Shown here in pieces: positions 1 through 35,246 of a stretch of DNA of 35,246 bases. The notes under the pieces are model-generated. The model was not told where the DNA came from and ran no database searches. It saw nothing but the letters and a program-made list of their open reading frames with translations. A program made the translations under genes and the position numbers. This DNA comes from a virus. The stretch is taken from UHGV virus genome UHGV-0095853. The stretch is one strand, 5' to 3'. Positions within the stretch are counted from its first letter, which is position 1. Every line of letters begins with the position of its first letter.

Positions 1-90
1 CGGCGGAAAAACCGGTATTTAACCGCACCGTTGGGCTGCGTGATACCTGGGCGAAGTTAGGTTAATAGGTATTTCGCCACATGAAAAAGT

Positions 91-116
91 AAACGCCGCT
101 ACTGCGGCGTTTTTTA
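91..116. terminator. Bidirectional intrinsic terminator at the 3' end of dam
   Basis: GC-rich hairpin (acgccgc / gcggcgt, loop tact) flanked by an A-run on one side and TTTTT on the other; overlaps the dam stop codon. Confidence 0.5.
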
Positions 117-1019
117 CTTCATTATTGCAATTATATCGTTAGCAACTACACGTGTTGACGCCTTGCAGGAAACCGACCGTCTGGCTGCCATATGATGTAC
201 TTTAAACCCGTTTCCTTCATATAGTTCACGGATGTTTGGAGCACCACTATTTGTTATCACTACCTTAGCGCCGCGCTGGTGGGCATCCACCAACAGTGAT
301 ACAAGCCGTTTTTGTTCATCGAAACGGAAGCTATTTCCTGAATAGCTGGTAAATCCCTCTGTATCCGGAAGCGGTTCATACGGCGGATCACAAAAAATCA
401 CATCGTCTTCACCAGCCGCCTCGATGACGCTAGCAAAGTCTCCTGATACAAAGGAAGTGTTTTTGAGTACGTCATCAGCCAAAAATGCCTCCATCTCTGC
501 ATGTGGGAAGTAGGGCGCTTTGTATTTGCCATACCCCACGTTGAACTCGCCATTTTGGTTGTACCGCGTTACGCCATTAAAACAGTGACGATTAAGGTAC
601 AAAAATGCGGCAGCATGATGTAGCTGGTCATATTTTCCTCTGTTAAATGCCTCACGCACTTCGAGGTAAGCGTCAGCGTTGTTGTAATTTTTGAAAAAAC
701 TATATGACAGCGTGACGAGCGAATGTCCTTCTCGCTGCAATGTCTGATAGAAGTTAATCAGGTCACCGTTAATATCATTAAGCAGGTTGTGGCGAAATCC
801 TGCATTCGTAAATACGGAACCGCCACCAACGAATGGTTCTATTAACCGCTTACCGTGTGGTAGATGCTCAAGCACTGTAGGCAATTCTGAGAATTTACCA
901 CCTACCCATTTGAATATCGGACGCTCATATTCATCCGGAGTCCGAATGGTGCGCATATAGCTAATTTCAGCCATCGTATCCTGTTTTTCTATGGCTATGC
1001 TTGCTATAGATTTACTCAT
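114..1019 (-). CDS. dam: DNA adenine methyltransferase, Dam family (N6-A, probable GATC specificity)
   Basis: Motif I FVGGGSV and motif IV DPPY; collinear with E. coli Dam along its length; start taken at ATG 1019 (MSKS...), overlapping the upstream stop. Confidence 0.85.
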   Translation of the reverse strand: MSKSIASIAIEKQDTMAEISYMRTIRTPDEYERPIFKWVGGKFSELPTVLEHLPHGKRLIEPFVGGGSVFTNAGFRHNLLNDINGDLINFYQTLQREGHSLVTLSYSFFKNYNNADAYLEVREAFNRGKYDQLHHAAAFLYLNRHCFNGVTRYNQNGEFNVGYGKYKAPYFPHAEMEAFLADDVLKNTSFVSGDFASVIEAAGEDDVIFCDPPYEPLPDTEGFTSYSGNSFRFDEQKRLVSLLVDAHQRGAKVVITNSGAPNIRELYEGNGFKVHHMAARRSVSCKASTRVVANDIIAIMK

Positions 1020-1692
1020 AGAGCACCCCCTTATTCGCTTCGAAAACTGCCTTTGCGAATCCATGTGGAGTAGCACTTCGGAAATTAGCCCTGTCAGGCC
1101 CTGGTGGCGCGGCATGGATTCTGTTATCTGGCTTGCCTAATGATTCGTCCATTAGGGCATCAGGCATGACAAAGCCCTGGCCGCTCCAGAGGCATGTTTT
1201 TTTGGTGTAGTTATCTTCCTGACAATATGCAGTGAAGAAGTAAGGGTGAAAGATGTGATCTGGCTTACGCCAGAATGTCGATATTTTGCTGACCGGATTT
1301 TCAATCATGTACGGACAACCGATCATCTTTGCAATGTCATAACACTGCCAGACAACCTGCATTGCTTTGAACTGGAAAACCGGATCTTTATTAGCCTTGT
1401 CCGAAAACCAGCGCGCGCCGGAAACAGCCAGGTCAGTACACGGTGGGAACCCGGCCAGAAACACGATGCGCTGCAAATTCTTACGGAGAAAAGCGTATAC
1501 TTCATCGCTATCGATGATCGCACTAATACGCGTCAGAACGGCACCTGATTGCATCCGCTCGTCACTGGTCGATAAGTGCTGTGGATCGACGATAGCGGCA
1601 TCGACACCGTATTCCAGCCAGGGGGCAACCATTGCCCCCGTAAAATCACAAAGACTCACAACAAGCGGTCGGTTATTATCGTTCTGCTTCAC
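1012..1692 (-). CDS. Short DNA (cytosine-5)-methyltransferase-like protein (226 aa), tentative
   Basis: GFPPC (motif IV-like PC dipeptide) and ENPV (motif VI-like); GTG start at 1692 with GGAGG 10 nt upstream; translationally coupled to dam; no obvious target-recognition domain. Confidence 0.5.
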
Positions 1693-2581
1693 CGCCAATG
1701 GCCTCCACCAGCGCGTTAAACAGTGCAGATAATTCGCCCGTAAAGAGCACGAAATCAGCATCAAATCGTTGTGCTACATCCTCCCGGTCGATATCGTCGT
1801 TCTGGTCATAGAGATCATCACAGAATGTCAGGGCTTTGATACTCATATCATCGTTGACTCTGAACGACGCACGGTCCATCCAGTTAATTGCAACGGTCGT
1901 AGCTACTTTCCCCGCCTCAATGTGAGACATAATCTCGTCGGACTGTAGATCAACTTTGTTGCAGCGAACGGCACCACCATTATCGAGCAGACCCTTTAAT
2001 GTGGCGTCTTCACCTGCTGTAAATCCGGCAGGGAAGCCGCTTTTAAACCACTCGGTCATTGTAATTTCCAGCGGTTCGCGTGGTGTGAATGGAATGACAG
2101 GCAGGCTGCCGAGCGACTTTCGCAATAAAGCCAGCTGGTCCTCTGCCTTTTTGGCGCTGCTTGCCTCAACGAATACCAGATGGTTGCTGCGGTCGATCAG
2201 GATTTTGGCGAGTGATTTTCTCGTGAACGCGCGAGGCAAAAGTGAATGCAGGACTTCATCTTTAAGACTGTCTCTTTCCGTTTTCTTCAGCTTGCGGGCT
2301 TGCTCTTCTTCGAGTTTCAGGACTTTTTTCTGCAACTCTTCCTTGAGCACCTGCGAGGGGAGAATTTTTTCTTCTCGCTTATGCTGTATTAGCAGAAAAC
2401 CCTGGTATTCATGGGTGAGGTTGTCACCAAGAACAGGTGTCCAACCGACTTTAGCTGTGTCCTGAGAACCGCAAGGAGTAAACACGAATTTGCTAAGAGC
2501 ATCGGATACTTCTGCGGCACTCCAGTTAACTTCACGTGAAAGACGATAGATGAAGATGTTTTTGAAAGCGACTGATCTCAT
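1676..2581 (-). CDS. rdgC: Recombination-associated protein RdgC homologue (P1 HrdC-like)
   Basis: Full-length collinearity with E. coli RdgC ([58 protein letters not shown]). Confidence 0.85.
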
Positions 2582-2587
2582 GTTTCA

Positions 2588-2631
2588 CCAATTGTGTTAG
2601 AAAATTCTATTCAATTATCTAACACAATTGG
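2588..2631. promoter_or_regulatory. Perfect 14-bp inverted repeat (CCAATTGTGTTAGA / TCTAACACAATTGG, 16-bp spacer) ending 7 nt before the rdgC start codon
   Basis: Read directly; arms carry the recurrent TGTGTTAGA operator core; not followed by a U-run so not a terminator. Confidence 0.5.
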
Positions 2632-2640
2632 ATGTGTTTT

Positions 2641-3294
2641 CTATCCCTTCTTGAAATCAAAGTTGCTTGCGATAGCCTGGAAGGTGCCTCCAGCCTTGAA
2701 ATCAATATTTTCGTCGGCTGTCACAGTAATGTTTTTGCCATTAACGCTGATGTTATCGGCTGATTTGACGTTAACACTCCCTCCCGCATTCACTACTACA
2801 TCAGCCGGACCAATGATGTATATCTGCCCTGATTCATTCATTCCAATCCTTGAGCCTGCTGCCGTATTCGCTATTTCATATCCACCGCCAGCCGTTCGCA
2901 CTTCGAGCACATTGTTGCGGTGAATCACGAAATCTTTTGTCGCCGAAAATTGCGGGCGGGGAGGCGCTCCGTCTACTTCTGGTGGCGTCCAGCCGCTACC
3001 ATTGCCTGACGCCTCCGGCGCGACGTTTGGTACTCCGCCAGGCGCATCCTGAGCTGCGCCAACTATCATTGGGCGTCTGGTATCAATTCGACCATTAACA
3101 TCCAGATAAGGAAACTCTACCCATACCAGGTCGCCTTTTACTGTAGGTACAAACGCGTTACCTATGGGTAACAGGTATTCTGCCCAGGGTAGATCGTCAT
3201 CAGGAACGCCATTCCAGTCTGGTAAAACACGGACCTGAGCACGCATAAGCCCTGCCGGGTGCACAGTTCCAACAATTTGCGCTCTACGCTTCAT
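2641..3294 (-). CDS. Phage protein of unknown function; N-terminal OB-fold-like region and C-terminal Gly/Asn-rich beta-repeat resembling gpV/gp45-type baseplate spikes (tentative)
   Basis: VRVLPDWNG..LPWAE..VKGDLVWVEF pattern then VNAGGSVNVKSADNISVNGKNITV repeats; ATG overlaps upstream stop (ATGA). Confidence 0.55.
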   Translation of the reverse strand: MKRRAQIVGTVHPAGLMRAQVRVLPDWNGVPDDDLPWAEYLLPIGNAFVPTVKGDLVWVEFPYLDVNGRIDTRRPMIVGAAQDAPGGVPNVAPEASGNGSGWTPPEVDGAPPRPQFSATKDFVIHRNNVLEVRTAGGGYEIANTAAGSRIGMNESGQIYIIGPADVVVNAGGSVNVKSADNISVNGKNITVTADENIDFKAGGTFQAIASNFDFKKG

Positions 3295-4271
3295 TTGTTC
3301 GGCACTCCCAATATCATTCGTGTTGTGTAGCCTACGCGGTCTTCAAAGTGCGCAACATTTTTTACTATCAGCTTACGGGGCATTGATTCATCAATGCGGT
3401 TTTCCTGGTCATAGCGGTATACGATAATCTCTATCACCATCCCCGGTTTTATATCAGGATTGCCTGCGACTTCTATATCCATTTTGGGGACGAGAGACAG
3501 CTGCATATTGCGAAGAGTTTCCATATCAGAGTCGGATATATAACGCACTGGGAGTGAGCTATCGCCATATTCGACGTAGCCATCGGTCATGGAATACCCA
3601 ACAAAACGATATTGATTCTTTGCTGTTGTCGCATGTTCCTGTTGGAGTAGGCGCATTTTGGACAAAGTGTATTCTGCTTTAGGGTTATTCCCCTCGTAGG
3701 TAAATGATGGCGTTTGCTTCATCAGATCAGCCAGGGTGTAAAAGTTAAATTCCCCCCGGCATACCCAACATAATGCACCTTTGTCTCGCGCTATCTCCGA
3801 AAGCATTTTTGACGGTTTGTCACCGGCATTCAGATGATATGTAACTGCGCGTTTTAGCACGCTGCTGGTAATTTTAAGCTTGCCGGAATATGCCTTGAAT
3901 ATAGCGTCTGGTGTTTTGTTGGTATGTAAATTTGTGCGCGGGGAGGGGATCTTAAACCTGCGCACGTCTTCACTGACAGCAATAACGGTAACAACATCAC
4001 CAGCCAGCATTGCAGACGTAACAAAGAAATCTGTTTTAAAAGTGCCTGCATTACCGTTTGGATCGCCCATTTCAGCCACCAGCGATGCACCGTATTTGGC
4101 TTTCCAGTCATCAATTACGGTGCCGGTAGCGTCATGAATTTCCAGTTTTAGCAAAGGGGCTTTGAGGCTGGTTTTTTCTACATATACTGCGGTAAAAATC
4201 CAGTCTCGTGGCACTTTGTTATCGTTAATGAGCACTGACTGTAGAAAATATTGTTGTAACTCCTGGGCCAC
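3291..4271 (-). CDS. Hypothetical protein (326 aa)
   Basis: Long ORF, GTG start 4 nt after upstream stop, co-oriented in a 4-gene operon. Confidence 0.6.
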   Translation of the reverse strand: MAQELQQYFLQSVLINDNKVPRDWIFTAVYVEKTSLKAPLLKLEIHDATGTVIDDWKAKYGASLVAEMGDPNGNAGTFKTDFFVTSAMLAGDVVTVIAVSEDVRRFKIPSPRTNLHTNKTPDAIFKAYSGKLKITSSVLKRAVTYHLNAGDKPSKMLSEIARDKGALCWVCRGEFNFYTLADLMKQTPSFTYEGNNPKAEYTLSKMRLLQQEHATTAKNQYRFVGYSMTDGYVEYGDSSLPVRYISDSDMETLRNMQLSLVPKMDIEVAGNPDIKPGMVIEIIVYRYDQENRIDESMPRKLIVKNVAHFEDRVGYTTRMILGVPNK

Positions 4272-4274
4272 TTA

Positions 4275-5042
4275 TCACCCCATAGATATCGAGGTTTCGG
4301 TAATAATACGTTTTGCGTCCAACTCCCATGCTGTGATCACGTCTGCAATCACACTTATCGGCGCTTGTGTGGCATAAATACGCTCTTCTCCAATTGGTGC
4401 TGAAACATCCGTAAAGCCGACTTCTTTGGCATCCTGTATCGAGCAAATCAGCGGGACCGGGACACGAACAAGGTGAGTGGTTGCTTCAAATTGTGTACCT
4501 GTCATCAGGCGAAGCCGTGCGCCCAGCGAATTACACATCAGACTCATGGTCGCTTTATCAGTTGCCATTAACGTAACGTCATACGTCAGAATGGCCTGGG
4601 TGTATTCCAGTTCTGCTAAAGGCATTCCGGTATCCGGTTCGCAAAAACTGGCTACTTTTTTGCGGTCAATCTGCTGATCATCGTTGATATAATTGATATC
4701 CATATTGCGTGAGATATTGACCAGGGGGAGAGCATCCCGGTTAATGTTCTGGTTTTCAGGTTTTCTCCCTTGCCCGGTATTTGCGCGACGAACTGCTTTA
4801 AGAAACTCGATCGCATTGTCGAAACGGGCCACATAGACACGCTCTGCTGGTGGACGATTCAGGAATGACGCAAAGCGTTTTTCTTCCGGCGCGGGGGCCA
4901 CCAGTAAGATATCAGAAAAAATGTTGCTGATTAGCGTCGCAAACGCGTTATCCACGTTTTCAAAGCCCGTGGTCTGGAATTTTCCTGTGCGTGAGGTTTG
5001 CCATTCACCTGTTCGTGCCAGGAGGGTTTTATTTGAAGTCAT
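4275..5042 (-). CDS. Hypothetical protein (255 aa)
   Basis: Long ORF with ATG overlapping upstream stop (ATGA). Confidence 0.6.
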   Translation of the reverse strand: MTSNKTLLARTGEWQTSRTGKFQTTGFENVDNAFATLISNIFSDILLVAPAPEEKRFASFLNRPPAERVYVARFDNAIEFLKAVRRANTGQGRKPENQNINRDALPLVNISRNMDINYINDDQQIDRKKVASFCEPDTGMPLAELEYTQAILTYDVTLMATDKATMSLMCNSLGARLRLMTGTQFEATTHLVRVPVPLICSIQDAKEVGFTDVSAPIGEERIYATQAPISVIADVITAWELDAKRIITETSISMG

Positions 5043-5830
5043 TCGATCACTCCGTTTTGAGTCGTATCAAAATTTCTGGCAGGTATGCAGTAGTAAAGCG
5101 AACCAACATGCTGTGTGCCGTAGCTAAAAATACGGTGCACGTACCACCAGCGGCGGGCTACGCCGTTTACCATCTCTTCATTCCATTCAAGAATTGAGCC
5201 GACGGGGACGTTATTTGCTGCAATACGCAGAATCAGAACATCATCGGTTAAGCCATCCTGCTCACCGTCTGCGTCAATCGCATGGAAAGAGTCACGCCCG
5301 TCAGGGTTATCCAGCACATAAACGATTTCAGGTTCCTGGTAAGTCAGTTCGCGTTGGTTGTTATCCAGTTCAGTGAATGACTCTTCTCCTGTTTCGTCGC
5401 TGACTACCCCATATGTGCCAACATCTGGTCGATATAAGAGAGCCTGAAACGCGTCTGGGCTGGATTCAATAATCAGCATCCAGTCTGCGCGGATTTGGTC
5501 ATTAAAGGCTTTATGCCCGTTATAGCGTGCTTTTAACTGTGGAGTCGGTTCTCTGCCAGCCAGGGAAGGTGGAAGTATGGCTATATCTGATTCGCCAGCG
5601 TCCGGAGTAAGGCCACCGTTGCTATCAGCAAAATTATCATGGCTATCAGCTTCGGCGGTGGATTGCTCTTCCAGAATGCTGAATGAATCCGGTCCGGCAT
5701 TGCCATGTTCCGGCGCGCTTCCTGCATCCGCTTCAACCGTCGCTGGCGTTTCTCTCTGCGTGCTGTCATGTTCTGACTCCTTACTTGCCAGGTTTGCATC
5801 GTCAGCAAACCATTCGTCAAAACGGCCCAT
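5039..5830 (-). CDS. Hypothetical protein with acidic low-complexity N-terminal half
   Basis: ORF 5039..5872; preferred start ATG 5830 (MGRFDEW) with GAGG 6 nt upstream. Confidence 0.55.
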   Translation of the reverse strand: MGRFDEWFADDANLASKESEHDSTQRETPATVEADAGSAPEHGNAGPDSFSILEEQSTAEADSHDNFADSNGGLTPDAGESDIAILPPSLAGREPTPQLKARYNGHKAFNDQIRADWMLIIESSPDAFQALLYRPDVGTYGVVSDETGEESFTELDNNQRELTYQEPEIVYVLDNPDGRDSFHAIDADGEQDGLTDDVLILRIAANNVPVGSILEWNEEMVNGVARRWWYVHRIFSYGTQHVGSLYYCIPARNFDTTQNGVIE

Positions 5831-5906
5831 AAGCATCCTCAAAGGTCGATTTATCAGGTATCGAGGGTGCATTGTCTGGAGATTGTGATTTCAATTCATA
5901 TCCCAG

Positions 5907-5951
5907 CATGGGACTAAAGTGCTTTACATTGTCCCATATCGGGACTACTAT
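5907..5951 (+). promoter_or_regulatory. higBA promoter with overlapping inverted repeat (ATGGGAC ... GTCCCAT), probable HigA operator
   Basis: TTTACA (5922-5927) / TACTAT (5946-5951) hexamers; inverted repeat 5907-5913 / 5930-5936 brackets the -35. Confidence 0.45.
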
Positions 5952-5975
5952 ACTTTCAGCGAGAAGGAATCTGTG

Positions 5976-6278
5976 ATGAAAATAATTTCGGTAAAAACAC
6001 TAAGGGATTTCTGGGCGAAGAATCCCGATGCAGAACAGCCATTAAAGGCATGGGTTGATGAAGCAACAAAGGCTGACTGGAAAAATCCGGCTGAGATCAA
6101 AGAACAGTACCGGACAGCCAGCATCCTTAAAAACAGGCGCGTGGTGTTCAATATTAAGGGAAATGATTACAGGTTAATTGTCGCAATTGCTTATCAGCGA
6201 GGATGGATGTTCGTTAAGTTTATTGGAACACATAAGGAATACGATGCCATTGAAGCGGATACAATAGAACTGGAGTAA
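5976..6278 (+). CDS. higB: Type II toxin HigB-family (RelE-fold mRNA interferase)
   Basis: About 100 aa; FNIKGNDYRLI and FIGTHKEYD signatures; directly followed by an HTH antitoxin. Confidence 0.75.
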   Translation: MKIISVKTLRDFWAKNPDAEQPLKAWVDEATKADWKNPAEIKEQYRTASILKNRRVVFNIKGNDYRLIVAIAYQRGWMFVKFIGTHKEYDAIEADTIELE

Positions 6279-6281
6279 ATC

Positions 6282-6641
6282 ATGAACATTAAACCTATCC
6301 GTACAGAACAAGATTATGAGGCCGCACTGCGTGCGGTCGAACCGATGTTCGATAACGAACCGGAAATGAACACACCGGAAGGCGATTTCTTTGAAGTAAT
6401 GTGCCTGCTCATTGAAGAGTACGAGAAAAAGCATTACCCAATTGAGCCACCATCACCTATTGAAGCCATTAAATTCCGTATGGAACAGCAAGGGCTGACC
6501 GTGAAGGATCTGGAACCGGCGATTGGTAAGTCAAATCGTGTTTACGAAGTGCTAAATGGGACACGAAATTTAACGTTACCTATGATTCGTCGTTTACATT
6601 CCCAGTTTGGCATTCCTCTTGAAAGCCTGGTTGGTGTATGA
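6282..6641 (+). CDS. higA: HigA-family antitoxin (XRE-type HTH)
   Basis: C-terminal HTH (LTVKDLEPAIGKSNRVYEVLNGTRNLTLPMIRRL); 3-nt gap after higB. Confidence 0.75.
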   Translation: MNIKPIRTEQDYEAALRAVEPMFDNEPEMNTPEGDFFEVMCLLIEEYEKKHYPIEPPSPIEAIKFRMEQQGLTVKDLEPAIGKSNRVYEVLNGTRNLTLPMIRRLHSQFGIPLESLVGV

Positions 6642-6645
6642 GTTT

Positions 6646-6672
6646 GGCGGTCTGTATGACCGCCTTTGTTGT
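6646..6672 (+). terminator. Intrinsic terminator after higA
   Basis: Hairpin ggcggtc-tgtat-gaccgcc followed by TTTGTTGT. Confidence 0.6.
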
Positions 6673-6675
6673 CAA

Positions 6676-7872
6676 TCAAGAACCTTTCTTCACGTACTCC
6701 ATAAACATTTTTTCAGCTTGCTCAGGTGACGTTCCTGCCATGACCAGTGCATCAATGAACGCTTGCTTCTTCAGTGCGAATTGATCGGCAAGGCGTTGCT
6801 GAAGCTCCTTGTTTTTCTGTTTCTCACGTTGCAAGGCTGCTTCTTTTGCTGCTGCCCGTTTTTTCTGTGCATCGGACAACTTTCTGGCCCTGGTCAGCTG
6901 GTCACGTAGCTTGTCAATCTTCCCGTTGTCCTTTGCCAGTTTTGTGCTTAAAGCGGCCTGGCGTTTCTGATAGAGCCTCCATTCGCGCTTGGCGGCTTCA
7001 ACGTTCGTTTTACTGCTACGATTGCGATTAAACTCCTTCTCGTCTTCTTTTGAGAAGTGTTTAGTTGTACGGCGGCGATCGTCACCAAATGCAATTTGCG
7101 TTGCGGCCTTTTGTAACGCACGAGCAATACTCATTTGCCAACTGGCGGACTGTAACCGCGTCATTGAGTGGATCACGTGTTTACAGGCGACGCCTTGTAG
7201 CTTAGGGTTACGAACTTTTGGATAGGCGTATTCTTTTGGCGGGGCCAGGGCAAAGTTACCCGCAGTAGCGATGTAACGATACCAGTATTGATGACGACCA
7301 CAGTCACAATCGAAAGACACCCGCCCGGCGCACAGTGATTTAGTGATTTTCAGAGCTGATTTATCGTCTTCTGCGATGTCATCGACCATCTGATCCCATT
7401 CTTCAAAGCGTATCCGGACGATATGGTGCTGGTGGACGGATATATCCGATGCTTCTACGCGGATATTAATCACGTTGTGGCGAAGAGATACAGGTGTAGC
7501 TCTTTTGATACCAGATCCGTCATCCACGGCGTTATTTGCACGCTTAATATCGATTGCCTGGCTGGATGCCACCAGCTGGGCGTATGTGATGCCAGCCGTC
7601 TTGCTGTCATATTTTTCGCGTGTTTTACTCCGTAGCTTTTCGAAACCTTTCAGGTCGTCTCGCGTGAAGAACGTGCCGCCTTTTTTCTTCCCTAACTTGA
7701 GAATATCTTCGGCGGATTTGTTCCTCAGTCTACCTGGCGTCAGCGTCCGGTGAGCTTGTCGGCGCTTACGGGTTTGTTCTTTCCTGATAAGGTCGAATAA
7801 ACGCGTGAAGTCCTTAGAGGACAGGCCGTCAGTGATATAGCGCCCGTCCTGGTTTTTCAGGAAATCAGGCAT
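6676..7872 (-). CDS. SWIM-type zinc-finger protein with Lys/Glu-rich C-terminal coiled coil; function unknown
   Basis: CxC...CxH motif (FDCDCGRHQYWYRY...GVACKHV); C-terminal 130 aa heptad-like K/E/Q-rich; GGAG 8 nt before ATG; overlaps upstream gene by 8 nt. Confidence 0.55.
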   Translation of the reverse strand: MPDFLKNQDGRYITDGLSSKDFTRLFDLIRKEQTRKRRQAHRTLTPGRLRNKSAEDILKLGKKKGGTFFTRDDLKGFEKLRSKTREKYDSKTAGITYAQLVASSQAIDIKRANNAVDDGSGIKRATPVSLRHNVINIRVEASDISVHQHHIVRIRFEEWDQMVDDIAEDDKSALKITKSLCAGRVSFDCDCGRHQYWYRYIATAGNFALAPPKEYAYPKVRNPKLQGVACKHVIHSMTRLQSASWQMSIARALQKAATQIAFGDDRRRTTKHFSKEDEKEFNRNRSSKTNVEAAKREWRLYQKRQAALSTKLAKDNGKIDKLRDQLTRARKLSDAQKKRAAAKEAALQREKQKNKELQQRLADQFALKKQAFIDALVMAGTSPEQAEKMFMEYVKKGS

Positions 7873-8194
7873 TTTCTATCTCCGGTTCCGCGCTTGCGTA
7901 ATCACGGATCTTGTTCCTCAGCCATGCCACATCAGGAAGAGTTAACGTGGTCCCTGCGGGCATTTCTTCCATTTCTGACTCATGGCCCACCAGCACCCGG
8001 AATACCCAGCGCAAATCTGCATTGCCATACGCCCTGTAGGCTGCAAGGTCTGAACGATATACTTCATCAATCTTTATCGTGTACTGGAAATTATCAGAGT
8101 GATACTCCGATACCCGCTTAATCATTTCCTGGTGAAACAGCGCACGAAAAATATCGTCTTCAATGTACCTATCGTCGAGTCTGCTATAGCCCAT
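7865..8194 (-). CDS. Hypothetical protein (109 aa)
   Basis: ATG with GAGAGG 8 nt upstream; translationally coupled to the SWIM protein gene. Confidence 0.55.
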   Translation of the reverse strand: MGYSRLDDRYIEDDIFRALFHQEMIKRVSEYHSDNFQYTIKIDEVYRSDLAAYRAYGNADLRWVFRVLVGHESEMEEMPAGTTLTLPDVAWLRNKIRDYASAEPEIENA

Positions 8195-8387
8195 AACAAA
8201 GCCTCTCAGTCATAACCTGGGGGAAACTGTATGCAGGGTGTGAAATGCGAGAAACAGACAGGCCACCAGTTCAGGGGGATGTGGTTCATAAATCCCCTCA
8301 CTGGTGACAAGTGACTTTCATTAATCTTTATGCGGGGGCCAGCTTCATTTGCTGGCATTAGATTAAAAATTAAACGGAGTGAATGAC

Positions 8388-8522
8388 ATGGATGTTATTC
8401 TAGAATTGTTAAAGCTTATTGATCTGTTTATGAACGCCTCATTGACCACTCAAATACTGGCGTCAATATTTTTGTTACTCTTCTACCTGGTATTGAGGGA
8501 GTTAACAAAGCTACTAATGTGA
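8388..8522 (+). CDS. Possible small hydrophobic peptide (44 aa, one predicted TM helix)
   Basis: ATG 8 nt after GGAG; MDVILELLKLIDLFMNASLTTQILASIFLLLFYLVLRELTKLLM; convergent with and abutting gene 8523..9176. Confidence 0.25.
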   Translation: MDVILELLKLIDLFMNASLTTQILASIFLLLFYLVLRELTKLLM

Positions 8523-9176
8523 TCAAAGTATCACGGTATCTTCATCAACTTCTTTCCCAGTCAGTGACTTTGGCTGGGAGGTGCCTGCTTTAACTTTTTC
8601 ATGCCCAATAATGGACAGGAACGAAGCGAGTATGCCTGTTTTTTGCTCTTTCTCGACTGTACCGGTCATCTGCTCTACGTAATCCGCACTGGCAACATTG
8701 TGGTATACGGTCGCGTAGCAACACAGGATCATCAAAATATGCTCCGGCCTGATATCCTGCCAGTTCACCCGGTAGACTTCTTCTCCGTTACCGTTGTATT
8801 CGGTGTCAACGATGGAGTCAGGGATTTCGAAAGCACCTTTGTTATTTTGCGGCAGGGATAATAGCTTCTGGAGTTTTAACTCTCTGTATCTTTCCATCCC
8901 GACGATGATTGCTGCTCTGCCATCGGCATGACGGGTCTTGAGAGTCACCTGGCTTGCTCCGGTGCCAGCGGAGATCGTTGGCGTAATTTCGTCTACCAGT
9001 ACCTTAAATTTGCTTTTCCGCAGGGCTGCTATAGCTGGAGGAATTTTTTGCTTTTGCTCCAATGCTGACGCGGGAAGGGGTTTTACTTCGTTAATAATGA
9101 GAGCACCGTCTTTCAGTATTGCAGTGAGCATTTGAGGCTTGCTGGTGGTCAGGCTGAATATTGCGATCTTTTCCAT
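8523..9176 (-). CDS. Hypothetical protein (217 aa)
   Basis: ATG 9176 (MEKIAIF) with GGAGGAAGG 7 nt upstream; the longer ORF-track start (9218) is a GTG inside a terminator hairpin. Confidence 0.6.
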   Translation of the reverse strand: MEKIAIFSLTTSKPQMLTAILKDGALIINEVKPLPASALEQKQKIPPAIAALRKSKFKVLVDEITPTISAGTGASQVTLKTRHADGRAAIIVGMERYRELKLQKLLSLPQNNKGAFEIPDSIVDTEYNGNGEEVYRVNWQDIRPEHILMILCCYATVYHNVASADYVEQMTGTVEKEQKTGILASFLSIIGHEKVKAGTSQPKSLTGKEVDEDTVIL

Positions 9177-9203
9177 TGTCCTTCCTCCACGGATGACGGA
9201 TAC

Positions 9204-9227
9204 AAAAAAAGGCCGCACATGGCGGCC
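9204..9227 (-). terminator. Intrinsic-terminator-like hairpin plus U7 tract in the leader of the 8523..9176 operon
   Basis: On the minus strand: GGCCGC-catgt-GCGGCC then TTTTTTT, 27 nt upstream of the ATG. Confidence 0.5.
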
Positions 9228-9444
9228 TGCTTTGGCGTTATGACTCCCTACCGCGCTTCGGCTGAAAGTTAATCGTCAAAAGAACCTTCAACGGGAGCCG
9301 TTAGCGCGATGGATTATGTGCAGTTTGTGATTTCCAAAATAGTGTCAACCACTTTTTGTGGATTTTATTTTTTGACCGAAATTTGGCCTAAATCATGTTG
9401 ATGTAGTTAATTGTTTTTATAACATAAAACTTCATTTTGTTTAC

Positions 9445-10068
9445 ATGAAGGATGGTGTAGTGAAGTTAAGGGTTTTAGGGGCCGCGCTCGCGGCTATGTT
9501 GGGATGCGTATCTGCTAATACTGCCAATGCAACTGCGTTACCTGCACAATTCAGGGCAGGGCAGCAGGTTATGAATAACGCTGGTGGGGATCATTCACAA
9601 GCGGCCATTATGGACTTTTGCAAGAGGGAGGGCATTCCATTACGGCCTGTTGGAACTCAGTTTATTGGTAAAACTGACTTTTGCGTTTTTGCATATACAG
9701 CATATCTGACGGACAAAGCTATAACAAAAACAGGTTATTCAACCAAAGATACTCTTTCCAGATTAAGTCAGGGATGGCAGCAATTCGAAGTGTATCGCCA
9801 GCAAGGATTAGGTGAGTTATTGCAACCACTTTTTATGCTTGCGTTGGTGCCAGAGGGGCAGCAATTTTTGGTTAAAAAGGGAATGCTTCGCCAAAGTGAT
9901 ATTGCCGGGTTCGATAGCATGATGGCTTATGAGCGCAAACTAACCGAGCAGCGAAATAAAAAACCATCTGCTTCATGTGTGCAAAGTAAAACAGCAGAAT
10001 ACAGTGCAGTAGCCGGGCCTTTAGCCAAACAAATGGCAGAGCAATGGTGTAAAAAATACGGGCAATAA
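9445..10068 (+). CDS. Exported protein of unknown function
   Basis: N-terminal signal-peptide-like segment (LRVLGAALAAMLGCVSANTANA). Confidence 0.6.
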   Translation: MKDGVVKLRVLGAALAAMLGCVSANTANATALPAQFRAGQQVMNNAGGDHSQAAIMDFCKREGIPLRPVGTQFIGKTDFCVFAYTAYLTDKAITKTGYSTKDTLSRLSQGWQQFEVYRQQGLGELLQPLFMLALVPEGQQFLVKKGMLRQSDIAGFDSMMAYERKLTEQRNKKPSASCVQSKTAEYSAVAGPLAKQMAEQWCKKYGQ

Positions 10069-10088
10069 GTTACGCAGCGGAGGCAGAA

Positions 10089-10481
10089 TTGAAAAGATTG
10101 GCTATTGCTTTACTGGCGTCTTTCCCTTTGATCGCGAGCGCCGGAAATTTACAAGTTAAGTGCGGTCGGTTTGATATAAAAATCTATCCGGATGCCATAT
10201 TTCTGAATGGGAATAAGGTTGATAACGCACACCGAAAAACTGAATCTGACGTAATGAGCTATGTGTTCCAGGAGTATGCGGAGATGGGGGGAACTTACAC
10301 GCTGTACTCGCTGGATGTTCCTTCTCGCGGTGATATGACATTATCCCATCAATGGCAGAACGCCGATGGCGAAGCTCTGCGCGAGGTTAAAACAGAAAAA
10401 TGTGGCACTTTCCATTCTTTTAAAGGGAAAGCGCCAAATGTTAAATCTGTGCTTGAAAAACAGCGCGCAGGTGAGCTTTAA
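10089..10481 (+). CDS. Exported protein of unknown function
   Basis: Signal peptide MKRLAIALLASFPLIASA; two Cys in the mature part. Confidence 0.6.
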   Translation: MKRLAIALLASFPLIASAGNLQVKCGRFDIKIYPDAIFLNGNKVDNAHRKTESDVMSYVFQEYAEMGGTYTLYSLDVPSRGDMTLSHQWQNADGEALREVKTEKCGTFHSFKGKAPNVKSVLEKQRAGEL

Positions 10482-10868
10482 ACACCTTTAACCACGGAGA
10501 TGCCGTTCCCTGCACGATAGCGGCGGGGAACGGAATTCTCCATCAGGTCACGAATTACTCCCGCCTCATGTAGTCCCACTGTTTCCCAGTATCTGTTTGT
10601 CACCAATTACGCCCCGTTCCGCCAGGGGAAGGTATGAACGAGCTTCTGCTTCGGTTGCAGCCATGACGCAGATATACAGGTGTTTTTGGCAGGAATAGAA
10701 ACGCCAGATAAATTCAGAATGAGTTGGGGTGGGGATAGTAGCGATATTGGCAGCCTCCTTTGACTAAGTTAAGGAGCTACCGCGTGAGGTTCCAATCCCG
10801 GCACCCGTTTTTCTAAGGTGCCGTAGAAATATACCCCACGATAATGCCAGGGCGCAACAGTCAGTATT

Positions 10869-11036
10869 TTATGCTTTGGCGGATTTCTTCCTGGCTTGCT
10901 TGCAGGCGTAGGCCATTGCTTTAGCTTTCACTTCATCCAGCTTCCCGGTGATCACTTCTTTTCCGAGAGTGACAAACCAGTCATAGCAACCGCCAGTGAT
11001 GTTCTGGATTTGAAAGTTGAGGTAGCGAACGGTCAT
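10869..11036 (-). CDS. Possible small protein (55 aa)
   Basis: ATG with GGGGGTG 7 nt upstream; protein-like composition (MTVRYLNFQIQNITGGCYDWFVTLGKEVITGKLDEVKAKAMAYACKQARKKSAKA). Confidence 0.3.
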   Translation of the reverse strand: MTVRYLNFQIQNITGGCYDWFVTLGKEVITGKLDEVKAKAMAYACKQARKKSAKA

Positions 11037-11354
11037 TTTGACACCCCCAGCGCGAGTAAAGAATGCAGATTATCGCGTGAGTGGCGGACAACGAGTGATG
11101 GGAAAAGACAGTAGCTGTTCATAGTGTAGTGACTCCTTGCTTTCGGAGCCGCCATCGACTGTTCCACGGTCTGGTGGCGGCGCAATAAAGGCTGGAACAC
11201 CGTGAGTCAACGGGGGCTTTTCAGCCACCTATATTGCACCGCCATTGGTATGGCGGCGGCAATCATACGAAAAACTAAATAGTTTGTCTCAAAAAGTTGA
11301 CCGGTGTGCCAATCGGTAGTGAATGTACATCGGAGCATTTTTCAATTCAACTTA

Positions 11355-11371
11355 AAATGTTAGAAAACTAA
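11355..11371 (+). promoter_or_regulatory. Single operator-like site AAATGTTAGAAAACTAA at the 3' end of ref
   Basis: Near-identical to the site 25 nt upstream of gene 28613..29650. Confidence 0.35.
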
Positions 11372-11946
11372 TTTATCAATTCAATCGCCATCTGATACAA
11401 CGCCATTTCATCGGCATTGTGCCGCATGAAATCTGCTTTTCCGCCTATTTTTCCGTCAGCATGAACAGGGACCAGCCAGGGATATTGTTCTCGGACCTCG
11501 GCTGGCGCTGCGTACTGGTGGTGCCATTTACACAAAGGGAGGACATATTTATGCGCGTTCTCTGCCGTTCTCCCGAAGATATGGTGCAGGGATACCACTG
11601 GGCTATGTTGCCCGTGAATATGGCAGGCAATGCAGGGGAGAGTACCGATAGCGGTCTGTATCCGGCGTTCATCGGCTGTGAGTGATCTTCCTTTCAGGCC
11701 GCGTGACGTGCGTGTTTTTTTGGACGGAGCTGATACAGCTTTATCTTTTCTCCGCTGTTCATATTGCTTTGCTTTTTCAATTTTCTTTTGCCGATATTCA
11801 GGCGATGCGGCTTTTTCTCTCGCTCGCTGCTGCTGGCGTTGAGCTTGTTGAAGGCGCTTTGCCCTTTGTTCCTCTCGCCAGGCCGGGTCAGCCAATTTTT
11901 GCATGGCTTTTTGTCTCTGTTTCTCCCAATAACTCTGTTTCTGCAT
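11368..11946 (-). CDS. ref: Ref-like HNH endonuclease (P1 recombination enhancement function family)
   Basis: About 80-aa highly charged, probably disordered N-terminus then Cys/His-rich core (CIACHIHG...HHIFGR...CKWHH); divergent promoter carries operator pair. Confidence 0.6.
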   Translation of the reverse strand: MQKQSYWEKQRQKAMQKLADPAWREEQRAKRLQQAQRQQQRAREKAASPEYRQKKIEKAKQYEQRRKDKAVSAPSKKTRTSRGLKGRSLTADERRIQTAIGTLPCIACHIHGQHSPVVSLHHIFGRTAENAHKYVLPLCKWHHQYAAPAEVREQYPWLVPVHADGKIGGKADFMRHNADEMALYQMAIELIN

Positions 11947-11990
11947 GATGGCAGTCTCTTACTTTTCAACGATTTTTCTATGATTGATCA

Positions 11991-12031
11991 AAATGGTTAG
12001 ATATTCAAAATTGATTTTCTAACACAAAACA
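11991..12031. promoter_or_regulatory. Inverted operator pair (GTTAGA-N17-TCTAAC) in the divergent ref / DUF4406 promoter region
   Basis: GGTTAGATA at 11995-12003 and TTTTCTAACAC at 12015-12025, followed by a TAATAT -10-like hexamer. Confidence 0.45.
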
Positions 12032-12063
12032 TTAATATCATTCCTGATAACTGTTTGGAGGAC

Positions 12064-12219
12064 ATGATGCTTATAGCTTTAAGTGCGATCCACCAGCCAT
12101 CTGTGAATGAAATTGGCCTGTTCTATGTGTTGTTTTTCGGGGCGTTGGCGCTACTTGAGCTTGGTATTGAGCTTTTCGCAGTGCTTATGTTTTGCGTCAC
12201 GATTTTGGGGAAATTTTGA
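12064..12219 (+). CDS. Small hydrophobic membrane peptide (51 aa)
   Basis: GGAGG immediately upstream of tandem ATGs; stop overlaps the next gene's ATG (TGATG). Confidence 0.4.
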   Translation: MMLIALSAIHQPSVNEIGLFYVLFFGALALLELGIELFAVLMFCVTILGKF

Positions 12220-12842
12220 TGGTGAAACGTGTTTTGAAAATTTACATCGCGGGGCCGATGACTGGTTATCCAGATTACAACCGTGCTGCGTTTAATGCGA
12301 AAGCGAGCGAGTTGATGGCTGAAGGGCATATCGTTCTGAATCCAGCTGTGTTACCTGGTGGCCTTTGTCAGAGTGAATACATGGATATTTGCCTGGCAAT
12401 GGTGCGTTCTGCTGATGCGATCTATCTGCTTAAGGGATGGGATGTGTCCGCAGGAGCACGTGCAGAACACGCTCTGGCTGAAAAACTTGGGTTGACGGTA
12501 ATTTATGAAGCACCATCTGACACAGATTGCAGAATGGCAGCGCATCTTTACCGTGAACTGGTCGATGCGTTACGTGATGTTGCTATTGAATGTCACGGCA
12601 CGGATCAGCTTCGCGCCCGCTTAAGCAATACCCTTTCCAGTTACCTGTCTTTAGCTGAAGGATACAACCTCCGGCAGCGGAGAATGGTCAAATTAATCAC
12701 GCGTTTATCTCAATCCCTGGCAAATGCCGAACCAACTAATCCGCTAGCTAATGACGCAATGAATTATCTGAAGTCATGCGGCGTTGTTTCTGAAGATGCA
12801 GTTCGTTTTGTGGAGTTTATGTCTCAGAGGATGTCGGCGTGA
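12219..12842 (+). CDS. DUF4406-like protein (nucleoside 2-deoxyribosyltransferase-like fold) with about 100-aa C-terminal extension
   Basis: N-terminal KIYIAGPMTG...VLNP...ADAIYLLKGWDVSAGARAEH pattern; ATG at 12219 preferred over the TTG at 12192. Confidence 0.55.
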   Translation: MVKRVLKIYIAGPMTGYPDYNRAAFNAKASELMAEGHIVLNPAVLPGGLCQSEYMDICLAMVRSADAIYLLKGWDVSAGARAEHALAEKLGLTVIYEAPSDTDCRMAAHLYRELVDALRDVAIECHGTDQLRARLSNTLSSYLSLAEGYNLRQRRMVKLITRLSQSLANAEPTNPLANDAMNYLKSCGVVSEDAVRFVEFMSQRMSA

Positions 12843-13156
12843 GCTGGCGGGGATGGGGAAGGGCGGAAATCATGATACTCCGCCAGTGCGCCGGGACTAT
12901 GACAGTCGAGACTATTGGGAGACTGATCGGACGTACCGGTGGCGCAGTCAGGACTAAAGCGCGGCAACTGCGGATCAGCATGATTCTGAAAGGAGACTTT
13001 CACCAGTCAGCCAAATACCGGCAGAGCGATATAGAACTGGCGCGGCAGCTTCATCAGTGTGGTGTTCCCCGCCGTGAGATCGCGGAAAAACTCGAAATGC
13101 CCCTGGGCATGATTAATCAGTACGTTTATTTCGAAAGGAGAGTGTATGAAGTCTGA
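12839..13156 (+). CDS. Hypothetical protein (105 aa), possible HTH
   Basis: GTG start overlapping upstream stop; GVPRREIAEKLEM helix-turn-helix-like segment. Confidence 0.45.
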   Translation: MSWRGWGRAEIMILRQCAGTMTVETIGRLIGRTGGAVRTKARQLRISMILKGDFHQSAKYRQSDIELARQLHQCGVPRREIAEKLEMPLGMINQYVYFERRVYEV

Positions 13157-13628
13157 AGGTTTAACGCCCGCACAACTGGCAGAGCGTAACGCTGAGTATG
13201 TAACGGAAATTTCCCGACTTGAGCAAGAACGCTCGGCGCTGGCGGCGGAGAATGTTGGGCTGAAACATGCAATGGCTGTAACTCTTGAGCATGTGTCGGT
13301 CACGGATGCAGGGCAGGCCGGAGTTGCTGCAATGATTATCAACGATGCTCTGCACCACAGCGAAACCCCAGCCACCGATGCTTTTATGGCTGAAGGGAAG
13401 ACTGAAGCACGCAAGGAAGGCGCTTATTTTGTGGCGAACAGAATGCTGGCTGCCTGGAAAGCTGGTTTTATTGATGATACTGCGAAGAACGCCGCGGATA
13501 TTGCCCGGATGATTCTTACCTCTACTGAGTTTATGGCTAATGCGCCGGAAGGCGATTTTGATCGCTCATTCTCTGATGGCGTTCTCGAAGATATCGCCGA
13601 ACAGCTTCGTAAAGGAGTCATCCAGTGA
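13146..13628 (+). CDS. Ea22-like family protein (C-terminal module paralogue)
   Basis: Shares PATDAF(M/L)AE and C-terminal AEQLRKG with 17394..18026; AGGAG before ATG. Confidence 0.55.
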   Translation: MKSEGLTPAQLAERNAEYVTEISRLEQERSALAAENVGLKHAMAVTLEHVSVTDAGQAGVAAMIINDALHHSETPATDAFMAEGKTEARKEGAYFVANRMLAAWKAGFIDDTAKNAADIARMILTSTEFMANAPEGDFDRSFSDGVLEDIAEQLRKGVIQ

Positions 13629-14266
13629 GCGAGCTTTATTATCAGACGTTACGTGAACGTTTTTCACCGAAACCAGCGCCTAAATGCTCTGTTTGTGGCG
13701 AGGAAATGTCAATGCAGCGCATATCTGGATCACATGTTGTTTATGCCTGTTCCGGCATGGAGGACGACGGATGCTTCAAAACTGGACGAACTTATGCTGA
13801 CGAGCATTACAAAAAATCGCGCATAACAGTAGTTGATGATAGCGATCCTGATGTGATTGAACTGCTGGACGAGAACATGGAGATGGCTCTAACGCTTGAG
13901 AAGCTGCGTGTTGAGCTGGAGGCTGCTAAACAGCGTATTGCCGAATATGAAAGCAATTGCGGGGCGATGGTGGCGGAATGCCAAAGCAAAAAAGCAGCTC
14001 TTGAGGCAATTCTTAGCCATTGCCCAATTAATCATCCAGATATAGACATCGCATGTATAGCGAACATCGCTCATAACGAATTAGGCGGGGCGAAAAGCAC
14101 TACATCTAAGGCATACCTTGTAGAAATACAGGCACAAGGGGTGGAGGCATTCGCTTTGACGATGCGCGATACCGGAGATGATCCATTTTTTGATTCCGTT
14201 GCTTCTGCTTGCGCGGATGCAGCTGATAGGTTCGCTGCCCAGCTTCGAAAAGGAGGCAAACGGTGA
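13625..14266 (+). CDS. Ea22-like family protein
   Basis: N-terminus MSELYYQTLRER and central LTLEKLRVELEAAKQR as in lambda Ea22-type proteins; GTG start overlapping upstream stop. Confidence 0.6.
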   Translation: MSELYYQTLRERFSPKPAPKCSVCGEEMSMQRISGSHVVYACSGMEDDGCFKTGRTYADEHYKKSRITVVDDSDPDVIELLDENMEMALTLEKLRVELEAAKQRIAEYESNCGAMVAECQSKKAALEAILSHCPINHPDIDIACIANIAHNELGGAKSTTSKAYLVEIQAQGVEAFALTMRDTGDDPFFDSVASACADAADRFAAQLRKGGKR

Positions 14267-14511
14267 GTAATACCGCACGACTACAGCTTGGTTTTTCACC
14301 GCTATCAAAAACCATCGTGTTGGCAAAAATGCGTGACTTAGGGGATGGAACAAAACGTCGTGTCGGCAATGATCGCGGTCGTGATGTTACCAACGAGGCC
14401 GCACAACTCGTTTGGCATCTAGTCATGGCTGAAGGCGGTGAAATTAATTGGGAGCTGGATGATGGTTCTCGCATGGTATTAAAGGCAGAAAAGCAGGAGC
14501 CACCACAGTGA
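14263..14511 (+). CDS. Hypothetical protein (82 aa)
   Basis: GTG start coupled to upstream stop (GTGA); conserved AAAGGAGGCAAAC junction. Confidence 0.45.
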   Translation: MSNTARLQLGFSPLSKTIVLAKMRDLGDGTKRRVGNDRGRDVTNEAAQLVWHLVMAEGGEINWELDDGSRMVLKAEKQEPPQ

Positions 14512-14783
14512 ATATCGACACCACGATAACGATCGATACGGCTCTAAATACCGGTCTGGCACTTCTCGGTTGGTTTTACATCATGTTCAGTGCGGGGAAG
14601 TGGGCGGCTTCTGTTTTTCTAAAACAGTGGGGAAAGCGCCGCAAACAGGAAAAACGCCAGAAAGCGTTGGAGGCGTTCTATGACGCATTTGAACTTAGCC
14701 GCATTGAGCCAGGCACAACAGCCAAGATAGCGACAAAAGGCGACCTGATGATAGTGATGTTCAGACAGGAGAAAACCAAATGA
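14508..14783 (+). CDS. Hypothetical small membrane protein (91 aa)
   Basis: One hydrophobic helix (LALLGWFYIMFSAG) followed by basic stretch. Confidence 0.45.
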   Translation: MNIDTTITIDTALNTGLALLGWFYIMFSAGKWAASVFLKQWGKRRKQEKRQKALEAFYDAFELSRIEPGTTAKIATKGDLMIVMFRQEKTK

Positions 14784-15004
14784 CAGAACAGACGATGACA
14801 AATCGCGAACTTGTTGATGCCGCGATTGAACTTGCTGGCGATTTTTATTCCATGATGGGTTACGAGCATCGACCTGGTTTTAAGTATTGGGAGTCACCGC
14901 ATCCGCAAGAACAACAGGTGTTTGAAATGGCCTGCCGTGCTTTTGAGGTTATACGCGGTTCTGATGTGATGGATGCCGTTGCCGACTTGGAGGATGAAGA
15001 GTGA
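14780..15004 (+). CDS. Hypothetical protein (74 aa)
   Basis: ATG overlapping upstream stop. Confidence 0.5.
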   Translation: MTEQTMTNRELVDAAIELAGDFYSMMGYEHRPGFKYWESPHPQEQQVFEMACRAFEVIRGSDVMDAVADLEDEE

Positions 15005-15312
15005 GCACAATTAAAGAAATGCCGGTAGAACGTGATGAATATGGCTGCTGGACACATCCGGAGTATGAAAAGTTTTGCGCAGGTCGTGAATATATTTCCA
15101 CTGAGGAATTTGACGCCTGGATGAAGGAAAATAATCTTCAGTGGACTATTCGCAGTATGGATGAAGATGATTTTGATCTGGACGCATCTGGTCCCGATAT
15201 TGCCGCCTGGGAACCGGAGCGACCAGAGGGTGAAGGCTGGTTTGTTGGCTCTATTCATGACACTGAAGATGGTCCAGTTTGTATCTGGCTGCGGGAGAAG
15301 GTTGCCGCATGA
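15001..15312 (+). CDS. Hypothetical protein (103 aa)
   Basis: GTG start overlapping upstream stop; acidic protein. Confidence 0.5.
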
Positions 15313-16001
15313 TCCAGGCTCTGCATGAAGTGAATTTATATAGCCGTATCGACGGTACCAAATACAGGAATGTCTGGGTTGTTGGTGATCTGCATGGTTG
15401 CTACACCAGACTGATGTCCGAACTCCATCGTGTGGATTTTGACCCGGCGCAGGATTTACTGATATCGGTCGGCGACCTTATCGATCGCGGTACTGAAAAT
15501 GTTGAATGTCTGGAACTATTGCAGATGCCCTGGTTCAGGGCAGTGATGGGGAACCATGAGCGGCTGATGATTGATGCGTTAAGTCCAGATGGCAACGTGA
15601 ATAACTGGCTAATGAATGGCGGTCAATGGTTCTTCATGCTGGACACTGATCAGGAAATATTAGCCAGGGCGCTGGTGGAGCTGGTAAGACGTCTGCCCTA
15701 TATCATTGAGCTGAACACCGGGCATGAAACTATCGTTATAGCCCATGCCGACTATCCAGGTGGAGAGTACCAGTTCGGTAAGGATGTGTCGCTTTTTGAT
15801 GTTGTCTGGTCGCGCAGTCGCGTCGGTGATTCGATAGATGGCATTGGTGGAGAAATCACAGGCGCAGATCGCTTTATCTTTGGGCACACACCGGTACGAA
15901 GACCAAAAGCATACTGGAATCAGCACTACATAGACACGGGCGCGGTTTTTTGCGGAAATCTGACGCTAATGCAGGTGAAGGGAGGGCAGCTTAAAGTCTG
16001 A
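15308..16001 (+). CDS. Serine/threonine protein phosphatase (lambda PPase / PrpA family metallophosphatase)
   Basis: GDLHG, GDLIDRG and GNHE metallophosphatase motifs; near-collinear with lambda PPase. Confidence 0.85.
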
Positions 16002-16021
16002 TCAAATCATTTACGCACTCA

Positions 16022-16063
16022 AAATGTGTTAGAACATTGATTTTAGTTTTCTAACATATTATT
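16022..16063. promoter_or_regulatory. Inverted operator pair (GTTAGA-N15-TCTAAC) upstream of gene 16099
   Basis: TGTGTTAGAAC at 16025-16035 and TTTTCTAACATA at 16047-16058, then TATTAT. Confidence 0.45.
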
Positions 16064-16098
16064 TTACCGCTCGGAACAAAACAGAGTCGGTATACATT

Positions 16099-17094
16099 AT
16101 GAGTGCAATAATCACACCTCATTTCGTAAACGGAGCTGGTGTGGCTGTCTTTCCGGTAGACAAGCCCACCAGTAACTACATTGGCGTAGGTCGCCGTTTC
16201 ATTATCTCCCCACTTCCGCGTGAACAGGCTGAAAACACGCCAGATGGCGTAGTGGATCTGAATTATTCGCTGGTTGCCAACCAGTCTCTGAAATCGTTTT
16301 TTCAAAGCGAGCGCGTATTTAACGCGTTGGGCGGTGAAGATTCGCTTGTTCATTGGGTAAGTTCCAATATCCACGATTGCCAGGCGCACGATAAGCGCGA
16401 TTGCAGCCACCAGCTAACCACTCATTTCTATAACGGCTCTGCCGTTCGCCTGTGCTGGAAGCATGATGCGGAATACATGATGAAGGGGTACAGCAAGCTG
16501 GACGACCAGTTATCCCTGAATCGTGCCAACTGGGTTATGAACTGGGCTGCGAGCGAGTTAAAACTACCGCCAGAACGCGATCTGAGCATGGTTGAACTCA
16601 CTTTTTGGGCCATTCGCCGGAATCTGAAAGATGAGCTGCCAGATGAAGCCGGTCGCATTGCATTTTGTCAGCCAAAAACTGAAATCCCTACCGGTACGCT
16701 GAAAGAATCAGATATCACCTGGGAGCACAGTACCCGCGAGCTGGTGGACATAACCGCAGAGCAGATCGTCAACCTGTCTGTAGATGAGGATTCCGGCCTG
16801 CTTTATATGCGCCGACCAAAAGCGGTCCTCGGTAAAAGCCCGGCTTATCTCCGGTTTGTGGTTTCTCGTCCGTGCATCGGATGCGGTGGCAAAGTTAACC
16901 ACCCGTTCATGTACCGCGCCCGCTCGTTAAACGAACACGACCGCTGGGCTGTTCCTCTTTGCGATGACTGCGCCAGAAGCGCAGAACACGATGTCCGGGC
17001 ATGGGAAAAAGCACATGGCATACGCCTTTATGTAGTCGCTAACCAGCTTTTCGACTTCGCCATCGAGCGCGGAGTGATCACGTTTAATAACTGA
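16099..17094 (+). CDS. Phage protein of unknown function with C-terminal Cys/His-rich zinc-binding-like motif (possibly DUF968-like)
   Basis: PCIGCGG...HD...CDDCARSAEHD motif at C-terminus. Confidence 0.55.
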   Translation: MSAIITPHFVNGAGVAVFPVDKPTSNYIGVGRRFIISPLPREQAENTPDGVVDLNYSLVANQSLKSFFQSERVFNALGGEDSLVHWVSSNIHDCQAHDKRDCSHQLTTHFYNGSAVRLCWKHDAEYMMKGYSKLDDQLSLNRANWVMNWAASELKLPPERDLSMVELTFWAIRRNLKDELPDEAGRIAFCQPKTEIPTGTLKESDITWEHSTRELVDITAEQIVNLSVDEDSGLLYMRRPKAVLGKSPAYLRFVVSRPCIGCGGKVNHPFMYRARSLNEHDRWAVPLCDDCARSAEHDVRAWEKAHGIRLYVVANQLFDFAIERGVITFNN

Positions 17095-17107
17095 TGGGAA
17101 CAACGCA

Positions 17108-17407
17108 ATGAGTCAAGGTAACGGTGACGGAGCTGCAAAGTGCAGAATCTCCACTTGTTTGATTAATGGCAGAAAAATAGAACCGTGCGCGGCGCTGGCA
17201 CAATCTCTGGAGCAGGATGCTGAATACACGACGCGAAAAGGCCTGCTGAAATACAAAGTCTATAACCATGAATTAATTCATTCACAGGACCTGATCATGC
17301 TGCGGTCTGGTGAATTTTCTAAATCGCCTATTCGAGTTTCATTTTGCCCATTCTGTGGTGAAAGTCTGAAAACGTGGGAAGCGGAGGCAACCAGTGAGCA
17401 AAATTAA
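17108..17407 (+). CDS. Hypothetical protein (99 aa), zinc-ribbon-like Cys pairs
   Basis: CxxC-type pairs (CRISTC, CPFCGE). Confidence 0.5.
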   Translation: MSQGNGDGAAKCRISTCLINGRKIEPCAALAQSLEQDAEYTTRKGLLKYKVYNHELIHSQDLIMLRSGEFSKSPIRVSFCPFCGESLKTWEAEATSEQN

Positions 17408-18026
17408 CTATCAAGAACTGCGCGAGGCGGCGGAACAGGCAACGCAAGATGAATGGGTAGCATATATTTTGCCGGGTCATAACGGCATTTATCCTGCGCG
17501 CACGTCTGAGGGTAGGCATTGCGGATACTTTATTGACTGGCCTGGCGTCTGTCAGGGGCGGGAGAGCATCAGCATCAGAACCTACGCAGTGAATTGCAAT
17601 GACGCATGGCTAAACACCGAAGGTGATGACATCTCCGGCTCATACGTTAAGTACAAAGACCATCAGGAAGTGGTTGCCGCTCTTGAGGCCAAGTGCGCGG
17701 CGCTGGCAGTGGAGAATGAGCTGGCTCGTAAGGCAGTTCAGGCATTCTGCGATGTTGTTGGCGACAACACTGAGGTTATCGCTGAGGTGGTTGGGCGAGA
17801 TGGCGTTCTGGTTATTTTGGAGGCCATGAAGGCAACAGGAAATATGCCAGCCACCGATGCTTTCCTGGCTGAAGTACGGGCGCAGGGCGTGGATATGGCT
17901 CGTAACGCGATGATTGATTTTGTTGATGGTGAAGTTGGGCCAAACAAGAACGTTCCGGGGCTGATTAGAGGCGCAGAGATATGCGTAAGTATTGCTGAAC
18001 TGCTTCGCAAAGGAGGCAACCAGTGA
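17394..18026 (+). CDS. Ea22-like family protein
   Basis: N-terminus MSKINYQELREAAEQATQDEW; C-terminal module shared with 13146..13628. Confidence 0.6.
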   Translation: MSKINYQELREAAEQATQDEWVAYILPGHNGIYPARTSEGRHCGYFIDWPGVCQGRESISIRTYAVNCNDAWLNTEGDDISGSYVKYKDHQEVVAALEAKCAALAVENELARKAVQAFCDVVGDNTEVIAEVVGRDGVLVILEAMKATGNMPATDAFLAEVRAQGVDMARNAMIDFVDGEVGPNKNVPGLIRGAEICVSIAELLRKGGNQ

Positions 18027-18511
18027 GCGAAATTAATTACCAGTCACTGCGCGAGGTGGCGGAACGTGCAATTCCAGCAATGGAACGCCTGTTAATGTTG
18101 CCAGCTGATGATGATTTGTTAAGTGAACAGGAACTTAAAGATTACGGTGTGGATATTGATGCGCTCAACGCCTTCAAATTTCTGGCCGGACCAGAAACCG
18201 TGCTGGCACTACTGGATGAACGGGAAAGGAACCAGCAATACATCAAATCCCGCGACCAGGAGAACGAGGATATTGCGCTAACGGTAGGGAAGTTGCGCGT
18301 TGAGCTTGAGGCAGAAAAACAGCGGGCAAAGGATCTGTTTATGGAAAATGCTCGGCTTAAGTCAGGTATAGCCGGTCTGATACACCTCGGTATTCGATAT
18401 GCAGATGTTGATGTCATGAAAATTGCTGGAGATGCCCAGCTTTCTACTCCATGCACTGACAGCATCATAAACAGCATTGCAACAGGCATTCGCATCAACG
18501 GAGGTGAGTAG
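18023..18511 (+). CDS. Ea22-like family protein
   Basis: MSEINYQSLREVAE ... LLDERERNQQYIKSRDQENEDIALTVGKLRVELEAEKQ, matching lambda Ea22 as recalled. Confidence 0.7.
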   Translation: MSEINYQSLREVAERAIPAMERLLMLPADDDLLSEQELKDYGVDIDALNAFKFLAGPETVLALLDERERNQQYIKSRDQENEDIALTVGKLRVELEAEKQRAKDLFMENARLKSGIAGLIHLGIRYADVDVMKIAGDAQLSTPCTDSIINSIATGIRINGGE

Positions 18512-18683
18512 TGCGTGTGGCATGTATCGGCTTGTTACCGTACCCGACTCGTTTTTGGGCTTCTGCGCTAATTGCAAAGCCACATGTCCTGATGGCTGAC
18601 AACATCATCCCGGCACCAAAGCGCCGCCATACCGGTATTGCAGCGGCACGACGAGCAGCAAAGAGACGCAGGAGAGCAAAGCG

Positions 18684-18860
18684 ATGAAAAACCGTAAGGC
18701 AAAACGACTTTTTTTACAGCGACCTGTGCGTGTGGTGGAGCTGGTTATTAGCAACCATAAGATAGCGGTACTCCATCCATTTGGTCAGGTGGCTTTTGCC
18801 GCAAAGCGTAAGCCTACTGCGTCACAGAACAGGCGGAAGAAAGGGTACGCAGTAAGATGA
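18684..18860 (+). CDS. Small basic protein (58 aa)
   Basis: Begins MKNRKAK; stop overlaps next ATG (ATGA); GGAGAG upstream. Confidence 0.35.
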   Translation: MKNRKAKRLFLQRPVRVVELVISNHKIAVLHPFGQVAFAAKRKPTASQNRRKKGYAVR

Positions 18861-19045
18861 AAAACCGTAAAGCAAAGATTCTGTTAGTTCGTAGAAACGC
18901 TCCTGGCGTCTGGCAGTGGGTGAGACTCAGCAACCGACGGATGGGGTTGATGAAATATTACGGGATGATGGATTGTGGTTTTTGCAAAAAGCCCAGCGCG
19001 GCGCAAAACCGCTGGAAAAACCATTTGCGCACTAAAGGAGAGTGA
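18857..19045 (+). CDS. Small basic protein (62 aa), partial paralogue of 18684..18860
   Basis: Begins MKNRKAK; first 20 nt nearly identical to the preceding ORF. Confidence 0.4.
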   Translation: MKNRKAKILLVRRNAPGVWQWVRLSNRRMGLMKYYGMMDCGFCKKPSAAQNRWKNHLRTKGE

Positions 19046-19046
19046 T

Positions 19047-19256
19047 ATGGCTATTGCCGCAAGTTACACCATGCATCTCTATTGTGACTGCCGCCAGTGT
19101 ACGGAAGGTGTATATCCAGTGCCAGACTTCGGTGAATATATCGGTACGTCATGGGCTGGCTGTGCAAAAGAGGCACGTAAGGATGGCTGGCGAATAAGCA
19201 AAGACAAAACACGTGCTTTTGCGCCCGGGCATAAAGTTTTGAGGATTAACAAATGA
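19047..19256 (+). CDS. Small Cys-rich protein (69 aa)
   Basis: ATG preceded by AAAGGAG; CDCRQC motif. Confidence 0.45.
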   Translation: MAIAASYTMHLYCDCRQCTEGVYPVPDFGEYIGTSWAGCAKEARKDGWRISKDKTRAFAPGHKVLRINK

Positions 19257-19924
19257 CCACTTTAACCGACAAAGAACTGATTAAAGAAATCAAAGAGCGT
19301 ATCAGCAGCCTGGACGTTCGAGACAATATTGAACGCCGGGCTTATGAAATTGCACTGGCATCGCTGGAAGCAGATCCAGTTGCTTATATTTTCAAACATC
19401 CGGCCGGGAAATTATTCTGGGCTTTAACGGATGAAAGCAATAAAGAGCAACCGGACGTTATTCCTGTTTATGCTGCCGCGCCTGCGTCGGTTGTGCCGGA
19501 TAATGCATCAGAGCCTCTTGCTTATGCTTACAAAGAGCTTACGCCTGAGATTATGCGCAACCAGGCTGCCGAATCCAATCGCGGTAATGAGTGGACCGGC
19601 AATCCTGATATTGATAACGCCATCATCATGCTCGACCGCATAGATACGCTGGAAAATTGCGATGATGACCGTATTGAGGCTGTTAAGGCTGTTTTGCGTA
19701 GACTGGCTGGCAACTCTCCGGTAACTCCGGCTGGTTGGATAAGCTGTAGTGAGCGGACGCCGAACGACGCGCAGTGGTGCGTAGTGAACACAAAATACGG
19801 GTATTACGTGCAATGCTGGTCTGAAGGTCAAGGGTGGCTTGGTGATGATATCAGCATCCCTGAATGCGATGTAATCAATTGGATGCCGCTACCGGAACCG
19901 CCGCAGGAGGTTAACCGTGGATAA
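19253..19924 (+). CDS. DUF551 domain protein
   Basis: C-terminal Trp-rich module ending INWMPLPEPP, typical of lambdoid DUF551 proteins. Confidence 0.6.
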   Translation: MTTLTDKELIKEIKERISSLDVRDNIERRAYEIALASLEADPVAYIFKHPAGKLFWALTDESNKEQPDVIPVYAAAPASVVPDNASEPLAYAYKELTPEIMRNQAAESNRGNEWTGNPDIDNAIIMLDRIDTLENCDDDRIEAVKAVLRRLAGNSPVTPAGWISCSERTPNDAQWCVVNTKYGYYVQCWSEGQGWLGDDISIPECDVINWMPLPEPPQEVNRG

Positions 19925-20198
19925 CCTGCAACTAGCCGTTAAAGGTGAATACTTCGATGCCATAATTCGTGGAGAGAAAACGGAAGAGTATCGCCTGTGT
20001 AATGACTACTGGAATAAGCGAATTATGTTCCGGGAGTATGACCGCCTGATTATCACAAAGGGATATCCGAAGCGCGACGATTCCAGCCGCAGAATTGACG
20101 TTCCGTATGAAGGATATGAAATCAAGACAATCACACATCCCCAATTCGGCGATAAACCGGTAAAGGTGTACGCGATAAAGGTGAATATCAATGGCTAA
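19917..20198 (+). CDS. ASCH/DUF3850-like small protein (tentative)
   Basis: EYFDAIIRGEKTEEYR...REYD pattern; GTG start with GCAGGAGG 8 nt upstream. Confidence 0.4.
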   Translation: MDNLQLAVKGEYFDAIIRGEKTEEYRLCNDYWNKRIMFREYDRLIITKGYPKRDDSSRRIDVPYEGYEIKTITHPQFGDKPVKVYAIKVNING

Positions 20199-20631
20199 AT
20201 TTCAAAGAGCTATTATTTTTCTGGCTATGTTATCAGCCAGTCATTTATCCCACGCGTCAGTTATTGCCGCTGGAGCGGCGGCAACAGCGACGGCAACAGC
20301 GGCGGCAACAGCAGCGACCACGGCGGCAGTAAATGCTTCTATCGCCAGCGAGCAAGCGCGGCGTGCTGCAACCAATGCTTCCGCAAACACCACCACGGTA
20401 TCAGTAACACAATCAAAACCGAATATAGGCTTTGTTACTTGCGGAAAGAGGAATAGCGAAATGGTTGGTTCTCTTGGTTGTGTAATGTGGCAAGAGGACG
20501 ATAGGCCTGAAATCCCGTGGAACTCATGGCCTGGTTACATTCTTGGTAAGAAGATACCCACCAGCTATGAAGTAAATGCTATTTCATTCGACCAATATAA
20601 CGGTGTTGCAACGGTGTATTTTCTGTATTAA
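20191..20631 (+). CDS. Exported protein with Ala/Thr-rich linker
   Basis: Signal peptide (IIFLAMLSASHLSHA) then AAATATATAAATAATTAA low-complexity tract. Confidence 0.55.
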   Translation: MAKFQRAIIFLAMLSASHLSHASVIAAGAAATATATAAATAATTAAVNASIASEQARRAATNASANTTTVSVTQSKPNIGFVTCGKRNSEMVGSLGCVMWQEDDRPEIPWNSWPGYILGKKIPTSYEVNAISFDQYNGVATVYFLY

Positions 20632-20643
20632 CACGGAGTAATT

Positions 20644-20937
20644 ATGTGGCGTGGTAATAATCATGGCAAAAGCCAGATGATACTTACCGAATATAAGCTA
20701 GACCACAAAACCAATAAATCACGCTCAGTATATTTGCTCCGGCACAATAGCCGCGTAAGAAATACCGTGCTGGAACAAAATCTGACAGTTGAAATGGATA
20801 ATTACGGGGGATTCAAGCCAGCAATTTCGCTTGATGATTTTCCTCGTGGTTTAAGCGAAAGAGAAGCCATGCTGAAATTAGCAGAATGGCTTCAGAGGTT
20901 AAGTATTGCTATTGAAGATAACTGGAGTCAACCATAA
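20644..20937 (+). CDS. Hypothetical protein (97 aa)
   Basis: ATG preceded by GGAG. Confidence 0.5.
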   Translation: MWRGNNHGKSQMILTEYKLDHKTNKSRSVYLLRHNSRVRNTVLEQNLTVEMDNYGGFKPAISLDDFPRGLSEREAMLKLAEWLQRLSIAIEDNWSQP

Positions 20938-21113
20938 TGAAAAACAGAAAGAAATTTTGGATTACTTTTTTGTTTGTATGCCTTTGCGGTTTATTTATTT
21001 TATTAGCTGGTGGTGTTAAATGGGGTACGGTGGAGTGTGGTTTTTGGAGCGGGGTTACTCTTTTCGCAGCCTGGCTTATCGCCAACTTTGAGTCAGGCGG
21101 AGGATATTGGTAA
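20937..21113 (+). CDS. Possible small membrane protein (58 aa)
   Basis: ATG overlapping upstream stop (TAATG); two hydrophobic segments; begins MKNRKK. Confidence 0.35.
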   Translation: MKNRKKFWITFLFVCLCGLFILLAGGVKWGTVECGFWSGVTLFAAWLIANFESGGGYW

Positions 21114-21192
21114 GTGGTCTTATTCCCCACTTCATAACGGATATCACGCTCGTGATAACGGATATTCCAATTTTGATAACGGATAAGGCCAA

Positions 21193-21402
21193 ATGAAGCA
21201 TTTTTTAAGGTTGGCATTTGTTCTGGCGCTATTTGCTCCTCCGGCTGCAATGGCTGGAGAACAGCAACATTGCACAAAAGAGAATGAACACCCTTTCATC
21301 GTTATTCAATGCGATGACGGAACGGTGACTGTGGTTAATGTAAGAAATGACCGTGTAGCTGTTTGCCGTAAAGGCGAACCATGCAAGGAAATAAAACTAT
21401 GA
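21193..21402 (+). CDS. Small exported Cys-containing protein (69 aa)
   Basis: Signal peptide LAFVLALFAPPAAMA; four Cys in mature part. Confidence 0.5.
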   Translation: MKHFLRLAFVLALFAPPAAMAGEQQHCTKENEHPFIVIQCDDGTVTVVNVRNDRVAVCRKGEPCKEIKL

Positions 21403-22157
21403 CAAGAATCACTAAAGAGCGTATTTCAGATATTATTTCCCGTATCGAAATGTATGGTCACGGTGCTGGATATACGGCAGATGAAGTATTGGCACTTGCC
21501 CAAATGGCTTTGGCGGCTTGCAAAGATGATAAAAAAATGAAGCTTATCGACTTGTTAGTGAAAGAGCTGCCTAAGTGCGGCGGGTGGCCTGATGGTATGA
21601 TCGATTGTCGCCTGCTCAGTGCCAATTTAATGGCGCCATGCGCGACTTTTGCTTTTGGCTCAGACCACAAAAAAGACACGTTCTTTGGGCGCAATTTTTG
21701 TTGTGAGATTGAGCTTCCAATTGGTGACCTTGATAGCGATGAATACCTGTCAGTTGTCACTCGCGAACAATACGAATCAGCTCTCATAGCGTCGCAGAAA
21801 GTCGAGTTCAATGGTGATGAACTTGAAAGTAAGACTTACAGGTTGGATTTTGGGCAATGGCTGGAACAGCAACGCGGGAAAATCGATGTGGACTGTGGTT
21901 GTGTGTCCACTGAAACATTCATGCACTGGCTGCGGGTAGCTTACGAGGCTGGCAACCATCCGGATTTTCCGGATAGTTCCCAACAATCGCCCAAGAAAAG
22001 CGTAAAAACCACTCTGGAAAGAGGCTATCTTGAGGCCGCATTAAAGATTAAGCCGGGCCATACGCTAGGCGTCATTGATGCCATGTTGGTTCATGAAATG
22101 GCGAAGGCTTTATTGCCGCTGGTGGCTGATAAAATTCCGAATAAAGCCGATATCTGA
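21399..22157 (+). CDS. Hypothetical protein (about 252 aa)
   Basis: ATG 21399 overlaps upstream stop; Cys-rich. Confidence 0.55.
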   Translation: MTRITKERISDIISRIEMYGHGAGYTADEVLALAQMALAACKDDKKMKLIDLLVKELPKCGGWPDGMIDCRLLSANLMAPCATFAFGSDHKKDTFFGRNFCCEIELPIGDLDSDEYLSVVTREQYESALIASQKVEFNGDELESKTYRLDFGQWLEQQRGKIDVDCGCVSTETFMHWLRVAYEAGNHPDFPDSSQQSPKKSVKTTLERGYLEAALKIKPGHTLGVIDAMLVHEMAKALLPLVADKIPNKADI

Positions 22158-22170
22158 TCACCATGCTAAA

Positions 22171-22199
22171 ATCCCCTCAATTCACAGAGGGGATTTTTG
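22171..22199 (+). terminator. Intrinsic terminator after gene 21399..22157
   Basis: Hairpin atcccctc-aattcaca-gaggggat followed by TTTTT. Confidence 0.55.
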
Positions 22200-22202
22200 T
22201 AT

Positions 22203-22469
22203 ATGTTGCATAGAGTTTTATGGAAAAGCGTTATTGTCGGCGCGATACTGGCTATATCTGGGTGTGCAATGGTGCAATACAACGACGGTGAAAAGGTAAG
22301 CATACAGTCAGATGGTTGGTATGGCCTGGATAGCCTGCAAAAAACCGCAGATAAAGCCTGTCAGCAATATGGGAAGTCTAAAGCAGTATATCAGCATAGC
22401 GCGAACGCTAACCCTCATCTAGCGCCCGGTTCTGGTGTTCAGAATACCATCTGGAAATGTGAGCCTTAA
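22203..22469 (+). CDS. Putative lipoprotein
   Basis: Signal peptide ending in lipobox-like ISGC; ATG at 22203. Confidence 0.5.
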
Positions 22470-22471
22470 AT

Positions 22472-22723
22472 ATGAGCGACTGGAATATTGCAGCTAAAAG
22501 TCAGGAAGAACGGGATAAGGTTAACGTTGATCTGGCTGCCAGCGGTGTGGCGTACAAAGAGCGATTGAACATACCTGTCATAGCTGAACAGGTAGCCCGC
22601 GAGCAACCAGAGAATCTGCGCACCTATTTCATGGAACGGCTACGGCACTACCGGCAGTTAAGCCTCCAGTTGCCAAAAGGGAGCGATCCGGTGTATCAGA
22701 ACGAGGATGCACCAAAAAAATAA
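22472..22723 (+). CDS. Hypothetical protein (83 aa)
   Basis: ATG 2 nt after upstream stop. Confidence 0.5.
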
Positions 22724-22808
22724 CGGCAAGATGGGGGAGAAATGTGATTAGCCCCCAGCGTGGCGCGCCTACAAACCCCGCTTTCACAAACTATGCCTTT
22801 TCAATGTA

Positions 22809-22828
22809 TACTGTATGAATAAACAGTA
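22809..22828 (+). promoter_or_regulatory. LexA (SOS) box upstream of the UmuD'-like gene
   Basis: TACTGTATGAATAAACAGTA: CTGT-N8-ACAG with AT-rich centre, 19 nt upstream of the ATG. Confidence 0.7.
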
Positions 22829-22846
22829 TCATTGAGGTAAAACGCT

Positions 22847-23236
22847 ATGGGCTTCCCTTCTCCTGCGGCGGATTATGCAGAGAGCCGCATTTCTCTTGAT
22901 CAGCAACTAATCAGACATCCTTCCGCGACCTACTTCATGCGGGCGGCAGACAGCCATCACCGTGAGGGAATATTGCAAGGTGCTTTGCTGGTGGTTGATT
23001 CCTCACTTACTCCGGTTGATGGTTCACTGCTTATATGCGCCATGGAGGGTGAATATCGCATAAAGAGATACAGGAAGTATCCGCGCCAGCACCTGGAGGA
23101 TTTAAGCACCGGGAAGAAAGAGGCGTTACCAGTGGATGACGATGGATGCACGGGCAGTAATGCTGTGTTTGGTGTGATCACTCATGTCATTAATGATGCC
23201 CGAAGTGGGGAGTTTGATTATAGACCTGTGATTTAA
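22847..23236 (+). CDS. humD: UmuD'-like protein (P1 HumD-type, begins at the position of the UmuD autocleavage site)
   Basis: MGFPSPAADYAESRISLDQQLIRHPSATYF matches UmuD residues 25 onward; Ser and Lys of the S24 dyad retained; lacks the N-terminal 24 residues. Confidence 0.8.
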   Translation: MGFPSPAADYAESRISLDQQLIRHPSATYFMRAADSHHREGILQGALLVVDSSLTPVDGSLLICAMEGEYRIKRYRKYPRQHLEDLSTGKKEALPVDDDGCTGSNAVFGVITHVINDARSGEFDYRPVI

Positions 23237-23249
23237 GGCGCATAAAGAA

Positions 23250-23277
23250 GCCCGCCAGACCTGGCGGGCTTTTTGTT
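23250..23277. terminator. Bidirectional intrinsic terminator between convergent humD and the terminase-paralogue operon
   Basis: Stem gcccgccag / ctggcgggc followed by TTTTTGTT. Confidence 0.65.
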
Positions 23278-23281
23278 GATA

Positions 23282-24376
23282 TCATTCAATGATTTTTTCG
23301 GCTGTCAGCCAGCTAATTTCGTGCCTGTCTTTCGGCGGTTTTAGCATGTGAGCATATTCAGCGACATGCTCCCACGGAATTGTTTTTGCCCACTCAACGA
23401 TAGCATTGTGATCTGCAGTGAAGAGTGGAATAGTGTGCGATTTCAACCATTCTAATGTCGTGACGCCATGTTTTTTGGCGTGGTGCTGCGCATGATGCCG
23501 GGCTATCACTCGTAATGGCATTGTCCATTCACTACCATCAGGCATCGAAAAGCGCATTGTCTTCGGCATATCTGATTCAAGAACAGCCTCCCTAATACCA
23601 GGGAACTCACCAAGAATCATACGACGATAGTCATCACTATTTCGCCCGCCATACCTTTCGGCAAAATGATCAAGATATTCTTGGGTAATAAATGGTGAAT
23701 CCTCCGCACTCAGCTTAATGGCTTTATATACACCACTCGGATTATCTTCAGCTAAAGCACGTCCATGATGTGAATCATAAAAAAAGCCTATTTCCTCTGG
23801 TGACGGAATTGAAGTGAGCAATATGCGTGAATCACCACTAGTCATGCTTGCCCACACAATGCTGTATGCCCGATCGCTGATATGTGCGGAATCCACAATA
23901 ATGAATAAAAGATGGTCGGCGTAGTGACCTGCAATGCTATCTTCATAGTTAAGGCGGTAGTTACAAAAGCACATTCCCCAAAATTCATTGAACATCAGAC
24001 CGCTATCACCGACCTTAAAATACTCAATGATAAAAGGTTGTTTTTTCAGCAATGCCTCCCAACATTGCCACACATATGCAACAATTCCTCTTTTGCAAAC
24101 ATTTGATTTTGGATAAACAATTACTGTCCGGGAATCAGGATACATAATCGTATAAAGGGTACTAATAACAGCAAGCACTTGCGGTCGTCCGATCCCATAC
24201 GGAGTGGTGACAGTAGCTTTTGCATTATTGGGCTGTATAGCTTCAACAATTTGTTGTTGCTGGTGGCTTAAATCAATATCAAACAATTCTTTTGCTGCCA
24301 GTACCCAATTGTCTTTATATTTCTCCACCAGCGACAGCCAGCGCGGATCTTTATAAATATTGCTCTTAGTCGCCAT
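23282..24376 (-). CDS. Terminase large-subunit (PacB) paralogue with degenerate Walker A and B motifs, lacking the C-terminal nuclease region
   Basis: Collinear with the N-terminal two-thirds of PacB at 29676..31184 (DPRW, SHQQQ, FYDSHH, DNP.G, SPF.T, YGGR); Walker A TSGHGTGKSS replaced by TTPYGIGRPQ; Walker B LILDEA replaced by IIVDSA; ATG 24376. Confidence 0.65.
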   Translation of the reverse strand: MATKSNIYKDPRWLSLVEKYKDNWVLAAKELFDIDLSHQQQQIVEAIQPNNAKATVTTPYGIGRPQVLAVISTLYTIMYPDSRTVIVYPKSNVCKRGIVAYVWQCWEALLKKQPFIIEYFKVGDSGLMFNEFWGMCFCNYRLNYEDSIAGHYADHLLFIIVDSAHISDRAYSIVWASMTSGDSRILLTSIPSPEEIGFFYDSHHGRALAEDNPSGVYKAIKLSAEDSPFITQEYLDHFAERYGGRNSDDYRRMILGEFPGIREAVLESDMPKTMRFSMPDGSEWTMPLRVIARHHAQHHAKKHGVTTLEWLKSHTIPLFTADHNAIVEWAKTIPWEHVAEYAHMLKPPKDRHEISWLTAEKIIE

Positions 24377-25133
24377 CTGCCACTTCCTTAACTTCTTCTT
24401 TGGCCTGTTCTGCAATCGCCGCACGGCATTTCGCCCTGGCTGTAGCGATTGCTTCAGCTCGCACATCGTCTGGAATCGTTGACGTGATATACATATCCAG
24501 TTCTTCGGCACGGAATACTGTTTGGTCCAGATATTCGCGTAGCATCCAGGTAAATTCGAAATCACACGCGATAATCTCTGCGCTACCTTCTGCACCATTT
24601 GGGAAATGAATAAATGCCTGTTTAGCCAAACCGATAACACGACATGCGGTTGCCAAAACAGCGACAACCAGGTTTACATTTTCACACGCTACGGGCTGAT
24701 TAACGCCGGAGATTACTCCATTTAACTGTCGGTTATATGGAAGGTAGTTTGAGATGCGTTCTACGCGCCATGTGCCAGTCAGGCTGCCATTTTTAAAGAT
24801 AATTGGTGTAACGGATAGCCCAAGCTCGCGTATAAGTCGTTGCGCTATAGCAGGATCATTAAACAGGTCTAATGCTACACATTCGAAAGACTGCGCAAGG
24901 GCAAACAGTTCTTCCAGAGAGTAGTCTTTGCCCCTGGCGGTGATGTAACGACGAACGCCGCTGTCTGCATCACTCCATATAGCTACGCCATGCTCTTCAT
25001 TCAGCTCTTCATTAAAGCCGAGATACGTCATGATAGTGCGTTCAATCGTGTCAAACGGCAGTGACATGTCGGCGTTAACAGCCACCAGCAGGCCATTACG
25101 CAAGCGGTATTGAATTGTTTTAGTGCTTTCCAT
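24366..25133 (-). CDS. Hypothetical protein (255 aa)
   Basis: ATG with GGAG upstream; overlaps downstream gene by 11 nt. Confidence 0.55.
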   Translation of the reverse strand: MESTKTIQYRLRNGLLVAVNADMSLPFDTIERTIMTYLGFNEELNEEHGVAIWSDADSGVRRYITARGKDYSLEELFALAQSFECVALDLFNDPAIAQRLIRELGLSVTPIIFKNGSLTGTWRVERISNYLPYNRQLNGVISGVNQPVACENVNLVVAVLATACRVIGLAKQAFIHFPNGAEGSAEIIACDFEFTWMLREYLDQTVFRAEELDMYITSTIPDDVRAEAIATARAKCRAAIAEQAKEEVKEVADGD

Positions 25134-25139
25134 GTCAAA

Positions 25140-25802
25140 TCACTCCACAACAAACCAGTCACAGGCCAGCAGGTCGCCAACTGAAGGCACCCACGGAACA
25201 ACTACACCTTGTGCATTTTTTAAGGCGAAATAAGCACCATACGGAACGAGGTCGCCGGGGAAATATCCCTTAATGGCTTCCATTCGTGCCGGGTACTGTC
25301 CTTCAGGAACCAGCCAGCAGAATTGGTTTTCGCCGTTCCACCCGCGTCGGGCAACTTTCTTGCCATCCTTCAGCCACATCAGCGCGTCAGAAAAGTCGGC
25401 TGCTTCAAGGTCGATTTCTTCTTGTAGAGTAGCGATACCGCCAGCAGAAATAGTTACGTCCCTGGCTGTAATGAATGTCACCCCATTGTGACCTTCAATG
25501 CTGAGCGATACCCCATTTTCGGAGGCGTCGTTAACCCGGCTATAGCATTTTTCAAATGCTTTCTCTGGCACATAGACCAGATAACCATTTTCAGCAGTGA
25601 CGAGATATCCTCCTATTTGCGGTCGGAACTTTTCCAAGAACACACCATCAACACGAAGCGTCATTCCTTTTGGCTCCACGACTTCGATGCTGCCAAAAAT
25701 GGGCGCATAAGCTTTGCCGACAATAACAATATCTTTGATTTTCGATGCCCGAATGATGCTGTGGCATTTGTATTTGGGGAACACCTGAAAAGTGCTGGCC
25801 AT
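25140..25802 (-). CDS. Protein with C-terminal DUF2829-like (Tad2-like) domain and an unknown N-terminal domain
   Basis: C-terminus ALMWLKDGKKVARRGWNG ... VVPWVPSVGDLLACDW matches the DUF2829 pattern; GAGGAAGG before ATG. Confidence 0.55.
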   Translation of the reverse strand: MASTFQVFPKYKCHSIIRASKIKDIVIVGKAYAPIFGSIEVVEPKGMTLRVDGVFLEKFRPQIGGYLVTAENGYLVYVPEKAFEKCYSRVNDASENGVSLSIEGHNGVTFITARDVTISAGGIATLQEEIDLEAADFSDALMWLKDGKKVARRGWNGENQFCWLVPEGQYPARMEAIKGYFPGDLVPYGAYFALKNAQGVVVPWVPSVGDLLACDWFVVE

Positions 25803-25816
25803 AATCCTTCCTCTAC

Positions 25817-26311
25817 TTAAAACTTTGCGTACTGAAGCGGTGTACGCTTGATTTCAACGCGGCCTTCCGATGTGCTACCAAAGCCACCAGCACCACGCTC
25901 CGTTTCGTTGAGTTCCTCAACCTCGACTAGTGAGACTTGTTCAACACGCTCAAAAATTCCTTGCATGACAGCCATTCCAGGCTTGAGACAAACGCCTTCC
26001 CCGCCGGGATCAGTAATCAGTTTTGCCATGATTTCGCCGCGATAATCGGAGTCGATAATTCCTACGCAGTTAGCCAGGCGAGTATGTTTTTTGCAGCCCA
26101 ATCCTGATCGCGGATAGAGTTTCAGACACCAGCCTGGCGGGATCTCCATAGCCAGTCCGGTATACACCCACCAGCTTGAGGAAATTGCACCATTGCTATC
26201 GACGCATGGTTTTATTTCAACAGCCTCAAAATCCATCGCCGCCGATCCGGAGGTGGCATAAGCTGGAAGTTTTGCTGCCGGATGTAGGCGTTTCACTTTT
26301 ACGTAAATCAT
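25817..26311 (-). CDS. dut: dUTP diphosphatase (dUTPase)
   Basis: AYATSGSAAMD, PRSGLG, GIIDSDYRGEI, ERGAGGFGSTS motifs. Confidence 0.85.
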   Translation of the reverse strand: MIYVKVKRLHPAAKLPAYATSGSAAMDFEAVEIKPCVDSNGAISSSWWVYTGLAMEIPPGWCLKLYPRSGLGCKKHTRLANCVGIIDSDYRGEIMAKLITDPGGEGVCLKPGMAVMQGIFERVEQVSLVEVEELNETERGAGGFGSTSEGRVEIKRTPLQYAKF

Positions 26312-26784
26312 TGTTTTTTAGCTCTCTGCGTGAAGGTGTAAACCCGACGTTTGATATGTGGAACGGTAGGAACAGGAAGACAGGAACTTTCAATAACTCC
26401 TTGCTCCTCCAGCGATCGCACCGCCCGCAAGAACTGCGACGTGTCGCCGCCAAACTGGCGGGCATAGGTGCTGCCGTTATGAAGTATTTGAGCTATTACC
26501 CGAGCTTTTGTCTGGCTGTCACGATATGCGAATAGCCGCACGGCCTCTTCTGGCGCAATCGCTAACTGATAGCCTTTCCCGGCACGGTGTCGAATGAATC
26601 CATGCGCCAGTAGGTTTTTGAGTTCGTTACGAGTGCGAACAGATCCGTAATCCAGGAAGTGTGGATTGATAACGACTGGCTTAAACCATTCCGTAGGTGC
26701 TTTAGCTAATAGAGCTAACAGCTTCCCGGATAATTCTGGATAGGAAGACGGGTAACAATTCAGAGATGGGTAATAAGTTTTCAC
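26308..26784 (-). CDS. Hypothetical protein, possible winged-helix DNA-binding protein
   Basis: GTG start overlapping upstream stop; two wHTH-like segments. Confidence 0.45.
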   Translation of the reverse strand: MKTYYPSLNCYPSSYPELSGKLLALLAKAPTEWFKPVVINPHFLDYGSVRTRNELKNLLAHGFIRHRAGKGYQLAIAPEEAVRLFAYRDSQTKARVIAQILHNGSTYARQFGGDTSQFLRAVRSLEEQGVIESSCLPVPTVPHIKRRVYTFTQRAKKQ

Positions 26785-27125
26785 CGACGCCCCCTTGCAG
26801 GATATCGACCGGCATTAGTATCCGGTGCAATAAAGCCGGTAGTGGGGCGAGTGAAAGCGAGATTAATCTTCTCGACCATAGTGCGATAATTTTCCTGATA
26901 GTGGGCCAGGAGTTTTTCGGCGGCAATGATGGTTACTTTCCGGACGTAGCTTTCTGCTTCCTCCAGATTTCGCCAGTTTTTTTCGAGGGTAAACACAGGG
27001 ACGGCCTCAAGCCCGGTCATGATGCCGAACACAACGACAGCATGACTGTTCTTAACACCAGCGGCGAAGGTTACGGTGTAACCATCCACCTTGAAGCGTC
27101 TTGATTCCGTGATTTGACTCTGCAA
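26781..27125 (-). CDS. Hypothetical protein (114 aa)
   Basis: TTG start with AGGAGG 6 nt upstream; first gene after the operator at 27180-27196. Confidence 0.45.
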   Translation of the reverse strand: MQSQITESRRFKVDGYTVTFAAGVKNSHAVVVFGIMTGLEAVPVFTLEKNWRNLEEAESYVRKVTIIAAEKLLAHYQENYRTMVEKINLAFTRPTTGFIAPDTNAGRYPARGRR

Positions 27126-27179
27126 AGCACCCTCCTAAATAGGCGAGGGTACTTTACAGCAAAGGCGTTAATCTAAAAA

Positions 27180-27196
27180 GATGTGTTAGAAATTTA
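27180..27196. promoter_or_regulatory. Single operator-like site GATGTGTTAGAAATTTA between the recombinase stop and the dut operon
   Basis: Matches the recurrent TGTGTTAGAAA core. Confidence 0.4.
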
Positions 27197-27198
27197 AT

Positions 27199-28227
27199 TT
27201 ACGAATCCATCAGGCGGCTATTAGCCCCCACAGACACGCCGCCACGGCGAAGATACCGCATAAGTGTTTCCGGTTTCTTCCAGGTTCCTTCCTGCATGAT
27301 CTCCACCATAGACACCTGCTTTTCAGCCATATCGATAGCGGCCCCGACACGAGCACTATGCCCGGTCCACGTCCGGTATCTCCCTTTGTTTGGCGTGGCA
27401 TCTCTTTTATTCAGCAACACCCAGGCGTCGCTGAATATTTTCTCCATTGCAGGTGCAGTAAGGGGAGTTGTCGTAATCCTGGCCTTATTGCTACGGTGTA
27501 TCGGCGGGAACAGCACCGCGTCAGGATGTTCACGAAGCCCGGAAACATCCAGCCAGTCATTCAGCACTGCGGTAGTGCGACGGGAAAGCACCTTATCAAG
27601 CCCGGCGGCGGTCGTTATTGTCTTCGTGTGTGAAATATGTAGCGTGACAGTGTCACCTGTTTGGTCCAGATCTCCTACACGAATACGCGAGATTTCAGAC
27701 ATTCGCATCAGCGTATTGTATGCAACGAAGAGGAAAGCCCGGTTACGCAGGTCCACCAGCCGTTCTGACCTGGACAACAGGACGTCGAGCAGTTTCAGAT
27801 CGTCCCACCGCAGCGGTATAGCCTGGCCTGTTCGTTCGCCTTTTTCCGTTGCCGCTTCGCGCCGAATGCGCCGCATAGCCAGAGAAATACTTTTATCATC
27901 CGAAAGTGGCGGAAGGCCACAATGCGAAAGCAGCATGTTAAGCATGGCGTAGTGCTTATCAATGGTGGTCGAAGCCAGATCAGCATCATGCAGCTGAAGA
28001 AAATACTCGCGGGCCATCTCTGGTGAGATCGGGAACCAGGCGAGCTGGCGAGCGTGGCACCATCGCGCCCAGGAGTGAAACACTAACCGGAGATCGCGCA
28101 AAGTATTCGGCGCGTAAGCCCCCTGGTCATTCATGAACCGCATAAAGTTTTCTGCGGCCTCCTGGTACTCTTTGCCAATGTTGCGCAGAAAACCACCGGA
28201 GCTGCCAGAGATAATTAATTCACTCAT
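27199..28227 (-). CDS. dre: Cre/Dre-family tyrosine site-specific recombinase
   Basis: Collinear with P1 Cre (about 40 percent identity by eye); catalytic R (YNTLMRMSEISRIRV), H-x-x-R (GHSARVG), W and Y (TWKKPETLMRY) conserved; adjacent rox-like site. Confidence 0.85.
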   Translation of the reverse strand: MSELIISGSSGGFLRNIGKEYQEAAENFMRFMNDQGAYAPNTLRDLRLVFHSWARWCHARQLAWFPISPEMAREYFLQLHDADLASTTIDKHYAMLNMLLSHCGLPPLSDDKSISLAMRRIRREAATEKGERTGQAIPLRWDDLKLLDVLLSRSERLVDLRNRAFLFVAYNTLMRMSEISRIRVGDLDQTGDTVTLHISHTKTITTAAGLDKVLSRRTTAVLNDWLDVSGLREHPDAVLFPPIHRSNKARITTTPLTAPAMEKIFSDAWVLLNKRDATPNKGRYRTWTGHSARVGAAIDMAEKQVSMVEIMQEGTWKKPETLMRYLRRGGVSVGANSRLMDS

Positions 28228-28379
28228 GAAACTATTTAACCTCTATATACAGATGACGCTACGCGAAAAATATAAAAATGACAGGGTAGCTATAAGTTAA
28301 TTTTCAAAATTCAAGCCTTTGATTCGAGGCACGTATTTTTAGTGATGTCAACACTGATCATCTACCCATGATTATAGTC

Positions 28380-28411
28380 TAACTTTAAATAATACTAATT
28401 ATCTAAAGTTA
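28380..28411. other. rox/lox-like recombination site: 14-bp inverted repeats around a 4-bp spacer
   Basis: TAACTTTAAATAAT-ACTA-ATTATCTAAAGTTA; arms differ at one position; about 150 bp upstream of the recombinase start; resembles published rox as recalled and shares the TAACTT core of loxP arms. Confidence 0.6.
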
Positions 28412-28581
28412 GAAACTTAGGAATTTTTTTCCTTTCCGCGTAGATGGGCAATGCATTGCTGGCGTGGGCTTTAAGTTATGCCTGGCAGTTTTTAAGCAGA
28501 ATTTTCTAAATTGGATGATAAAAAAATGCATCTTGATCCTTTACTCACCCTGTTATTCGGCATAGATTTGTCATAGTAATT

Positions 28582-28598
28582 TTATGTTAGAAAACTAA
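28582..28598 (+). promoter_or_regulatory. Operator-like site TTATGTTAGAAAACTAA about 25 nt upstream of gene 28613
   Basis: Near-identical to the site at 11355-11371. Confidence 0.4.
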
Positions 28599-28612
28599 AT
28601 CGAGTAGGAATA

Positions 28613-29650
28613 ATGAGTAAGAAGTCGATCGAGAAAGAGTACAAACGGTTCCTGCAAACCGCTGAACGGTGGAAAGAGCTGGTGGTCGCAAACTCTGTTT
28701 TCCATGATACCAGTTATGCCGGCGAGGAATTCCGCCATGTTGCACTAACACATGATCAGAATGTGCTAGAAGAAGCTGAAAAGTGCCTCACAGAATGGAA
28801 AGCCTTTGTTGACTTGTGCCGTAACGCTGACGGCAAAGCGTCTAACATTGTTGAGTCTGTATATTCTCCGATCCCATTCATTATCGAGGACACAAATCAA
28901 AGCACGCATATTGTTGTGCAAAGCGCGACCACCACCCGCTCATTTACGCGCGAAAATCTGCTCAAAAAATATGATGCAATTATAAAGAAAAGCCTGAAAA
29001 ACAAGATATTTTCGCAGATTGTTGGTGCGCTTGAAGAAGAGCGCCGTTTTTTCGCATCAGAACCTGAAGGGGAAGTTTACCGGGCGCGCAAAGATGGATA
29101 CACAGATGTAGTGCTTACAACAAACATTGAAGGCAGCAATGCTCTGTCACGATTCAGGGTAGGCGCACACGGAGCCTTAGTGTTCGCAAAACTTCCTAAC
29201 ACCACAGTGCCCGTTGTTAATAATGTCGGCGAACGTCGCAGCATTACTATTTATTCTGGGGTTGAGTCGATACCTTGCGGCCTGCTTGGTGACTTTAGTC
29301 TCTATCGCGTTCGCGATCTGGAGAAACACCAACCAAGCTATGTTGCGAAGTCATACATCTTGCGAAACATCGACATCCGCAATGAGAGCTTAAAGAACAA
29401 ATCAGCCAAAATGCTTGAGGAAGCCGATCCGGCTATTCGCCATATCATTGAGCGTAAAATACAGACAGCACGCGAAGCGATGGCGCGACTGAATAAAATG
29501 GATCTGGAGTTGTTAGACGTAATGATGACATCCGGAGATGACCTGACAGGCATAAAACTGACAGACGCGCGGAAAAGATACGGTAAAACCATAGAAGAAC
29601 GTTACGGGTTCACTTTCTCCCAAACACAGCACGCCGCTAAACTCTGGTAA
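28613..29650 (+). CDS. Hypothetical protein (345 aa) at the c1-equivalent position; positional candidate for the immunity repressor
   Basis: Convergent with pacB and divergent from the recombinase, as c1 is in P1; operator-like site directly upstream; no sequence-level confirmation. Confidence 0.5.
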   Translation: MSKKSIEKEYKRFLQTAERWKELVVANSVFHDTSYAGEEFRHVALTHDQNVLEEAEKCLTEWKAFVDLCRNADGKASNIVESVYSPIPFIIEDTNQSTHIVVQSATTTRSFTRENLLKKYDAIIKKSLKNKIFSQIVGALEEERRFFASEPEGEVYRARKDGYTDVVLTTNIEGSNALSRFRVGAHGALVFAKLPNTTVPVVNNVGERRSITIYSGVESIPCGLLGDFSLYRVRDLEKHQPSYVAKSYILRNIDIRNESLKNKSAKMLEEADPAIRHIIERKIQTAREAMARLNKMDLELLDVMMTSGDDLTGIKLTDARKRYGKTIEERYGFTFSQTQHAAKLW

Positions 29651-29654
29651 TCAC

Positions 29655-29683
29655 AAGCCCCGCATTGCCGGGGCTTTATATAT
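29655..29683 (+). terminator. Terminator-like hairpin after gene 28613..29650
   Basis: Stem aagccccg / cggggctt with loop cattgc, then TATATAT. Confidence 0.45.
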
Positions 29684-31184
29684 CCAGATCTGGCATTTCC
29701 ACATCTGCAAGAACCTGATCGCGGAAGGTAGCCATTTCAGCGCCGATATCTTCATTAGCAGGAACATAGTCCACCAGCATTGTAAAGCAGTAGGTATCCC
29801 ATCGGTCAGGTGATTTGATGTTCAGCTTTTGCCGCATGTGCTCCTTGCGCATCATCGCCATCTTCCCTTCTTCATTAAGTAAAAAGGGGATTTTTGACGC
29901 TTGCTCTGCCGTTTTAGGGTCACTGTCTATTCGCATACGACCTGACTTTATGGCATCACGAGCCATAATATTTGCGTAGGCACGCTGGTTAACAAAACGC
30001 TCCTTGTCTTTGTTCGAAAACATGGGTTTCCCCCACCGAATCCGTACCGGATTAGCCCCACGGCGCACCAGCTGCGCACAGGTATCTGAACCAAAACCGT
30101 CTGCGTCAACCGCGATTGTAATATTCGGGTATTTATCCGGCGTGCATTCGTTGTATATAAAGTCAGCAAAAGCCAGCGGGTCCATAGTCCCTGGCATTTC
30201 CATTACCTTAAAGTTAACAACACGCCGCTTTTCCCGGTGACCAGACACTTTACAGATATTAAGAACTGACTTGTCTCGCCCGTTACCAACGTCAGCAGTA
30301 GCCACCCATCCCCAGTTTTTCTCCAACAACACCTTGCGCCGCGCAGCGCGATCGCATTCATCACGACCAAGCAAATAGCCGTTAATCTCCCGAGGAAACT
30401 GACCAAGAACCTTGACCATGTACTCAATAGAATCGCGCCCGCCATATTCCAGGAGTTTCTGCCTGATGAATTGTGGTGTGACGAACGGTGATTCTTCTGA
30501 GTTAAGAACAATTGCTGTCCAGATCCCTTTCGGGTTGTCTGGGGTTTTAGCTTGAGAATGGTGCGAATCGTAGAAATAACCACTTGGCCTTGTTGGCTGG
30601 GATAGCATCAACATTCGGTTATCTTCTTCAGTCAGAGCGCCAGTCATTACGCCGATCGCTTTATCAGATATACCTGATGCTTCATCCAGAATTAGAAGCA
30701 AATGTGCCGCGTGCTCCCCCGCCAGAGCTTCTTCGTTACCGAGTCGATAGCCTTTGCAGAGAACTTCCCAGATCCCCTTTCGAGAGCGTTCATAAAACAT
30801 GGTGTCAGACAGGACAAAATAGGTCTGTAACCACCCATGACGCTTAACGGCATTCGCCCAATACTGTTTAACGTATTTGAATACACCTGTCTTAACCTGA
30901 CCTATTTTGTTAGCAACAATGATGACACGGGCATCGGGGAACAGAATCAAATAAATCAGCAACAACATAGCCGTTAGCGACGATTTCCCTGTACCGTGAC
31001 CAGAGGTAACAGTGGTTCTGCTCCCTTTTTGCTGTACGGACTGGATAATCTCCTGCTGCTGGTGGGAGGGAAACATCCCGAATATATCAACAACAGCCTG
31101 GGTAAAGTTGTAGCGGTATTTGATTACCATATCGCGCCAGCGTGGATCGCTGGTGACGCATTTAATCTTGCGCCCACCAGCCAT
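29676..31184 (-). CDS. pacB: Terminase large subunit (PacB-like)
   Basis: Walker A TSGHGTGKSS, Walker B LLLILDEA; 502 aa; directly downstream of the small-subunit gene with 1-nt overlap. Confidence 0.8.
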   Translation of the reverse strand: MAGGRKIKCVTSDPRWRDMVIKYRYNFTQAVVDIFGMFPSHQQQEIIQSVQQKGSRTTVTSGHGTGKSSLTAMLLLIYLILFPDARVIIVANKIGQVKTGVFKYVKQYWANAVKRHGWLQTYFVLSDTMFYERSRKGIWEVLCKGYRLGNEEALAGEHAAHLLLILDEASGISDKAIGVMTGALTEEDNRMLMLSQPTRPSGYFYDSHHSQAKTPDNPKGIWTAIVLNSEESPFVTPQFIRQKLLEYGGRDSIEYMVKVLGQFPREINGYLLGRDECDRAARRKVLLEKNWGWVATADVGNGRDKSVLNICKVSGHREKRRVVNFKVMEMPGTMDPLAFADFIYNECTPDKYPNITIAVDADGFGSDTCAQLVRRGANPVRIRWGKPMFSNKDKERFVNQRAYANIMARDAIKSGRMRIDSDPKTAEQASKIPFLLNEEGKMAMMRKEHMRQKLNIKSPDRWDTYCFTMLVDYVPANEDIGAEMATFRDQVLADVEMPDLDI

Positions 31185-32548
31185 TAGTCATCCTCCGGCG
31201 GTTCTATCGCAATATCATCATCTCCGGCGTCATACCCTGCATCTGATGCATCATAATCACCGTAAATTTCAGCCGTTGCCGAAGGGTCAATGTCCAACTC
31301 TTCATCGTTGGCCTCGAATTCCCCAGCCTTACGCTCGCCATTGTGGTCGTAATCTCCGCACCCCAGATCTTCAACAATGGTTGCCACATCCGCCCGGCGC
31401 TCTGCCAGCCATTGCGGATGGTTAGCCTGAAGCGATGCAAACTCCTTCGCTTCTTTGTCCAGCTGTTCATCATCAACATCATTGATGTCAGAAACTGGAG
31501 GTTCGAGAAGAGTGATAGCTTTCGCCGCGCGCGCCGCGAGGATAGCCGGGACACTGACACCCTGACGCTCGATGTATTCAGCAACACCGATATCGTCCAG
31601 CTCCTCGCGCTCACGCATACGTATAGCGGCGGCGATAACTCTGGCTGCGCGTGCGTCAGCGCCAATGCGATATTCAATCTCTTTGCCACGCTGTTCGGCC
31701 TGTAGGCGTGCTAATTCGAGTTTTTCTCTGGCCTCGGCCTCTCTGAATGCTTGCTGGCGAGCACCCTGACGAAGTTTTTCATCACCCTGTCGCAGCTTTT
31801 GTTCGGACTGATATATCGCTGCCAACCTACTGATAAAATCGTTCATGTAGTAGGCCGCGTCACTGATTAGACCGAGAAGTCGCTGCCCAGGGTGCATTCC
31901 TTCTGGCTGTTCATCACCCAGGGCGTCTATCTCCGCCTGTAGGCGTTCGGCCTCCTGATCAACAATGCTTTGGTACTGAAGTGCGCGTTCTTGCGCCATT
32001 TGAATTGCTAACCGCAGGTGCTCTTCTGCGCCGTTCTTCATCATGTCGCGAGCCACACTCGTAGTGGGCAACGTGGCACGCTGCACAGCACCGCCAGGGA
32101 TCATTGCTGAAGATCCCTCGATTTTTGAGGCGCATTTATCTTCGGTGGGGATCATTTTCGCCATTTTTTCGCGCAATGATCTCCTGACAGATTCTTTTAT
32201 CTCATTGTTATTATTGTCGTTATTTTTATGATCCGAAGTTTTCTTTCTCGGCATGCTCCGGAAAGAACTTCCGCTCTGTGAATTGTCAGTTTCTGTAAAT
32301 TTTGTTGTTTCTGTACCCTCTTCTGGCCTTTTTTTTGCTCTTCCTGCCCGTTTTTTTTCAGGTGATTTGGTGCTTTTTTTTGTAGTCTTCACCTGCGACC
32401 GCACCTCATTTTTTTTCATATTGAGATGCTTTCTGGCGGTATTGAAGCTAAGGTCGTGTTGCTCGCAGTATTCCTTTACGGTGATCCCTTTTTCTTCACG
32501 CAACGCTATAAATTTGGCGCGGTGCTCTTCCCAATTAACAAGGCTCAT
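31184..32548 (-). CDS. pacA: Terminase small subunit (PacA-like)
   Basis: N-terminal HTH-like segment (ITVKEYCEQHDLSFNTARKHL); position upstream of pacB; contains GATC-hexamer cluster; long acidic C-terminus. Confidence 0.7.
   Translation of the reverse strand: MSLVNWEEHRAKFIALREEKGITVKEYCEQHDLSFNTARKHLNMKKNEVRSQVKTTKKSTKSPEKKRAGRAKKRPEEGTETTKFTETDNSQSGSSFRSMPRKKTSDHKNNDNNNNEIKESVRRSLREKMAKMIPTEDKCASKIEGSSAMIPGGAVQRATLPTTSVARDMMKNGAEEHLRLAIQMAQERALQYQSIVDQEAERLQAEIDALGDEQPEGMHPGQRLLGLISDAAYYMNDFISRLAAIYQSEQKLRQGDEKLRQGARQQAFREAEAREKLELARLQAEQRGKEIEYRIGADARAARVIAAAIRMREREELDDIGVAEYIERQGVSVPAILAARAAKAITLLEPPVSDINDVDDEQLDKEAKEFASLQANHPQWLAERRADVATIVEDLGCGDYDHNGERKAGEFEANDEELDIDPSATAEIYGDYDASDAGYDAGDDDIAIEPPEDD
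32099..32233. other. Candidate pac (packaging initiation) site: five GATC-containing hexamers within 135 bp inside pacA
   Basis: GATC at 32099, 32112, 32150, 32178, 32230 with AT-rich tracts between; about 0.5 expected by chance. Confidence 0.4.
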
Positions 32549-32937
32549 AAAGCAACACCACGCTTTTTAACTGCGGCATTCCACAGCTTATTAGTCATGT
32601 CCACCAGCTTGCGCTGCTCTTGTCGCGCCAGTTCTGCAGACTTCCGGCTACAGTTTTTAACCAGCAAACTGCCGTATTCAGGGGTGCGCCCGCGCACCTT
32701 GAACTGATATCCGTTCAGGCCATGCAACCAGTATTTCCGTGGGTAAACACGATCATCAAGCTCACAAATAGCTCGGCTTGACCGCACAAAATGCCGAATG
32801 ATGTTGGTTACACTTACGCGTGAAACATGAAGGTGAGGATATTTTTCTTTAGCTAGAGTGGTAATTTCGGTGACTGTCAGATAGCAGTCAGCCCTAATCA
32901 TGATATCCGCAATTTCTGCGCTGCTGATATGCTCCAT
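32545..32937 (-). CDS. lpa: Lpa-like late promoter activator (positional call)
   Basis: 130-aa protein immediately upstream of pacA with ATGA overlap, as lpa is in P1; operator pair upstream; GGGGGA before ATG. Confidence 0.4.
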   Translation of the reverse strand: MEHISSAEIADIMIRADCYLTVTEITTLAKEKYPHLHVSRVSVTNIIRHFVRSSRAICELDDRVYPRKYWLHGLNGYQFKVRGRTPEYGSLLVKNCSRKSAELARQEQRKLVDMTNKLWNAAVKKRGVAL

Positions 32938-33010
32938 TAATCCCCCGGGCAGGAAATGACCGAGGGGATGATAATGAGAATGTTATTTCTGTATAGACTG
33001 GCAAAAAGTT

Positions 33011-33055
33011 TGTTATATTAGAAAATTAATTCCATTCATCTAACACTACCAGCGA
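33011..33055. promoter_or_regulatory. Inverted operator pair (TTAGA-N16-TCTAAC) upstream of the lpa-like gene
   Basis: ATTAGAAAATTAA at 33015-33028 and TCTAACAC at 33039-33046. Confidence 0.4.
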
Positions 33056-33438
33056 GATAAGCGAACGACGTGTTTTACCTTAGCGATCCACTTACCACGT
33101 GAGTTATTAATTACGGCCTGCGCCACCTTTAAGCTGACTTCAAAATCAGCCTTACGACCATCAGAATCCACCAGCGTTGCACCGTCTATTTCCGGCAGGC
33201 TTAAATAATCCTGTTCTACCTCTAATGGCATTGACGGCTCTCTGAATGGTGTCAATTGCCGAGCTTTCCAGATAAAGCGAACTCTCAATCCCCTATAAGC
33301 CATTACCATGTAGCCTGTTATCGTGCTCTTATGGCCTGCATCAGTACGCGCAGCATTACACGATACAATCTTACAGGTGACGATATTCCACTCCACATTG
33401 GAGACTTCGTGAATGCTTAATTTTGTTGTCTCGTACAT
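33046..33438 (-). CDS. Hypothetical protein (130 aa)
   Basis: ATG overlapping upstream stop. Confidence 0.5.
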   Translation of the reverse strand: MYETTKLSIHEVSNVEWNIVTCKIVSCNAARTDAGHKSTITGYMVMAYRGLRVRFIWKARQLTPFREPSMPLEVEQDYLSLPEIDGATLVDSDGRKADFEVSLKVAQAVINNSRGKWIAKVKHVVRLSRW

Positions 33439-34013
33439 CAGAATGCCTCCCAGTCAGTTGCGATAATATCCACGCCAGTTGCGAACCAGTCTGTCTGCGC
33501 CTGTAAATCCCCATTCATCATTACCAGGCGAGGCATAACCATCACATCGCACCCTTCCACAATATCGAATGCCTCTTCCGGCAAGAATTCGAAGAGCTTT
33601 TCTTTGCTGCCAATGCTGCCACGGAACATCGATAAATAGCTCCCTTTAGGCCATGATGCCCGGCGGGCATCCAGCCCCTTCATCATCCAGAACATGGCGG
33701 CAGAAAAATTGATGTTCTTTTTGGCGATGAAAACATTATTGGCTTCTGTTTGCTTCAGAAACTTAATTAGCCTTGCCATCGACTCGGATAACGCTACGTA
33801 TGGCTCATGATTGGCTGCGGACACGCTCACACCATGTAATCCAACACTGACTACCGTCATATCGCCGCTTTGAGCGGTTTCAATGTTGACACCTTTGCGA
33901 ACTAACGAGGCATAAAGTTCCTCTCGCTTTTGTGTCCAGCGTTCCCGCTGACCGATGAAGTCACTCAATATGAGATCTGCTTCTGCATACGCGTTATCGT
34001 TCGCCGTTAACAT
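33438..34013 (-). CDS. Hypothetical protein (191 aa), possibly with a divergent DUF2829-like C-terminal region
   Basis: FSAAMFWMMKGLDARRASWPKGSY ... DWFATGVDIIATDW loosely follows the DUF2829 Trp pattern. Confidence 0.45.
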   Translation of the reverse strand: MLTANDNAYAEADLILSDFIGQRERWTQKREELYASLVRKGVNIETAQSGDMTVVSVGLHGVSVSAANHEPYVALSESMARLIKFLKQTEANNVFIAKKNINFSAAMFWMMKGLDARRASWPKGSYLSMFRGSIGSKEKLFEFLPEEAFDIVEGCDVMVMPRLVMMNGDLQAQTDWFATGVDIIATDWEAF

Positions 34014-34466
34014 AACGTCTCCTTTTTACACGCGCGACCATCCCTCGGTTAAACCGATAGAGATGTCGAAACTTCGTATTAATTAAGGGTTACAGCCTGA
34101 GCGGCTATATGATGAATTGAAAGGAGTTGTGGCGGTGGTGCCTCCACCTGCCAGGTTAGCCACTCCTGGCGACGTCACTTATCAGAACGTAGTGAATGAA
34201 AATGGCTTCGTCACGAGCGCATAGCCGCAATTACCACAACGGAAACGGCGCTCACGCTAATTAAACGCCTTTTCCTGTTGTGCGCCGTACTCTTCCGGCT
34301 GTCACACCGAATCGCCAGGATGGTGAGTCCTCGGTCCGACGATATGAACGGGGCTTGCACATTCCGGCTACCTGGTTTGTTGCCTGAGCTAGGGGAAAAG
34401 GTAACCCCTTTAACGTCACCAGACCGCTAACGACGCATGTGCCTTACGCCGTGTTACAACCAAATA

Positions 34467-34542
34467 TGGTGGCCCCTACCGGACTTGAACCGGTGACCGT
34501 GCGATTATGAGTCGCCAGCTCTAACCACTGAGCTAAAGGGCC
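34467..34542 (-). tRNA. tRNA with CAU anticodon, closest to tRNA-Ile2 (ileX/ileY type, lysidine-modified)
   Basis: GGCCCTTTAGCTCAGTGGTTAGAGCTGGCGACTCATAATCGCACGGTCACCGGTTCAAGTCCGGTAGGGGCCACCA; about 10 differences from E. coli ileX as recalled. Confidence 0.8.
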
Positions 34543-34551
34543 AGATTACTG

Positions 34552-34680
34552 TTAATTCCGCTTACGCTTTTTGCCAGAACCGCGTAAGGCTTTTGCCGCT
34601 TGCTCGACCCCATATGCAACCACCAGCAGAAATAAAAATGTCCAACCAGGGTTCTTATCGGCAAAGGCCCAAAAATCCAT
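34552..34680 (-). CDS. Possible small membrane protein (42 aa)
   Basis: MDFWAFADKNPGWTFLFLLVVAYGVEQAAKALRGSGKKRKRN; one hydrophobic helix then basic tail; weak RBS. Confidence 0.3.
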   Translation of the reverse strand: MDFWAFADKNPGWTFLFLLVVAYGVEQAAKALRGSGKKRKRN

Positions 34681-34954
34681 CACTTGCAGCTACCTTTTAA
34701 GACAAAACGCCATTGCTGTTAGATTGCGGTGCCGGGTGCCTCCCGGTGACGTTAACCAGTTAACAATTAACGCCGGGATGTTTGACTTAACTATTGAGGA
34801 AAATTGTTTTAACTGTTCCGCGTGCGCTTAGCCGCATTCACCGCAATGGTAAGAGCACTTGGCTGGCTGGGCGGCGATGACGCCTGTACGCATTTGGTGA
34901 TCCGGTTCTGCTTCCGGCATTCGCTTAATTAGCCAAATACTCTTAACGTTGCGC

Positions 34955-35041
34955 TGGCGGAGAGTAATGGAATCGAACCATCATCGCTTGCGCAATGGGA
35001 CGGTTTTCAAGACCGCTTGAGCACCATGCTCCCTACTCTCC
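34955..35041 (-). tRNA. tRNA-like gene, class II (long variable arm), apparent anticodon UGA (Ser), atypical D-arm
   Basis: 7-bp acceptor stem GGAGAGT/ACTCTCC, T-loop TTCGATT, anticodon loop CTTGAAA, 3' GCCA. Confidence 0.45.
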
Positions 35042-35246
35042 GGCCGTTGTGGTGGCCGGTACTGAATCTCCGGCATACGGTGCAGCCAATTAGGACTACG
35101 GACGATCACCGCTCGCGAAAGGGAAGGTTTGCGGCCGCATTTCCCTAACATCCAAGAAAGCTATCGCATCAGTCTGCGAATCCACCACAACGTTGAGAAC
35201 ACTGGTTGTCACGCTGCAACGCAACATTTATTCGTAGATTGGGATA

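Follow-up and report, generated by a model that had tools for sequence, protein, structure and literature searches.

A related locus is that of phage P1, which carries uhr-hrdC-dmt and in which Dmt, one polypeptide of 754 aa, is composed of an N-terminal PF00145 module with a full-size variable region and a C-terminal PF02086 module. P1 Dmt methylates GATC, and cleavage at pac needs GATC methylation (P1 record; PMC12707154). In phage D6, the GenBank record (MF356679) lists D6_63 as a site-specific DNA-adenine methylase ("similar to C-term half of P1 dmt only"), D6_64 as a putative DNA-cytosine methylase and D6_65 as an RdgC-family protein. A further point of comparison is the Dcm of phage K42, a stand-alone, orphan enzyme encoded by a 711-bp gene, with C82, E128, K175 and K176, which has been reported as the trigger of retron Ec86; with the quadruple mutant, LC-MS showed less 5mC in msDNA than with the wild type, and CCWGG was taken over as its target from E. 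coli Dcm, not mapped (bioRxiv 10.1101/2023.08.16.553469).

The DNA analysed here, called the window hereafter, is a stretch of 35,246 nucleotides of the virus genome UHGV-0095853. Its positions 1-3300 are 100% identical to the E. coli plasmid pLD93-1-90kb (90.7 kb) and 94.4% identical to phage D6. They contain, on the minus strand, a three-gene unit in which rdgC (301 aa; 1676-2581), the homologue of P1 hrdC, comes first and is followed by an ORF of 226 aa (1012-1692), the homologue of D6_64, referred to below as the small methylase, and by a gene encoding a Dam-type N6-adenine DNA methyltransferase of 301 aa (114-1019), the homologue of D6_63. The GTG start codon of the small methylase (1692-1690) lies within rdgC, 17 nt from its 3' end, with a GGAGG Shine-Dalgarno sequence (1706-1702) located 9 nt upstream, and its own 3' end overlaps dam by the 8-nt stop/start sequence ATGAGTAA (1019-1012). 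As the three genes overlap, they are probably translated from a single message. Between dam and the convergent glnS, a terminator scan detects a bidirectional, terminator-like hairpin (91-112), seen on both strands, whose 9-bp stem contains 6 G-C pairs. The sequence-only reading of this DNA had described a 226-aa ORF with GFPPC and ENPV motifs, a Dam and an rdgC gene, and all of them are found where it placed them, the motifs at residues 81-85 and 131-134, respectively. The 17-nt and 8-nt overlaps agree with its proposal of two translationally coupled methyltransferase genes behind rdgC, and the position of the pair matches that of P1 hrdC-dmt.

We therefore regard this region, with good confidence, as the unit formed by rdgC, the small C5-methylase gene and dam on a D6-type, P1-related E. 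coli phage-plasmid, encoding two orphan DNA methyltransferases without a restriction partner. The methylase pair is real but ordinary, already known and annotated. The three D6 genes display the same order, lengths and overlaps, and differ from those of the window by 1 nt in 681 for the small methylase, 21 nt for dam and 63 nt for rdgC. The flanks of the plasmid lineage of the window are 4-15% diverged from D6, whereas a 1.5-kb tract containing the small gene is nearly identical.

The small-ORF cassette is present in 89 of 5,426 complete E. coli genomes and is plasmid-borne in every case, the share of complete E. coli genomes with the D6-like phage-plasmid group being about 1.6%. Variants at 88 and 79% DNA identity retain the 226-aa ORF and the 8-nt stop/start overlap, either as ATGAGTAA or as GTGGCTGA, and the order rdgC, small methylase, dam is also kept by a relative with 64% identity in the small methylase. 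With pN/pS values of 0.12 and 0.15 in the variants at 88 and 79% identity, respectively, the small methylase gene is, by this measure, under purifying selection. These data also bear on the question of whether one fused gene has been split by a sequencing or assembly frameshift, a flaw that the sequence-only reading had itself considered. Such an error could be suspected from the PGAP flag on Dam ("incomplete, missing N-terminus"), from a fused small methylase-Dam protein on one short contig and from split PF00145-Dam genes on metagenomic D6-like contigs. However, D6 and 89 complete E. coli plasmids share one and the same two-ORF layout, both diverged variants preserve the stop, the restart and the 8-nt overlap, and the PGAP flag is raised because Dam is compared with longer, fused Dmt proteins. 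The probability of an artefact is therefore negligible, and the two separate ORFs are genuine.

The second gene of the pair had been read as a canonical Dam, and the HMM searches bear this out. Its product matches PF02086 in the Pfam scan (5.5e-57, 193.8 bits for a cut-off of 22) and TIGR00571 in the NCBIfam scan (251.1 bits for a cut-off of 114.85), and is 69% identical to residues 478-753 of P1 Dmt, that is, to its C-terminal half. It aligns end-to-end with E. coli Dam (2g1p, a solved structure; E=1e-58), and matches DpnM at 9e-45. Like these D12-class GATC adenine methyltransferases, it has the DPPY catalytic motif (as CDPPYEP), FxGxG-type motifs and equivalents of Asn120/Arg124; it differs from them in scoring under the NCBI equivalog cut-off for host Dam (241 vs 441 bits) and in possessing a 30-residue N-terminal leader, a relic of a fusion linker. 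Given its identity to P1 Dmt and the way it aligns with E. coli Dam and DpnM, this protein most likely methylates the adenine in GATC, like the orthologous half of P1 Dmt.

The small methylase belongs to a large family of phage proteins of about 220 aa. It matches the phrog_757 profile over residues 2-224 of 226 (E=4.3e-78), as do the tuinn and KarlBarth homologues (4e-85 and 1e-82, respectively). PHROG 757 comprises 1,591 phage records, and more than 7,900 homologues of the small methylase, of about 215-230 aa, form what we call the "mini-Dcm" family. Nevertheless, the 226-aa ORF matches zero Pfam families at E<=1 and zero NCBIfam models, and a precomputed Pfam domain is absent from all 120 of its listed homologues. 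When the PHROG 757-type family profile is compared with all PDB sequences, no methyltransferase is retrieved, and only chance matches to ornithine decarboxylase appear. The AlphaFold model of the protein (pLDDT 86.9, pTM 0.86) displays the strand and helix order of a class-I methyltransferase, with FPPC following strand 76-81 and ENP lying in strand 128-132. The best Foldseek matches in the PDB are MET1, DNMT3B and DNMT1 (E-values of 8e-4 to 8e-3), together with a chain of a pre-60S ribosomal particle, which ranks at the top; over the four, E ranges from 4e-4 to 8e-3 and TM from 0.38 to 0.47, so that these structural matches, all with TM <0.5, are moderate. Matches in BFVD are to family members and to canonical viral C5 methylases. 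A methyltransferase fold, on which the sequence-only reading depended, is thus recovered by structure prediction and not by the Pfam and NCBIfam profile searches.

The motifs are consistent with this fold. Over 126 family sequences (124 cluster representatives, two phage homologues and the window protein), Cys85 is conserved in 125, Glu131 in all 126 and Lys164 in 122. Judged by its motifs, the catalytic set is of the DNA type, with Cys85 as the Pro-Cys nucleophile, Glu131 in a Glu-Asn-Pro motif VI, and Lys-Lys in motif VIII. In motif I, the canonical FxGxG is replaced by SLCDFTG, which falls within the family pattern S-L-[F/C/Y]-D-x-[T/S]-G, and the Cys at the atypical position is found in 40 of the 126 sequences; binding of SAM by the subfamily of the window protein is assumed. 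The slot for a recognition domain is limited to about 38 residues (172-209), located between strand 166-171 and helix 210-224 and predicted by AlphaFold to have hardly any secondary structure, while some relatives have an insert of 28-32 residues in the same slot. Taken with the match of the fold to C5 methyltransferases, this agrees with the earlier description of the first gene as C5-methyltransferase-like without a real target-recognition domain.

When compared to the canonical C5-cytosine DNA methyltransferases of PF00145 (E. coli Dcm, M.HhaI, DNMT1/3), which are its best structural neighbours, the window protein has the same predicted fold and the same order of motifs I, II, III, IV (PC), VI (EN-) and VIII and of the C-terminal motif X helix. 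It differs in lacking a significant sequence-profile match, in the length of the region from motif VIII to the C-terminal motif (about 38 residues, vs roughly 80-150), and in its ENP, not ENV, its K-K, not R-x-R, and its atypical motif I. The comparison with K42 Dcm is closer. The residue numbers of the K42 enzyme land exactly on FPPC, ENP and KK of a 236-aa Warwickvirus (tuinn) homologue, a PHROG 757 member that is 37% identical to the window protein over its full length, and Cys85, Glu131, Lys164 and Lys165 of the latter align with C82, E128, K175 and K176 of K42 Dcm. The two proteins thus share family, catalytic Cys/Glu/Lys-Lys, similar size and the lack of a large recognition domain, and both are stand-alone and orphan. 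The K42 type nevertheless differs in its canonical FDGSG motif I (SLFDGSG), compared with CDFTG in the window protein, and in an insert of 14 residues ahead of motif VIII; the loop after motif VIII is a different one in the window protein. Moreover, the K42 (KarlJaspers-like Warwickvirus) gene is that of a lytic siphovirus and is uncoupled to rdgC or dam, and activity has been measured for K42 alone. Overall, we consider it likely, as part of the best explanation of the whole locus, that the 226-aa protein, as modelled, is a C5-cytosine methyltransferase of minimal size within PHROG 757; by analogy with its K42 homologue, it most likely makes 5-methylcytosine.

It could be argued that the small protein is not a DNA 5mC methyltransferase at all: it might be a partner of Dam, whether inactive or regulatory, or an enzyme that uses RNA or some other substrate, or it might transfer a group different from methyl. 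Its atypical motif I (CDFTG), its Lys-Lys in place of Arg-x-Arg in motif VIII, its lack of both a recognisable target-recognition domain and a Pfam match, and the pre-60S particle chain at the top of the Foldseek PDB matches are all in favour of this idea. C5-methyltransferase-like phage enzymes of other chemistry do exist, e.g., a reported cytosine carboxymethyltransferase (PMC12783734). In addition, a 563-aa protein (P0121) fuses a PHROG 757-type module to Dam, which could mean a single working unit. P0121 is however the sole protein matching both halves among the 390 that were fetched, the remaining long Dam homologues being PF00145 fusions or fragments, and it is weak evidence because its gene comes from only one contig, of 2 kb, on which the neighbour is not RdgC; members of the family are mostly stand-alone, without attached Dam. 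Purifying selection on the gene and the almost complete conservation of the nucleophile Cys, the motif VI Glu and the motif VIII Lys speak for catalysis by the 226-aa protein, whose ENP in motif VI is that of DNA methyltransferases. The annotation of the window includes no TET-like or CmoA-like partner and no glycosyltransferase. Finally, a family member, the K42 enzyme, raises DNA 5mC, and its four-residue mutant does not (bioRxiv 10.1101/2023.08.16.553469). A function other than DNA 5mC methylation is therefore improbable. A related, and comparably doubtful, proposal keeps the small protein as a 5mC methylase but makes it depend on, or cooperate with, the coupled Dam, with an unusually short, relaxed or Dam-guided target such as a cytosine in or next to GATC. 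It comes from the adjacency and overlap of the two genes, from their fusion in one metagenomic protein and from the PF00145-Dam fusions that mirror it. If it were true, the combined m6A and m5C mark would block more kinds of nuclease than m6A or m5C by itself, and D6-type phage-plasmids would trigger retron Ec86-type defences through the small enzyme.

How the small methylase is related to P1 Dmt can be addressed by comparing the window with D6-like plasmids, some of which have the fused, P1-type form at this locus. The sequence-only reading held that the functions of Dmt are here carried by two genes, which can be read as a simple fission of Dmt, in which the 226-aa ORF is a degenerate or shortened C5 half cut from the Dam half by a stop codon. 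The likenesses to P1 are real: the pair comes directly after, and overlaps, an RdgC homologue (by 17 nt here and in AR_0119, by 4 nt between hrdC and dmt in P1), cytosine-type and adenine-type modules are combined without a restriction enzyme, the Dam half is orthologous, and the PC and EN(V/P) motifs are common to the ORF and Dmt. Moreover, the N-terminal ~22 residues of the window Dam still look like the linker between the domains of the fused proteins of L009, a D6-like locus, and AR_0119 (A..A..KQ..T...I.Y.R), so that the window dam did once follow a fused partner. However, the locus has two polypeptides where P1 has one, and the C5-like module is unrelated by sequence to that of Dmt. BLASTP gives only E=2.9 between the 226-aa ORF and the PF00145 half of Dmt, that is, no detectable similarity, and two family alignments compared by hhalign with the N-terminal half of P1 or AR_0119 Dmt are likewise insignificant (E 0.26-0.5). 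PF00145 matches P1 Dmt at 1.6e-35 and misses the ORF even at E<=1, and the ORF belongs, over its full length, to a distinct and widespread family of stand-alone proteins. As a side observation, the local hhalign alignment to the Dmt half places PC and EN(V/P) in register.

The DNA comparison leads in the same direction. An intact, fused PF00145-Dam gene is present at exactly the same site in other D6-like plasmids. When the window is aligned by blastn with L009, positions 3400-1676 align (83%), positions 944-1 align (96.7%) and nothing aligns between; the counterpart of the 945-1675 interval in L009 is a 1.3-kb PF00145 segment. Homology to the fused locus thus breaks abruptly at both ends, stopping at the rdgC stop codon and restarting at dam codon 26, and the exchangeable cassette (945-1675, minus strand) corresponds to the small methylase minus its first 17 nt, plus the first 25 dam codons. 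The PF00145-type genes of L009 and AR_0119 begin with the same Shine-Dalgarno sequence, GTG and first four codons (VKQN) as the small methylase. Since the fused gene occupies the same site elsewhere and homology breaks at the rdgC stop codon and at dam codon 26, the locus is, on these sequence comparisons, an allelic cassette replacement and not a simple fission. This site has two alternative alleles, namely the small gene followed by a re-started dam, or the fused PF00145-Dam gene known from P1; the small gene has taken the place of the C5 module without being homologous to it, and is no piece of Dmt. A fission of a P1-type Dmt, already contradicted by the sequence comparisons and by the cassette ends, is very unlikely, and of the functions said to be split only the Dam half is orthologous, the other ORF belonging to PHROG 757. 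The locus illustrates neatly how two cytosine-methylase modules, unrelated by sequence, are exchanged before the same Dam, both using one ribosome-binding site and start codon located inside rdgC.

Concerning the role of the pair, the sequence-only reading had noted the lack of a restriction endonuclease partner and proposed an anti-restriction or packaging function. By annotation names, none is found adjoining the pair or among the 111 features of pLD93-1-90kb. Phage P1 carries a Type III system and many ORFs of the plasmid are labelled "hypothetical", so that it is not absurd to view the pair as the methylating part of a restriction-modification system, its endonuclease being elsewhere or unrecognised. 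Against this, the neighbours of the pair are rdgC, tail and baseplate genes and the convergent glnS, no restriction enzyme is annotated across the whole 90.7-kb plasmid, the PHROG 757 members of lytic phages adjoin helicase and polymerase genes, and P1 Dmt, the orthologue, is a known orphan. This makes such a system extremely unlikely. By analogy, an anti-restriction or packaging role is plausible for the two orphan methylases: methylation would be kept on replicating and packaged phage DNA, which could thereby be protected from restriction in the next host, and a GATC-methylation-dependent pac cleavage could be permitted as in P1. As E. coli hosts usually have a Dam and a Dcm of their own, the benefit of the phage copies is one that we infer. 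A P1-like pac site was considered as a hint of Dam function and rejected: the densest GATC cluster of the window, inside pacA, is modest, with 5 sites within 135 bp, and its hexamers resemble TGATC[CT], in contrast to the TGATCA/G of P1. Site counts show an excess of CCWGG and no significant depletion of GATC, so that nothing about the targets of the methylases can be deduced from them.

The main value of these results lies in the annotation of the methylases of D6-like phage-plasmids. PGAP labels the small methylase "hypothetical protein" and starts it at the ATG at 1632, which would drop strand beta-1 and motif I, and it marks the intact Dam as a pseudogene, at least in the D6-like plasmids examined; methylase content is therefore under-counted in D6-like phage-plasmids. 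PHROG 757 is furthermore very large and has neither a Pfam nor an NCBIfam model. As one of its members is a retron trigger, knowing which elements carry it helps to predict the host range of phages and plasmids.

The first gene of the unit is annotated as rdgC in pLD93-1 and as D6_65 in D6. Its product matches PF04381 over residues 6-298 (E=5.1e-103; Pfam scan), i.e., over its full length, and NF001462 with 381 bits for a cut-off of 330. Just upstream of rdgC lies a 44-nt palindrome (2588-2631, minus strand), with 19-nt arms that are 95% complementary and a predicted RNA fold of -23.6 kcal/mol (z = -6.4). A repeated operator was rejected, as the arm recurs in the window no more than by chance. 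The outer 5 bp of the arms vary between the window, D6 and a further locus (L010) with complementarity kept, and a weak, sigma-70-like promoter match (2643-2614; 9 of 12 positions) overlaps the palindrome, which could possibly be a regulatory site of the unit.

Behind rdgC (1676-2581, minus strand, 301 aa), the window contains two further minus-strand ORFs, encoding a small C5-methyltransferase-like protein of 226 aa (1012-1692) and a Dam of 301 aa (114-1019). The small gene starts with a GTG (1692-1690, minus) located 17 nt within the 3' end of rdgC and preceded at 9 nt by a GGAGG (1706-1702, minus), and the octamer ATGAGTAA (1019-1012, minus) holds both its stop codon and the dam ATG. GFPPC occupies residues 81-85 and ENPV residues 131-134 of the small protein; coordinates and motifs thus bear out the two overlapping methyltransferase ORFs announced by the sequence-only reading. 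The unit, which a terminator-like hairpin (91-112) separates from the convergent, plus-strand end of glnS (1-65), would supply a Dam and a minimal cytosine-C5 methylase, co-translated with RdgC through overlapping reading frames. Directly upstream of rdgC, a 44-nt palindrome (2588-2631, minus; 19-nt arms, 6-nt loop) overlaps a weak sigma-70-like promoter, ends 6 nt short of the rdgC ATG and covers part of its GGTGA ribosome-binding site. Its RNA fold reaches -23.6 kcal/mol (z = -6.4), and its outer 5 bp (CCAAT/ATTGG in the window, CCATT/AATGG in phage D6, AAAAC/GTTTT in a third D6-like contig) are perfectly complementary in all; it may act in termination, in processing or in the control of translation.

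The nature of the small protein was assessed by profile search and structure prediction, two approaches that the sequence-only reading named. Scanned against Pfam and NCBIfam, it has no match even at E<=1, and a search of PDB sequences with a profile built from 59 homologues turns up no methyltransferase. It is, over its whole length, a member of PHROG 757 ('DNA methyltransferase'; 4e-78), a family of more than 7,900 database proteins (1,592 clusters at 50% identity), nearly all of 210-250 aa and devoid of a Pfam domain, which hits 1,591 phage records, T1-like, Webervirus, Dhillonvirus and rV5-like phages among them. The alignment-based AlphaFold model is confident (pLDDT 86.9, pTM 0.86), and its strands and helices follow one another as in a class-I methyltransferase; the loop following the Pro-Cys motif is the only disordered internal segment. 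Its best solved-structure neighbours are the C5 methyltransferases MET1, DNMT3B and DNMT1, and a pre-60S ribosomal particle chain likewise ranks high; scores are moderate (E 4e-4 to 8e-3, TM 0.38-0.47); in a viral structure library, strong matches are family members and weak ones canonical viral C5 methylases. Across 126 sequences (124 cluster representatives, two phage homologues and the window protein), Glu131 and Pro133 are invariant (126/126 each), and Cys85 (125), Lys164 (122) and Asp36 (120) nearly so. As only residues 172-209 separate the motif VIII strand from the C-terminal helix, the remark that an obvious target-recognition domain is missing is correct; this 38-residue segment stands in for it, and some relatives carry a 28-32-residue insert at this position. 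The gene is under purifying selection: two diverged plasmid variants (88% and 79% DNA identity) both keep 226 codons, with pN/pS of 0.12 and 0.15. The same fold is also found as a domain of very large phage proteins (BFVD A0A6J5NPY6, 1126 aa; A0A6J5SE15, 1397 aa), one of which has an annotated helicase/UvrB domain at its N-terminus, and fused to an HNH endonuclease domain (protein P0195, 348 aa).

Activity has been published for this family. A 711-bp phage gene from the KarlJaspers-like phage K42, encoding a 'Dcm', was identified as the trigger of retron Ec86; its C82, E128, K175 and K176 were predicted to be catalytic or substrate-binding by comparing an AlphaFold model with DNMT3A, 5mC in msDNA was reported to be higher with the wild-type enzyme than when all four residues were mutated, and the target, CCWGG, was presumed by reference to E. 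coli Dcm instead of being mapped (preprint 10.1101/2023.08.16.553469). By direct count, these four residues fall exactly on FPPC, ENP and KK in the 236-aa homologue of Warwickvirus tuinn, a PHROG 757 member 37% identical to the window protein. The numbering match and this membership therefore indicate that the family includes one member with measured cytosine-C5 methylation, by analogy with which the small enzyme would make 5mC. Motif I is the canonical FDGSG in the K42 type but CDFTG in the window protein, a variant whose Cys is common in the family (40/126). Over the whole window CCWGG is over-represented, not avoided (95 vs 52 +/- 6.6 in dinucleotide shuffles), and GATC does not differ significantly (114 vs 135 +/- 12).

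The second enzyme is, as proposed, a canonical Dam: it matches PF02086 (5.5e-57) and TIGR00571 (251 bits vs a cut-off of 114.85), falls short of the equivalog threshold set for the host enzyme, contains DPPY, and aligns end to end with the solved E. coli Dam (E=1e-58) and likewise with DpnM. With residues 478-753 of P1 Dmt it shares 69% identity; Dmt is described as GATC-methylating in a phage whose pac cleavage requires GATC methylation (PMC12707154), and this orthology suggests specificity for GATC. The unit is surrounded by rdgC, baseplate and tail genes and glnS, and no restriction enzyme is named among the 111 products annotated on the corresponding plasmid, in line with the reported absence of an endonuclease partner. 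The pair could maintain methylation on DNA that is being replicated or has been packaged, which would protect it in the next host and, as in P1, permit pac cleavage. The densest GATC cluster of the window (32099-32233, 5 sites in 135 bp) lies inside pacA (31988-33352, minus), and 4 of its 5 sites read TGATC[C/T] on one or other strand. This candidate is reminiscent of the methylation-dependent pac site located inside P1 pacA.

In P1 the order is uhr-hrdC-dmt, under a C1-controlled promoter, and the 754-aa Dmt combines PF00145 and PF02086. It had been proposed that Dmt is here split into two genes. This stands for the Dam, which matches its half of Dmt, but not for the small ORF, which belongs to a different family: neither BLASTP (E=2.9) nor hhalign (E 0.26-0.5) relates it to the PF00145 half, and it is ruled out as a Dmt fragment. 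The arrangement is thus a C5 module replaced by another family rather than a fission of Dmt. A further D6-like element, E. coli AR_0119 plasmid unitig_3, has the tail genes, rdgC and glnS of the window, with one intact 718-aa PF00145-Dam gene after rdgC and the same 17-nt overlap; in two metagenomic D6-like contigs this module is called as two ORFs. At the DNA level, the window aligns with one of these two contigs over 3400-1676 (83%) and 944-1 (96.7%), with nothing between. Both types of gene share their start inside rdgC (GGAGG, GTG, codons VKQN), and a resemblance to the linker between the two domains of the fused protein persists in the ~22 N-terminal residues of the window Dam. The locus thus exists as two alleles, one a fused PF00145-Dam gene, the other a small PHROG 757 gene followed by a re-started dam.

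A survey of complete E. coli genomes (5,426) finds the small-gene cassette in 89, always on plasmids, and sequence resembling the PF00145 segment in 493, 40 of which have at least 80% of it; 5,338 matched the first query because the phage-plasmid glnS resembles the chromosomal one. Relative to D6 (record L001, GenBank MF356679, 4693-6185), 5 positions differ over the roughly 1.5 kb of 693-2185, a tract that spans the small gene together with the adjoining 3' part of rdgC and 5' third of dam. Divergence of the flanks was put at 4-15%, and by segment at 4-8% (200-700) and 10-20% (2200-3200), which marks the tract as recently recombined. A distant relative (small protein 64% identical) keeps the gene order with a 19-nt overlap, and a 563-aa fusion of a family member to Dam occurs on a single 2-kb contig, which is weak evidence.

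Over its first 3.3 kb the window shows 100% identity with E. coli plasmid pLD93-1-90kb and with several further plasmids of 87-129 kb, and 94.4% with D6, a P1-related phage-plasmid; pLD93-1 42695-77940 is equal in span to the window and matches its gene positions, the sequences not being identical throughout. The D6 record names D6_63 a site-specific DNA-adenine methylase 'similar to C-term half of P1 dmt only', D6_64 a putative DNA-cytosine methylase and D6_65 an RdgC-family protein 'similar to P1 gene hrdC'. The sequence-only description, real and mostly right, therefore repeats published annotation, and the unit has been annotated before, in a phage-plasmid group that is itself known. For all the E. 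coli plasmids looked at (NZ_CP047663.1 and others), NCBI automatic annotation nevertheless calls the small methylase a 'hypothetical protein' starting at an internal ATG (1012-1632), which strips strand beta-1 and motif I, and the intact Dam a pseudogene 'missing N-terminus' (114-953), apparently because the closest references are fused Dmt proteins. The phage-plasmid glnS, already annotated in D6, is a full-length glutaminyl-tRNA synthetase gene extending beyond the window in pLD93-1 and D6. Further products encoded in the window, as annotated by PGAP at matching pLD93-1-90kb coordinates, are a Thoeris anti-defence Tad2-family protein (34242-34817), RelE/HigA (5993-6704) and Phd/Doc (24452-25053) pairs, a dUTPase, a Ref-family nuclease and a DNA polymerase III theta homologue.

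Follow-up and report, generated by a model that had tools for sequence, protein, structure and literature searches.

The window analysed here, 35,246 nucleotides in all, belongs to an E. coli plasmid prophage that resembles phage D6. Dispersed through it is an asymmetric word of 16-17 bp, TrTGTTAGAAAAnTAA, whose informative core spans 16 positions and which is likely to be the operator of the D6-type C1 immunity repressor. The window holds 13 predicted sites, arranged as four inverted pairs and five single sites, and a whole genome holds about 20. The D6-type word is apparently an expected variant of the known P1-type switch that has so far gone unannotated. Operator annotation is absent from both D6 GenBank records (MF356679 and AY753669); a literature search, with the D6 genome paper outside its reach, gave no paper joining 'phage D6' with 'C1 repressor' and did not find the motif in use in this context.

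In the immC region the window is 89-91% identical to D6 (MF356679, AY753669), with the C1 proteins 90% identical. About 150 PLSDB plasmids carry this c1, and E. coli, Salmonella and Shigella commonly harbour D6-like phage-plasmids. The predicted sites, with the c1 and lpa genes, are as follows.

2589..2608, plus strand: half-site CAATTGTGTTAGAAAATTCT, promoter-distal (left) arm of the rdgC bivalent operator
2611..2630, minus strand: half-site CAATTGTGTTAGATAATTGA, second arm of the rdgC bivalent operator
9411..9430, minus strand: additional candidate operator GTTTTATGTTATAAAAACAA, core TTATA, matrix score 14.9
11352..11371, plus strand: monovalent operator TTAAAATGTTAGAAAACTAA, overlapping the ref stop codon (11368)
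11989..12008, plus strand: weak half-site CAAAATGGTTAGATATTCAA, one arm of the ref/DUF4406 bivalent operator, in a divergent promoter region
12011..12030, minus strand: strong half-site GTTTTGTGTTAGAAAATCAA, second arm of the ref/DUF4406 bivalent operator
16021..16040, plus strand: half-site AAAATGTGTTAGAACATTGA of the bivalent operator before a pdcB-like DUF968 gene
16043..16062, minus strand: half-site ATAATATGTTAGAAAACTAA, second arm of the pdcB-like DUF968 operator
27178..27197, plus strand: monovalent operator AAGATGTGTTAGAAATTTAA, between the dre stop at 27199 and the orf2-orf3-dut operon, which starts at 27125
28495..28514, minus strand: distal c1-region site CCAATTTAGAAAATTCTGCT, core TTTAGAAAA, 84 bp upstream of the proximal c1 site
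28579..28598, plus strand: proximal c1 operator ATTTTATGTTAGAAAACTAA, its end 15 nt short of the c1 ATG
28613..29650, plus strand: c1, 345 aa, candidate binding protein, distantly homologous to the P1/P7 C1 repressor
32545..32937, minus strand: lpa, late promoter activator (PF25716), with its start at 32937, downstream of the bivalent operator
33010..33029, plus strand: half-site TTGTTATATTAGAAAATTAA, lpa-proximal arm of the lpa bivalent operator
33032..33051, minus strand: weak half-site TGGTAGTGTTAGATGAATGG, distal arm, overlapping the stop codon of gene 33046-33438

An earlier note on this DNA had listed 11 sites; all are present where it placed them, outside coding sequence and far above chance. 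Two conserved sites, 9411-9430 and 28495-28514 (both minus strand), lie beyond those 11. Enrichment over composition-matched shuffles is strong. For example, the 12-mer TGTGTTAGAAAA with up to two mismatches occurs 15 times (3.4 expected, and a maximum of 8 in any shuffle), TGTTAGA occurs 12 times in the window where 3.5 are expected, and the paired form TTAGA-N16-TCTAA occurs four times where 0.01 is expected. In an unbiased 8-mer enrichment of the window, TGTGTTAG and GTGTTAGA take ranks 2 and 3; other enriched 8-mers are Chi or paralogous ead/Ea22 coding-repeat words, not regulatory ones. The motif is absent from coding sequence: all 11 copies of T[GA]TTAGA[AT] fall within the 5.7 kb of intergenic DNA, with none in the 29.6 kb that is coding. 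GTTAGA near 34520 is the D-loop of a tRNA-Met, and at 28378 and 28408 it is part of the arms of the rox site. Leave-one-locus-out matrices place nine of 11 sites among the top 10 of 70,454 positions, and the weak half-sites at 11997 (plus) and 33039 (minus), with matrix ranks 18 and 73, each lie at the exact paired spacing. Centre-to-centre spacing of the inverted pairs is invariant at 22 bp. The earlier note was right that paired sites are inverted, but each of the four has a gap of exactly 16 bp from GTTAGA to TCTAAC, rather than 15-17 bp. At the single sites there is no degenerate partner at the 22-bp offset.

The protein encoded at 28613..29650 is homologous to P1 C1, as the earlier note had supposed; BLASTP, hhalign and PF27008 agree on this. 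The D6-type and P1 proteins are 18-20% identical (pairwise BLASTP 20%, E 8e-8), profile-profile alignment with hhalign gives a probability of 98.4% and E 8e-15 over 231 columns, and the precomputed PF27008 assignment (Phage_P7_repressor_C1) falls on both alike. The local order is dre (27199-28227), a rox-like site (28380-28411), c1 (28613-29650) and pacB (29676-31184), so that c1 lies between pacB and a lox/cre-type recombination module, as in P1. No coi-sized ORF was found upstream of c1, where the dre-c1 spacer wholly holds only ORFs of 40 aa or less, and the lxc corepressor is reported as undetected in D6-like plasmids (PMC6799933). Because of these two negative results, details of the P1 circuit are not simply transferable.

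In P1, RepL and Lpa are among the products controlled by 22 dispersed asymmetric operators (PMC8546580). The sites described here match the places of the annotated P1 operators Oc1a-e, Olpa, Oref, Omat, OrepL and Oc4. For example, P1 Omat overlaps the P1 ref stop codon, which is the position of the site at 11352..11371, upstream of the leftward genes after ref. A C1-type immunity network is thus supported by homology and by P1-equivalent positions, with binding as a prediction. The parallel with the P1 C1 regulon stands for ref, lpa and the repressor locus and fails for the 'methylase region': the pair at 16022-16063, which had been given that label, lies between the stop of a phosphatase gene (16001) and the pdcB-like DUF968 gene and fronts the latter, and the D12 adenine methylase is encoded at 114-1115 on the minus strand, downstream of rdgC. 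Altered operator specificity is borne out, the P1 consensus ATTGCTCTAATAAATTT having no match in the window within three mismatches. The 11/17 match to that consensus can be reproduced but lacks significance (p ~0.07). It is reached in both orientations and by 7% of shuffled consensus sequences and is therefore not evidence of relatedness; sequence kinship with the P1 operator was dropped as evidence.

The sites are well conserved among relatives. A scoring matrix built from the window sites was applied to other elements. In the rest of the near-identical plasmid NZ_CP135715, which was held out, seven more sites score 15 bits or higher. They lie upstream of both repL and icd/antirepressor, surround a pmgS-like gene and occupy the divergent spacer between capsid and orf52; the plasmid's 21-kb tail-gene block has no site, and the plasmid total is about 20. 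In phage D6 there are 20 sites, in orthologous positions, and all operator loci of the window are common to D6. Its counterparts lie at 64110/64132 (rdgC pair), 72198-72217 (between mat and simB, for 9411..9430, which itself occupies the divergent spacer of a mat-like gene starting at 9176 on the minus strand and gene 9460-10068), 75974 (for 11352..11371), 76611 (for 11989..12008) and 80703 and 80725 (plus and minus arms of the 16-kb pair). Among C1 alleles that are 90, 81 and 72% identical, the sites are conserved islands within diverged spacers. The site at 27178..27197, before the leftward orf2-orf3-dut operon, is kept in D6 and in the 81% and 72% alleles amid diverged flanks; at the distal c1 site, TTTTCTAA is an invariant island in a spacer that is otherwise unalignable. 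The distal lpa half-site is kept in three of four aligned alleles and is degenerate in D6. In relatives with C1 only 45-52% identical, sites are still present before c1, lpa and the dut operon, with strong TGTTAGAAAA sites at the position of the distal c1 site.

Three C1 clades each have their own dispersed word at the same places: ATTGCTCTAATAAATTT in P1, TGTGTTAGAAAA in the D6 type and TAATTTAGAAT in the Pantoea plasmid CP009882. In the last, C1 is 29% identical, and TTTAGAAT occurs 13 times where 1.0 is expected and is the top word in an unbiased scan. This bears on which protein reads the word. Some other regulator encoded by the element (XRE-type, another DNA-binding protein, or Cro/Coi-like) might bind the motif while C1 recognises something else, and candidates exist, since the element has a gene annotated 'DNA-binding protein' at 12872-13156 and, elsewhere on the plasmid, encodes an XRE regulator. 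We consider this improbable, because the motif changes along with the C1 clade, replaces the P1 C1 operators position for position, and directly precedes c1 in all relatives, even where C1 identity falls to 45%; in addition, the unbiased scan gives no other dispersed intergenic word of comparable rank.

It is harder still to credit that the sites serve a host protein (IHF, Fis or Tus, the last at Ter-like sites) or are a by-product of AT-rich spacers. The spacers are indeed AT-rich, with 27-38% G+C at the sites, and TerB has TATGTT...CTAA in common with the D6-type word. However, when each intergenic region is shuffled separately, TGTTAGA is expected 0.63 times against 10 observed, which rules out a composition artefact. 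The Ter core GTTGTAAC is absent from the sites, and the word changes with C1 clade among elements of the same hosts, a change not expected of a host-factor site.

The C1 operator reading makes the C1-controlled regulon readable for the whole D6-like cluster from the operator word and the site map. It also predicts immunity groups, with the same core over 45-100% C1 identity and a different one in P1 and the Pantoea clade, and it makes the D6-type repressor and operator a pointer to orthogonal pairs beside the Dre/rox and Cre/lox tools already in use.

Several sites overlap or adjoin -35/-10-like hexamers, and TTAGAA and GATAAT occur inside some, although these promoter assignments are weak consensus matches. 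The rdgC operator lies between the rdgC start at 2581 (minus strand) and a stop codon further upstream at 2641, with a -10-like GATAAT inside the half-site 2611..2630. In the ref/DUF4406 operator the 16-bp spacer holds the -35-like hexamers TTGAAT and TTGATT. At lpa the best -35/-10 match is about 15 bp downstream of the operator pair, not beneath it. One could read the word from this as a promoter element for RNA polymerase or an activator, an early-promoter signature instead of a repressor site, but this is very improbable. Orientation to the downstream gene is not fixed, inverted pairs of invariant spacing occur at four loci, and one site is only 15 nt before the c1 ATG. The one known activator-dependent promoter type of P1 (Lpa-dependent late) uses a different box, AAGTGACTT, and a separate copy of that box at 8309-8317 marks the Lpa late-promoter box as a different motif.

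As repressor sites, the words would be occupied by C1 in the plasmid-prophage state, probably with one molecule per asymmetric site, as for P1 C1, an arrangement that fits the predicted fold discussed below. The bound repressor would cover or border -35/-10 hexamers and transcript starts and would shut off early and accessory operons. The promoter regions under candidate C1 control include those of c1 itself and of lpa, ref and rdgC, as well as those of the DUF4406 early, pdcB-like and dut operons; elsewhere on the element candidate sites lie at repL and the icd-antirepressor module. We infer that lpa is the key regulated target, linking the repressor to the late genes: its repression would block the late cascade, and control of repL would block lytic replication. 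C1 may limit its own synthesis via the two sites upstream of c1, the proximal one being the presumed autoregulatory site. At paired sites, two molecules would sit on the same helix face two turns apart, bracketing a -35-like TTGAxT hexamer. Derepression could occur via the antirepressor module, which itself has a candidate operator.

The AlphaFold model of C1, from an 11-sequence alignment, has a pLDDT of 85, and its sole resemblance in the PDB is to Tus, the replication terminator protein of E. coli, at a TM-score of only ~0.4. Searches of the PDB by single sequence or profile (E up to 10) gave no hit that would indicate sequence similarity to the Tus family, and no solved structure of the PF27008 family was found in PDB sequence/profile searches to the same limit. 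The P1-type C1 model (pLDDT 57) is too poor to replicate the Tus match, a BFVD search gave no significant match, and a literature search gave no paper joining 'Tus' with 'C1 repressor'. Tus is a monomeric binder of an asymmetric site; its function is fork arrest, whereas that of C1 is transcription repression. On the basis of the model, P1/P7/D6-type C1 repressors (PF27008) may be structural relatives of Tus, a tentative view to which we give slightly less than an even chance. They would be monomers that read long asymmetric operators by a Tus-like two-domain beta-strand clamp and not by a helix-turn-helix. Specificity would have diverged between the clades while the TTAGA core stayed, and the arrangement of paired sites would have changed as well. 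If this is true, polar effects on moving machines might also depend on which way a single site points, as they do in Tus-Ter. The three-clade comparison, taken with the Tus-like model, offers a route to how a non-helix-turn-helix family reads asymmetric DNA.

The closest known system is the immC control of P1 and P7. Alike are the homologous repressor, the pacB-c1-(rox/lox)-recombinase neighbourhood and the roughly 20 dispersed asymmetric sites per genome, both single and paired (monovalent and bivalent). With P1 the likeness extends to sites at c1, lpa, ref, the ref 3' end, repL and the c4/icd/antirepressor module, and to a TTAGA/TCTAA pentamer common to both operator types. The systems differ in the word (ATTGCTCTAATAAATTT, 17 bp, in P1) and in the repressor, which is 345 aa in the D6 type and 283 aa in P1. 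Paired geometry also differs. D6-type pairs are TTAGA-N16-TCTAA with convergent cores and centres 22 bp apart; P1 Oc1ab consists of two 17-mers with a 6-bp overlap, centres 11 bp apart and cores facing outwards, and P1 and Pantoea-type pairs are divergent at 11-14 bp. Phage D6 itself differs from the window in having an extra icd/antirepressor module after ref, and in the rox spacer. A more distant parallel is that of mycobacteriophages L5/L1, whose repressor is a helix-turn-helix protein of an unrelated family with 13-bp 'stoperator' sites, often orientation-biased within operons. The likeness is in the mode of working, with no homology implied: one L5/L1 repressor acts at many asymmetric sites scattered genome-wide (PMC1934351).

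Nucleotide identity marks the window as a plasmid prophage of E. coli related to phage D6. In 26000-34000, identity is 89-91% to phage D6 (immC region and genome records AY753669 and MF356679) and 99.5% to ~90-kb E. coli plasmids. With one plasmid, NZ_CP135715, identity over 1-25000 rounds to 100% and 502 differences were counted over the whole window, so it serves as a close proxy and is not itself the source. The gene map was taken from its annotation.

Genes and operons of the window, from the annotation of NZ_CP135715
1676-2581, minus strand: rdgC
11368-11946, minus strand: ref
~12064 to 16001, plus strand: long early operon
16141 to 23236, plus strand: second early operon
start at 27125, minus strand: orf2-orf3-dut operon
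27199-28227, minus strand: dre
28613-29650, plus strand: c1
32545-32937, minus strand: lpa
minus strand: pacB and pacA

Other features were also seen. The end of a glutaminyl-tRNA synthetase gene occupies 1-65. An ORF at 114-1115 (minus), missing from the PLSDB gene table of the plasmid, encodes a D12-class N6-adenine DNA methyltransferase and overlaps the 3' end of the hypothetical gene 1012-1632, downstream of rdgC. A HigB/HigA toxin-antitoxin pair (5976-6641) is inserted on the opposite strand between tail and baseplate genes, and gene 33438-34013 (minus) encodes a Tad2-like (anti-Thoeris) domain (E 1.5e-9). Two tRNAs, tRNA-Met (CAT) at 34467-34542 and tRNA-Ser (TGA) at 34955-35041, are on the minus strand, as is a match to the Rfam STnc100 sRNA (34725-34845) whose 47 bits are exactly the gathering score. 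The Chi octamer GCTGGTGG has 31 copies (13 plus, 18 minus; ~3.5 expected), for example at 275, 4846 and 7428 (plus) and at 1705 and 4076 (minus); with copies on both strands there is no obvious single polarity. The Pantoea plasmid CP009882 has 89 Chi copies against 12.

The dispersed motif proposed in the earlier note is real, and all eleven of its sites were found where they had been placed. Compared with shuffled sequence the motif is far above expectation. For example, the 12-mer TGTGTTAGAAAA with up to two mismatches has 15 copies in the window (3.4 expected), TGTTAGA has 12 (3.5 expected) and the paired form TTAGA-N16-TCTAA has 4 (0.01 expected). An unbiased 8-mer scan of the window ranks TGTGTTAG and GTGTTAGA second and third, with Chi just under them; the rank-1 word sits in paralogous coding repeats. 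Placement is biased as well. Annotated spacers are 16% of the window, and they hold 10 copies of TGTTAGA where 0.63 is expected if every spacer is shuffled separately. All 11 occurrences of T[GA]TTAGA[AT] fall in the 5.7 kb of spacer; the 29.6 kb of coding sequence has none. With leave-one-locus-out matrices, 9 of the 11 sites are among the ten best of 70,454 positions; the two weak half-sites come 18th and 73rd, yet are at the exact pair offset. The gap in the inverted pairs, given as 15-17 bp in the earlier note, is exactly 16 bp between cores in all four, which places the 20-mers 22 bp centre to centre.

Two further sites, and a rox-type site near c1, were detected.

Additional sites in the window
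9411-9430, minus strand: GTTTTATGTTATAAAAACAA, between the mat-like gene and the divergent gene next to it
28495-28514, minus strand: core TTTAGAAAA, 84 bp upstream of the c1-proximal site
28380-28411: rox-type site TAACTTTAAATAATACTAATTATCTAAAGTTA

The first is kept in D6, between mat and simB. At the second, TTTTCTAA is unchanged among four alleles whose spacers otherwise cannot be aligned, and relatives with 45-52% C1 identity have a strong TGTTAGAAAA site at the equivalent position. The 84 bp between the two C1-type sites of the dre-c1 spacer is about eight helical turns, and the c1-region spacing in distant relatives is ~82-84 bp. The rox-type site differs from D6 rox in its 4-bp centre (ACTA instead of GCCA) and in one right-arm position. 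The allele whose C1 is 72% identical (L009) has the ACTA centre and the right-arm C in common with the window and differs at one left-arm position. This site may be heterospecific in recombination with standard rox.

The motif is also conserved outside the window. A matrix built from the window sites alone was scanned over the rest of NZ_CP135715 and gave 7 more sites of at least 15 bits, every one between annotated genes; the tail-gene block has none. They precede repL and a VRR-NUC gene, flank on both sides a 402-aa gene that is a homologue of D6 pmgS, and occupy the intervals from repL to icd/antirepressor and from the capsid gene to a divergent gene. Phage D6 has 20 sites in orthologous places; there, rdgC, ref and the pdcB-like gene all three keep their 22-bp pair. 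In the 81% and 72% C1 alleles, the sites of the dut operon, c1 and lpa are retained although their flanks have diverged. In contigs with C1 proteins 52, 50 and 45% identical, TGTTAGAAAA still precedes c1 and lpa and follows the integrase gene. The consensus of 57 distinct pooled sites is TrTGTTAGAAAAnTAA (the D6-type word), which is partly circular because the pool was chosen with the matrix.

The candidate binder is the c1 product, which is 90% identical to D6 C1 and matches nothing in the local Pfam copy or the PDB sequences. It is homologous to P1 C1. BLASTP aligns the two with 20% identity over 239 residues (E 8e-8), profile-profile alignment of the D6-type and P1-type C1 groups gives a probability of 98.4% (E 8e-15, 231 columns), and the precomputed family PF27008, Phage_P7_repressor_C1, is assigned to both groups. 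An AlphaFold2 model of C1 (11 homologues) has mean pLDDT 85 and pTM 0.56. Just four Foldseek matches to it have E < 1e-3, and all are Tus (1.4e-7 to 3.3e-6; probability 1.0, TM 0.38-0.43); the next has E 0.07. Tus acts as a monomer on an asymmetric site, and P1 C1 has been reported to do likewise. The P1-type C1 model (pLDDT 57) is too poor to repeat the match, BFVD gave no significant hit, and no pairing of Tus with C1 repressors was found in the literature searched. The modeled resemblance to Tus is a promising lead, not a result.

A third clade is represented by CP009882, a phage-plasmid of the same general type with a C1 29% identical. The leading words of an unbiased 8-mer scan there are TTTAGAAT (13 copies, 1.0 expected), TAATTTAG, AATTTAGA and ATTTAGAA, and its dispersed word, approximately TAATTTAGAAT..TGTgt, is at orthologous places (e.g., 4220, 5569, 12221, 69207/69221 and 76242/76256). 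There are 21 copies of TTTAGAA, among them some that follow the integrase stop and others that precede c1 and the lpa-like region; overlapping divergent pairs TTCTAAA-N7-TTTAGAA also occur, one before rdgC. A second enriched word is TGTTTATAA (19 copies). Three C1 clades thus have three different dispersed words in the same places, with TTAGA in all. This co-variation of word and C1 clade is the strongest argument from sequence alone that C1 would be the binder.

The simplest reading of the sites is that C1 would repress sigma-70 promoters sterically. A promoter scan is weak evidence here, with fewer promoter-like matches overall than in shuffles. The rdgC pair includes a -10-like GATAAT. TTGAAT or TTGATT lies within the 16-bp spacer of the ref/DUF4406 and pdcB-like pairs, with -10-like hexamers under or just past the downstream arm. 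The c1-proximal site (28579-28598) ends 15 nt before the ATG, where the transcript start would fall; negative autoregulation would act at c1. Through lpa, C1 would also control the late cascade; the mechanism at lpa is less clear because the best -35/-10 match is ~15 bp downstream of the pair. The D6-type word is not the P1 late-promoter box. That box, AAGTGACTT, is another word with a separate copy at 8309-8317. In all, 8309-8325 holds back-to-back copies of this -22 box (AAGTGACTT / AAGTCACTT). The spacer concerned separates the gene-26-like baseplate gene from the mat-like gene, and the boxes, distinct from the C1-type word, probably mark an Lpa-dependent late promoter.

This kind of system is already known from P1 immC. 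P1 has 22 dispersed asymmetric operators, consensus ATTGCTCTAATAAATTT, with targets that include RepL and Lpa (PMC8546580). In annotation, D6 C1 already counts as a C1 relative; neither D6 GenBank record has operators annotated. No description of the D6-type sites was found in the literature searched; the D6 genome and first D6 immC papers were outside that search, so prior description is possible.

The gene order pacB-c1-rox-dre mirrors pacB-c1-lox-cre of P1. Compared with the operators annotated in the P1 RefSeq record, the presumed D6-type operators fill equivalent places, and those at c1, lpa and ref bear out the parallel with the P1 C1 regulon drawn in the earlier note.

Annotated P1 operators and D6-type equivalents
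Oc1a-e, before c1 and coi: 28495-28514 and 28579-28598
Olpa, over the -35 of Plpa: lpa pair, 33010-33051
Oref, inside P2ref: ref pair, 11989-12030
Omat, overlapping the ref stop codon: 11352-11371, also overlapping the ref stop codon
OrepL, before kilA-repL: before repL in NZ_CP135715
Oc4, before c4-icd-ant: between repL and icd/antirepressor in NZ_CP135715
Orlf, just after repL: may correspond to the NZ_CP135715 site between repL and icd/antirepressor

The words themselves differ. The P1 consensus has no match within 3 mismatches in the window, and the D6-type matrix has no hits where P1 has its operators; with homologous C1 proteins, this is consistent with the altered operator specificity suggested before. 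The 11/17 match to the P1 consensus is reproducible. It is no evidence of relatedness, since it is obtained in both the direct and the reverse-complement register and 7% of shuffled consensus sequences score as high, and it does not tell which way round the two words correspond. The sole robust element in common is the TTAGA/TCTAA pentamer.

Accessory components may differ as well. The dre-c1 spacer (28228-28612, 385 bp) has no coi-sized ORF, its wholly internal ORFs being at most 40 aa, whereas the P1 counterpart carries imcA, imcB and coi. Coi is apparently absent from the D6 type, and Lxc is reported as undetected in D6-like plasmids (PMC6799933). When the words are aligned on TTAGA, P1 and Pantoea pairs have outward-facing cores 11-14 bp apart, in contrast to D6-type pairs with inward-facing cores and centres 22 bp apart. 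The D6 type has a repressor homologous to that of P1 immC and the same regulon logic, with another operator word and another pair geometry.

Follow-up and report, generated by a model that had tools for sequence, protein, structure and literature searches.

The window, as we call the whole stretch of 35,246 nucleotides of UHGV virus genome UHGV-0095853 analyzed for this report, is colinear over its full length with positions 61522-91159 and then 1-7436 of Escherichia phage D6, a P1-related plasmid prophage, with some segments replaced. The identity ranges from 91 to 97%, and window positions 1600-3400, which contain the locus described here, are 91% identical to D6. By these sequence comparisons the window is a D6-like phage-plasmid of the P1 family. 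Similarity to D6 is absent or patchy at 9502-10626, 17425-22000 and 23228-24393; these are replaced accessory modules and they include the region of the D6 genes simB and pmgF and of an antirepressor. ARAGORN detected a tRNA-Met (CAT) at 34467-34542 and a tRNA-Ser (TGA) at 34955-35041, both on the minus strand, and in the colinear D6 record the tRNA-Ser is a plus-strand feature and a tRNA-Met is missing.

The first gene of the operon under consideration is rdgC (1676-2581, minus strand, with its ATG at 2581-2579), a homolog of P1 hrdC. Its product matches the Pfam RdgC family (E 5e-103) and shares 95% amino-acid identity with the product of D6 orf65 and 51% with P1 HrdC. In the D6 record orf65 is entered as 'RdgC family, similar to P1 hrdC', and after it come genes for a cytosine methylase and for an adenine methylase labelled 'similar to P1 dmt'; mapped onto the window, this annotation places a C5-cytosine methylase homolog at about 1012-1692 and the dmt homolog at 114-1019, both on the minus strand. 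A first-pass annotation of this DNA had spoken of an operon of rdgC and a methyltransferase, and the two methylase homologs do follow rdgC. The same annotation lacked the minus-strand orientation of the gene, the D6/P1-family nature of the element and the repressor discussed below. Between the dmt homolog and a convergent glnS homolog lies a repeat, ATGAAAAAGTAAACGCCGC / GCGGCGTTTTTTACTTCAT, at 81-122, which is probably a bidirectional terminator that closes the hrdC-methylase operon. On the other side of rdgC, the D6 homologs of the P1 tail and baseplate genes 7, 24, 6 and 5 precede it on one common strand; the last gene of this late tail operon is the baseplate gene homologous to P1 gene 5 (2641-3294, minus strand), as identified from the ORF and the D6 annotation.

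The gap of 59 bp that separates rdgC from the stop codon of the upstream baseplate gene is mostly taken up by an inverted repeat at 2588-2631. On the plus strand its two arms are CCAATTGTGTTAGA (2588-2601) and TCTAACACAATTGG (2618-2631), which are perfectly complementary over 14 bp and enclose a 16-bp spacer (2602-2617); in the output of a repeat finder the arms grow to 19 nt, 95% complementary, around a centre of 6 nt. For spacers of up to 40 nt, no other perfect inverted repeat of the window is as long, and 14 bp was reached in none of 30 first-order Markov resamples, the maximum being 12, so that the perfect repeat noted at first pass is borne out. In the mRNA sense the gap reads ...GGA TAG AAAACACAT CCAATTGTGTTAGA TAATTGAATAGAATTT TCTAACACAATTGG TGAAAC ATG, where TAG terminates the minus-strand ORF that lies upstream (2641-3294). 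Since rdgC is on the minus strand, the start-proximal arm in the mRNA sense is 2601-2588, and it ends 6 nt before the rdgC ATG, with TGAAAC in between. The Shine-Dalgarno-like GGTGA of rdgC, as read from the sequence, lies at 2585-2589 on the minus strand and has only its GG inside the arm. The overlap of repeat and ribosome-binding site that had been proposed therefore holds for these two nucleotides and not for the remainder, and the distance to the ATG, given earlier as 7 nt, is 6 nt.

A scan of positions 2400-2800 found one sigma-70-like site, on the minus strand, with an 18-bp spacer and a 9/12 match to the consensus. Its predicted -10, GATAAT (2614-2619, minus strand), was recognized by consensus match, lies inside the upstream half of the repeat and is invariant in all the lineages of relatives described below. 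The predicted -35, TAGAAA (2638-2643, minus strand), is weak and shares nucleotides with the TAG that terminates the baseplate gene; other lineages have TAGAAA or TAGCAA at this place and a spacer of 17-18 bp. We infer from this arrangement that the transcript starts near 2607, inside the spacer of the repeat.

The same gap has some likeness to a late promoter. Late promoters of the P1 family carry a conserved box upstream of the -10, and AAAACACA at 2638-2631 differs at one position from the late box of D6 type, AAATCACA. No -10 stands at the required distance here, however: the arrangement AAATCACA-N7-TAnnnT is absent at hrdC, D6 itself has AAAATGCA at this place, and the sites of the motif described in the next paragraph precede early and immunity genes rather than structural operons. 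That the repeat is a late (Lpa-dependent) promoter element, or else a chance repeat, strikes us as extremely improbable. In the window as a whole, AAATCACA occurs seven times against 1.9 expected, and before the gene 7 homolog (5891-5884, minus strand) it is followed, after 7 nt, by a -10-like hexamer. D6 has AAATCACA-N7-(-10) before six late operons (those of genes 7, 23, prt, R, pmgB and ddrB; upstream of orf69 and orf51). The AAATCACA box as such is probably the D6-type Lpa-dependent late promoter.

Each arm of the repeat holds an asymmetric motif of about 19-21 bp, TGTGTTAGAAAAyTAAwTT, which is dispersed through the window. When all occurrences of GTTAGA/TCTAAC in the window were listed, common flanks became apparent, and a PWM was built from the window sites; D6 is so closely related that it does not provide an independent test. 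Scanning with this PWM gave 11 window sites with scores of 17.8-28.9 and two weaker ones, as compared with 0-5 in each composition-matched shuffle at a cut-off of 11, and a whole-genome scan of D6 gave about 20 motif half-sites. At the repeat, the rdgC-proximal half-site (2591-2611, plus strand) is ATTGTGTTAGAAAATTCTATT, with a PWM score of 26.8 and its GTTAGA at 2596 (listed as caattgtGTTAGAaaattc), and the rdgC-distal half-site (2608-2628, minus strand) is ATTGTGTTAGATAATTGAATA, with a score of 27.0 and its core at 2618 (listed as caattgtGTTAGAtaattg); the latter contains the predicted -10. Inverted pairs of the form GTTAGA-N16-TCTAAC, with their 22-bp offset, occur four times in the window (at 2596, 11996, 16028 and 33017) against 0.05 expected, a geometry which, together with the resamples, rules out a chance repeat. 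We refer to the pair upstream of hrdC (half-sites 2596/2618 within 2588-2631) as OhrdC.

The three other bivalent copies are at 33012-33049, upstream of the lpa homolog (32545-32937, minus strand), where the half-sites 33017/33039 are weaker matches; at 11991-12028, flanked by the homolog of ref and the divergent orf88 operon, where the site at 12018 (minus strand, ttttgtGTTAGAaaatcaattt) has a weaker partner at 11996; and at 16023-16060, between the ppp and pdcB homologs, with half-sites at 16028 (plus strand, aaatgtGTTAGAacattgattt) and 16050 (minus strand, taatatGTTAGAaaactaaaat). By position, the first of these would be the analog of P1 Op86 and the second that of P1 Op2ab. Monovalent copies, all on the plus strand, lie at 28581-28601, about 12 bp before the ATG of the c1 homolog (GTTAGA at 28586, ttttatGTTAGAaaactaaatc; the analog of P1 Op99), at 11354-11374, upstream of the orf86..icd/antirepressor module, which is immI-like (11359, ttaaaatGTTAGAaaactaattt; the analog of P1 Op51), and at 27180-27200, upstream of the orf117-dut-isaA operon and past the 3' end of the recombinase gene (27185, agatgtGTTAGAaatttaattt). 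The D6 scan adds sites before repL, a second icd/antirepressor module, pmgS and orf52, and on the D6 map the motif is found before the immunity and early operons c1, lpa, ref, repL, c4-icd-ant and dmt. D6-like genomes have two of the immI-like icd/antirepressor modules with one high-scoring operator before each, at D6 positions 21270 and 75981, the second of which corresponds to window position 11359. In relaxed scans promoter-like hexamers, which are weak consensus matches, overlap most of the other motif sites.

The C1 repressor of P1 acts at 22 dispersed, asymmetric 17-bp operators with the consensus ATTGCTCTAATAAATTT, and repL and lpa are among the genes under its control (PMC8546580); ref, ban, ssb, kilA and dmt are also C1-controlled (PMC4713147). 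The GenBank record of P1 describes a 'monovalent C1-controlled operator Odmt, former Op68' that overlaps the -35 of the sigma-70 promoter Pdmt of uhr-hrdC-dmt, as well as the bivalent operators Obanab (Op72ab) and Oc1ab, each consisting of two inverted 17-mers with a 6-bp overlap; operators also flank c1/coi. Single and inverted bivalent sites occur side by side in the window, as they do among the C1 operators of the P1 family, and in copy number, asymmetry, mixture of single and paired sites and gene neighbourhoods the window motif is, on these sequence comparisons, like the P1 C1 operators. The operons c1, lpa, ref, the immI-like icd/ant module and hrdC-dmt, and in D6 also repL and the second icd/ant module, have counterparts among those known to be under C1 control in P1.

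The presumed repressor of the motif is the product of the c1 homolog at 28613-29650 (plus strand), an assignment made by PHROG family, homology and synteny. Both this protein and P1 C1 match phrog_1678 (E 5e-159 and 3e-140, respectively), even though the pairwise comparison of the two gives 20% identity (E 8e-8). The c1 homolog is 90% identical to D6 orf1 ('prophage repressor, similar to P1 C1') and has a syntenic position next to pacB and the recombinase gene with its rox site. The P1 consensus ATTGCTCTAATAAATTT has no match in the window at three or fewer mismatches, which excludes an operator of P1 specificity, and for this reason we regard the site as a D6-type analog; with C1 proteins that are only 20% identical, a different motif sequence is to be expected. 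The motif is absent from the searchable literature, and the D6 genome paper falls outside that scope, so that the D6 operators may already have been described.

Upstream of c1, the further boxes ATTTTCTAAAT and TCCTTTACTCA (28500-28515 and about 28540-28560) are kept in four lineages, and ATTTTCTAAAT resembles a weaker inverted copy of the operator. By analogy with P1 Op99c-e, these boxes may be additional autoregulatory sites. Another inverted repeat of this neighbourhood, TCTAACTTTAAATAAT-ACTA-ATTATCTAAAGTTAGA at 28378-28413, shares GTTAGA with the motif; as an operator pair it was excluded, since the D6 annotation identifies it as a rox recombination site and the likeness is coincidental. 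It lies by the gene for a Cre/Dre-like recombinase (about 27199-28227, minus strand), and its spacer and one arm position vary by lineage (..GCCA.. / ATTATTTAAAG in D6 and an E. coli plasmid).

Since the uhr-hrdC-dmt promoter of P1 carries the operator Odmt (Op68), the interpretation of the repeat that we favour is a bivalent C1-type operator placed over a sigma-70 promoter. We consider it likely that the repeat serves as such in this D6-like phage-plasmid, on the early promoter of the rdgC/hrdC-methylase operon; the reading draws on motif, position and conservation, from which C1 binding, the promoter, the start site and repression are predicted. The 'paired operator' that the first-pass annotation had offered as one of two possibilities thus gains a good deal of substance from the identity of the arms with the dispersed motif, from three further promoters at which their geometry recurs and from the C1 operator that P1 has at the equivalent operon. 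In the mechanism we propose, two motif copies would face each other in inverted, tail-to-tail orientation, with their GTTAGA and TCTAAC cores offset by 22 bp. Relative to the predicted start, the upstream half-site extends from about -4 to -25 and the downstream half-site from about +1 to +17, which is a classic occlusion arrangement. In the prophage, C1 bound over the -10 and the start would be expected to block RNA polymerase and keep the hrdC(rdgC)/C5-methylase/dmt operon off, and upon inactivation of C1 the operon would be transcribed from about 2607. The site would then be the functional counterpart of P1 Odmt (Op68)/Pdmt.

The likeness to P1 Odmt includes the orthologous operon (an RdgC-family gene and then a DNA methyltransferase), the overlap with a sigma-70 promoter, membership in a set of about 20 dispersed sites and a repressor of the same protein family. 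The two sites differ in that P1 Odmt is monovalent and located at the -35, whereas OhrdC, as a bivalent site, lies over the predicted -10 and transcript start, and in their cores, GTTAGA in the window and CTCTAAT in P1. The P1 operon has uhr and a divergent gene upstream, whereas the operon of the window directly follows the late tail operon. With the bivalent P1 operators Obanab (Op72ab), Oc1ab (Op99ab) and Op2ab, OhrdC has in common that asymmetric copies are inverted tail-to-tail on a promoter with overlapping A/T-rich tails. The P1 pairs span 28 bp. In the window the pair takes up about 38 bp, with a distance of 22 bp from core to core; depending on how the motifs are aligned, the window pair is longer by about one helical turn. 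A further difference is that OhrdC has 5-7 extra complementary base pairs, which covary among relatives.

Conservation was examined in the leaders of fetched plasmid relatives and of 26 IMG/VR contigs with the core pair, which together yielded 16 distinct sequences in four lineages: the window type (W), the D6 type (D), plasmids of Shigella dysenteriae and E. fergusonii (S) and the E. marmotae type (E). A scan of contigs from metagenome-assembled genomes for the core pair returned four unrelated matches and was uninformative, and plasmid pJ14577 was set aside as not relevant, being a conjugative IncT plasmid. Throughout the 16 distinct sequences the cores TGTGTTAGATAATT and TTTTCTAACA(C/T)A are invariant or nearly so, in flanking coding DNA whose identity falls to about 70%, and the central 8 nt vary freely (GAATAGAA, AATATGTA, AACGCGTA, CACTTTAA and TAGTTTTA). 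Invariant cores around a free centre are, at the level of sequence, the pattern of two protein-contacted half-sites. One plasmid of E. coli, pMUB-MIN14-1 (NZ_CP069647.1), has an hrdC pseudogene that has lost its start codon, a remnant of 225 bp in the annotation, and on this plasmid the right half-site of the operator has decayed by a 2-bp deletion.

Outside the cores the arms behave differently. Pairing was read outward from the cores in a gap-free anchored alignment (A5), in which positions d0-d3 (TGTG/CACA) are conserved and d4-d8 differ by lineage yet stay paired. From d4 to d8 the pairs are TA AT AT CG CG in lineage W, TA TA AT CG CG in D, AT AT CG UG TA in S (equivalent to a 1-nt deletion in both arms) and CG AT AT AT AT in E, where CG and GC follow further out; in one W variant the d2 pair is changed from GC to AU in both arms. 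Altogether, six pairs are altered on both sides, with 24 compensated cells, a result that none of 500 shuffles reached; the covariation score is 0.247 against at most 0.097 with slid partners, and 77 of the 80 outer cells are paired. Such compensatory changes are those expected of a leader hairpin, with the caveats that the sequences are related and that template-switch mutation might produce the same pattern. Drift in repressor specificity would be another conceivable source of the covariation. The c1-proximal operator, including its flank, is invariant in the four lineages amid a diverged spacer, and since this flank is the same in all lineages, co-evolution with the repressor is ruled out as the cause.

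It is because the outer 5-7 bp are complementary and covary that an RNA hairpin is proposed here in addition to the operator. RBS-sequestering leader hairpins that depend on the promoter used or on a processing event are well known, for example in the N leader of phage lambda with RNase III. OhrdC would resemble leaders of this type in having a stable stem that stops some nucleotides short of the start codon, takes in part of the Shine-Dalgarno sequence and is present in the longer transcript only, and it would differ from them in that most of the stem is an invariant, putative protein-binding motif; the hairpin of the window is, moreover, a prediction from sequence. The folded repeat has a predicted energy of -21.1 kcal/mol on its own and z = -4.5 in a 101-nt context, and in all lineages the stem ends 5-12 nt before the AUG. 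It pairs only the GG of GGUGA, and in lineage S the Shine-Dalgarno sequence is outside the stem. Single-sided changes comprise five G-U/U-G wobbles on the sense strand, two of the antisense type and two other mismatches, and are too few to decide the matter.

Could the repeat then be primarily a hairpin of the hrdC leader that makes the ribosome-binding region inaccessible, or else an element for RNase III or for RNA stability, with its likeness to the motif secondary? The stability of the fold, the covariation of the outer stem in four lineages, the five wobbles on the sense strand and the constant placement before the AUG all speak for such a reading, as does the finding that other P1/D6-like families with baseplate-rdgC adjacency have a repeat at the start codon separate from an operator-like site. 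Against it, the best-conserved part of the stem is the core of the dispersed operator, which is invariant and does not covary, and the same pair of cores with the same spacing recurs at three promoters, away from start codons and unpaired outside the cores. In addition, the predicted promoter starts its transcript within the loop, a search of Rfam returned no family, the only matches being sub-threshold ones to generic hairpins (miRNA), and the corresponding hairpin of Leclercia has a z of -1.0. We therefore regard a primarily RNA-based function as unlikely.

With the predicted start located in the loop, only RNA reading through from the tail operon would hold both arms. Read-through of this kind is supported by the D6-type late box before the gene 7 homolog and by the circumstance that no terminator was called between gene 5 and hrdC. 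A hairpin hiding the ribosome-binding site, the other possibility raised at first pass, accordingly finds some backing in the compensated pairing beyond the cores in four lineages, for which binding of the repressor does not by itself account, and is at odds with the operon's own predicted transcript, from which the upstream arm would be missing. A role of the repeat in late read-through RNA, where it might lower translation of hrdC or act as a signal for processing or stability, is possible, and we put it forward with considerable reservation.

The terminator scan covering 2400-2800 called none on either strand, and the stem on the sense strand is followed by UGAAACAUG. On the plus strand the stem does give way to a T-rich run, ATGTGTTTTCT, in every lineage, as would be seen in an intrinsic terminator of plus-strand (antisense) transcripts. 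The conserved GATAGAAAA of the sense strand accounts for this constancy; the tract has interruptions, and the stop codon together with the -35 region explains it. Furthermore, there is no plus-strand gene upstream that such a terminator could serve, the nearest plus-strand unit, the glnS homolog, having already ended at the terminator-like repeat at 81-122. A terminator function is for these reasons very improbable.

A competitor of the hairpin concerns the origin of the outer pairing rather than the operator itself. Work on mutagenesis in E. coli has established that intrastrand template switching at near-palindromes copies the flank of one arm onto the other. If the repeat is an operator only, its extra complementarity might be the neutral outcome of such quasipalindrome correction and have no function as a hairpin. 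The two cores form a near-palindrome of ~19 bp with a centre of 6-8 nt, which should be a good substrate, and a single template-switch event would account for the symmetric 1-nt deletion and for double transversions that otherwise call for two point mutations. The outer edge of the palindrome varies (d8 in W, D and S; d10-11 in E), and uncorrected mismatches persist in the sequences W2, D4, W4 and S2, as would also fit this origin. On the other hand, only OhrdC pairs beyond the operator cores; the other three bivalent sites lack an outward extension in both the window and D6, although their cores are less perfectly complementary. The stem also abuts the translation start region in every case, and there is the slight excess of sense-strand wobbles. 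An operator with no hairpin function is a serious candidate to which we would give somewhat less than an even chance. As explanations of the outer pairing taken by itself, template-switch mutation and selection for a hairpin are plausibly equally good.

Returning to the bivalent C1-type operator as the preferred reading, one may picture the 44 bp as acting at two levels, in DNA as operator and promoter and in late read-through RNA as a hairpin of ~20 bp. This combination is a tentative proposal and, in our estimate, rather doubtful. If it were true, the operon would be translated efficiently from the early promoter and be damped or processed as the tail of the late message, with the hairpin either masking the start region of hrdC or being cleaved, for example by RNase III; the need for a hairpin would also explain why, in four lineages, the arms are complementary beyond the contacts made by the repressor. 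The covarying extension might accordingly represent an operator that doubles as an RNA structure or, equally, a palindrome perfected by template switching, and with either alternative the general picture of P1-type immunity would stay the same.

The D6-type C1 repressor probably recognizes this motif, whose roughly 20 sites would delimit its regulon: c1, lpa, repL, ref, hrdC-dmt, the two antirepressor modules and a few genes whose role is unknown. With more than 120 plasmids in PLSDB, D6-like phage-plasmids are frequent in E. coli, Salmonella and Shigella, and the motif should allow their immunity groups to be predicted from sequence and supply sites for binding studies.

Related arrangements are found in more distant P1/D6-like families. 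Plasmids of Leclercia and Citrobacter keep the adjacency of baseplate gene and rdgC, with an operator-like GC[CG]TTAGAAT right after the stop codon and a separate short repeat that ends 2-4 nt before the ATG; as a hairpin, the Leclercia repeat is not significant, the z being the value given above. In a de novo k-mer search for the Leclercia operator the Chi-like word GCTGGTGG dominated, and GC[CG]TTAGAAT came from targeted inspection only. The Leclercia plasmid pE1_003 (NZ_CP042508.1) represents a third family of P1/D6-like phage-plasmids, in which the candidate operator aaaaaGC[CG]TTAGAAt is found ahead of a c1-like gene, past the recombinase gene and ahead of rdgC. The Chi-like GCTGGTGG words are strongly over-represented in this plasmid, and a Tn3-family transposon splits its terminase region.

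Follow-up and report, generated by a model that had tools for sequence, protein, structure and literature searches.

The stretch of DNA analysed here (the window: all 35,246 nucleotides of UHGV virus genome UHGV-0095853) carries four genes on the minus strand at 2641-5830, flanked on one side by an rdgC gene and two methylase genes, and on the other by a toxin-antitoxin cassette and two further phage genes. The features are as follows:

114 to 1115: gene of a D12-class adenine methylase (E 7e-57).
1012 to 1764: gene of a putative cytosine methylase, after the annotation of D6 orf64 (no Pfam match here).
1676 to 2581, minus strand: gene of the RdgC family, homologue of P1 hrdC (Pfam RdgC, E 5e-103; D6 orf65, 'similar to P1 gene hrdC'), outside the virion module.
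2588 to 2631, no strand: perfect 13-bp inverted repeat (CCAATTGTGTTAG, 18 nt, CTAACACAATTGG), candidate operator.
2641 to 3294, minus strand: gene of the P1 gp5 homologue (217 aa), predicted trimeric central spike without lysozyme domain.
3291 to 4271, minus strand, GTG start: gene of the P1 gp6 homologue (326 aa), predicted trimeric baseplate hub of the T4 gp27/Mu gp44 type.
4275 to 5042, minus strand: gene of the P1 gp24 homologue (255 aa), predicted hexameric, T4 gp15-like tail terminator.
5039 to 5830, minus strand: gene of the P1 gp7 homologue (263 aa), predicted hexameric stopper (head-completion protein) of the head-tail connector; the open reading frame runs from 5872 (277 aa from the first ATG).
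5976 to 6641, plus strand: cassette of a HigB toxin gene (5976-6278; Pfam HigB_toxin, E 3e-34) and an HTH antitoxin gene (6282-6641; HTH_3, E 3.5e-5).
6676 to 7872, minus strand: gene of the P1 gp25 homologue (398 aa; phrog_1722, E 8.5e-197; D6 orf74, 'similar to P1 gene 25').
7865 to 8194, minus strand: gene of the P1 gp26 homologue (109 aa; phrog_1269 'baseplate wedge subunit', E 2e-36; D6 orf75, 'similar to P1 gene 26'), predicted baseplate plug.

An earlier note, made from the DNA letters, had described four co-oriented, translationally coupled genes upstream of rdgC, and this layout holds: all four are compactly arranged on the minus strand, and their junctions are as tight as claimed. 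The stop and start codons overlap in an ATGA, with GGAG upstream, between genes 7 and 24; a gap of 3 nt separates genes 24 and 6; and a second ATGA, with 4 shared nt and GGGAG upstream, joins the hub gene to the spike gene that it directly precedes. The four genes are packed for coupled translation. For the first gene, the end coordinate given earlier (5830) was right, whereas the length of 277 aa belongs to the longer open reading frame. Translation almost certainly begins at the ATG at 5830, which yields a 263-aa product: this codon is preceded, at a distance of 5 nt, by GAGGA, the D6 annotation places the start of its gene 7 homologue at the same ATG, a 263-aa database protein that stands for 705 member sequences is 100% identical to the product, and the PHROG match starts at residue 14 of the 277-aa frame. 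Judging by their protein-level conservation (22-46% identity to P1) and by the kept gene order, the four frames are real genes and not chance ones.

The block is 96.5% identical at the DNA level, over 3224 bp and across its whole length, to orf69-orf66 of Escherichia phage D6 (MF356679 / NC_050154), which are annotated as 'similar to P1 gene 7, 24, 6, 5'. D6 is a P1-like plasmid prophage, and it carries the same four genes in the same order, with hrdC (RdgC) and two methylase genes downstream and the homologues of genes 25 and 26 upstream. Over its first 25 kb, the window is 100% identical to the 93.1-kb E. coli plasmid NZ_CP135715.1; D6-type phage-plasmids are commonly found in E. coli and Salmonella. 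A Pfam scan of the four proteins found no family above threshold, the sole weak match being DUF2345 on the spike, so that, judged by Pfam alone, they would have stayed 'unknown', as the earlier note called them. They are nevertheless annotated in D6, all four belong to PHROG 'tail' families (E 1e-42 to 1e-144), and all four match chains of solved P1 structures (PDB 9ums, 8jan, 9vzk).

The four proteins share both homology and synteny with P1 gp7, gp24, gp6 and gp5, and from these matches and the evidence detailed below we propose with great confidence that they are, in this order, the stopper, the tail terminator, the baseplate hub and the central spike. First, the 263-aa protein matches P1 Gp7 in sequence searches (PDB 9ums_B, E 6.8e-43; 46% identity over 158 aa, E 3e-49) and the family phrog_1906, 'tail protein' (E 1e-115). 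Its AF2 model matches the same P1 connector chain (9ums_B, E 4.8e-14, TM 0.68 on target) and, weakly, the stopper of phage 812 (probability 0.89), and the layout of its helix (107-123) and beta-strands agrees with the published description of the P1 protein (PMC12810830). The N-terminal 85-95 residues or so are acidic and predicted to be disordered, and precede the helix and a beta-sandwich; about 95 N-terminal residues were modelled with low confidence, and of the 242 residues of the P1 protein likewise only 158 are modelled. The acidic N-terminal extension, which begins GxFD, is common to both stoppers and is not resolved in the maps of P1; a separate function within the DNA channel is conceivable for it. 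As P1 gp7 is the hexameric stopper of the head-tail connector (PMC12810830), its homologue would, by analogy, form a hexameric ring contacting the adaptor and the terminator. The record label 'tail protein' for the 263-aa product is hereby corrected to connector stopper.

Second, the 255-aa protein shares only 22% identity with P1 gp24 (E 2e-18), but is strongly matched to it in both profile and fold. Searched against the PDB, the single sequence matched 8jan_y ('Gp24') at E 5e-14, and a profile of 22 sequences did so at 7e-33, the match spanning about 233 of the 255 positions. The AF2 model (pLDDT 76, pTM 0.71) matches 8jan_A (TM 0.79, E 5e-21), then T4 gp15 (4hud, 4huh, 9mkb; E about 1e-6, probability 1.0), and also the terminators of T5, Pam3, Bas63 and pyocin R2. 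P1 gp24 is the hexameric tail terminator, which caps the tube and the sheath at the head-proximal end (PMC10304247), and the record label 'baseplate' for the 255-aa protein is corrected to tail terminator.

Third, the 326-aa protein matches P1 Gp6 over almost its entire length (PDB 9vzk_1, E 7.6e-72, residues 6-325 against 16-337; 38% identity over 321 aa, E 3e-84) and phrog_1390 (E 3e-144), and it is 99.7% identical to its D6 counterpart. P1 gp6 is the trimeric baseplate hub (PMC12810830). Searches of the PDB (phmmer, E<=1) and Pfam (E<=0.1) with the protein found here did not reach T4 gp27, Mu gp44 or Phage_GPD; its kinship with T4 gp27 and Mu gp44 is suggested by the HHpred result that was published for P1 gp6 (99% to both; PMC9024508). 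The label 'tape measure', which several records give to this 326-aa protein, was rejected on the basis of its length, P1 gp6 having been argued to be too short for a tape measure (PMC9024508), and of the hub structure (PMC12810830).

Fourth, the 217-aa protein, which the earlier note had found to be spike-like, is borne out as a spike with an N-terminal domain and a C-terminal repeat of the beta-helix type by its match to P1 gp5 (46% identity over 201 aa, E 4e-64; PDB 9vzk_q 'Gp5', E 5.4e-54, residues 2-202 against 7-203), with which it is collinear (210 aa in P1). It matches phrog_430, 'baseplate hub subunit and tail lysozyme' (E 7.5e-42), only at profile positions 20-252 of 868, and Pfam detected no lysozyme family. 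This partial cover and the total of 217 aa indicate that the spike has no lysozyme domain between its N-terminal domain and its beta-helix, like P1 gp5, a T4-gp5-like trimeric spike devoid of that domain (PMC12810830, PMC9024508). Direct sequence searches of the PDB and Pfam did not reach T4 or Mu proteins; they gave weak matches to the spike chains 7b5h and 7aef of contractile injection systems, and to DUF2345 (VgrG C-terminal; E 0.0055, below the curated cut-off). The latter, together with the P1 structure (PMC12810830), suggests that the spike would be a trimer combining an OB-fold with a triple-stranded beta-helix.

The present data establish the homology of all four proteins to P1 proteins, the conserved gene order and the agreement of folds for the two most divergent proteins. 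The lengths here and in P1 are 263/242, 255/261, 326/338 and 217/210 aa for the products of genes 7, 24, 6 and 5, respectively. In P1, all four counterparts were placed in the virion by cryo-EM (PMC10304247, PMC12810830), and gp6, gp24 and gp7 were detected in purified virions (PMC9024508). That the four proteins are instead non-structural or unrelated to the virion, either as an injection effector or as a system tied to RdgC and the methylases, is extremely improbable. Such a reading could draw on the Pfam result and on the fact that DNA-metabolism genes follow immediately downstream, no terminator lying in between, but it would have to explain away the matches to chains built into the P1 virion maps, an order shared with P1, where the block does not adjoin hrdC, and a gap to rdgC endowed with its own promoter-like and operator-like signals. 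Among the options left earlier (structural, injection-related or unrelated), structural is the correct one. Three of the four genes themselves encode components of the tail or the baseplate, and the remaining one encodes the stopper, which is the head-tail joint.

With similarly high confidence, we regard the region as part of the P1-type virion gene block 26-25-7-24-6-5, namely its 3' two-thirds, in a D6-like E. coli phage-plasmid. Its order and orientation are conserved with P1, as judged by the D6 annotation, the P1 record and the PHROG matches for 25 and 26. The earlier claim that no other tail genes lie nearby is literally true for the sheath and the tube only, since the homologues of gp25 and of the plug gp26 are found 0.85-2.4 kb upstream. 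P1 gp26 is the six-fold baseplate plug (PMC12810830), while P1 gp25 gave a weak LC-MS/MS signal in the virion proteome (PMC9024508) and is not mentioned in the P1 structure paper PMC12810830. Tail genes are scattered in P1-type genomes. A comparison with P1 upfB/upfC/uhr had also been suggested, but it points to genes other than those of the block: in D6, upfB and upfC have homologues of their own (orf56/57) elsewhere, outside the region of the window, and in P1 these two encode the tripod and the tip of the spike (PMC12810830). This comparison was therefore rejected.

The virion positions and stoichiometries carried over from the P1 cryo-EM papers imply that two products would act at the head-proximal end of the tail (stopper and terminator) and two at its distal end (hub and spike). 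Once the head is filled, the hexameric ring of the stopper would shut its portal-adaptor channel and present the docking surface for the tail, whereas the terminator hexamer would cap the last tube and sheath rings and bind the stopper. At the tail tip, the hub trimer would turn the six-fold tube into three-fold symmetry; beneath it, the spike, a trimer made of an N-terminal domain and a beta-helix needle, would be driven through the outer membrane by the contraction of the sheath. The same roles of spike, hub and terminator are played in contractile tails by T4 gp5, gp27 and gp15, and by Mu gp45 and gp44, the P1 spike resembling T4 gp5 and the P1 hub T4 gp27 and Mu gp44 (PMC9024508, PMC12810830); the spike described here differs in having no lysozyme domain. 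The block is an ordinary phage tail gene block that has already been described, being annotated in D6 and having P1 counterparts solved in atomic detail. It carries little weight as a discovery, and its practical value lies in the corrected annotation of the 326-, 255- and 263-aa proteins.

Regarding expression, the P1 record shows a late operon 26-25-7-24-6-5, with gene 26 first and the late promoter LP26. The six P1 genes are contiguous, genes 25 and 7 being 3 nt apart, and are followed by the convergent dbn-ban. In contrast, a 0.85-kb HigBA cassette on the opposite strand splits this ancestral order here, between genes 25 and 7. D6 has a different and larger cargo at the same junction (RelE, two HigA-like genes and orf73, instead of the HigB/HigA pair), and positions 5892-6274 of the window have no D6 match. 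The cassette possesses its own terminator at 6646-6664, the hairpin of which has no T-run on the minus strand and should therefore not stop read-through towards gene 7. A model of the P1 late promoter built from the eight promoters annotated in the P1 record (-22 box AAGTGACTT, N4, TANNNT; Lpa-dependent) was used to scan the window, and found no P1-type late promoter ahead of either gene 7 or gene 26 on their coding strand. The sole match in the window, at 8306-8327, was rejected as the late promoter of the block: it lies on the plus strand, pointing away from gene 26 and hence wrong for genes 26 to 5, and it is not better than matches in shuffled sequences. The block is not a contiguous set of genes under one P1-type late promoter. 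D6-type late promoters may differ from the P1 consensus, which would leave late expression possible. The block is presumably expressed late, like the LP26-driven operon of P1, which would require either read-through across the antisense HigBA cassette or a promoter of a type that the model does not recognise.

The interrupting cassette, the missing coding-strand match to the late-promoter model and the many P1/D6-like plasmids in databases that were never shown to be inducible could also mean that the element is a defective, plasmid-only remnant, in which the homologues of P1 structural genes are silent cargo. We consider this improbable: the four frames are intact and nearly identical to those of a deposited phage genome, as noted above for the DNA and for the hub protein; D6 itself has an insertion at the same spot; the terminase, the recombinase and other phage genes of the window are intact; and the hairpin after higA should let minus-strand transcripts pass.

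At the other end of the block, the 59 nt that separate the spike gene from rdgC contain the perfect inverted repeat of 2588-2631, which consists of two inverted copies of a recurrent motif, TTGTGTTAGAAAAT, and overlaps a sigma-70-like promoter found by a promoter scan (TAGAAA-18-GATAAT). The motif occurs at seven sites in the window, as compared with 0.32 expected from shuffles; all are intergenic, and one lies upstream of the homologue of ref. P1 ref is controlled by C1. Operators of P1 immunity were rejected, the P1 C1 operator consensus ATTGCTCTAATAAATTT having no site in the window at three mismatches or fewer. We propose that 2588-2631 serves as a bivalent C1-type operator combined with the promoter of the rdgC-methylase unit. 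An inverted pair of operator-like motifs placed over a sigma-70-like promoter suggests that rdgC and the methylase genes probably have their own repressor-controlled start, which makes the 'feeding into rdgC and the methylases' of the earlier note functionally doubtful. It is accordingly unlikely that the four genes, rdgC and the methylase genes form one obligatory transcription unit, with the expression of RdgC and the methylases depending on the structural operon. The common strand, the short gap and the absence of an intrinsic terminator-like site between 2641 and 2581 would suit a single unit, and late read-through could plausibly raise methylase levels during DNA packaging; yet, besides the operator-like repeat of a motif so enriched and its kin upstream of the ref homologue, the P1 hrdC-dmt genes are nowhere near 7-24-6-5. 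They are found about 8 kb away, behind upfB-upfC-uhr, indicating that the adjacency seen here is a lineage-specific rearrangement. The rdgC and methylase genes would rather be a separate repressor-controlled unit, which may also receive late read-through.

Tentative, and less probable than not, is the idea that the D6 lineage has rewired the late operon, the 25/7 junction being a site where toxin-antitoxin cargo is swapped, and the block being fused upstream of the repressor-controlled rdgC-methylase unit. In that case, transcription of the neck, hub and spike genes would run antisense through the toxin-antitoxin module, and the rdgC-methylase genes would receive both an early input, from their own operator-guarded promoter, and a late one, from read-through of the structural genes. 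A slot for toxin-antitoxin cargo within a late operon, together with the candidate operator of a D6-type repressor, offers cheap and testable hypotheses on gene control in D6-type phage-plasmids. The recurrent motif is related to, but distinct from, the P1 C1 operator consensus.

The four minus-strand genes at 2641-5830, which the earlier note had regarded as coding for unknown proteins, presumably because Pfam recognises none of the four, are in fact already known: they are annotated in the Escherichia phage D6, and their P1 counterparts are structurally solved. All four proteins belong to PHROGs tail families (E 7.5e-42 to 2.6e-144) and match chains of solved P1 structures, bearing out the structural option of the note, and their gene order is identical to that of P1 (7-24-6-5).

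Genes of the block in transcription order (ORF list), with PDB matches and identities from pairwise alignments
5039..5872, minus strand: gp7 (stopper) homologue, 277 aa counted from the first ATG; PDB 9ums (P1 Gp7), E 7e-43; 46% identity to gp7, over the C-terminal 158 residues only
4275..5042, minus strand: gp24 (tail terminator) homologue, 255 aa; PDB 8jan (P1 Gp24), E 5e-14; 22% identity
3291..4271, minus strand: gp6 (baseplate hub) homologue, 326 aa, GTG start; PDB 9vzk (P1 Gp6), E 8e-72; 38% identity
2641..3294, minus strand: gp5 (central spike) homologue, 217 aa; PDB 9vzk (P1 Gp5), E 5e-54; 46% identity

The Gp5 match shows that the 217-aa protein had been correctly read as spike-like from its N-terminal domain and Gly/Asn-rich beta repeats. 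The two weakest links, the 255-aa and 263-aa proteins, were tested further with profile and/or AlphaFold models. For the 255-aa protein, a profile built from 22 homologues matched P1 Gp24 at E 7e-33, and the model (pLDDT 76) superposed on the tail terminator of P1 at a TM of 0.79, the next matches being T4 gp15 and terminator proteins from T5, Pam3, Bas63 and pyocin R2. For the 263-aa protein, the model shows about 85 disordered N-terminal residues and then a helix plus a beta-sandwich; it matches the P1 connector's stopper chain (E 5e-14; TM 0.68 on the target).

Residues 1-95 of this stopper homologue (window 5545-5830, minus strand) form an acidic, predicted-disordered N-terminal extension, which opens with a conserved MGRFD..WF and has a pLDDT below 50 at residues 10-81. 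An equivalent acidic N-terminus is present in P1 gp7 (MAGFFDDMF...), of whose 242 residues only 158 are included in the modelled stopper chain (9ums_B).

Four lines of evidence make the ATG at 5830 the most probable start of the first gene, yielding a 263-aa product. First, a GAGGA sits 5 nt upstream. Second, the same start is used in the D6 annotation. Third, a 263-aa database protein representing 705 member sequences is 100% identical. Fourth, the PHROG match starts only at residue 14 of the long ORF. The coordinates of the note were therefore correct, whereas its "277 aa" is the longer ORF. The junctions are compact and co-oriented, as had been described: an ATGA stop/start overlap preceded by GGAG (first/second gene), a 3-nt gap followed by GTG (second/third) and an ATGA overlap preceded by GGGAG (third/fourth).

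In P1, gp24 is the hexameric tail terminator that caps the 53-ring tube and the sheath (PMC10304247). On the portal-adaptor sits gp7, a hexamer that acts as the stopper and docks onto gp24; the hub and the spike are trimers of gp6 and gp5, respectively, the spike being T4 gp5-like but devoid of the lysozyme domain; and gp26 is the baseplate plug (PMC12810830 for these four). The block therefore codes for two head-proximal tail parts and two tail-tip parts. Purified P1 virions contain gp6, gp24 and gp7, and gp6 has been shown to be too short for a tape measure (PMC9024508). The hub homologue (3291-4271, minus strand) is still named 'tail length tape measure protein' in many records of phages and plasmids, and the terminator homologue carries a 'baseplate' label in database records; both labels are errors propagated from old P1 genetics.

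Two further tail genes lie directly upstream of the block.

6676..7872, minus strand: gp25 homologue
7865..8194, minus strand: gp26 (plug) homologue

The observation made from the raw sequence is confirmed and its interpretation is partly right (structural, spike included), but the block is neither unknown nor isolated, and the premise of no further tail genes in the vicinity fails. The rest of the window harbors no further tail genes, but terminase, recombinase, dUTPase, HNH and similar genes; the sheath and tube genes fall outside it, the D6 sheath gene being about 12 kb away, and P1-type genomes are known to have their tail genes scattered (PMC9024508).

Of all genes in the operon, the one for the gp25 homologue (398 aa, no Pfam match) is the least understood, and published P1 virion maps give gp25 no assigned place. 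The Cys/His cluster of the homologue (FDCDCGRHQYWYRY...GVACKHV) recalls a SWIM-type zinc finger, and its Lys/Glu/Gln-rich C-terminus is coiled-coil-like by eye. Elsewhere in the window, phrog_5902 (PacB-like/large-terminase) is matched by two minus-strand ORFs, 23282-24667 (E 3e-164) and 29676-31184 (E 3e-150). The latter adjoins a PacA-like gene (31184-32548); the former looks like an extra paralogue with an uncertain start codon.

The block (3.2 kb) is 96.5% identical to D6, a circular, 91-kb P1-like plasmid prophage, where orf69-66 are annotated "similar to P1 gene 7, 24, 6, 5" and those immediately upstream as resembling P1 genes 25, 26 and mat. Over its first 25 kb, the window is 100% identical to a 93.1-kb E. 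coli plasmid; 24 plasmid records, mainly from E. coli and Salmonella, each cover at least 80% of this part.

The remaining points of interest are, besides the conserved acidic N-terminus of the stopper, regulatory: a cargo slot, an operator motif and the late promoter. In P1, 26-25-7-24-6-5 form a contiguous late operon behind LP26, followed by the convergent dbn-ban, and genes 25 and 7 are only 3 nt apart, whereas in the window an opposite-strand toxin-antitoxin cassette (5892-6663) separates their homologues.

5976-6278, plus strand: HigB
6282-6641, plus strand: HigA-like
6646-6664, plus strand: terminator of the cassette

Because D6 carries at the same place a different, larger toxin-antitoxin cargo (RelE, two HigA-like genes, orf73), the 25/7 junction looks like a cargo slot, a hot spot of cargo exchange within a late structural operon. 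The higA hairpin lacks a T-run on the minus strand, and transcription from upstream may therefore read through it.

Late expression of the block is what we infer by analogy with P1. A model built from eight P1-annotated late promoters (AAGTGACTT, N4, TANNNT) found a single site in the whole window, no better than shuffles, at 8306-8327 on the plus strand, hence the wrong strand for the block, for which the search gave no late promoter. This site, which falls between the homologues of gp26 and mat, is a perfect P1-type box (GACAAGTGACTT tcat TAATCT) that is conserved in D6; it is directed away from gene 26, toward small plus-strand ORFs (D6 orf77) and antisense to mat, and is followed by a GCCAGC/GCTGGC hairpin.

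Downstream of the block, rdgC and the methylase genes follow directly, whereas in P1 hrdC-dmt is located elsewhere, behind upfB-upfC-uhr.

1676..2581, minus strand: RdgC (Pfam, E 5e-103)
1012..1764, minus strand: matches the putative cytosine methylase of D6 by annotation
114..1115, minus strand: D12-class adenine methylase

The 59-nt gap between the block and rdgC holds no terminator-like site. Within it, two copies of TTGTGTTAGAAAAT make up a perfect inverted repeat of 13 bp, which overlaps a sigma-70-like TAGAAA-18-GATAAT. Allowing up to two mismatches, this motif, conserved in D6, has seven sites across the window (0.32 expected), all of them intergenic, upstream of rdgC (the inverted pair), the ref homologue, a pdcB-like HNH gene and other genes.

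Sites of TTGTGTTAGAAAAT
2592-2605, plus strand
2614-2627, minus strand
12014-12027, minus strand
16024-16037, plus strand
27181-27194, plus strand
28582-28595, plus strand
33013-33026, plus strand

The motif is similar to, but distinct from, the P1 C1 operator ATTGCTCTAATAAATTT, the consensus of which has no match in the window; P1 ref, the homologue of which is preceded by one of the sites, is under C1 operator control. Judging from sequence, we propose the motif as a candidate operator for the immunity repressor of the D6 type, and its inverted pair would guard rdgC's own promoter. Rather than belonging to the block, rdgC and the methylase genes would form a separate early unit, which may also receive late read-through.

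Follow-up and report, generated by a model that had tools for sequence, protein, structure and literature searches.

The hairpin directly before the maturation gene mat of a D6-like phage-plasmid is the end of a conserved, previously unannotated structured leader RNA of about 105 nt, which lies between a late promoter and mat in P1/D6-like phage-plasmids. The hairpin itself is most likely an intrinsic (Rho-independent) terminator, as predicted from its sequence, at the 3′ end of this structured mat leader, and mat is probably expressible only when RNA polymerase reads through it. We somewhat favor a reading in which the leader is a cis-acting attenuator that would set, and possibly regulate, the amount of Mat made from a strong late promoter, and whose terminated product would be a discrete late RNA. 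What was observed directly is a set of conserved sequence features, a structure that covaries, constant linkage to mat, and no other promoter from which mat could be transcribed.

The window, that is, the whole stretch of 35,246 nucleotides analyzed here, covers 35 of the about 90 kb of a D6-like (P1-family) phage-plasmid; it is near-identical to ~90 kb E. coli plasmids and shares 97% identity with phage D6. In both the plasmids and D6, mat is annotated as starting at the ATG at 9176, and every Mat homologue aligns from the residue encoded there. Mat has an RNase H-like fold, the nearest structures being large-terminase nuclease domains. The hairpin is located in a 283-bp divergent intergenic region, and because the upstream neighbor (9460..10068) is on the other strand, the hairpin is not the terminator of another gene; Pantoea-type loci, moreover, have a separate terminator upstream of the promoter. 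Beyond this neighbor, transcription of an immI-like region (~10478..12135, minus strand) points at the mat region; it comprises ash-like and icd-like genes, a regulator, and a truncated Rha/Ant gene. No C4 antisense RNA matched at the Rfam gathering score anywhere in the window.

The sequence-only reading had assigned the hairpin to the leader of a three-gene module. Genes 26 and 25 do follow mat, but one strict unit is improbable, because a 328-nt noncoding insert (8195..8522) separates mat from gene 26 and carries at its 3′ end a second, weaker late-box-like sequence (Table 1); in Klebsiella-type elements both genes overlap. Genes 26 and 25 may therefore have their own promoter, mat, 26, and 25 are probably not strictly a single unit in the window, and the terminator would most directly govern mat. 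At the same mat/26 junction, a Raoultella element (L100) carries an inserted hicAB toxin-antitoxin pair (2230..3069 of that element). A higBA module is located downstream of gene 25 in the window.

As read directly from the minus strand, the hairpin is AGGCCGC-CATGT-GCGGCCT, with its stem at 9228..9222 and 9216..9210 and its loop at 9221..9217. The 7-bp stem contains 6 G-C pairs, carries a 5-nt loop, and has a ΔG of −12.5 kcal/mol; a T7 run (9210..9204) abuts the stem, 7 of the 8 nt 3′ of the stem being U, and 27 nt (9203..9177) lie between the T7 run and the mat ATG (9176..9174). The hairpin with seven U reported in the sequence-only reading at 27 nt before this ATG is thus present exactly there, although the GGCCGC/GCGGCC described is the 6-bp core of the 7-bp stem. 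These are features of an intrinsic terminator, namely, a G+C-rich perfect stem of 5 to 10 bp, a loop of 3 to 8 nt, and an adjoining U-tract. On the plus strand the hairpin is followed by GCTTTGGC and no T-run, indicating that it is unidirectional. A consensus scan ranked it second among 24 terminator-like sites in 4000-14000. When a strict definition was applied (perfect 6-7 bp stem with 5 or more G/C, loop of 3-8 nt, T at 6 or more of 8 positions), 7 sites were found on both strands of the whole window, whereas 100 dinucleotide shuffles averaged 0.09 and never gave more than 1. The remaining strong hairpins of this kind occurred at 92..111, 6646..6664, 22172..22193, and 23249..23270; the first and the last scored as terminators on both strands. 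When set against the genes, the one at 6646..6664 fell between gene 25 and the higBA module, where a gene ends, and not between a promoter and a first gene.

Table 1. Features of the mat region in the window, listed in the direction of transcription
Feature	Position	Strand	Description and basis
TTGACA, -35-like hexamer	9343..9348	-	24 nt upstream of the -10; sequence and other lineages
Late-promoter box AAATCACAAACT	9322..9333	-	Short inverted arms TTTG...CAAA; analogy with the annotated P1 LPmat -22 box
-10 hexamer CATAAT	9313..9318	-	Sequence
Whole mat leader RNA, ~104 nt	9204..9307	-	Three-way junction plus predicted intrinsic terminator; covariance model match, covariation tests
Outer stem (helix P1)	9235..9307	-	GCG 9307..9305 with CGC 9237..9235; GGCUCCC 9299..9293 with GGGAGUC 9248..9242
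Hairpin P2	9264..9289	-	GAAGGUU 9289..9283 with AACUUUC 9270..9264
Hairpin P3	9250..9262	-	GCCG 9262..9259 with CGGU 9253..9250; inside the invariant block GCGCGG
Terminator stem-loop AGGCCGC-CAUGU-GCGGCCU	9210..9228	-	Helix 5 of the leader RNA; sequence, scan, folding
U7 tract	9204..9210	-	Predicted 3′ end of the terminated RNA; sequence, folding
mat Shine-Dalgarno sequence GGAGGAAGG	9180..9188	-	Sequence
mat, "maturation control protein", 217 aa	8523..9176	-	Annotation in near-identical plasmids and phage D6
Candidate second late-promoter box ATTTCACACCCTGCATACAGT, before gene 26	8226..8246	-	Weak; similarity only
Gene 26 homologue (baseplate wedge)	7865..8194	-	Homology
Gene 25 homologue (tail protein)	6676..7872	-	Homology

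The promoter-like elements nearest to mat are found upstream of the hairpin, at 9333..9313. The box and -10 region before mat, GAAATCACAAACTGCACATAAT (9335..9313, minus strand), recur as GAAATCACAATCTCCAGACAAT (~5893..5871, minus strand) before the gene 7/24/6 late operon, which has a 12-mer of identical class at 5891..5880. These two are the only strong copies of the motif in the window, with inverted arms TTTG..CAAA and ATTG..CAAT, respectively, and the motif common to both, GAAATCACAA(A/T)CT..(C/A)A(T/C)AAT, is unlike the P1 -22 box AAGTGACTT; it is probably the D6-type late promoter. Late gene control in P1/D6-like phage-plasmids is thought to rest on one activator, Lpa, and a P1-type late promoter is defined by a -10 hexamer and a conserved box centered near -22 that recur among late operons, with no functional -35. 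From the late-type promoter before mat, transcription is predicted to start at ~9307 ± 2 nt. In agreement with this position, the covariance model match described below has its 5′ edge at 9307, 6 nt downstream of the -10, and the distance from the -10 to the outer stem is 6-9 nt in all lineages. Further upstream, TTGAC is kept at the same distance from the -10 in other lineages; the role of this TTGACA is uncertain, since its spacing is too long for standard sigma-70. The gene 7 leader, ~35 nt long, has no hairpin, indicating that the terminator is specific to mat.

No promoter-like site was found in any lineage between the hairpin and the ATG or spanning the hairpin, and the claim that the 27 nt leave no room for a promoter holds for the sequences across the hairpin as well. 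An internal promoter built on the invariant TTGAC of loop L2, or on a -10 in the T-run, was rejected by inspection for want of a usable partner hexamer. The hairpin is therefore placed as in attenuator-type leaders: it follows the promoter and precedes the first gene, all on one strand, and no further promoter lies downstream of it.

The RNA preceding the terminator folds into an outer stem enclosing two inner hairpins, the first with a U-rich conserved loop, and a short linker (longer in P1) leads from there to the terminator; the same architecture was obtained from independent minimum free energy (MFE) folds of most lineages, P1 included. The loop of P2, L2, is CUUUUGACGAUU (9282..9271, minus strand) and nearly invariant. 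Conservation spans all of the sequence between the predicted start and the U-tract and includes the blocks GGUUCCC, CUUUUGAC, CUGC, GCGCGG, and GGGAAC. Because the pairing register of P3 shifts between clades, the GCGCGG block may be conserved for reasons besides pairing. Two competing results were set aside. The MFE helix CCAUCGCGCU/AGCGCGGUAGG of D6 needs 5 nt upstream of the likely start, and the three-way junction is the MFE structure once the sequence is trimmed; the consensus that RNAalifold derived from plain MAFFT alignments had no meaning, since these alignments misplaced the variable loops. In the Pantoea clade, the MFE structure is a pair of tandem hairpins, the junction lying 2.8 kcal/mol above it. 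The outer stem and the terminator do not overlap.

Covariation was examined on structural alignments made segment-wise, partly by hand, and checked against the real sequences; an N-padded version kept its columns for 12 rows, the P1 and Xenorhabdus rows not being kept. Standard pairs made up 93.8% of cells in 15 rows, compared with 71% in shuffles and 35-52% with slid partners; in the 12 rows, 94.0% of cells were paired, 12 of 28 pairs changed on both sides, and none of 500 shuffles reached any of five measures. Against the ~94% of cells paired in these 12 rows and in the alignment made by the covariance model (below), shuffles gave 81-83% and slid partners 38-50%. All these figures come from alignments fitted to the structure and represent about 8-10 independent lineages. 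An alignment made by the covariance model gave 94.1% of cells paired, with double changes in all seven inner outer-stem pairs. As examples, GCG/CGC of the outer stem covaries with GCU/AGC, and its inner part reads GGCUCCC/GGGAGUC in D6 and GUUCCC/GGGAAC in Klebsiella, and is wholly swapped in Rosenbergiella (GCGAACC/GGUUCGU), Xenorhabdus (GUUCUGG/CCAGA(U)AC), and L098 (AGAUUCUUU/AAAGAAUCU). The terminator stem was paired in 100% of cells across lineages and showed one compensatory G-C to A-U change; an uncompensated UU-to-AA change was seen in L041. The mat leader thus has a conserved structured domain with covariation support, as leaders of the attenuator or riboswitch type do.

These data bear on whether the stretch acts as RNA at all. 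TTGAC within L2 resembles a -35 hexamer, and the stretch could in principle be a DNA-level element (an operator or a packaging or replication site) or a chance occurrence. We consider this hardly credible, because 12-13 of 28 pairs have changed on both sides and still pair, the pattern differs between the strands, of which only one carries a U-tract, and no -10 was seen on inspection at a usable distance from the internal TTGAC, while chance would produce the 0.09 terminator-like sites per window given above.

A covariance model was then built from a seed without Xenorhabdus, P1, and six later lineages. In the window it matched 9202..9307 on the minus strand (67.5 bits, E 4e-14) as the sole significant copy. 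It recovered both Xenorhabdus leaders (27-29 bits) and the six later lineages (39-69 bits), all upstream of mat, and its matches upstream of mat cover Escherichia, Klebsiella, Pantoea, Enterobacter, Rosenbergiella, and Xenorhabdus elements. No Rfam 15 family reached its gathering score in 9100-9500; the sole hit there, isrK (RF01394), reached 14.7 bits (E 0.8) where its gathering score is 50, covered the terminator part only, and was rejected. The mat leader is therefore not a member of any curated RNA family. Elsewhere in the window, an Rfam STnc100 match (34725..34845, 47 bits, exactly at the gathering score) is located between tRNA-Met (34470..34542) and tRNA-Ser (34955..35041) in a minus-strand segment at 34467..35041.

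To follow the leader across relatives, 86 Mat loci from plasmids, IMG/VR, and phages were sampled, and then 13 from species-representative genomes and metagenome assemblies. In 14 lineages, with Mat identities as low as 34%, a GC hairpin with a U-tract precedes mat; the distance to the mat start is 19-34 nt in 13 of them and about 70 nt in the Raoultella element L100, owing to an insertion. Mat identities were 85% in one group, 77% in L039, 66% in L098, 63% in L099, 53-56% in Klebsiella/Raoultella, about 50% in Pantoea/Enterobacter, 41% in Rosenbergiella, 37-41% in Xenorhabdus, and 34% in P1/P7; the D6-type lineage, L102, and L103 are also among those with a hairpin and U-rich tail before mat. 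The terminator stems vary (AAGCCGC/GCGGCUU, GCCGCC-UUCG-GGCGGC, and GCCGCC/GGUGGC), with a ΔG of −10.6 to −15.2 kcal/mol across lineages, and at least 5 of the 8 bases after the stem are U in 13 of 14 lineages, the exception being the Pantoea clade with its interrupted U-tract UUUCGCCUUUUC (4 of 8 U). The leader was more conserved than the mat coding sequence in 10 of 10 comparisons (66-86% versus 62-73% nucleotide identity), and it stays with mat where mat is apart from genes 26 and 25, as in P1 and L100. The leader is absent from Vibrio (L007) and Enterobacter kobei (L006), at 28% Mat identity, where mat comes directly after a promoter-like palindrome; mat can therefore work without it. In the Vibrio element, mat starts 71 nt after ref, and the palindrome CACTAAGCTTTTAGTG with TAATAT resembles a P1-type late promoter.

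This distribution is relevant to a further explanation, which we regard as decidedly unlikely, that the leader is a constitutive part of the mat mRNA, either a stabilizing or translation-enhancing module near the ribosome-binding site or an insulator, and that polymerase reads through it efficiently. Three observations would fit. Gene 26 of L100 is preceded by a separate late box, and straight after this box come a GC hairpin and U-run (GGCCG-CUAACUUU-CGGCC UUUUGCUUU) and then a ribosome-binding site, with no three-way junction, which suggests a recurrent 5′ module of late mRNAs; the Pantoea clade keeps the hairpin and weakens the U-tract; and the mat Shine-Dalgarno sequence was never sequestered by the hairpin in our folds. 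However, a 7-bp GC stem with U7 is expected to terminate E. coli RNA polymerase efficiently, and 13 of 14 lineages retain a U-rich tract of terminator quality. This explanation would also leave the conserved and covarying three-way junction unaccounted for, and an insulator should rather lie before the promoter, where Pantoea-type loci have their separate terminator.

The mat region of P1 offers a comparison in a well-studied phage. Lehnherr et al. in 1992 reportedly showed dual early/late control of mat experimentally. At the equivalent place, the P1 record (NC_005856) has annotations for Omat, a C1 operator, and for two promoters, Pmat (sigma-70) and LPmat (late). Between LPmat and the conserved Mat start, P1 has a long stem, two inner hairpins, and a GC hairpin with a U-run. 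In the same record mat is annotated from 2716, which puts the hairpin (~2788-2815) inside the coding sequence. Mat proteins all align from the P1 ATG at 2827, so the annotated start seems over-extended by 37 codons (2716..2829); in about half of the P1-clade loci, a deletion of 1-2 nt in the G-run before this ATG throws the upstream ATG out of frame. From this alignment and the frame-breaking deletions, the P1 hairpin is placed in the 5′ untranslated region, and the P1 leader is, on this sequence evidence, hidden by an over-long mat ORF call. That the hairpin lies inside a longer Mat reading frame was rejected on the same two grounds; in the window, extending the mat frame upstream leads only to a GTG within the hairpin loop, which a stop codon immediately precedes. 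The covariance model of the D6 type did not detect the P1 leader, which is therefore analogous in architecture only, homology to the D6-type leader not being demonstrable.

We infer the start site, the actual termination, the read-through dependence, and any regulation of mat from these features, in the following order of events. Transcription would start at the late-type promoter (box 9333..9322, -10 9318..9313) at ~9307, and the first ~75 nt would adopt a closed three-way junction, with the outer stem starting right from the RNA 5′ end. Six nucleotides past the junction, RNA polymerase would meet the canonical terminator (7-bp GC stem, U7), where most transcripts would end at ~9204 to give a discrete late RNA of ~104 nt. 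The mat ribosome-binding site, 14 nt further, would be present only on the read-through fraction, which would be the only mat mRNA. The sequence-only reading had held that mat expression must depend on read-through; this survives as the most economical interpretation, because the hairpin and U-tract are conserved, the nearest promoter-like element is upstream of the hairpin, and none occurs in the 27 nt. Each of the mechanisms put forward in that reading, namely, attenuation, a conditional antiterminator, or a short upstream RNA ending at the hairpin, may apply. The terminator does lie in the leader, but as helix 5 of a conserved ~105-nt structured RNA rather than in isolation. Counting against the attenuator reading are the interrupted U-tract and tandem-hairpin MFE of the Pantoea clade and the absence of the leader from Vibrio and Enterobacter kobei.

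The junction, with the invariant loop CUUUUGAC and the GCGCGG block, would be a likely platform for a modulator of read-through. Folds without the 3′ arm revealed no conserved partner for the terminator 5′ arm, and thus no mutually exclusive antiterminator, the best candidate, GCGGU/GCCGC, having only 5 bp. A classical riboswitch-like switch is therefore not supported, and the sequence gives no evidence for conditional read-through. A leader peptide was also rejected on inspection, since there is no conserved ORF and the Pantoea clade has TGA where the start codon of the D6 frame would be. As the modulator, a protein factor, perhaps Mat, is more likely than a metabolite-driven hairpin switch. 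Mat would be an attractive candidate because proteins of its fold recognize branched nucleic acids; as a stand-alone terminase-nuclease/RuvC-like protein, it is expected to do so. A doubtful, more speculative extension is that the terminated mat leader is a functional late branched RNA bound by Mat, serving either antitermination autoregulation of mat or a maturation ribonucleoprotein. If so, a Mat-leader ribonucleoprotein would take part in particle or DNA maturation, or Mat would antiterminate at the hairpin, and the P1 family would thereby gain its first defined circuit based on antitermination or on an RNA-protein interaction.

The terminated RNA could instead be the main product. It is possible, though unlikely, that the leader is primarily the gene of a trans-acting late sRNA of ~104 nt, its 5′ end enclosed by a stem and its terminator-derived 3′ end a possible binding site of Hfq, with mat expressed by incidental leakage; the invariant L2 loop would, just as improbably, be a seed for pairing with phage or host mRNAs, as in lambda 6S/PreS, P1 c4, and Gifsy-1 IsrK. 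The RNA is compact and closed, with a canonical U-rich terminator in most lineages, its loop and block sequences are conserved beyond pairing needs, the terminator stem sequence is almost invariant, which is unusual for generic terminators, and the leader is more conserved than the adjacent coding sequence. Nevertheless, the RNA is always directly upstream of mat and moves with it; the L2 motif has no second copy and no complement in the 35-kb window, and pairing of L2 with the mat initiation region was rejected because complementarity was not above that of shuffled controls. An Hfq-type U-tail (at least 6 U) is present in the window leader and absent in the Pantoea clade, whose interrupted U-tract would impair both 3′-end formation and Hfq binding. 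Such an sRNA is compatible with the cis-attenuator reading, and the two are not exclusive.

Antitermination by the leader itself was also considered. The leader would then be a cis-acting RNA like put of phage HK022, or a loading site for a phage factor, that makes polymerase termination-resistant, the hairpin being the first terminator overridden and the rest of the late transcription unit also benefiting. Antitermination in P1 has been suspected and is unproven, with "strong indications" that P1 encodes antiterminators and none identified (PMC10695390); an attenuator-antiterminator proposal has been made for ref (Windle et al. 1988, as cited in PMC10695390). Two inner hairpins immediately after the promoter and before the terminator would suit such a role. 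Yet no sequence or Rfam similarity to known antitermination RNA was found, the neighboring late operon has the same promoter box without such a leader, P1 mat is monocistronic with a convergent gene next and so leaves little to antiterminate downstream, and a terminator would be purposeless if every polymerase were modified. We hold this possibility to be very improbable.

The leader matters beyond the window. P1 is among the classic model phages, and resistance genes in Enterobacterales are widely carried by P1/D6-like phage-plasmids, in which late gene control by antitermination or a leader RNA has been suspected but not defined (PMC10695390). No description of a mat leader RNA was found in the searchable literature. 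What is new is a conserved, covarying, terminator-ended leader RNA before an essential maturation gene, a candidate Rfam family, together with a corrected P1 mat start and a defined place to seek a read-through factor or a late phage small RNA. The terminase-nuclease-like fold of Mat is the first structural hint for a protein whose function has been vague since the 1980s.

Among known systems, the P1 mat region (Omat, Pmat, LPmat) has the same gene and the same promoter position as the window, but its leader/terminator stretch is annotated as coding in the P1 record and is not detectably homologous to the D6-type leader, and no C1 operator was identified in the window. HK022 put RNA is, like the mat leader, a cis-acting structured leader near a promoter that concerns termination; in contrast, the terminators that put suppresses are distant ones, none lying 6 nt after it, and no similarity was detected between the two. 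Gifsy-1 IsrK, P1 c4, and P4 CI are phage operon leaders that give a short terminated RNA and a long mRNA isoform, as proposed for mat; unlike c4, which is complementary to ant, the mat leader has no complementarity to the downstream mat, and it is not an IsrK (RF01394) member. Riboswitch and attenuator leaders share with it a promoter-proximal covarying junction, a short linker, a terminator, and a ribosome-binding site, whereas the mat leader has no conserved mutually exclusive antiterminator helix and matches no Rfam family, and its gene context suggests no ligand.

The lambda late leader consists of PR′, qut, and tR′, gives 6S RNA (recently the PreS sRNA), and is acted on by the Q antiterminator. 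Both there and at mat, a late promoter is followed by a short leader and an intrinsic terminator, a predicted one at mat; in lambda the late genes need read-through and a discrete small RNA is made, and the same would hold at mat. Unlike the constitutive lambda promoter, the mat promoter looks activator-dependent (P1 Lpa type), the leader occurs only at mat and not at the neighboring late operon, and it forms a covarying three-way junction. By analogy, the mat leader would work most like the lambda PR′-tR′ late leader and terminator-containing regulatory leaders.

What the first reader, a model, noticed from the sequence alone, without database searches (positions are those of the whole stretch)
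12064..12842. Small membrane peptide coupled to a DUF4406 (deoxyribosyltransferase-like) protein
A 51-aa hydrophobic peptide gene ends in TGATG, overlapping the start of a DUF4406-fold protein with an extra 100-aa C-terminal domain. They open the long plus-strand operon just after the operator pair. The fold suggests nucleotide or nucleoside chemistry; a role in signal degradation or DNA modification is speculative.
Basis: inference. Interest (0 to 1): 0.4.

Follow-up and report, generated by a model that had tools for sequence, protein, structure and literature searches.

The report
Phage-plasmid early genes: membrane peptide, DUF4406
Two real but ordinary early genes of a D6-like E. coli phage-plasmid sit here: a 50-residue membrane peptide found only in this phage lineage, and a widespread phage enzyme of unknown function that probably cuts the base off a nucleotide.

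Summary
The window is a D6-like (P1-family) phage-plasmid of E. coli, and both ORFs are already annotated in phage D6 as orf88 and orf89.

- **Small ORF (12064/12067-12219).** It is a genuine gene. It is intact in 31 of 31 related viral contigs, dN/dS is 0.03-0.26, and it is the most hydrophobic short ORF in the window. It occurs only in D6-like elements.
- **DUF4406 ORF (12219-12842).** It hits Pfam DUF4406 strongly, and its model matches nucleoside deoxyribosyltransferase and CMP N-glycosidase structures. Its invariant Tyr9 and S77-x-G79-x3-E83 motif align with the catalytic Tyr and Glu of those enzymes. Ser77 aligns, weakly, with the 5'-phosphate-binding Ser87 of DNPH1/Rcl.
- **C-terminal 100 residues.** This is a four-helix add-on built from modules shuffled among lambdoid early proteins. 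It is absent in one D6-like lineage.
- **Operator.** A palindromic operator-like site lies just upstream.
- **"Coupling".** It is positional only. Every gene junction in this operon overlaps, and DUF4406 occurs in lambdoid and Mu-like phages without the peptide.
- **Most likely function.** The enzyme is probably a dNMP/NMP N-glycosidase that remodels the nucleotide pool early in lytic growth, and the peptide probably acts separately. The substrate is untested.

Interest is low to moderate.

The parts
11996..12023 (.). Palindromic operator-like site (two 13-nt half-sites, GTTAGATATTCAA / TTGATTTTCTAAC) between divergent ref and the plus-strand operon. Presumed binding site of the C1-type repressor.
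   Evidence: Inverted repeat, 85% complementary. The half-site motif with up to 2 mismatches occurs 9 times in the window against 1.25 expected, and 0 of 100 shuffles reach 9. The palindrome is conserved in three divergent lineages and present in 28 of the IMG/VR loci. Repressor binding is inferred, not tested.
12011..12038 (+). Candidate weak sigma-70 promoter of the plus-strand operon: -35 TTGATT at 12011-12016 inside the right half-site, a 16-nt spacer, and -10 TAATAT at 12033-12038.
   Evidence: Read directly from the sequence. Equivalent hexamers with 16-17 nt spacing occur in L002 and L004. It matches only 8 of 12 consensus positions, so the consensus scan, which needs 9 of 12, did not report it. 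Inference only.
12057..12061 (+). Shine-Dalgarno GGAGG of the small ORF.
   Evidence: AGGAGG and GGGAGA lie at the same place in L002 and L004.
12064..12219 (+). Small hydrophobic peptide gene (D6 orf88, phrog_8890). It is 51 aa from ATG 12064 and more likely 50 aa from ATG 12067. It carries a conserved LAL(L/F)ELGIELFA core with two glutamates spaced i/i+4.
12204..12208 (+). Internal Shine-Dalgarno-like GGGGA (GGAGA in L004), 10 nt before ATG 12219 and inside the last codons of the peptide gene.
   Evidence: Sequence reading. Inference.
12219..12518 (+). DUF4406 catalytic domain (residues 1-100) with an NDT-superfamily alpha/beta fold. Invariant residues are G12, P13, N21, F25, G36, P42, L71, S77, G79, E83 and A87.
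   Evidence: Pfam hit at E 7e-34. AF2 pLDDT is 83-97 over this domain. Foldseek matches 2a0k, 6qai, 8pqt, 4ohr and 4jen. HMM alignment to T. brucei NDT. hhalign to Rcl. Conservation counts.
12519..12842 (+). C-terminal helical extension (residues 101-207 plus the stop codon), built from two shuffled modules. Module A is YRELVxALRDxAxxxHGTxQLRxR. Module B is LRQ..V..RL..SL..A.P...L...A..YL.
   Evidence: All-helical with pLDDT 60-87. No structural match in the PDB. The modules recur in DUF551 and other uncharacterised proteins. The extension is missing from the 97-aa L004 version.

Best explanation
These are the first two genes of a repressor-controlled early operon of a D6-like (P1-family) phage-plasmid. 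The operon is transcribed divergently from ref, across a shared palindromic operator.

**Gene 1.** It encodes a 50-aa single-pass membrane peptide that is specific to the D6 lineage and under purifying selection. It most likely acts on its own at the inner membrane. Its target is unknown.

**Gene 2.** It encodes a DUF4406 enzyme of the nucleoside-deoxyribosyltransferase superfamily.
- It most likely works by covalent catalysis through Glu83, positioned by Tyr9, cleaving or transferring the N-glycosidic bond.
- The substrate is most likely a 5'-phosphorylated (deoxy)nucleotide, as in DNPH1/Rcl and the phage enzyme DmtZ.
- The effect would be to remodel or sanitise the nucleotide pool at the start of lytic growth.
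- The C-terminal helical region is an optional, recombinationally acquired add-on, perhaps for oligomerisation or partner binding. It is not part of the catalytic unit.

**Junction.** The 1-nt stop/start overlap reflects the tight translational packing of the whole operon, not a dedicated two-component system.

**Shown:** gene reality, fold, conserved catalytic motif, genomic context. **Inferred:** repressor control, membrane insertion, substrate class, biological role.
For: **Element identity and gene reality**
- The region is 100% identical to an E. coli plasmid and 92% identical to phage D6, where both genes are annotated.
- The peptide gene shows dN/dS of 0.03-0.26 and an excess of third-position variation. 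It is intact in 31 of 31 contigs.
- The best 19-residue hydropathy window scores 2.2-2.3.

**Fold and catalytic motif**
- Pfam DUF4406 at 116 bits.
- The AF2 N-domain has pLDDT 83-97. The top PDB matches are all NDT, MilB or BcmB.
- A profile search of the solved-structure sequences aligns IYIAGP and the invariant Glu83 with the IYIAGP and catalytic Glu of T. brucei NDT.

**Hints to a phosphorylated substrate**
- hhalign places S77/G79/E83 on Rcl S87/G89/E93.
- In Rcl, Ser87 and backbone amides bind the 5'-phosphate and Glu93 binds the ribose (PMC3834327).
- In the T. brucei NDT alignment, the position matching Ser77 is an Asp.
- DUF4406 is fused to dNMP kinase in P0116 and P0117.
- It also appears in a PHROG family annotated as MazG-like pyrophosphatase, and the model matches viral proteins named as dATP/dGTP diphosphohydrolase.
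- A phage NDT-superfamily enzyme, DmtZ, is a proven dAMP hydrolase/transferase. It occurs fused to a dNTP diphosphatase (PMC12884076).

**Independence of the two genes**
- The peptide occurs only in D6-like elements.
- DUF4406 occurs without it in lambdoid and Mu-like early regions.

**Operator**
-.
Against: - No biochemical or genetic data exist for any DUF4406 protein in the searchable literature.
- The Rcl alignment is weak (E 0.095). DNPH1 was not among the top 50 structural matches, which were nucleoside-specific NDTs and CMP glycosidases.
- The general-acid Asp/Asn of NDTs has no clear equivalent. V44 and L45 align there, although N41 is conserved (N in 35, D in 4, S in 3 of 42).
- D6-type phages are not known to have modified DNA, so the need for nucleotide-pool remodelling is unexplained.
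- The peptide plus DUF4406 N-domain block is invariably linked across all D6-like lineages while downstream genes vary. This is also compatible with a functional link.
- The promoter is only an 8 of 12 consensus match.
- Membrane insertion rests on hydropathy alone.
Confidence: 0.45

Rival explanations
1. The DUF4406 protein is a classical nucleoside 2'-deoxyribosyltransferase. It swaps bases between deoxynucleosides for salvage and does not act on nucleotides.
For: The best structural and profile matches are the purine deoxyribosyltransferases of T. brucei and L. mexicana and the C. thermalis NDT. The IYIAGP motif is identical to that of the T. brucei enzyme. Several databases name phage relatives 'nucleoside 2-deoxyribosyltransferase'.
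Against: The residue six positions before the catalytic Glu is an invariant Ser, as in DNPH1, and not the Asp seen at that position in the T. brucei NDT alignment (PMC3834327, PMC12884076). Fusions are to dNMP kinase and dNTP pyrophosphatases, which make or use monophosphates. Pfam PF05014 does not hit this protein. The database names are transferred annotation, not tests.
Confidence: 0.12
2. The DUF4406 protein is a counter-defence enzyme. It destroys NAD-derived or other nucleotide immune signals, or the NAD-related products of defence systems, by cleaving a glycosidic bond.
For: It sits in an early accessory region with mosaic gene content, which is typical of anti-defence loci. From general knowledge, the NDT fold belongs to the same broad group as enzymes that act on NAD and ADP-ribose glycosidic bonds, and some retron effectors are NDT-like (titles). 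The family is widespread in phages with no known role.
Against: There is no similarity to any PADLOC model and no known anti-defence annotation. No paper links DUF4406 to defence. The fusions point to dNTP/dNMP metabolism rather than signalling.
Confidence: 0.12
3. The peptide and DUF4406 form a functional pair, for example a membrane-tethered enzyme or a toxin-antidote-like pair. The stop/start overlap would then ensure stoichiometric co-expression.
For: The peptide gene, the TGATG junction and the DUF4406 N-domain are invariably linked in all D6-like lineages, including the one where DUF4406 lacks its C-terminal region and the downstream genes differ. The DUF4406 ribosome-binding site lies inside the peptide's last codons.
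Against: Invariable linkage is also expected for the two genes nearest a shared promoter. All later junctions of the operon overlap in the same way. DUF4406 occurs in many other phages without any such peptide. The peptide has no relatives outside this lineage. No interaction prediction could be run.
Confidence: 0.12
4. The small ORF is only a translated leader. Its translation couples or regulates expression of DUF4406, and the peptide product itself has no function.
For: It is the first ORF after the promoter, it has a strong Shine-Dalgarno, and it overlaps the next start codon. It is frameshifted in two of the nine plasmid or phage loci read in full (L005, L007).
Against: There is strong purifying selection on the amino-acid sequence, for example 10 synonymous against 1 non-synonymous change versus L006 and dN/dS of 0.06 versus L002. 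A 12-residue core is invariant in lineages with saturated synonymous divergence. DUF4406 has its own Shine-Dalgarno-like sequence. Both frameshifts are single-base indels that could be sequencing errors: the L007 one lies in a G run, and the L005 one follows a C run in an unannotated Shigella record.
Confidence: 0.05

Closest known systems
Phage D6 orf88 / orf89 (YP_009914765 / YP_009914766) and their copies in D6-like plasmid prophages
   Same: Same two genes in the same place, between ref and the DNA-binding/Ead-like genes. The region is 92% identical in DNA. The peptide is 100% identical, and the DUF4406 N-domain is identical up to about residue 70.
   Different: The second half of DUF4406 and the C-terminal region are mosaic (207 aa here, 203 aa in D6; 77% identity for the 203-aa class). 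No function is assigned in D6 either.
DNPH1 / Rcl (2'-deoxynucleoside 5'-phosphate N-hydrolase; PDB 2khz, 4fyh)
   Same: Same superfamily fold. The N-terminal glycine-rich loop after strand 1 aligns (YIAGPMTG against YFCGSIRGG), and S-x-G-x3-E aligns with the Ser87/Gly89/Glu93 phosphate- and ribose-binding motif (PMC3834327).
   Different: No significant sequence match (hhalign E 0.095). It was not among the top 50 structural hits. Activity is untested. DUF4406 has its own invariant residues (N21, F25, P42, W74) that were not identical in the pairwise alignment with Rcl.
DmtZ of Z-genome actinophages (Ghobes AOE44404.1; Wayne DmtZ-DutZ fusion)
   Same: A phage-encoded NDT-superfamily enzyme with a Tyr/Glu catalytic core that acts on a dNMP. 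It is found fused to, or next to, a dNTP diphosphatase. This parallels the DUF4406 links to MazG-like and DUF5664-type pyrophosphatases and to dNMP kinase (PMC12884076).
   Different: The authors found no Pfam model for DmtZ and built their own HMM, so it does not appear to be a DUF4406 member. DmtZ serves 2-aminoadenine DNA synthesis, and nothing suggests modified DNA in D6-like elements.
Nucleoside 2'-deoxyribosyltransferases (T. brucei 2a0k, L. mexicana 6qai, C. thermalis 8pqt) and CMP N-glycosidases MilB/BcmB (4ohr, 4jen)
   Same: Best structural matches (Foldseek E 2.6e-4 to 5e-2, probability 1.0, about 100 aligned columns). The IYIAGP motif and the catalytic Glu are shared.
   Different: The domain is shorter (about 97 residues against 150-160). 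An invariant Ser replaces the Asp six positions before the catalytic Glu. No clear general-acid Asp is present. PF05014 does not hit.
P1 ref controlled by the overlapping C1 operators Op2a/Op2b (from general knowledge of P1)
   Same: A Ref homologue (PF16786) lies next to a palindromic pair of operator-like half-sites whose motif recurs at intergenic sites around the genome.
   Different: Here the same palindrome also fronts a divergent plus-strand operon. The half-site sequence differs from the P1 C1 operator consensus as I recall it. Binding was not tested.

Membership tests
Pfam DUF4406 (PF14359) | Match to the family HMM above the gathering score | tested here: met
   116.5 bits against a cut-off of 22, E 7.4e-34, residues 7-96 covering profile positions 2-91 of 91.
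Pfam DUF4406 (PF14359) | Family-invariant residues present (G12, P13, N21, F25, G36, P42, S77, G79, E83, A87) | tested here: met
   All are present in the window protein and invariant in a 42-sequence alignment spanning 30-90% identity.
Nucleoside deoxyribosyltransferase superfamily (NDT / DNPH1 / MilB) | Flavodoxin-like alpha/beta fold with a parallel sheet | tested here: met
   The AF2 model has four strands alternating with helices and pLDDT 83-97. The top PDB matches are NDT, MilB, BcmB and BlsM at probability 1.0.
Nucleoside deoxyribosyltransferase superfamily (NDT / DNPH1 / MilB) | Catalytic glutamate nucleophile after the fourth strand, plus a tyrosine in strand 1 | tested here: met
   Invariant E83 aligns with the Glu of GTAFEVG in T. 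brucei NDT and with Glu93 of Rcl. Y9 in IYIAGP aligns with the Tyr of IYIAGP and VYFCG.
Nucleoside deoxyribosyltransferase superfamily (NDT / DNPH1 / MilB) | General acid Asp (or Asn) following strand 2/3 | tested here: inconclusive
   In the HMM alignment the Asp and Asn of T. brucei IPTDN face V44 and L45. The nearest conserved polar residue is N41 (N 35, D 4, S 3 of 42), just before the invariant P42.
Classical NDT (Pfam PF05014) | Match to PF05014, and an Asp that binds the 5'-OH six residues before the catalytic Glu | tested here: not met
   There is no PF05014 hit at E <= 0.01. The position is an invariant Ser, where T. brucei NDT has Asp.
DNPH1 / Rcl dNMP N-hydrolases | S-x-G-x3-E motif, with the Ser and loop amides binding the 5'-phosphate | tested here: inconclusive
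   S77/G79/E83 align with S87/G89/E93, but the hhalign E-value is only 0.095. The residue roles come from PMC3834327.
DNPH1 / Rcl dNMP N-hydrolases | Significant sequence similarity to DNPH1 | tested here: not met
   DNPH1 chains are absent from the phmmer and hmmsearch results against the PDB at E <= 10.
DNPH1 / Rcl dNMP N-hydrolases | Hydrolysis of dNMP to base plus deoxyribose 5-phosphate | not testable with these tools
   This needs an enzyme assay.
phrog_8890 (small phage protein, unknown function) | Match to the family HMM over its full length | tested here: met
   E 2.5e-35, residues 2-51 against profile positions 1-50 of 50.
Single-pass small membrane proteins | A hydrophobic stretch of at least 19 residues with membrane-level hydropathy | tested here: met
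   The best 19-residue Kyte-Doolittle mean is 2.2-2.3 in all three lineages. A 32-residue apolar stretch is interrupted only by E32 and E36. Actual insertion and topology were not tested.
P1-type C1-repressed operons | Operator motif overlapping the promoter and repeated at many intergenic sites of the genome | tested here: met
   Inverted repeat at 11996-12023. The motif occurs 9 times against 1.25 expected. The candidate -35 hexamer lies inside the right half-site.
P1-type C1-repressed operons | Repressor binding, and derepression on induction | not testable with these tools
   This needs EMSA or footprinting and transcript mapping.

The most novel reading that the evidence does not exclude
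The lineage-specific 50-aa peptide has an invariant intramembrane E-x3-E motif. In the most novel reading it is a new kind of early phage-plasmid membrane effector that works together with the DUF4406 N-glycosidase. For example, it could recruit the enzyme to the inner membrane to intercept nucleotide signals or nucleotides at membrane-bound defence effectors or transporters. That would make the pair a two-part counter-defence module.
Probability: 0.06. Interest if true: 0.6.

Novelty: new member of a known kind. Interest (0 to 1): 0.27.

Why it matters
DUF4406 is one of the commoner uncharacterised enzyme-like domains in phage early and accessory regions: lambdoid, Mu-like and P1/D6-like phages, actinophages and metagenomic viruses. 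If it is a dNMP N-glycosidase, it would add a further route by which ordinary temperate phages edit the host nucleotide pool. So far that activity in phages has been shown only for a Z-genome enzyme.

The D6-like copy is a tractable model, because it comes from a cultivable E. coli phage-plasmid present in about 1.5% of complete E. coli genomes.

The peptide shows that a conserved small membrane protein is inconsistently annotated in RefSeq. Beyond that, this locus is ordinary.

Tried and rejected
- **Direct sequence search of DUF4406 against the PDB.** It gave only noise. A profile search was needed.
- **PADLOC and NCBIfam.** PADLOC gave only one sub-threshold match (GajA, E 0.012) and NCBIfam gave nothing for either protein. 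Pfam gave nothing for the peptide.
- **Literature.** Searches for DUF4406 and PF14359 found no functional study. Broader searches on NDT-like proteins and anti-defence found nothing relevant to this family. The D6 genome paper (PMC5800970) is not held.
- **Peptide homologues.** Searches of 5.8 billion proteins and 50,697 phage genomes found only D6-like copies. No context other than this one could be examined.
- **C-terminal region.** A separate model (pLDDT 71) had no meaningful PDB match. No paralogue of the region or of the peptide exists in the window.
- **Promoter scan.** It found no strict sigma-70 site. The proposed promoter is a manual 8 of 12 match.
- **Rfam.** There was no match in or near the locus, so a known structured RNA is rejected as an explanation for conservation of the small ORF.
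- **L036.** One IMG/VR hit to the degenerate DNA pattern was an unrelated GC-rich chance match.
- **L004 dN/dS.** The value for the DUF4406 domain against L004 was unusable, because my fixed-frame slices were offset by one codon.
Full report
**What the window is**

The 2.4 kb around the finding is 100% identical to E. coli plasmid NZ_CP149812.1 and 92% identical to phage D6. D6 is a P1-family phage-plasmid. In D6 the two ORFs are annotated as orf88 (hypothetical, 50 aa) and orf89 (DUF4406, 'similar to N-term half gp57 of phage N15').
- They lie between a divergently transcribed Ref nuclease gene and a run of plus-strand early accessory genes.
- Ref is window 11368-11946 on the minus strand, PF16786.
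- The plus-strand genes are a small DNA-binding protein, Ead/Ea22-like proteins, DUF7446, DUF4752, a metallophosphoesterase and a DUF968/PdcB-like protein.
- The locus is present in 81 of 5,426 complete E. coli genomes, always on a plasmid. It is also present in 119 PLSDB plasmids from Escherichia, Salmonella and Shigella.

**Check of the observation**

The sequence shows GGAGG at 12057-12061, ATG at 12064 and 12067, TGA at 12217-12219, and ATG at 12219 opening a 207-codon ORF that ends at 12842. The coordinates and the TGATG junction are therefore correct.
- The true start of the small gene is more likely 12067, giving 50 aa.
- That ATG has the better spacing from the Shine-Dalgarno. It is the only ATG in the divergent L004 lineage, and it is the start used in D6.

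**Is the small ORF a gene?**

Yes.
- It matches phrog_8890 over its full length at E 2.5e-35.
- D6-like plasmids whose DNA here is only 69-73% identical still carry an ORF of the same length, with a strong Shine-Dalgarno and the same TGATG junction.
- Nei-Gojobori dN/dS is 0.03-0.26. Examples are 10 synonymous against 1 non-synonymous difference versus L006, and 26 against 18 versus L002 with synonymous sites near saturation. This is comparable to the neighbouring enzyme domain at 0.10-0.17.
- Across 17 distinct DNA versions, variable sites fall 22/14/35 by codon position. Within the main lineage they fall 4/2/12.
- A degenerate DNA pattern pulled 32 IMG/VR loci. One was an unrelated chance hit. 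The other 31 all had an intact 50/51-codon ORF followed directly by DUF4406.
- Two plasmid copies carry single-base frameshifts. L007 has an extra G in a run of Gs. L005, an unannotated Shigella dysenteriae record, lacks one base after a run of Cs. Both could be sequencing errors or decay.
- The peptide is the most hydrophobic short ORF in the window, with GRAVY 1.64 against a mean of -0.03 for 143 ORFs. Its best 19-residue Kyte-Doolittle mean is 2.2-2.3. It has an invariant core LAL(L/F)ELGIELFA containing two glutamates one helical turn apart.
- It has no relatives outside D6-like elements, neither in 5.8 billion proteins nor by tblastn against 50,697 phage genomes.
- RefSeq annotates it in some records and not in others, including the record identical to this window.

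**The DUF4406 protein**

- Pfam DUF4406 covers residues 7-96 at 116.5 bits against a cut-off of 22.
- A 42-sequence alignment of relatives with 30-90% identity shows invariant G12, P13, N21, F25, G36, P42, L71, S77, G79, E83 and A87. Y9, T15, G16 and W74 are nearly invariant.
- The AlphaFold model is confident for the N-domain (pLDDT 83-97) and shows four strands alternating with helices.
- Its best PDB matches are nucleoside 2'-deoxyribosyltransferases from T. brucei, L. mexicana and C. thermalis, and the CMP N-glycosidases MilB, BcmB and BlsM.
- A family profile finds T. brucei NDT at E 4e-4. It aligns IYIAGP with IYIAGP, and the invariant E83 with the Glu of GTAFEVG.
The fold call is supported.

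**Nucleoside or nucleotide substrate?**

I recalled the rat Rcl/DNPH1 sequence and checked that it is identical to PDB 2khz. hhalign then places YIAGPMTG on YFCGSIRGG, and S77-A-G79-A-R-A-E83 on S87-L-G89-V-G-Y-E93. The E-value is weak at 0.095.
- In Rcl, the Ser87 side chain and the backbone amides of residues 18-20 and 89 hold the 5'-phosphate. Glu93 holds the ribose hydroxyls (PMC3834327).
- In the T. brucei NDT alignment, the residue six positions before the Glu is an Asp.
- Workers on the phage enzyme DmtZ note that nucleotide-specific members replace the Asp/Asn that bind the 5'-OH with small uncharged residues (PMC12884076).
- DUF4406 is fused to a T4-type dNMP kinase in P0116 and P0117.
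- It matches a PHROG family annotated as MazG-like pyrophosphatase. The model also matches viral proteins named as dATP/dGTP diphosphohydrolase.
- DmtZ, a proven dAMP hydrolase and deoxyribose-5-phosphate transferase, likewise occurs fused to a dNTP diphosphatase (PMC12884076).

Together these favour a 5'-phosphorylated (deoxy)nucleotide substrate. This is inference. No DUF4406 protein has been characterised in the searchable literature, and DmtZ has no Pfam model, so it does not appear to be a DUF4406 member.

**The C-terminal 100 residues**

- The region is all-helical in the models (four helices, pLDDT 60-87) and has no meaningful structural match.
- An exhaustive HMMER search found only 24 representatives.
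- The first 40-45 residues (PHxYRELVNxLRDxAxxYHGTxQLRER) recur at variable positions in uncharacterised proteins of about 100-340 aa, some ending in DUF551.
- The second part (LRQ...RL..SL..A.P...YL) recurs in others, and the two parts also occur together as free-standing proteins of 127-161 aa.
- One D6-like lineage (L004) has a 97-aa DUF4406 with no extension, followed directly by the metallophosphoesterase gene.
- Among the IMG/VR copies the protein lengths are 203 (17 copies), 207 (8), 119 and 97.
- The extension is therefore a recombinationally acquired, optional module and not part of the enzyme core.

**Upstream region**

- The 117-nt spacer between ref and the small ORF holds an inverted repeat, GTTAGATATTCAA / TTGATTTTCTAAC, at 11996-12023.
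- The half-site motif with up to 2 mismatches occurs 9 times in the window against 1.25 expected, and several copies lie next to gene starts.
- The palindrome is the best-conserved part of the spacer in all three lineages.
- Each half-site contains a TTGAWT hexamer that could serve as a -35. A weak -10 lies 16-17 nt away in each direction: TAATAT at 12033-12038 for the plus strand, and ATGATT at 11980-11985 read on the minus strand for ref.
- These sites fall below the consensus scanner's threshold and are my reading only.
- The arrangement resembles what is known of P1 ref and its paired C1 operators. That comparison is from general knowledge and was not tested here.

**Are the two genes 'coupled'?**

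Only positionally, on present evidence.
- The next junctions of the operon also overlap: GTGA at 12839, 11 nt at 13146, GTGA at 13625, 14263 and 14508.
- DUF4406 genes occur in a lambdoid prophage after the replication genes and in a Mu-like early region between NinH-like and GemA. They also occur in other phage gene blocks with mostly unannotated neighbours. In none of these is a similar peptide present.
- The constant linkage of the peptide with the DUF4406 N-domain in every D6-like lineage leaves room for a functional link. I give that 0.12.

**Verdict**

The finding is accurate as an observation. It describes two real, already annotated, functionally uncharacterised early genes of a common E. 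coli phage-plasmid.
- The most likely mechanism for the enzyme is Glu83-mediated N-glycosidic bond cleavage or transfer on a dNMP/NMP.
- The peptide is most likely an independent small inner-membrane protein.
- Nothing here is categorically new. The value lies in offering a tractable representative of a widespread unknown phage enzyme family.

Noticed in passing
window 9411, 11359, 11996, 12011, 16043, 27185, 28586, 32000, 33017: The operator half-site motif TTGATTTTCTAAC (up to 2 mismatches; commonest variant TTAGTTTTCTAAC) occurs 9 times against 1.25 expected. Several copies lie next to gene starts, for example before 9445, 16099 and 28613. It looks like the regulon map of the D6-type C1 repressor.
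   Followed up: partly
window 11986-11989: A GATC (Dam) site inside the conserved TTGATCAA block sits in the spacer of the candidate ref promoter. It is conserved in all three divergent lineages, so Dam-sensitive promoter control is possible.
   Followed up: no
window 34470-34542 (-) and 34725-34845 (-): A tRNA gene (Rfam 64.7 bits) and a match exactly at the gathering score to the gammaproteobacterial sRNA family STnc100 (47 bits).
   Followed up: no
window 12064-12219; RefSeq NZ_CP149812.1 and others: The conserved small ORF is annotated in some RefSeq/PGAP records of D6-like plasmids and missing in others, including the record identical to this window. D6 calls it 50 aa and PGAP calls it 51 aa.
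   Followed up: partly
L004 (NZ_CP091837.1) 2744-3705: One D6-like lineage has a 97-aa DUF4406 without the C-terminal helical region. It is followed directly by the metallophosphoesterase, so the whole DNA-binding/Ead/DUF4752 block is absent.
   Followed up: partly
window 12519-12660 (residues about 101-147) and proteins P0127-P0146: A roughly 35-residue module, PHxYRELVNxLRDxAxxYHGTxQLRER, with invariant L, R, A, Q, L, R, is shuffled among many enterobacterial phage early proteins, some carrying DUF551. Its function is unknown.
   Followed up: partly
L005 (CP026821.1, Shigella dysenteriae) and L007 (NZ_OY757137.1): Single-base frameshifts disrupt the small ORF. L007 has an extra G in a G run and L005 lacks one base after a C run. 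In L007 the annotated DUF4406 start is also shifted downstream. These could be sequencing errors or real decay.
   Followed up: no
window 12839-13156 (+): The gene after DUF4406 encodes a 105-aa protein matching phrog_323 ('transcriptional regulator, D5-like') with a weak sigma-70 region 4 helix-turn-helix hit. It accompanies DUF4406 in most D6-like lineages.
   Followed up: no
P0080 (169 aa): A DUF4406-DUF4752 fusion protein exists elsewhere. In this window DUF4752 is a separate gene at 14508-14783 in the same operon, which shows how these early genes fuse and split.
   Followed up: no

Follow-up and report, generated by a model that had tools for sequence, protein, structure and literature searches.

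The gene humD of the window, by which we mean the whole analysed stretch of 35,246 nucleotides from the virus genome UHGV-0095853, very probably encodes an SOS-controlled and pre-activated mimic of UmuD', a subunit of the error-prone DNA polymerase V of E. coli in its activated form. The gene belongs to a D6-like phage-plasmid and its product would act together with the UmuC protein of the host. Gene and operator are both already known, the gene is also already annotated, and they are found here in a phage-plasmid lineage that is known as well. The coordinates of humD, its control elements and its neighbours are collected in Table 1.

Table 1. Position of humD, its predicted control elements and other features of the window.
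Feature	Position	Strand	Remarks
hot (DNA polymerase III theta homologue)	22472-22723	+	Pfam DNA_pol3_theta, E 4.6e-34; 91% identical to P1 Hot
Predicted sigma-70 promoter of humD	22783-22812	+	TTCACA (22783-22788), 18-nt spacer, TATACT (22807-22812)
Predicted LexA operator (SOS box), TACTGTATGAATAAACAGTA	22809-22828		Palindromic 20-mer; core CTGT-N8-ACAG at 22811-22826
Shine-Dalgarno GAGGT	22834-22838	+	8 nt 5' of the humD ATG; read from the sequence
TAA in frame with humD	22838-22840	+	3 codons 5' of the ATG
humD	22847-23236 (including stop codon)	+	ATG start; 129 aa; UmuD'-type protein
Intrinsic terminator hairpin, AAGAAGCCCGCCAG/CUGGCGGGCUUUUU, then U-run	23245-23274		Direct folding
Convergent neighbour of humD, 364 aa	23285-24376 (end 23282)	-	PHROG 5902; weak local match to phrog_2 (terminase large subunit), E 8.8e-9
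Protein with C-terminal Tad2-like (Thoeris anti-defence 2) domain, 220 aa	25143-25802	-	Pfam PF11195, E 1.6e-22
tRNA-Met (CAT)	34467-34542	-
STnc100 match	34725-34845	-	Between the two tRNA genes; Rfam, exactly at gathering score (47 bits)
tRNA-Ser (TGA)	34955-35041	-

The assignment of the protein is well supported by profile and structure searches. The NCBIfam HumD family equivalog NF051876 is matched over all 129 positions of the profile with 209.4 bits (cut-off 120), whereas the score of the NCBIfam UmuD subfamily model (86.8 bits) stays below its cut-off of 110. Pfam Peptidase_S24 (E 1.2e-8) and the PHROGs entry 'UmuD-like protein' (E 2.3e-54) were also recovered, and the best PDB matches are the UmuD' chains 1UMU, 1I4V and 1AY9 together with the UmuD chain of 8GMT (E 6e-23 to 1e-17). 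RefSeq lists exactly the same protein sequence under the name 'HumD family translesion DNA polymerase'. Compared with the alleles of P1, RCS47 and D6, the dN/dS ratio (Nei-Gojobori) is 0.06-0.11; the gene is under purifying selection.

According to the first-pass annotation, the protein starts exactly where UmuD is autocleaved, and the alignments agree with this in every respect. Gly2 of HumD is matched to the first residue of the UmuD' chain 1umu_A and, in the complete UmuD of 8gmt_B, to residue 25, which comes directly behind the Cys24/Gly25 cleavage site, and a MAFFT alignment with UmuD of strain K-12 likewise placed Gly2 opposite Gly25. The N-terminal segment with the Ala-Gly or Cys-Gly cleavage site that is found in self-cleaving S24 peptidases is absent and the open reading frame begins with the glycine of this site. 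Because of the in-frame TAA shortly upstream of the start codon, a longer N-terminus including the arm is not encodable. This type of start is a hallmark of the family, as 98 of about 103 representatives with a length of 120-135 aa begin with MGFPSPA.D.

Loss of the catalytic Ser and Lys had been named as something that an alignment might reveal, but both positions of the dyad are retained in HumD (S36 corresponds to S60 and K73 to K97 of UmuD). The surrounding G-D-S-M motif of S24 peptidases is degenerate and reads A-DSH, with the Gly deleted and the Met replaced by His (residues 34-38). Among 120 cluster representatives of the HumD family the position of UmuD Ser60 is occupied by Ser in about 60% and by Thr in about 35%, the flanks vary freely, and DSHH, RSHF, CSHF, ATHY or NTCY is found in place of GDSM. 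The Lys of the dyad is invariant in an alignment of 18 family sequences. Such a decay of the peptidase motif fits a protein that would have no further need of self-cleavage. Because GDSM is degenerate and the Ser position is occupied by Thr in about one third of the clusters, the HumD family is not simply UmuD minus its arm.

A C-terminal strand with the sequence VFGV(I/V)xHV is conserved, and the tail (..SGEFDDCPV[MI]) is conserved throughout the family and absent from E. coli UmuD. In the allele of the window the tail is changed from GEFDDCPV to GEFDYRPV (23198-23236, residues 118-129), which replaces two nearly invariant residues; the form GEFDYRPVI was found in 4 of the 120 clusters. The substitutions are bunched in the last 18 nt of the gene and the nucleotide similarity to P1 and RCS47 stops at the humD stop codon, so that the 3' end of the gene may well be a recombination junction. 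An AlphaFold2 model calculated from a family alignment of 17 sequences was poor (mean pLDDT 55, pTM 0.49); a model is dispensable in view of the homology to UmuD' proteins of solved structure.

Turning to the control region, a canonical LexA box had been postulated 19 nt upstream of the gene. The box is present close to the start codon and only the distance was off by one, which is immaterial: the gap between ACAG and the ATG is 20 nt, or 18 nt if it is counted from the end of the 20-mer. To judge the quality of the box, we compared it with the consensus and with the operator of umuDC. TACTGTATGAATAAACAGTA agrees with the consensus TACTGTATATATATACAGTA at 17 of 20 positions and all three mismatches are located in the central spacer. 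The identity to the E. coli umuDC operator (TACTGTATATAAAAACAGTA, taken from MG1655), which has a gap of 21 nt between ACAG and the ATG, is also 17 of 20. The bare 16-nt pattern CTGT-N8-ACAG by itself is weak evidence for an operator, with 0.32 copies expected per window and at least one copy in 26 of 100 shuffled windows. In contrast, a 20-mer with three or fewer mismatches to TACTGTATATATATACAGTA did not occur in any of the 100 shuffles. The 16-nt pattern is found a single time in the window and also a single time in the closest whole plasmid (89.7 kb).

Furthermore, the box extends over the final 4 nt of the predicted -10 hexamer and likely over the transcription start of humD as well. The location of a box near TACTGT(AT)4ACAGTA in overlap with a promoter is the arrangement that characterizes the SOS regulon. 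The promoter matches the consensus at 10 of 12 positions and was the sole promoter-like site on the plus strand of the scanned 1.2-kb region; as about 1.7 sites of this quality are expected there by chance, the match taken alone is only suggestive. The sequence of promoter and operator is identical in the window, RCS47 and D6. In P1, the box, the Shine-Dalgarno sequence and the gene start are conserved next to unrelated sequence farther upstream, and in the GenBank record of P1 the corresponding 20-mer carries the label 'LexA binding site in the regulatory region of lxr and humD'. A search for a divergent partner of the operator on the minus strand of the window yielded as sole candidate an ORF of 52 codons with a GTG start, which runs antisense to hot and was not considered to be a gene.

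To place the operator in a wider context, we used 40 loci of the HumD family from other genera including Enterobacter, Citrobacter, Klebsiella, Scandinavium, Yokenella, Erwinia, Franconibacter and Trabulsiella. A strict CTGT-N8-ACAG box precedes the ATG in 21 of them, in 19 cases at a distance of 16-23 nt (in one of these loci another box is located at 47 nt) and in two cases only at 35-45 nt. Five further loci contain only near-consensus boxes, which are paired in three of them, and the remaining 14 have no box. In the boxed loci CTGT and ACAG are constant and the spacer is variable, just as one would expect if the operator is functional. On the other hand, with 14 of 40 loci lacking a LexA box, SOS control is neither obligatory nor universal in the HumD family.

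The box-less loci (L010, L013, L015, L017, L020, L034-L037, L040, L041, L045, L048 and L049) share a common organization: in all 14, humD is located immediately behind an upstream ORF, the product of which ends with ..F.NPNGG in many cases. These humD genes are probably operonic and LexA-independent. At the other extreme, some humD genes of Kluyvera, Klebsiella and Citrobacter are preceded by two tandem LexA-type boxes, which are about 24 nt apart and lie about 45 and 21 nt 5' of the ATG. The loci with tandem boxes are L009, L014, L016, L018 and L032, with the boxes about 20-47 nt upstream of humD.

Judged by its sequence, the window comes from a D6-like phage-plasmid of E. coli that belongs to the P1 family. 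The identity to plasmid pEHP91H1-2 (NZ_CP149812.1) is 99.7% over 23 kb, at least 80% of this 23-kb stretch is covered in 31 plasmid records, and phage D6 aligns across 42% of it with 95% identity. Sequences of the humD type (at least 80% nucleotide identity) were found in 684 of 5426 complete E. coli genomes (~13%), and 698 of the 715 places are located on plasmids.

The upstream neighbour of humD is hot, which has the same orientation, lies outside the SOS unit and is separated from humD by no evident terminator. Read-through from hot could add some LexA-independent expression of humD. The hot gene is intact in the window and in RCS47, and D6 carries an internal deletion that fuses it to the hot-humD intergenic region (locus L004, 5438-5584). 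On the 3' side of humD a simple terminator scan listed nothing, but direct folding revealed a strong hairpin with -24.7 kcal/mol (z = -4.6), which none of 200 shuffled sequences could equal. As the convergent gene on the minus strand ends at 23282, this terminator is probably bidirectional. Due to the hairpin and the convergent gene behind it, humD is a one-gene unit. The genes lxr, phd and doc were found by tblastn neither in the window nor in the closest plasmid. As lxr is absent and hot is located codirectionally upstream, the operator serves humD alone in the lineage of the window.

The convergent gene for a protein of 364 aa occupies the site that is taken by phd-doc in P1, RCS47 and D6. 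Farther downstream, the protein with the Tad2-like domain, which in the closest plasmid is merely labelled as DUF2829, may be an anti-defence gene product of the phage-plasmid. Two tRNA genes with an STnc100 match between them lie close to the end of the window.

A well-known relative is P1, which is described in a passage of PMC7092418 as encoding a shorter and already activated UmuD named HumD. The first-pass annotation had pointed to this protein as precedent, and the comparison bears it out: P1 HumD (P1_gp103, YP_006569.1) has the same length and is identical to the window protein in 123 of 129 residues (95%). Both proteins start with MGFPSPAADY, and both genes have a LexA box, a Shine-Dalgarno sequence and no umuC partner. 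Two of the six amino-acid differences are located in the conserved tail (DDC to DYR). The surroundings differ more strongly, as the LexA box of P1 is common to humD and the divergent lxr and phd-doc follows 3' of humD, whereas in the window hot is located directly upstream and a terminator with a convergent gene follows on the 3' side. The P1 record states that humD 'functionally complements E. coli UmuD''.

P1 HumD was reportedly characterized in 1999 and its LexA site was annotated in the P1 genome of 2004. The protein is said to complement UmuD', to dimerize, to bind UmuC and RecA filaments and to restore mutagenesis in recA430 and Delta-umuDC backgrounds. It is reportedly poorly expressed, with only weak complementation from a low-copy vector.

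Closer to the window, RCS47, D6 and other D6-like phage-plasmids share the hot-humD junction, and the HumD of pEHP91H1-2 (WP_032342035.1) is identical to that of the window; in this comparison, pEHP91H1-2 does not differ from the window at all. RCS47 and D6 differ from the window in that they retain phd-doc 3' of humD. UmuD of E. coli is more distant. Its UmuD' core shares 45% identity with the window HumD in an alignment of 115 residues and has the dyad positions in common, but HumD lacks the N-terminal arm of 24 residues together with the cleavage site, its GDSM motif is degenerate, and it has an insertion of 4 residues and a C-terminal extension of 10 residues. Unlike umuD of E. coli, humD of the window is also not part of an operon with umuC. 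Orphan genes of the UmuD' type are known from the linear plasmid prophages N15 (gp26) and phiKO2 (gp23), with a nucleotide identity of about 66% over most of the gene and a genomic setting that differs from that of humD in the window.

The statement that the window encodes no polymerase partner holds, and it also applies to the closest whole plasmid. Using E. coli UmuC as query, tblastn detected no homologue in the window (best E 1.7) and none in the closest whole plasmid of 89.7 kb (best E 3.4), the annotation of which also contains no polymerase. The Y-family polymerase gene directly 3' that defines umuDC-type operons like umuDC, mucAB, impAB, rumAB and samAB is missing at humD, and at all 40 HumD-family loci a distance of 6 kb was likewise free of UmuC homologues. 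Only four remote relatives with about 40% identity, found in a Pseudomonas genome and in MAGs labelled Proteobacteria and Chitinophagaceae, have an adjacent umuC. Three loci from Proteobacteria/Chitinophagaceae MAGs (L051, L052 and L054, positions 6001-7617) encode proteins of 115-117 aa that start with MGFPSPA and are located directly 5' of a umuC homologue; these may be pre-truncated UmuD' genes inside an operon of the umuDC type. The presumption of the first-pass annotation that the host supplies UmuC is reasonable for E. coli: since umuC is present in 5423 of the 5426 complete genomes, and almost always on the chromosome, the protein is available in practice.

Taken together, we propose the following course of events. 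In the unstressed cell, LexA of the host would bind to 22809-22828, cover the -10 element and the start site and keep humD switched off. DNA damage would lead to the activation of RecA, to self-cleavage of LexA and thereby to transcription of humD. Methionine aminopeptidase removes Met1 in front of Gly and, as residue 2 is Gly, this removal is also expected for the product of the window allele, which would then have the same N-terminus as RecA-processed UmuD'. Because HumD has no 24-residue arm and starts like UmuD', RecA-mediated cleavage would not be needed. A HumD dimer and the chromosomally encoded UmuC of the host, which is itself SOS-induced, would then assemble into a hybrid polymerase V, which would be responsible for translesion synthesis and mutagenesis. 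For the window allele we infer the binding of LexA, the removal of Met and the partnership with UmuC. In view of its 95% identity to P1 HumD, the protein should be able to replace UmuD' in mutagenesis, in binding of UmuC and RecA filaments and in dimer formation.

Other explanations have to be weighed against this scenario, and the one that touches the operator concerns its origin. If CTGT-N8-ACAG were a chance match or a relic, humD would be expressed via a hot operon or constitutively, and LexA would have no part in its control. The frequency of the bare pattern in shuffled windows, the 14 box-less and operonic family loci and the position of hot directly 5' on the same strand are compatible with this idea. 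Nevertheless, a chance origin is unlikely because of the 17/20 match of the 20-mer, its likeness to the umuDC operator, its uniqueness in 89.7 kb, the overlap with the -10 element, a distance to the ATG that is nearly that of umuDC and its conservation in P1, where the box is kept although the upstream flank is unrelated. The conserved position across genera despite a variable spacer points in the same direction, and as a whole we regard this explanation as highly improbable. A similarly small probability applies to the assumption that HumD has retained the activity of an S24 serine peptidase and cuts another protein in trans, for example a phage repressor or UmuD or LexA of the host, and that the likeness to UmuD' is secondary. 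Ser36 and Lys73 at the dyad positions, the match to Peptidase_S24 and the name 'S24 family peptidase' in some RefSeq records would be in line with such an activity. However, the GDSM motif is lost, a Thr at the Ser position in about one third of the family clusters together with variable flanks fits a relaxed catalytic constraint, and no substrate candidate is evident.

It is also conceivable, but in our view improbable, that HumD modulates or antagonizes the UmuD/UmuD'/UmuC network of the host instead of simply activating polymerase V. This might be achieved, for instance, by heterodimers with UmuD or UmuD' of the host or by titration of UmuC, RecA filaments or the clamp, and might cancel a checkpoint exerted by UmuD2C or shift the timing of the SOS response to the benefit of the element. 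In favour of a modulator are the divergence of the family from UmuD' at the active-site motif, an identity of only 45% to UmuD', and the conserved C-terminal extension of 13 residues missing in E. coli UmuD, which suggests an extra interaction. Yet P1 HumD with its 95% identity is annotated as a functional replacement of UmuD' and reportedly restores mutagenesis, and the sequence indicates no specific inhibitory mechanism. Therefore, we retain the pre-activated UmuD' mimic that works with host UmuC as the preferred explanation.

With its decayed motif, invariant Lys and conserved tail, the HumD family might form a distinct clade in which the tail could mediate an additional interaction or act as a stability signal, so that phage-plasmids would be able to tune the SOS mutagenesis of their host; this is a tentative idea and rather unlikely to be correct as a whole. 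If it were true, the window allele with GEFDYRPVI would be a natural tail variant with possibly altered activity. More generally, genes of the humD type would provide the host with a mobile source of a mutagenesis subunit that is pre-activated and controlled by the SOS response, and they may thus be relevant for stress-induced mutagenesis and for the way in which resistance evolves in strains with P1- or D6-like phage-plasmids.

Follow-up and report, generated by a model that had tools for sequence, protein, structure and literature searches.

Why would a D6/P1-type phage-plasmid carry, besides its own terminase, a second and partial copy of the large subunit? The terminase large subunit (TerL) is treated as a single-copy hallmark enzyme, and for this reason a second copy is usually misannotated as 'terminase' or ignored. 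The window analysed here, the whole 35,246-nucleotide stretch of the virus genome UHGV-0095853, contains such a copy, located 5.3 kb away from pacAB and not in the packaging operon (Table 1). In the library searched for literature on dead, second or paralogous terminases and on isaA function, the gene is nowhere described. Its family, PHROG 5902, has no annotation, and GenBank members are labelled 'hypothetical protein' or, wrongly, 'terminase large subunit'.

Table 1. Positions of the PacB paralogue, its parts and the neighbouring features in the window
Feature	Position	Strand	Basis
PacB paralogue, predicted dead, 364 aa, PHROG 5902	23282..24376	-	ORF; BLASTP against PacB
Terminase ATPase-like domain, aa 1-262, predicted non-catalytic	23591..24376	-	Alignment with PacB aa 10-264
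C-terminal domain, ~100 aa, of a large family of stand-alone early-region phage proteins	23285..23590	-	
Degenerate Walker A loop, TPYGIGRPQ, aa 58-66	24179..24205	-	PacB counterpart SGHGTGKSS (aa 61-69)
Degenerate Walker B strand, LLFIIVDSAH, aa 156-165	23882..23911	-	PacB counterpart LLLILDEASG
Altered motif III, LTSIPS	23801..23818	-	SQPT or GNPT in live terminases
IsaA homologue, 255 aa, PHROG 2326, coupled upstream partner	24366..25133	-	
Tad2-like/DUF2829 gene	25140-25802	-	Pfam Tad2-like, E 1.6e-22
dUTPase gene	25817-26311	-	Pfam dUTPase, E 1.7e-14
GC-rich hairpin followed by T-rich stretch	23248..23271	-	Fold -19.3 kcal/mol, z -3.1
PacB, resident terminase large subunit, intact Walker A/B and nuclease	29676-31184	-	PacB-family profile; annotated terminase in relatives
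PacA	31184-32548	-	Annotated DNA pacase A in relatives

As judged from their sequences, the ORF, which starts with the ATG at 24376, and the ATPase half of PacB are true paralogues. BLASTP aligns aa 7-259 collinearly with aa 10-264 of the 502-aa resident PacB (96/258 identities, 37%, E 6e-62), and identity with the PacB proteins of P1 and P7 is 33-35%. The first-pass annotation had placed the collinear part in the N-terminal two-thirds of PacB; the collinearity stands, but the aligned part is the ATPase half, about 53% of the protein. In an exhaustive search the closest matches outside the family were PacB-type terminases. The paralogue matches the terminase large subunit family phrog_2 with E 9e-9 and phrog_5902 end to end with E 1.1e-164 (aa 4-363 against profile positions 2-358 of 359), and the fragment families phrog_20197 and phrog_34449 are linked with the latter. 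Thirty scaffold positions are common to the paralogue and the live terminases, including W, Y, QQ, G.G, EE..AG, S.P, G.FY..HH, SP, GG and G.F; with PacB itself it shares an N-terminal DPRW..KY, the QQ motif, EE..AG, G.FY.SHH, SP and YGG..S..Y...G.FP. Pfam, NCBIfam and PADLOC gave no useful match for the paralogue.

The catalytic motifs have not been retained with the scaffold. Eighteen positions conserved in live terminases only are lost, and they lie in Walker A, Walker B, motif III and at a few places elsewhere. Pairwise alignment with PacB upholds the earlier claim that the Walker A lysine and the Walker B glutamate are missing: in Walker A, Lys is changed to Arg and Ser to Pro, and in Walker B, Glu is changed to Ser, so that neither GxxxxGK[ST] nor hhhhDE is kept. 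In motif III, SQPT of PacB has become SIPS, the Q/N and T positions being conserved only in live terminases. These assignments are anchored by a profile of 70 PacB-like terminases, which aligns with the solved terminase Sf6 gp2 (PDB 4IDH, E 8e-22) with Walker A and B in register; among the profiles tried against the PDB, only this one reached solved terminases, and PDB sequence searches with the paralogue or with PacB alone returned no relatives. The live terminases among the 135 aligned top matches retain G.G.GK[ST], apart from a few rows upset by inteins or misalignment. Two objections that could have rescued an active enzyme fail: no intact P-loop is present at a shifted position in the paralogue protein, and correcting a sequencing error could not yield an active terminase, as hundreds of independent records share these dead motifs. 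We infer from these motifs that ATPase activity is lost. Nucleotide binding might be retained, since the Q motif and the G.G loop are kept.

The nuclease half of PacB is also missing. The alignment with PacB ends at about aa 262 of the paralogue, leaving some 102 residues, rather than the 90 first proposed, that are indeed unrelated to the nuclease they replace. Compared with the PacB-family profile, this tail has no similarity to the nuclease domain (hhalign probability 0.4%), so that a diverged nuclease domain was rejected, and the invariant or near-invariant D298, D360, D460 and D463 of the PacB nuclease half have no counterpart in the paralogue. The tail is not a random extension. It is a separate, widespread early-region phage domain, which aligns over its full length (aa ~262-364) with small proteins of about 100 aa (the C-terminal part of phrog_17928), has at least 1,319 stand-alone homologues and carries the eight invariant residues common to that family, in the pattern P, A, A, F, W, W, A, W. 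Homologues are spread over many phage types, among them gene_35 of Cronobacter phage JK004 and many lambdoid prophage genes; there it is either a protein by itself or the end of a DUF1351 protein beside an ERF recombinase, whereas here it is fused to the predicted dead terminase. The tail found nothing useful in Pfam, NCBIfam or PADLOC, and its profile has no relatives in the PDB. The analysis thus brings to attention a large phage domain family of about 100 aa.

The paralogue is conserved and under purifying selection, and is not a pseudogene. Intact ORFs of the same architecture occur in 163 plasmids of PLSDB; among 5,426 complete E. coli genomes, 117 (~2%) carry an intact copy. Values of dN/dS are 0.09-0.13 against relatives at 97.5-98% identity and 0.08-0.13 within an allele class, including the N-domain alone. 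Several deep allele classes exist, all with the ORF intact. The motifs were lost by substitution and not by frameshift, the same positions being changed differently in each lineage: across the clade of predicted dead proteins, the Walker A Lys is replaced by R, Q, H, E, M, C, T or I, and the DE pair is DS, TE, AE, MD, NS, VN, TD, PN, HA, PD or PQ, with Asp, Glu or both absent from Walker B. In the allele class at 65% identity, the loop reads GIGQKT or GIGHKS, not GxxxxGK[ST], and it is the Walker B Asp that is lost instead.

A neighbour-joining tree places the paralogue and its shorter relatives in one clade nested among PacB-like terminases, and catalytic residues are missing in every member. 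Members match phrog_5902 at 1e-55 to 1e-75, but the terminase PHROG only at 1e-5 to 1e-10; this is an old, distinct lineage. Forms of 250-270 aa exist, including a tail-less 266-aa variant in the same locus, and with the shorter paralogues it is the first 260 positions of the phrog_5902 profile that align. The core unit is therefore the ATPase-like domain. Other dead paralogues are coupled to other partners, such as a Ref-like RecA-dependent nuclease. The domain has been seen only in P1-type elements that also encode a PacB-type terminase, as judged from three long contexts with an identifiable backbone, through the P1/P7 C1-repressor marker, and from ref- and hot-like genes in the P0014 context; it is linked to P1-type packaging because P1-type elements encode PacB-type terminases. 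A scan of the genome collection with single-protein patterns gave no matches, and the alignment of the dead clade was too divergent to yield patterns; a scan based on an alignment of closer sequences picked up two paralogue loci with the tail and, apart from these, true terminases only. It is thus highly probable, from motifs and conservation, that the gene encodes a selected, non-enzymatic descendant of a PacB-type terminase that is ATPase-dead and nuclease-less. It shares with PacB-type TerL a homologous ATPase-domain scaffold, but it lacks the RNase H-like nuclease, bears a foreign C-terminal domain, is dispensable and does not lie beside pacA. A selected lineage of catalysis-free terminase ATPase domains matters here because P1/D6-type phage-plasmids, which carry it, spread resistance genes and serve as transduction tools.

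The paralogue has a close partner. The product of the upstream gene is 48% identical to P1 IsaA, and the two genes are translationally coupled, as the first-pass annotation had noted: the paralogue ATG overlaps the upstream stop by 11 nt, with AAGGAAG 9-15 nt upstream. Six relatives have an overlap of 8-14 nt, whereas in one tail-less variant the two genes are separated by 10 nt. Pfam places the dut and DUF2829 genes upstream on the minus strand, in agreement with the gene string described before; the order is cre, two ORFs, dut, the DUF2829/Tad2-like gene, the isaA-like gene and the paralogue, with the pair at the distal end and the Tad2-like/dUTPase order kept in relatives. IsaA itself has no useful Pfam, NCBIfam or PADLOC match and its profile has no sequence relatives in the PDB. 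The possibility that IsaA is a detached terminase nuclease was rejected (hhalign probability 0.7%).

The pair occupies two genomic slots, one D6-type and one in Punavirus. The paralogue gene is absent from both P1 and D6. In Punavirus relatives the pair lies exactly at the P1 isaA locus. There, the slot after isaA in P1 consists of 94 nt, IS1 and isaB; homology with P1 ends 9 nt into the paralogue and restarts at hxr. Decades of P1 genetics missed the paralogue because the reference P1 has IS1 and isaB in this slot. The P1 locus thus resembles the present one in its upstream IsaA homologue and differs in that IsaB is unrelated to the paralogue; a derivation of IsaB as an IS1-split remnant was rejected, there being no similarity. 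Since the Punavirus pair follows ssb, and the P1 annotation has no promoter or terminator between ssb and isaA, the arrangement suggests that the pair is expressed early under C1 repression, and not late at packaging time.

The N-terminal domain behaves as an exchangeable cassette. It spans approximately 23643-24440, most of the ATPase-like domain, and has sharp DNA breakpoints near both ends. Between elements whose PacB, PacA, IsaA and tail are 97.8, 93.6, 97.6 and 97.1% identical, the N-domain is only 53.8% identical, with flanks at 97%; conversely, it is 100% identical between elements whose PacA proteins share 74% identity. The allele is thus uncoupled from that of the resident PacA/PacB, which speaks against a close co-evolution with the terminase of the same element. 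Such an exchangeable and highly divergent cassette is as expected for a conflict interface.

What, then, might a catalysis-free terminase do? The best explanation overall, to which we assign a probability of roughly 0.4, is that a selected non-enzymatic terminase descendant acts as a mimic. In the tentative form that we prefer, the paralogue would act by binding and not by hydrolysis: its PacB-like N-domain would engage a partner of PacB (PacA, the PacB ring, the portal or pac DNA) in competition with PacB, and so modulate or block P1-type packaging. The likeliest target would be a P1-type element or satellite that competes within the same cell, and less probably the protein would control packaging of its own element; the divergent N-domain would set partner specificity, with IsaA and the tail as accessories. 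The kept scaffold residues, the restriction to PacB-type elements, the dispensability of the gene and its exchangeable N-domain speak for such a mimic, and for the first-pass suggestion that the dead copy could regulate packaging or interfere with it. Walker-mutant subunits of terminases and packaging ATPases poison ring motors, although these are laboratory mutants and not natural genes, and the satellite proteins Ppi of SaPIs and Rpp of PICIs block helper packaging by binding terminase subunits. Both are possible analogies for a non-hydrolysing part that occupies a terminase interaction site; Ppi and Rpp are unrelated to the paralogue in sequence.

Several observations weigh against the mimic. 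The N-domain allele varies independently of the resident PacA/PacB allele, the expression suggested is early and not at packaging time, the tail family and some relatives lie beside replication or recombination genes, and a dominant-negative subunit would put packaging of its own element at risk too. The protein may instead act outside packaging, given that the tail is widespread, the partner is IsaA, other partners occur and the domain allele is uncoupled from PacA/PacB. A broader proposal, doubtful at present, is that P1-type phage-plasmids keep a rapidly exchanged pseudo-terminase as a weapon or shield, either a dominant-negative mimic or a decoy, whose swappable N-domain would pick the rival terminase, portal or immune sensor, and that classical P1 lost this IsaA-pseudoterminase module to IS1. 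If this holds, it would be the first case in nature of a packaging inhibitor or decoy that derives from a terminase. Should the protein naturally inhibit or regulate headful packaging, it would bear on competition between phage-plasmids and satellites, on the efficiency of generalised transduction and on the origins of viral pseudo-enzymes.

Of the alternatives, an accessory role in replication, recombination or repair survives best, though we regard it as unlikely. Here the dead translocase fold would bind DNA or proteins as an adaptor, for instance for a nuclease, recombinase or replisome part, with no role in packaging. The position of the tail family and of some dead relatives next to replication or recombination genes fits this, but the association is loose: DnaB or lambda P is found among the three upstream genes in 6 of 36 diverse viral loci, the others having assorted early accessory genes, and gene-neighbour enrichment of the tail domain revealed no strong functional association. 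The tail is also dispensable in the same locus. IsaA offers little to an adaptor for a nuclease, with weak structural matches, a model of moderate quality (pLDDT 73) and no evident nuclease motif, and the confinement of the dead domain to PacB-type elements would go unexplained.

A decoy against host immunity seems distinctly unlikely. An early, harmless look-alike of terminase would titrate or blind sensors of TerL, such as Avs-type STAND NTPases. The gene does lie among Pfam matches to Tad2-like (Thoeris anti-defence) and dUTPase families, here and in relatives, and the Punavirus pair adjoins the hxr-ddrB-ddrA-darA antirestriction block; early expression is likely, and a hypervariable N-domain cassette fits an arms race. 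However, recognition of terminase by Avs involves the ATPase and nuclease active-site regions, exactly those missing from the paralogue, and binding to a sensor would be expected to trigger it rather than block it. Pfam holds no anti-defence family that matches the paralogue, and a decoy would leave the restriction to P1-type elements unexplained.

We consider it very unlikely that IsaA and the pseudo-terminase form a two-gene exclusion or defence module, in which the dead domain senses packaging proteins of an invader and switches on an effector. The translational coupling of the pair, its presence in the D6-type and Punavirus slots, the hypervariability of the putative sensor-like domain, nearby toxin-antitoxin modules and the pairing of other dead paralogues with a nuclease agree with such a module. 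Yet a search of PADLOC-DB 2.0, a collection of defence-system models and nothing else, matched no family to either protein at E up to 0.1, and no effector domain was found. In most elements IsaA is present and the paralogue is not (478 plasmid records against 163), isaA of P1 is non-essential and without reported phenotype (PMC10695390), and the probable C1-repressed expression in Punavirus would ill suit a defence expressed by the prophage.

Finally, a decaying duplicate, or an active terminase masked by a sequencing error or a shifted P-loop, has the loss of the catalytic motifs and nuclease domain as its sole support and is barely credible against intact ORFs in every deep allele class, dN/dS of ~0.1, lineage-specific substitutions at the motif positions and an element that has its own intact PacB.

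At its 3' end the paralogue gene converges with humD. The hairpin between the two genes, detected by separate folding and not by a simple terminator scan, is likely a bidirectional terminator.

The dead terminase paralogue can be classed as a pseudo-enzyme derived from the packaging ATPase: a selected, non-catalytic protein with the terminase ATPase fold, accessory to the element, whose ATPase inactivity is judged from motif loss. BLASTP aligned it with PacB, the resident terminase large subunit, at 37% identity over 258 aa (E 6e-62), paralogue residues 7-259 corresponding collinearly to PacB 10-264. The first-pass annotation was thus right about collinearity with the N-terminal part of PacB but not about its extent, since the aligned portion is the ATPase half (~53% of PacB) and not two-thirds. 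Within it, the Walker A segment SGHGTGKSS of PacB is TPYGIGRPQ in the paralogue, with loss of the lysine (GTGKSS to GIGRPQ); Walker B LLLILDEASG is LLFIIVDSAH, with loss of the glutamate (DE to DS); and motif III SQPT is SIPS. These motifs were anchored with a profile from 70 PacB-like terminases, which matched the solved Sf6 terminase gp2 (4IDH) over both domains (E 8e-22), placing the PacB P-loop over Sf6 GRGSGKS and PacB DEAS over Sf6 VEEA. Similarity to PacB stops after paralogue residue ~262, and the ~102 residues that remain, the tail, are unrelated to the nuclease domain of PacB (0.4% probability in hhalign). The proposed replacement of the nuclease region by an unrelated tail therefore holds, as does translational coupling to the upstream 255-aa gene, the paralogue ATG overlapping the IsaA-gene stop by 11 nt and being preceded by an AAGGAAG Shine-Dalgarno sequence. 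Given these alignment, motif, tail and overlap results, the earlier description was otherwise correct, including the placement in the dut/DUF2829 gene string: the minus-strand order is Cre-like recombinase, two small ORFs, dUTPase, Tad2-like/DUF2829, IsaA gene and, last, the paralogue.

Features of the window and of two compared loci (L-numbers)
Feature	Position	Strand	Remarks
IsaA gene	24366..25133	-	255 aa; overlaps paralogue gene
Paralogue gene	23282..24376	-	364 aa; overlaps IsaA gene
Strong hairpin past paralogue	23248-23271		fold -19.3 kcal/mol; convergent humD next
pacB	29676..31184		real terminase gene of the element
pacA	31184..32548		real terminase gene of the element
Metagenomic P1-type element (L011)	7336-8792		263-aa dead paralogue overlaps stop of Ref-like RecA-dependent nuclease gene (PF16786)
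Xanthomonas phage SAC (L007)	2882-4294		470-aa DUF1351 protein with terminal tail domain; BFVD A0A679KCY7

The paralogue is a member of PHROG 5902, which it matches end to end (E 1e-164). Full-length copies with the tail were found by tblastn in 163 PLSDB plasmids, in identity classes of ~100%, 97-99%, ~65% and ~52%, in three GenBank Punavirus records, and in 117 of 5,426 complete E. coli genomes, 191 of the 193 matches being plasmid-borne. HMMER, run exhaustively on 1.8 billion representatives, gave 767 matches, among them proteins of 250-270 aa that are the ATPase-like domain by itself and a single protein of 444 aa whose C-terminus differs; the best matches outside the family were PacB-type terminases, at no more than 36% identity. 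In an alignment of 135 sequences (top matches of at least 230 aa, plus four from the window and related loci), live terminases retain G.G.GK[ST], hhhhDE and (S/G)(Q/N)PT, except in a small number of rows where inteins or misalignment interfere; all three motifs are missing from the window paralogue, from the short proteins and from the relatives at 65% and 52% identity, the Walker A lysine position being occupied by R, Q, H, E, M, C, T or I. In a neighbour-joining tree without support values, 13 of 15 dead proteins form one clade nested among PacB-like terminases; the dead proteins match phrog_5902 at 1e-55 to 1e-75 and the terminase PHROG at only 1e-5 to 1e-10. Position-by-position comparison of this dead clade with 17 live PacB-type terminases revealed 30 scaffold positions conserved in both groups and 18 conserved solely in the live group, namely Walker A, Walker B, motif III and a few others. 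Catalysis appears to have been selectively lost and the fold kept. The dead terminase domain was found only in P1-type elements. In several metagenomic PacB-like terminases (database homologues P0039, P0053, P0069, P0072, P0115 and P0120), inteins interrupt the Walker A loop exactly where GHG meets GK[ST]. The Punavirus-type paralogue of phage vB_EcoM-813R1 (L003, 4989-6059) is shorter, at 356 aa, and its last ~30 residues are divergent; this looks like a 3'-end frameshift, genuine or due to a sequencing error.

Compared with relatives of 97.5-98% identity, the paralogue gene differs by 15-26 synonymous and 7-9.5 non-synonymous changes, with dN/dS of 0.09-0.13 for the whole gene and 0.08-0.12 for the dead domain alone, and it is not a pseudogene. 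The dead domain behaves as an exchangeable, highly divergent cassette. Between the window and plasmid CP057047, identity is 97.8% for PacB, 93.6% for PacA, 97.6% for IsaA and 97.1% for the tail, but just 53.8% for the N-domain (aa 1-262; dS ~1.4), DNA identity falling sharply near 24440 and recovering near 23643. The N-domains of CP057047 and CP104667, in turn, are 100% identical, with PacA and IsaA at ~74-76%. The gene at 25140-25802 (-) encodes a 220-aa protein whose C-terminal aa 136-219 form a Tad2-like (Thoeris anti-defence 2, DUF2829) domain, while the 135 aa before it have no assigned domain; the D6 counterpart is the C-terminal half alone (146 aa). Parts of this gene fall to 42-73% identity against CP057047, which suggests a second mosaic segment.

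The window comes from a D6-like phage-plasmid of the P1 family; in 22000-26000 some stretches share 95% identity with phage D6, and a protein identical to the paralogue occurs in several PLSDB records, each an E. coli plasmid of ~90 kb. The protein encoded just upstream is homologous to P1 IsaA (48% identity, E 3e-89) and assigned to PHROG 2326, with a predicted structure of moderate confidence at best; P1 isaA is non-essential by CRISPRi (PMC10695390). The isaA-paralogue pair of Punavirus genomes is flanked by ssb and hxr. Classical P1 matches at 97.7% identity until 9 nt into the paralogue start-codon region, homology to MH422554 (L002) breaking 9 nt past the GTG start, and again from hxr on; after isaA its slot (L005, NC_005856 21569-24552) holds 94 nt, IS1 and isaB. 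P1 genetics therefore never met the paralogue gene, and IsaB shows no relationship to the paralogue. Since D6 continues past isaA with pdcA-doc-phd, the paralogue is absent from both reference genomes. In close relatives (L004, L022-L025) a doc-phd addiction module lies between the paralogue and humD, doc-phd-humD being convergent with the paralogue; in the window that gap (23236-23282) is just a 46-nt spacer with the hairpin, so this element is without doc/phd at that position.

Other dead paralogues have partners that differ from IsaA. The Ref-like nuclease gene is a second, different coupled partner of the same dead domain; further copies lie downstream of a radical-SAM gene, or occur singly in the vicinity of a parM-type partition gene and a C1 repressor gene. 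The P1/P7 C1-repressor marker occurs in three of the long contexts whose backbone could be identified; the P0014 context has ref- and hot-like genes and not this marker. The tail (residues ~262-364) falls in an extensive family of small phage proteins; a profile search gave at least 1,319 members, nearly all stand-alone at ~100 aa, and no Pfam entry or solved structure was found for the family. Both lambdoid prophages and P1-like elements carry such proteins, as a rule in their early region; in some cases the gene lies two genes downstream of a DnaB-type helicase. In Xanthomonas podophages a DUF1351 protein ends in this domain, with ERF recombinase, exonuclease and SSB directly 3'. Crude ORF calling in 36 diverse viral loci gave mostly assorted early accessory genes as neighbours, with DnaB or lambda P upstream in 6. 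Another D6-like element has a tail-less 266-aa variant at the same locus, so the family can dispense with the tail.

By homology the paralogue belongs to the terminase large subunit superfamily, but it lacks Walker A and Walker B, motif III and a nuclease domain, is not linked to a small-subunit gene, and should not be annotated 'terminase large subunit', as in some records. The searchable literature, which most subscription journals lie outside, yielded no description of it or of any natural catalytically dead terminase paralogue. We infer an action through binding. On the simplest reading, to which we give a probability of about 35%, it would mimic the PacB N-domain and compete for one of the partners of PacB (PacA, the PacB ring, portal or pac DNA), thereby modulating packaging, with rival P1-type elements or satellites as the most plausible targets. 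Against this mimicry count the N-domain allele, which does not track the resident PacA/PacB allele, and likely early expression with ssb in Punavirus genomes, proposed because the P1 annotation has no regulatory feature between ssb and isaA. The association of the tail and some relatives with replication and recombination genes also counts against it; a replication, recombination or nuclease adaptor is conceivable, though we hold it improbable. The Tad2-like, dut and Dar neighbours would suit an anti-defence decoy for terminase-sensing immunity, which we consider more doubtful. An exclusion module formed by IsaA and the pseudoterminase, which PADLOC did not support, is less probable still. A pseudogene or cryptically active enzyme is contradicted by the many plasmid copies, the low dN/dS and the motif losses across the aligned dead proteins, and is very improbable.

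Between cre and pacB, 28613-29650 (+) encodes a 345-aa protein, annotated 'phage repressor protein' in one relative, that has only a weak match to the NCBIfam C1-repressor model (E 4.5e-5, 23 bits; cut-off 500 bits) and on that basis would be a divergent C1-type immunity repressor. Its identity is 81-90% among elements with PacB 92-98% identical. A 146-aa ORF at 20191-20631 (+) begins with a signal-peptide-like sequence, after which comes a long low-complexity stretch rich in Ala and Thr.
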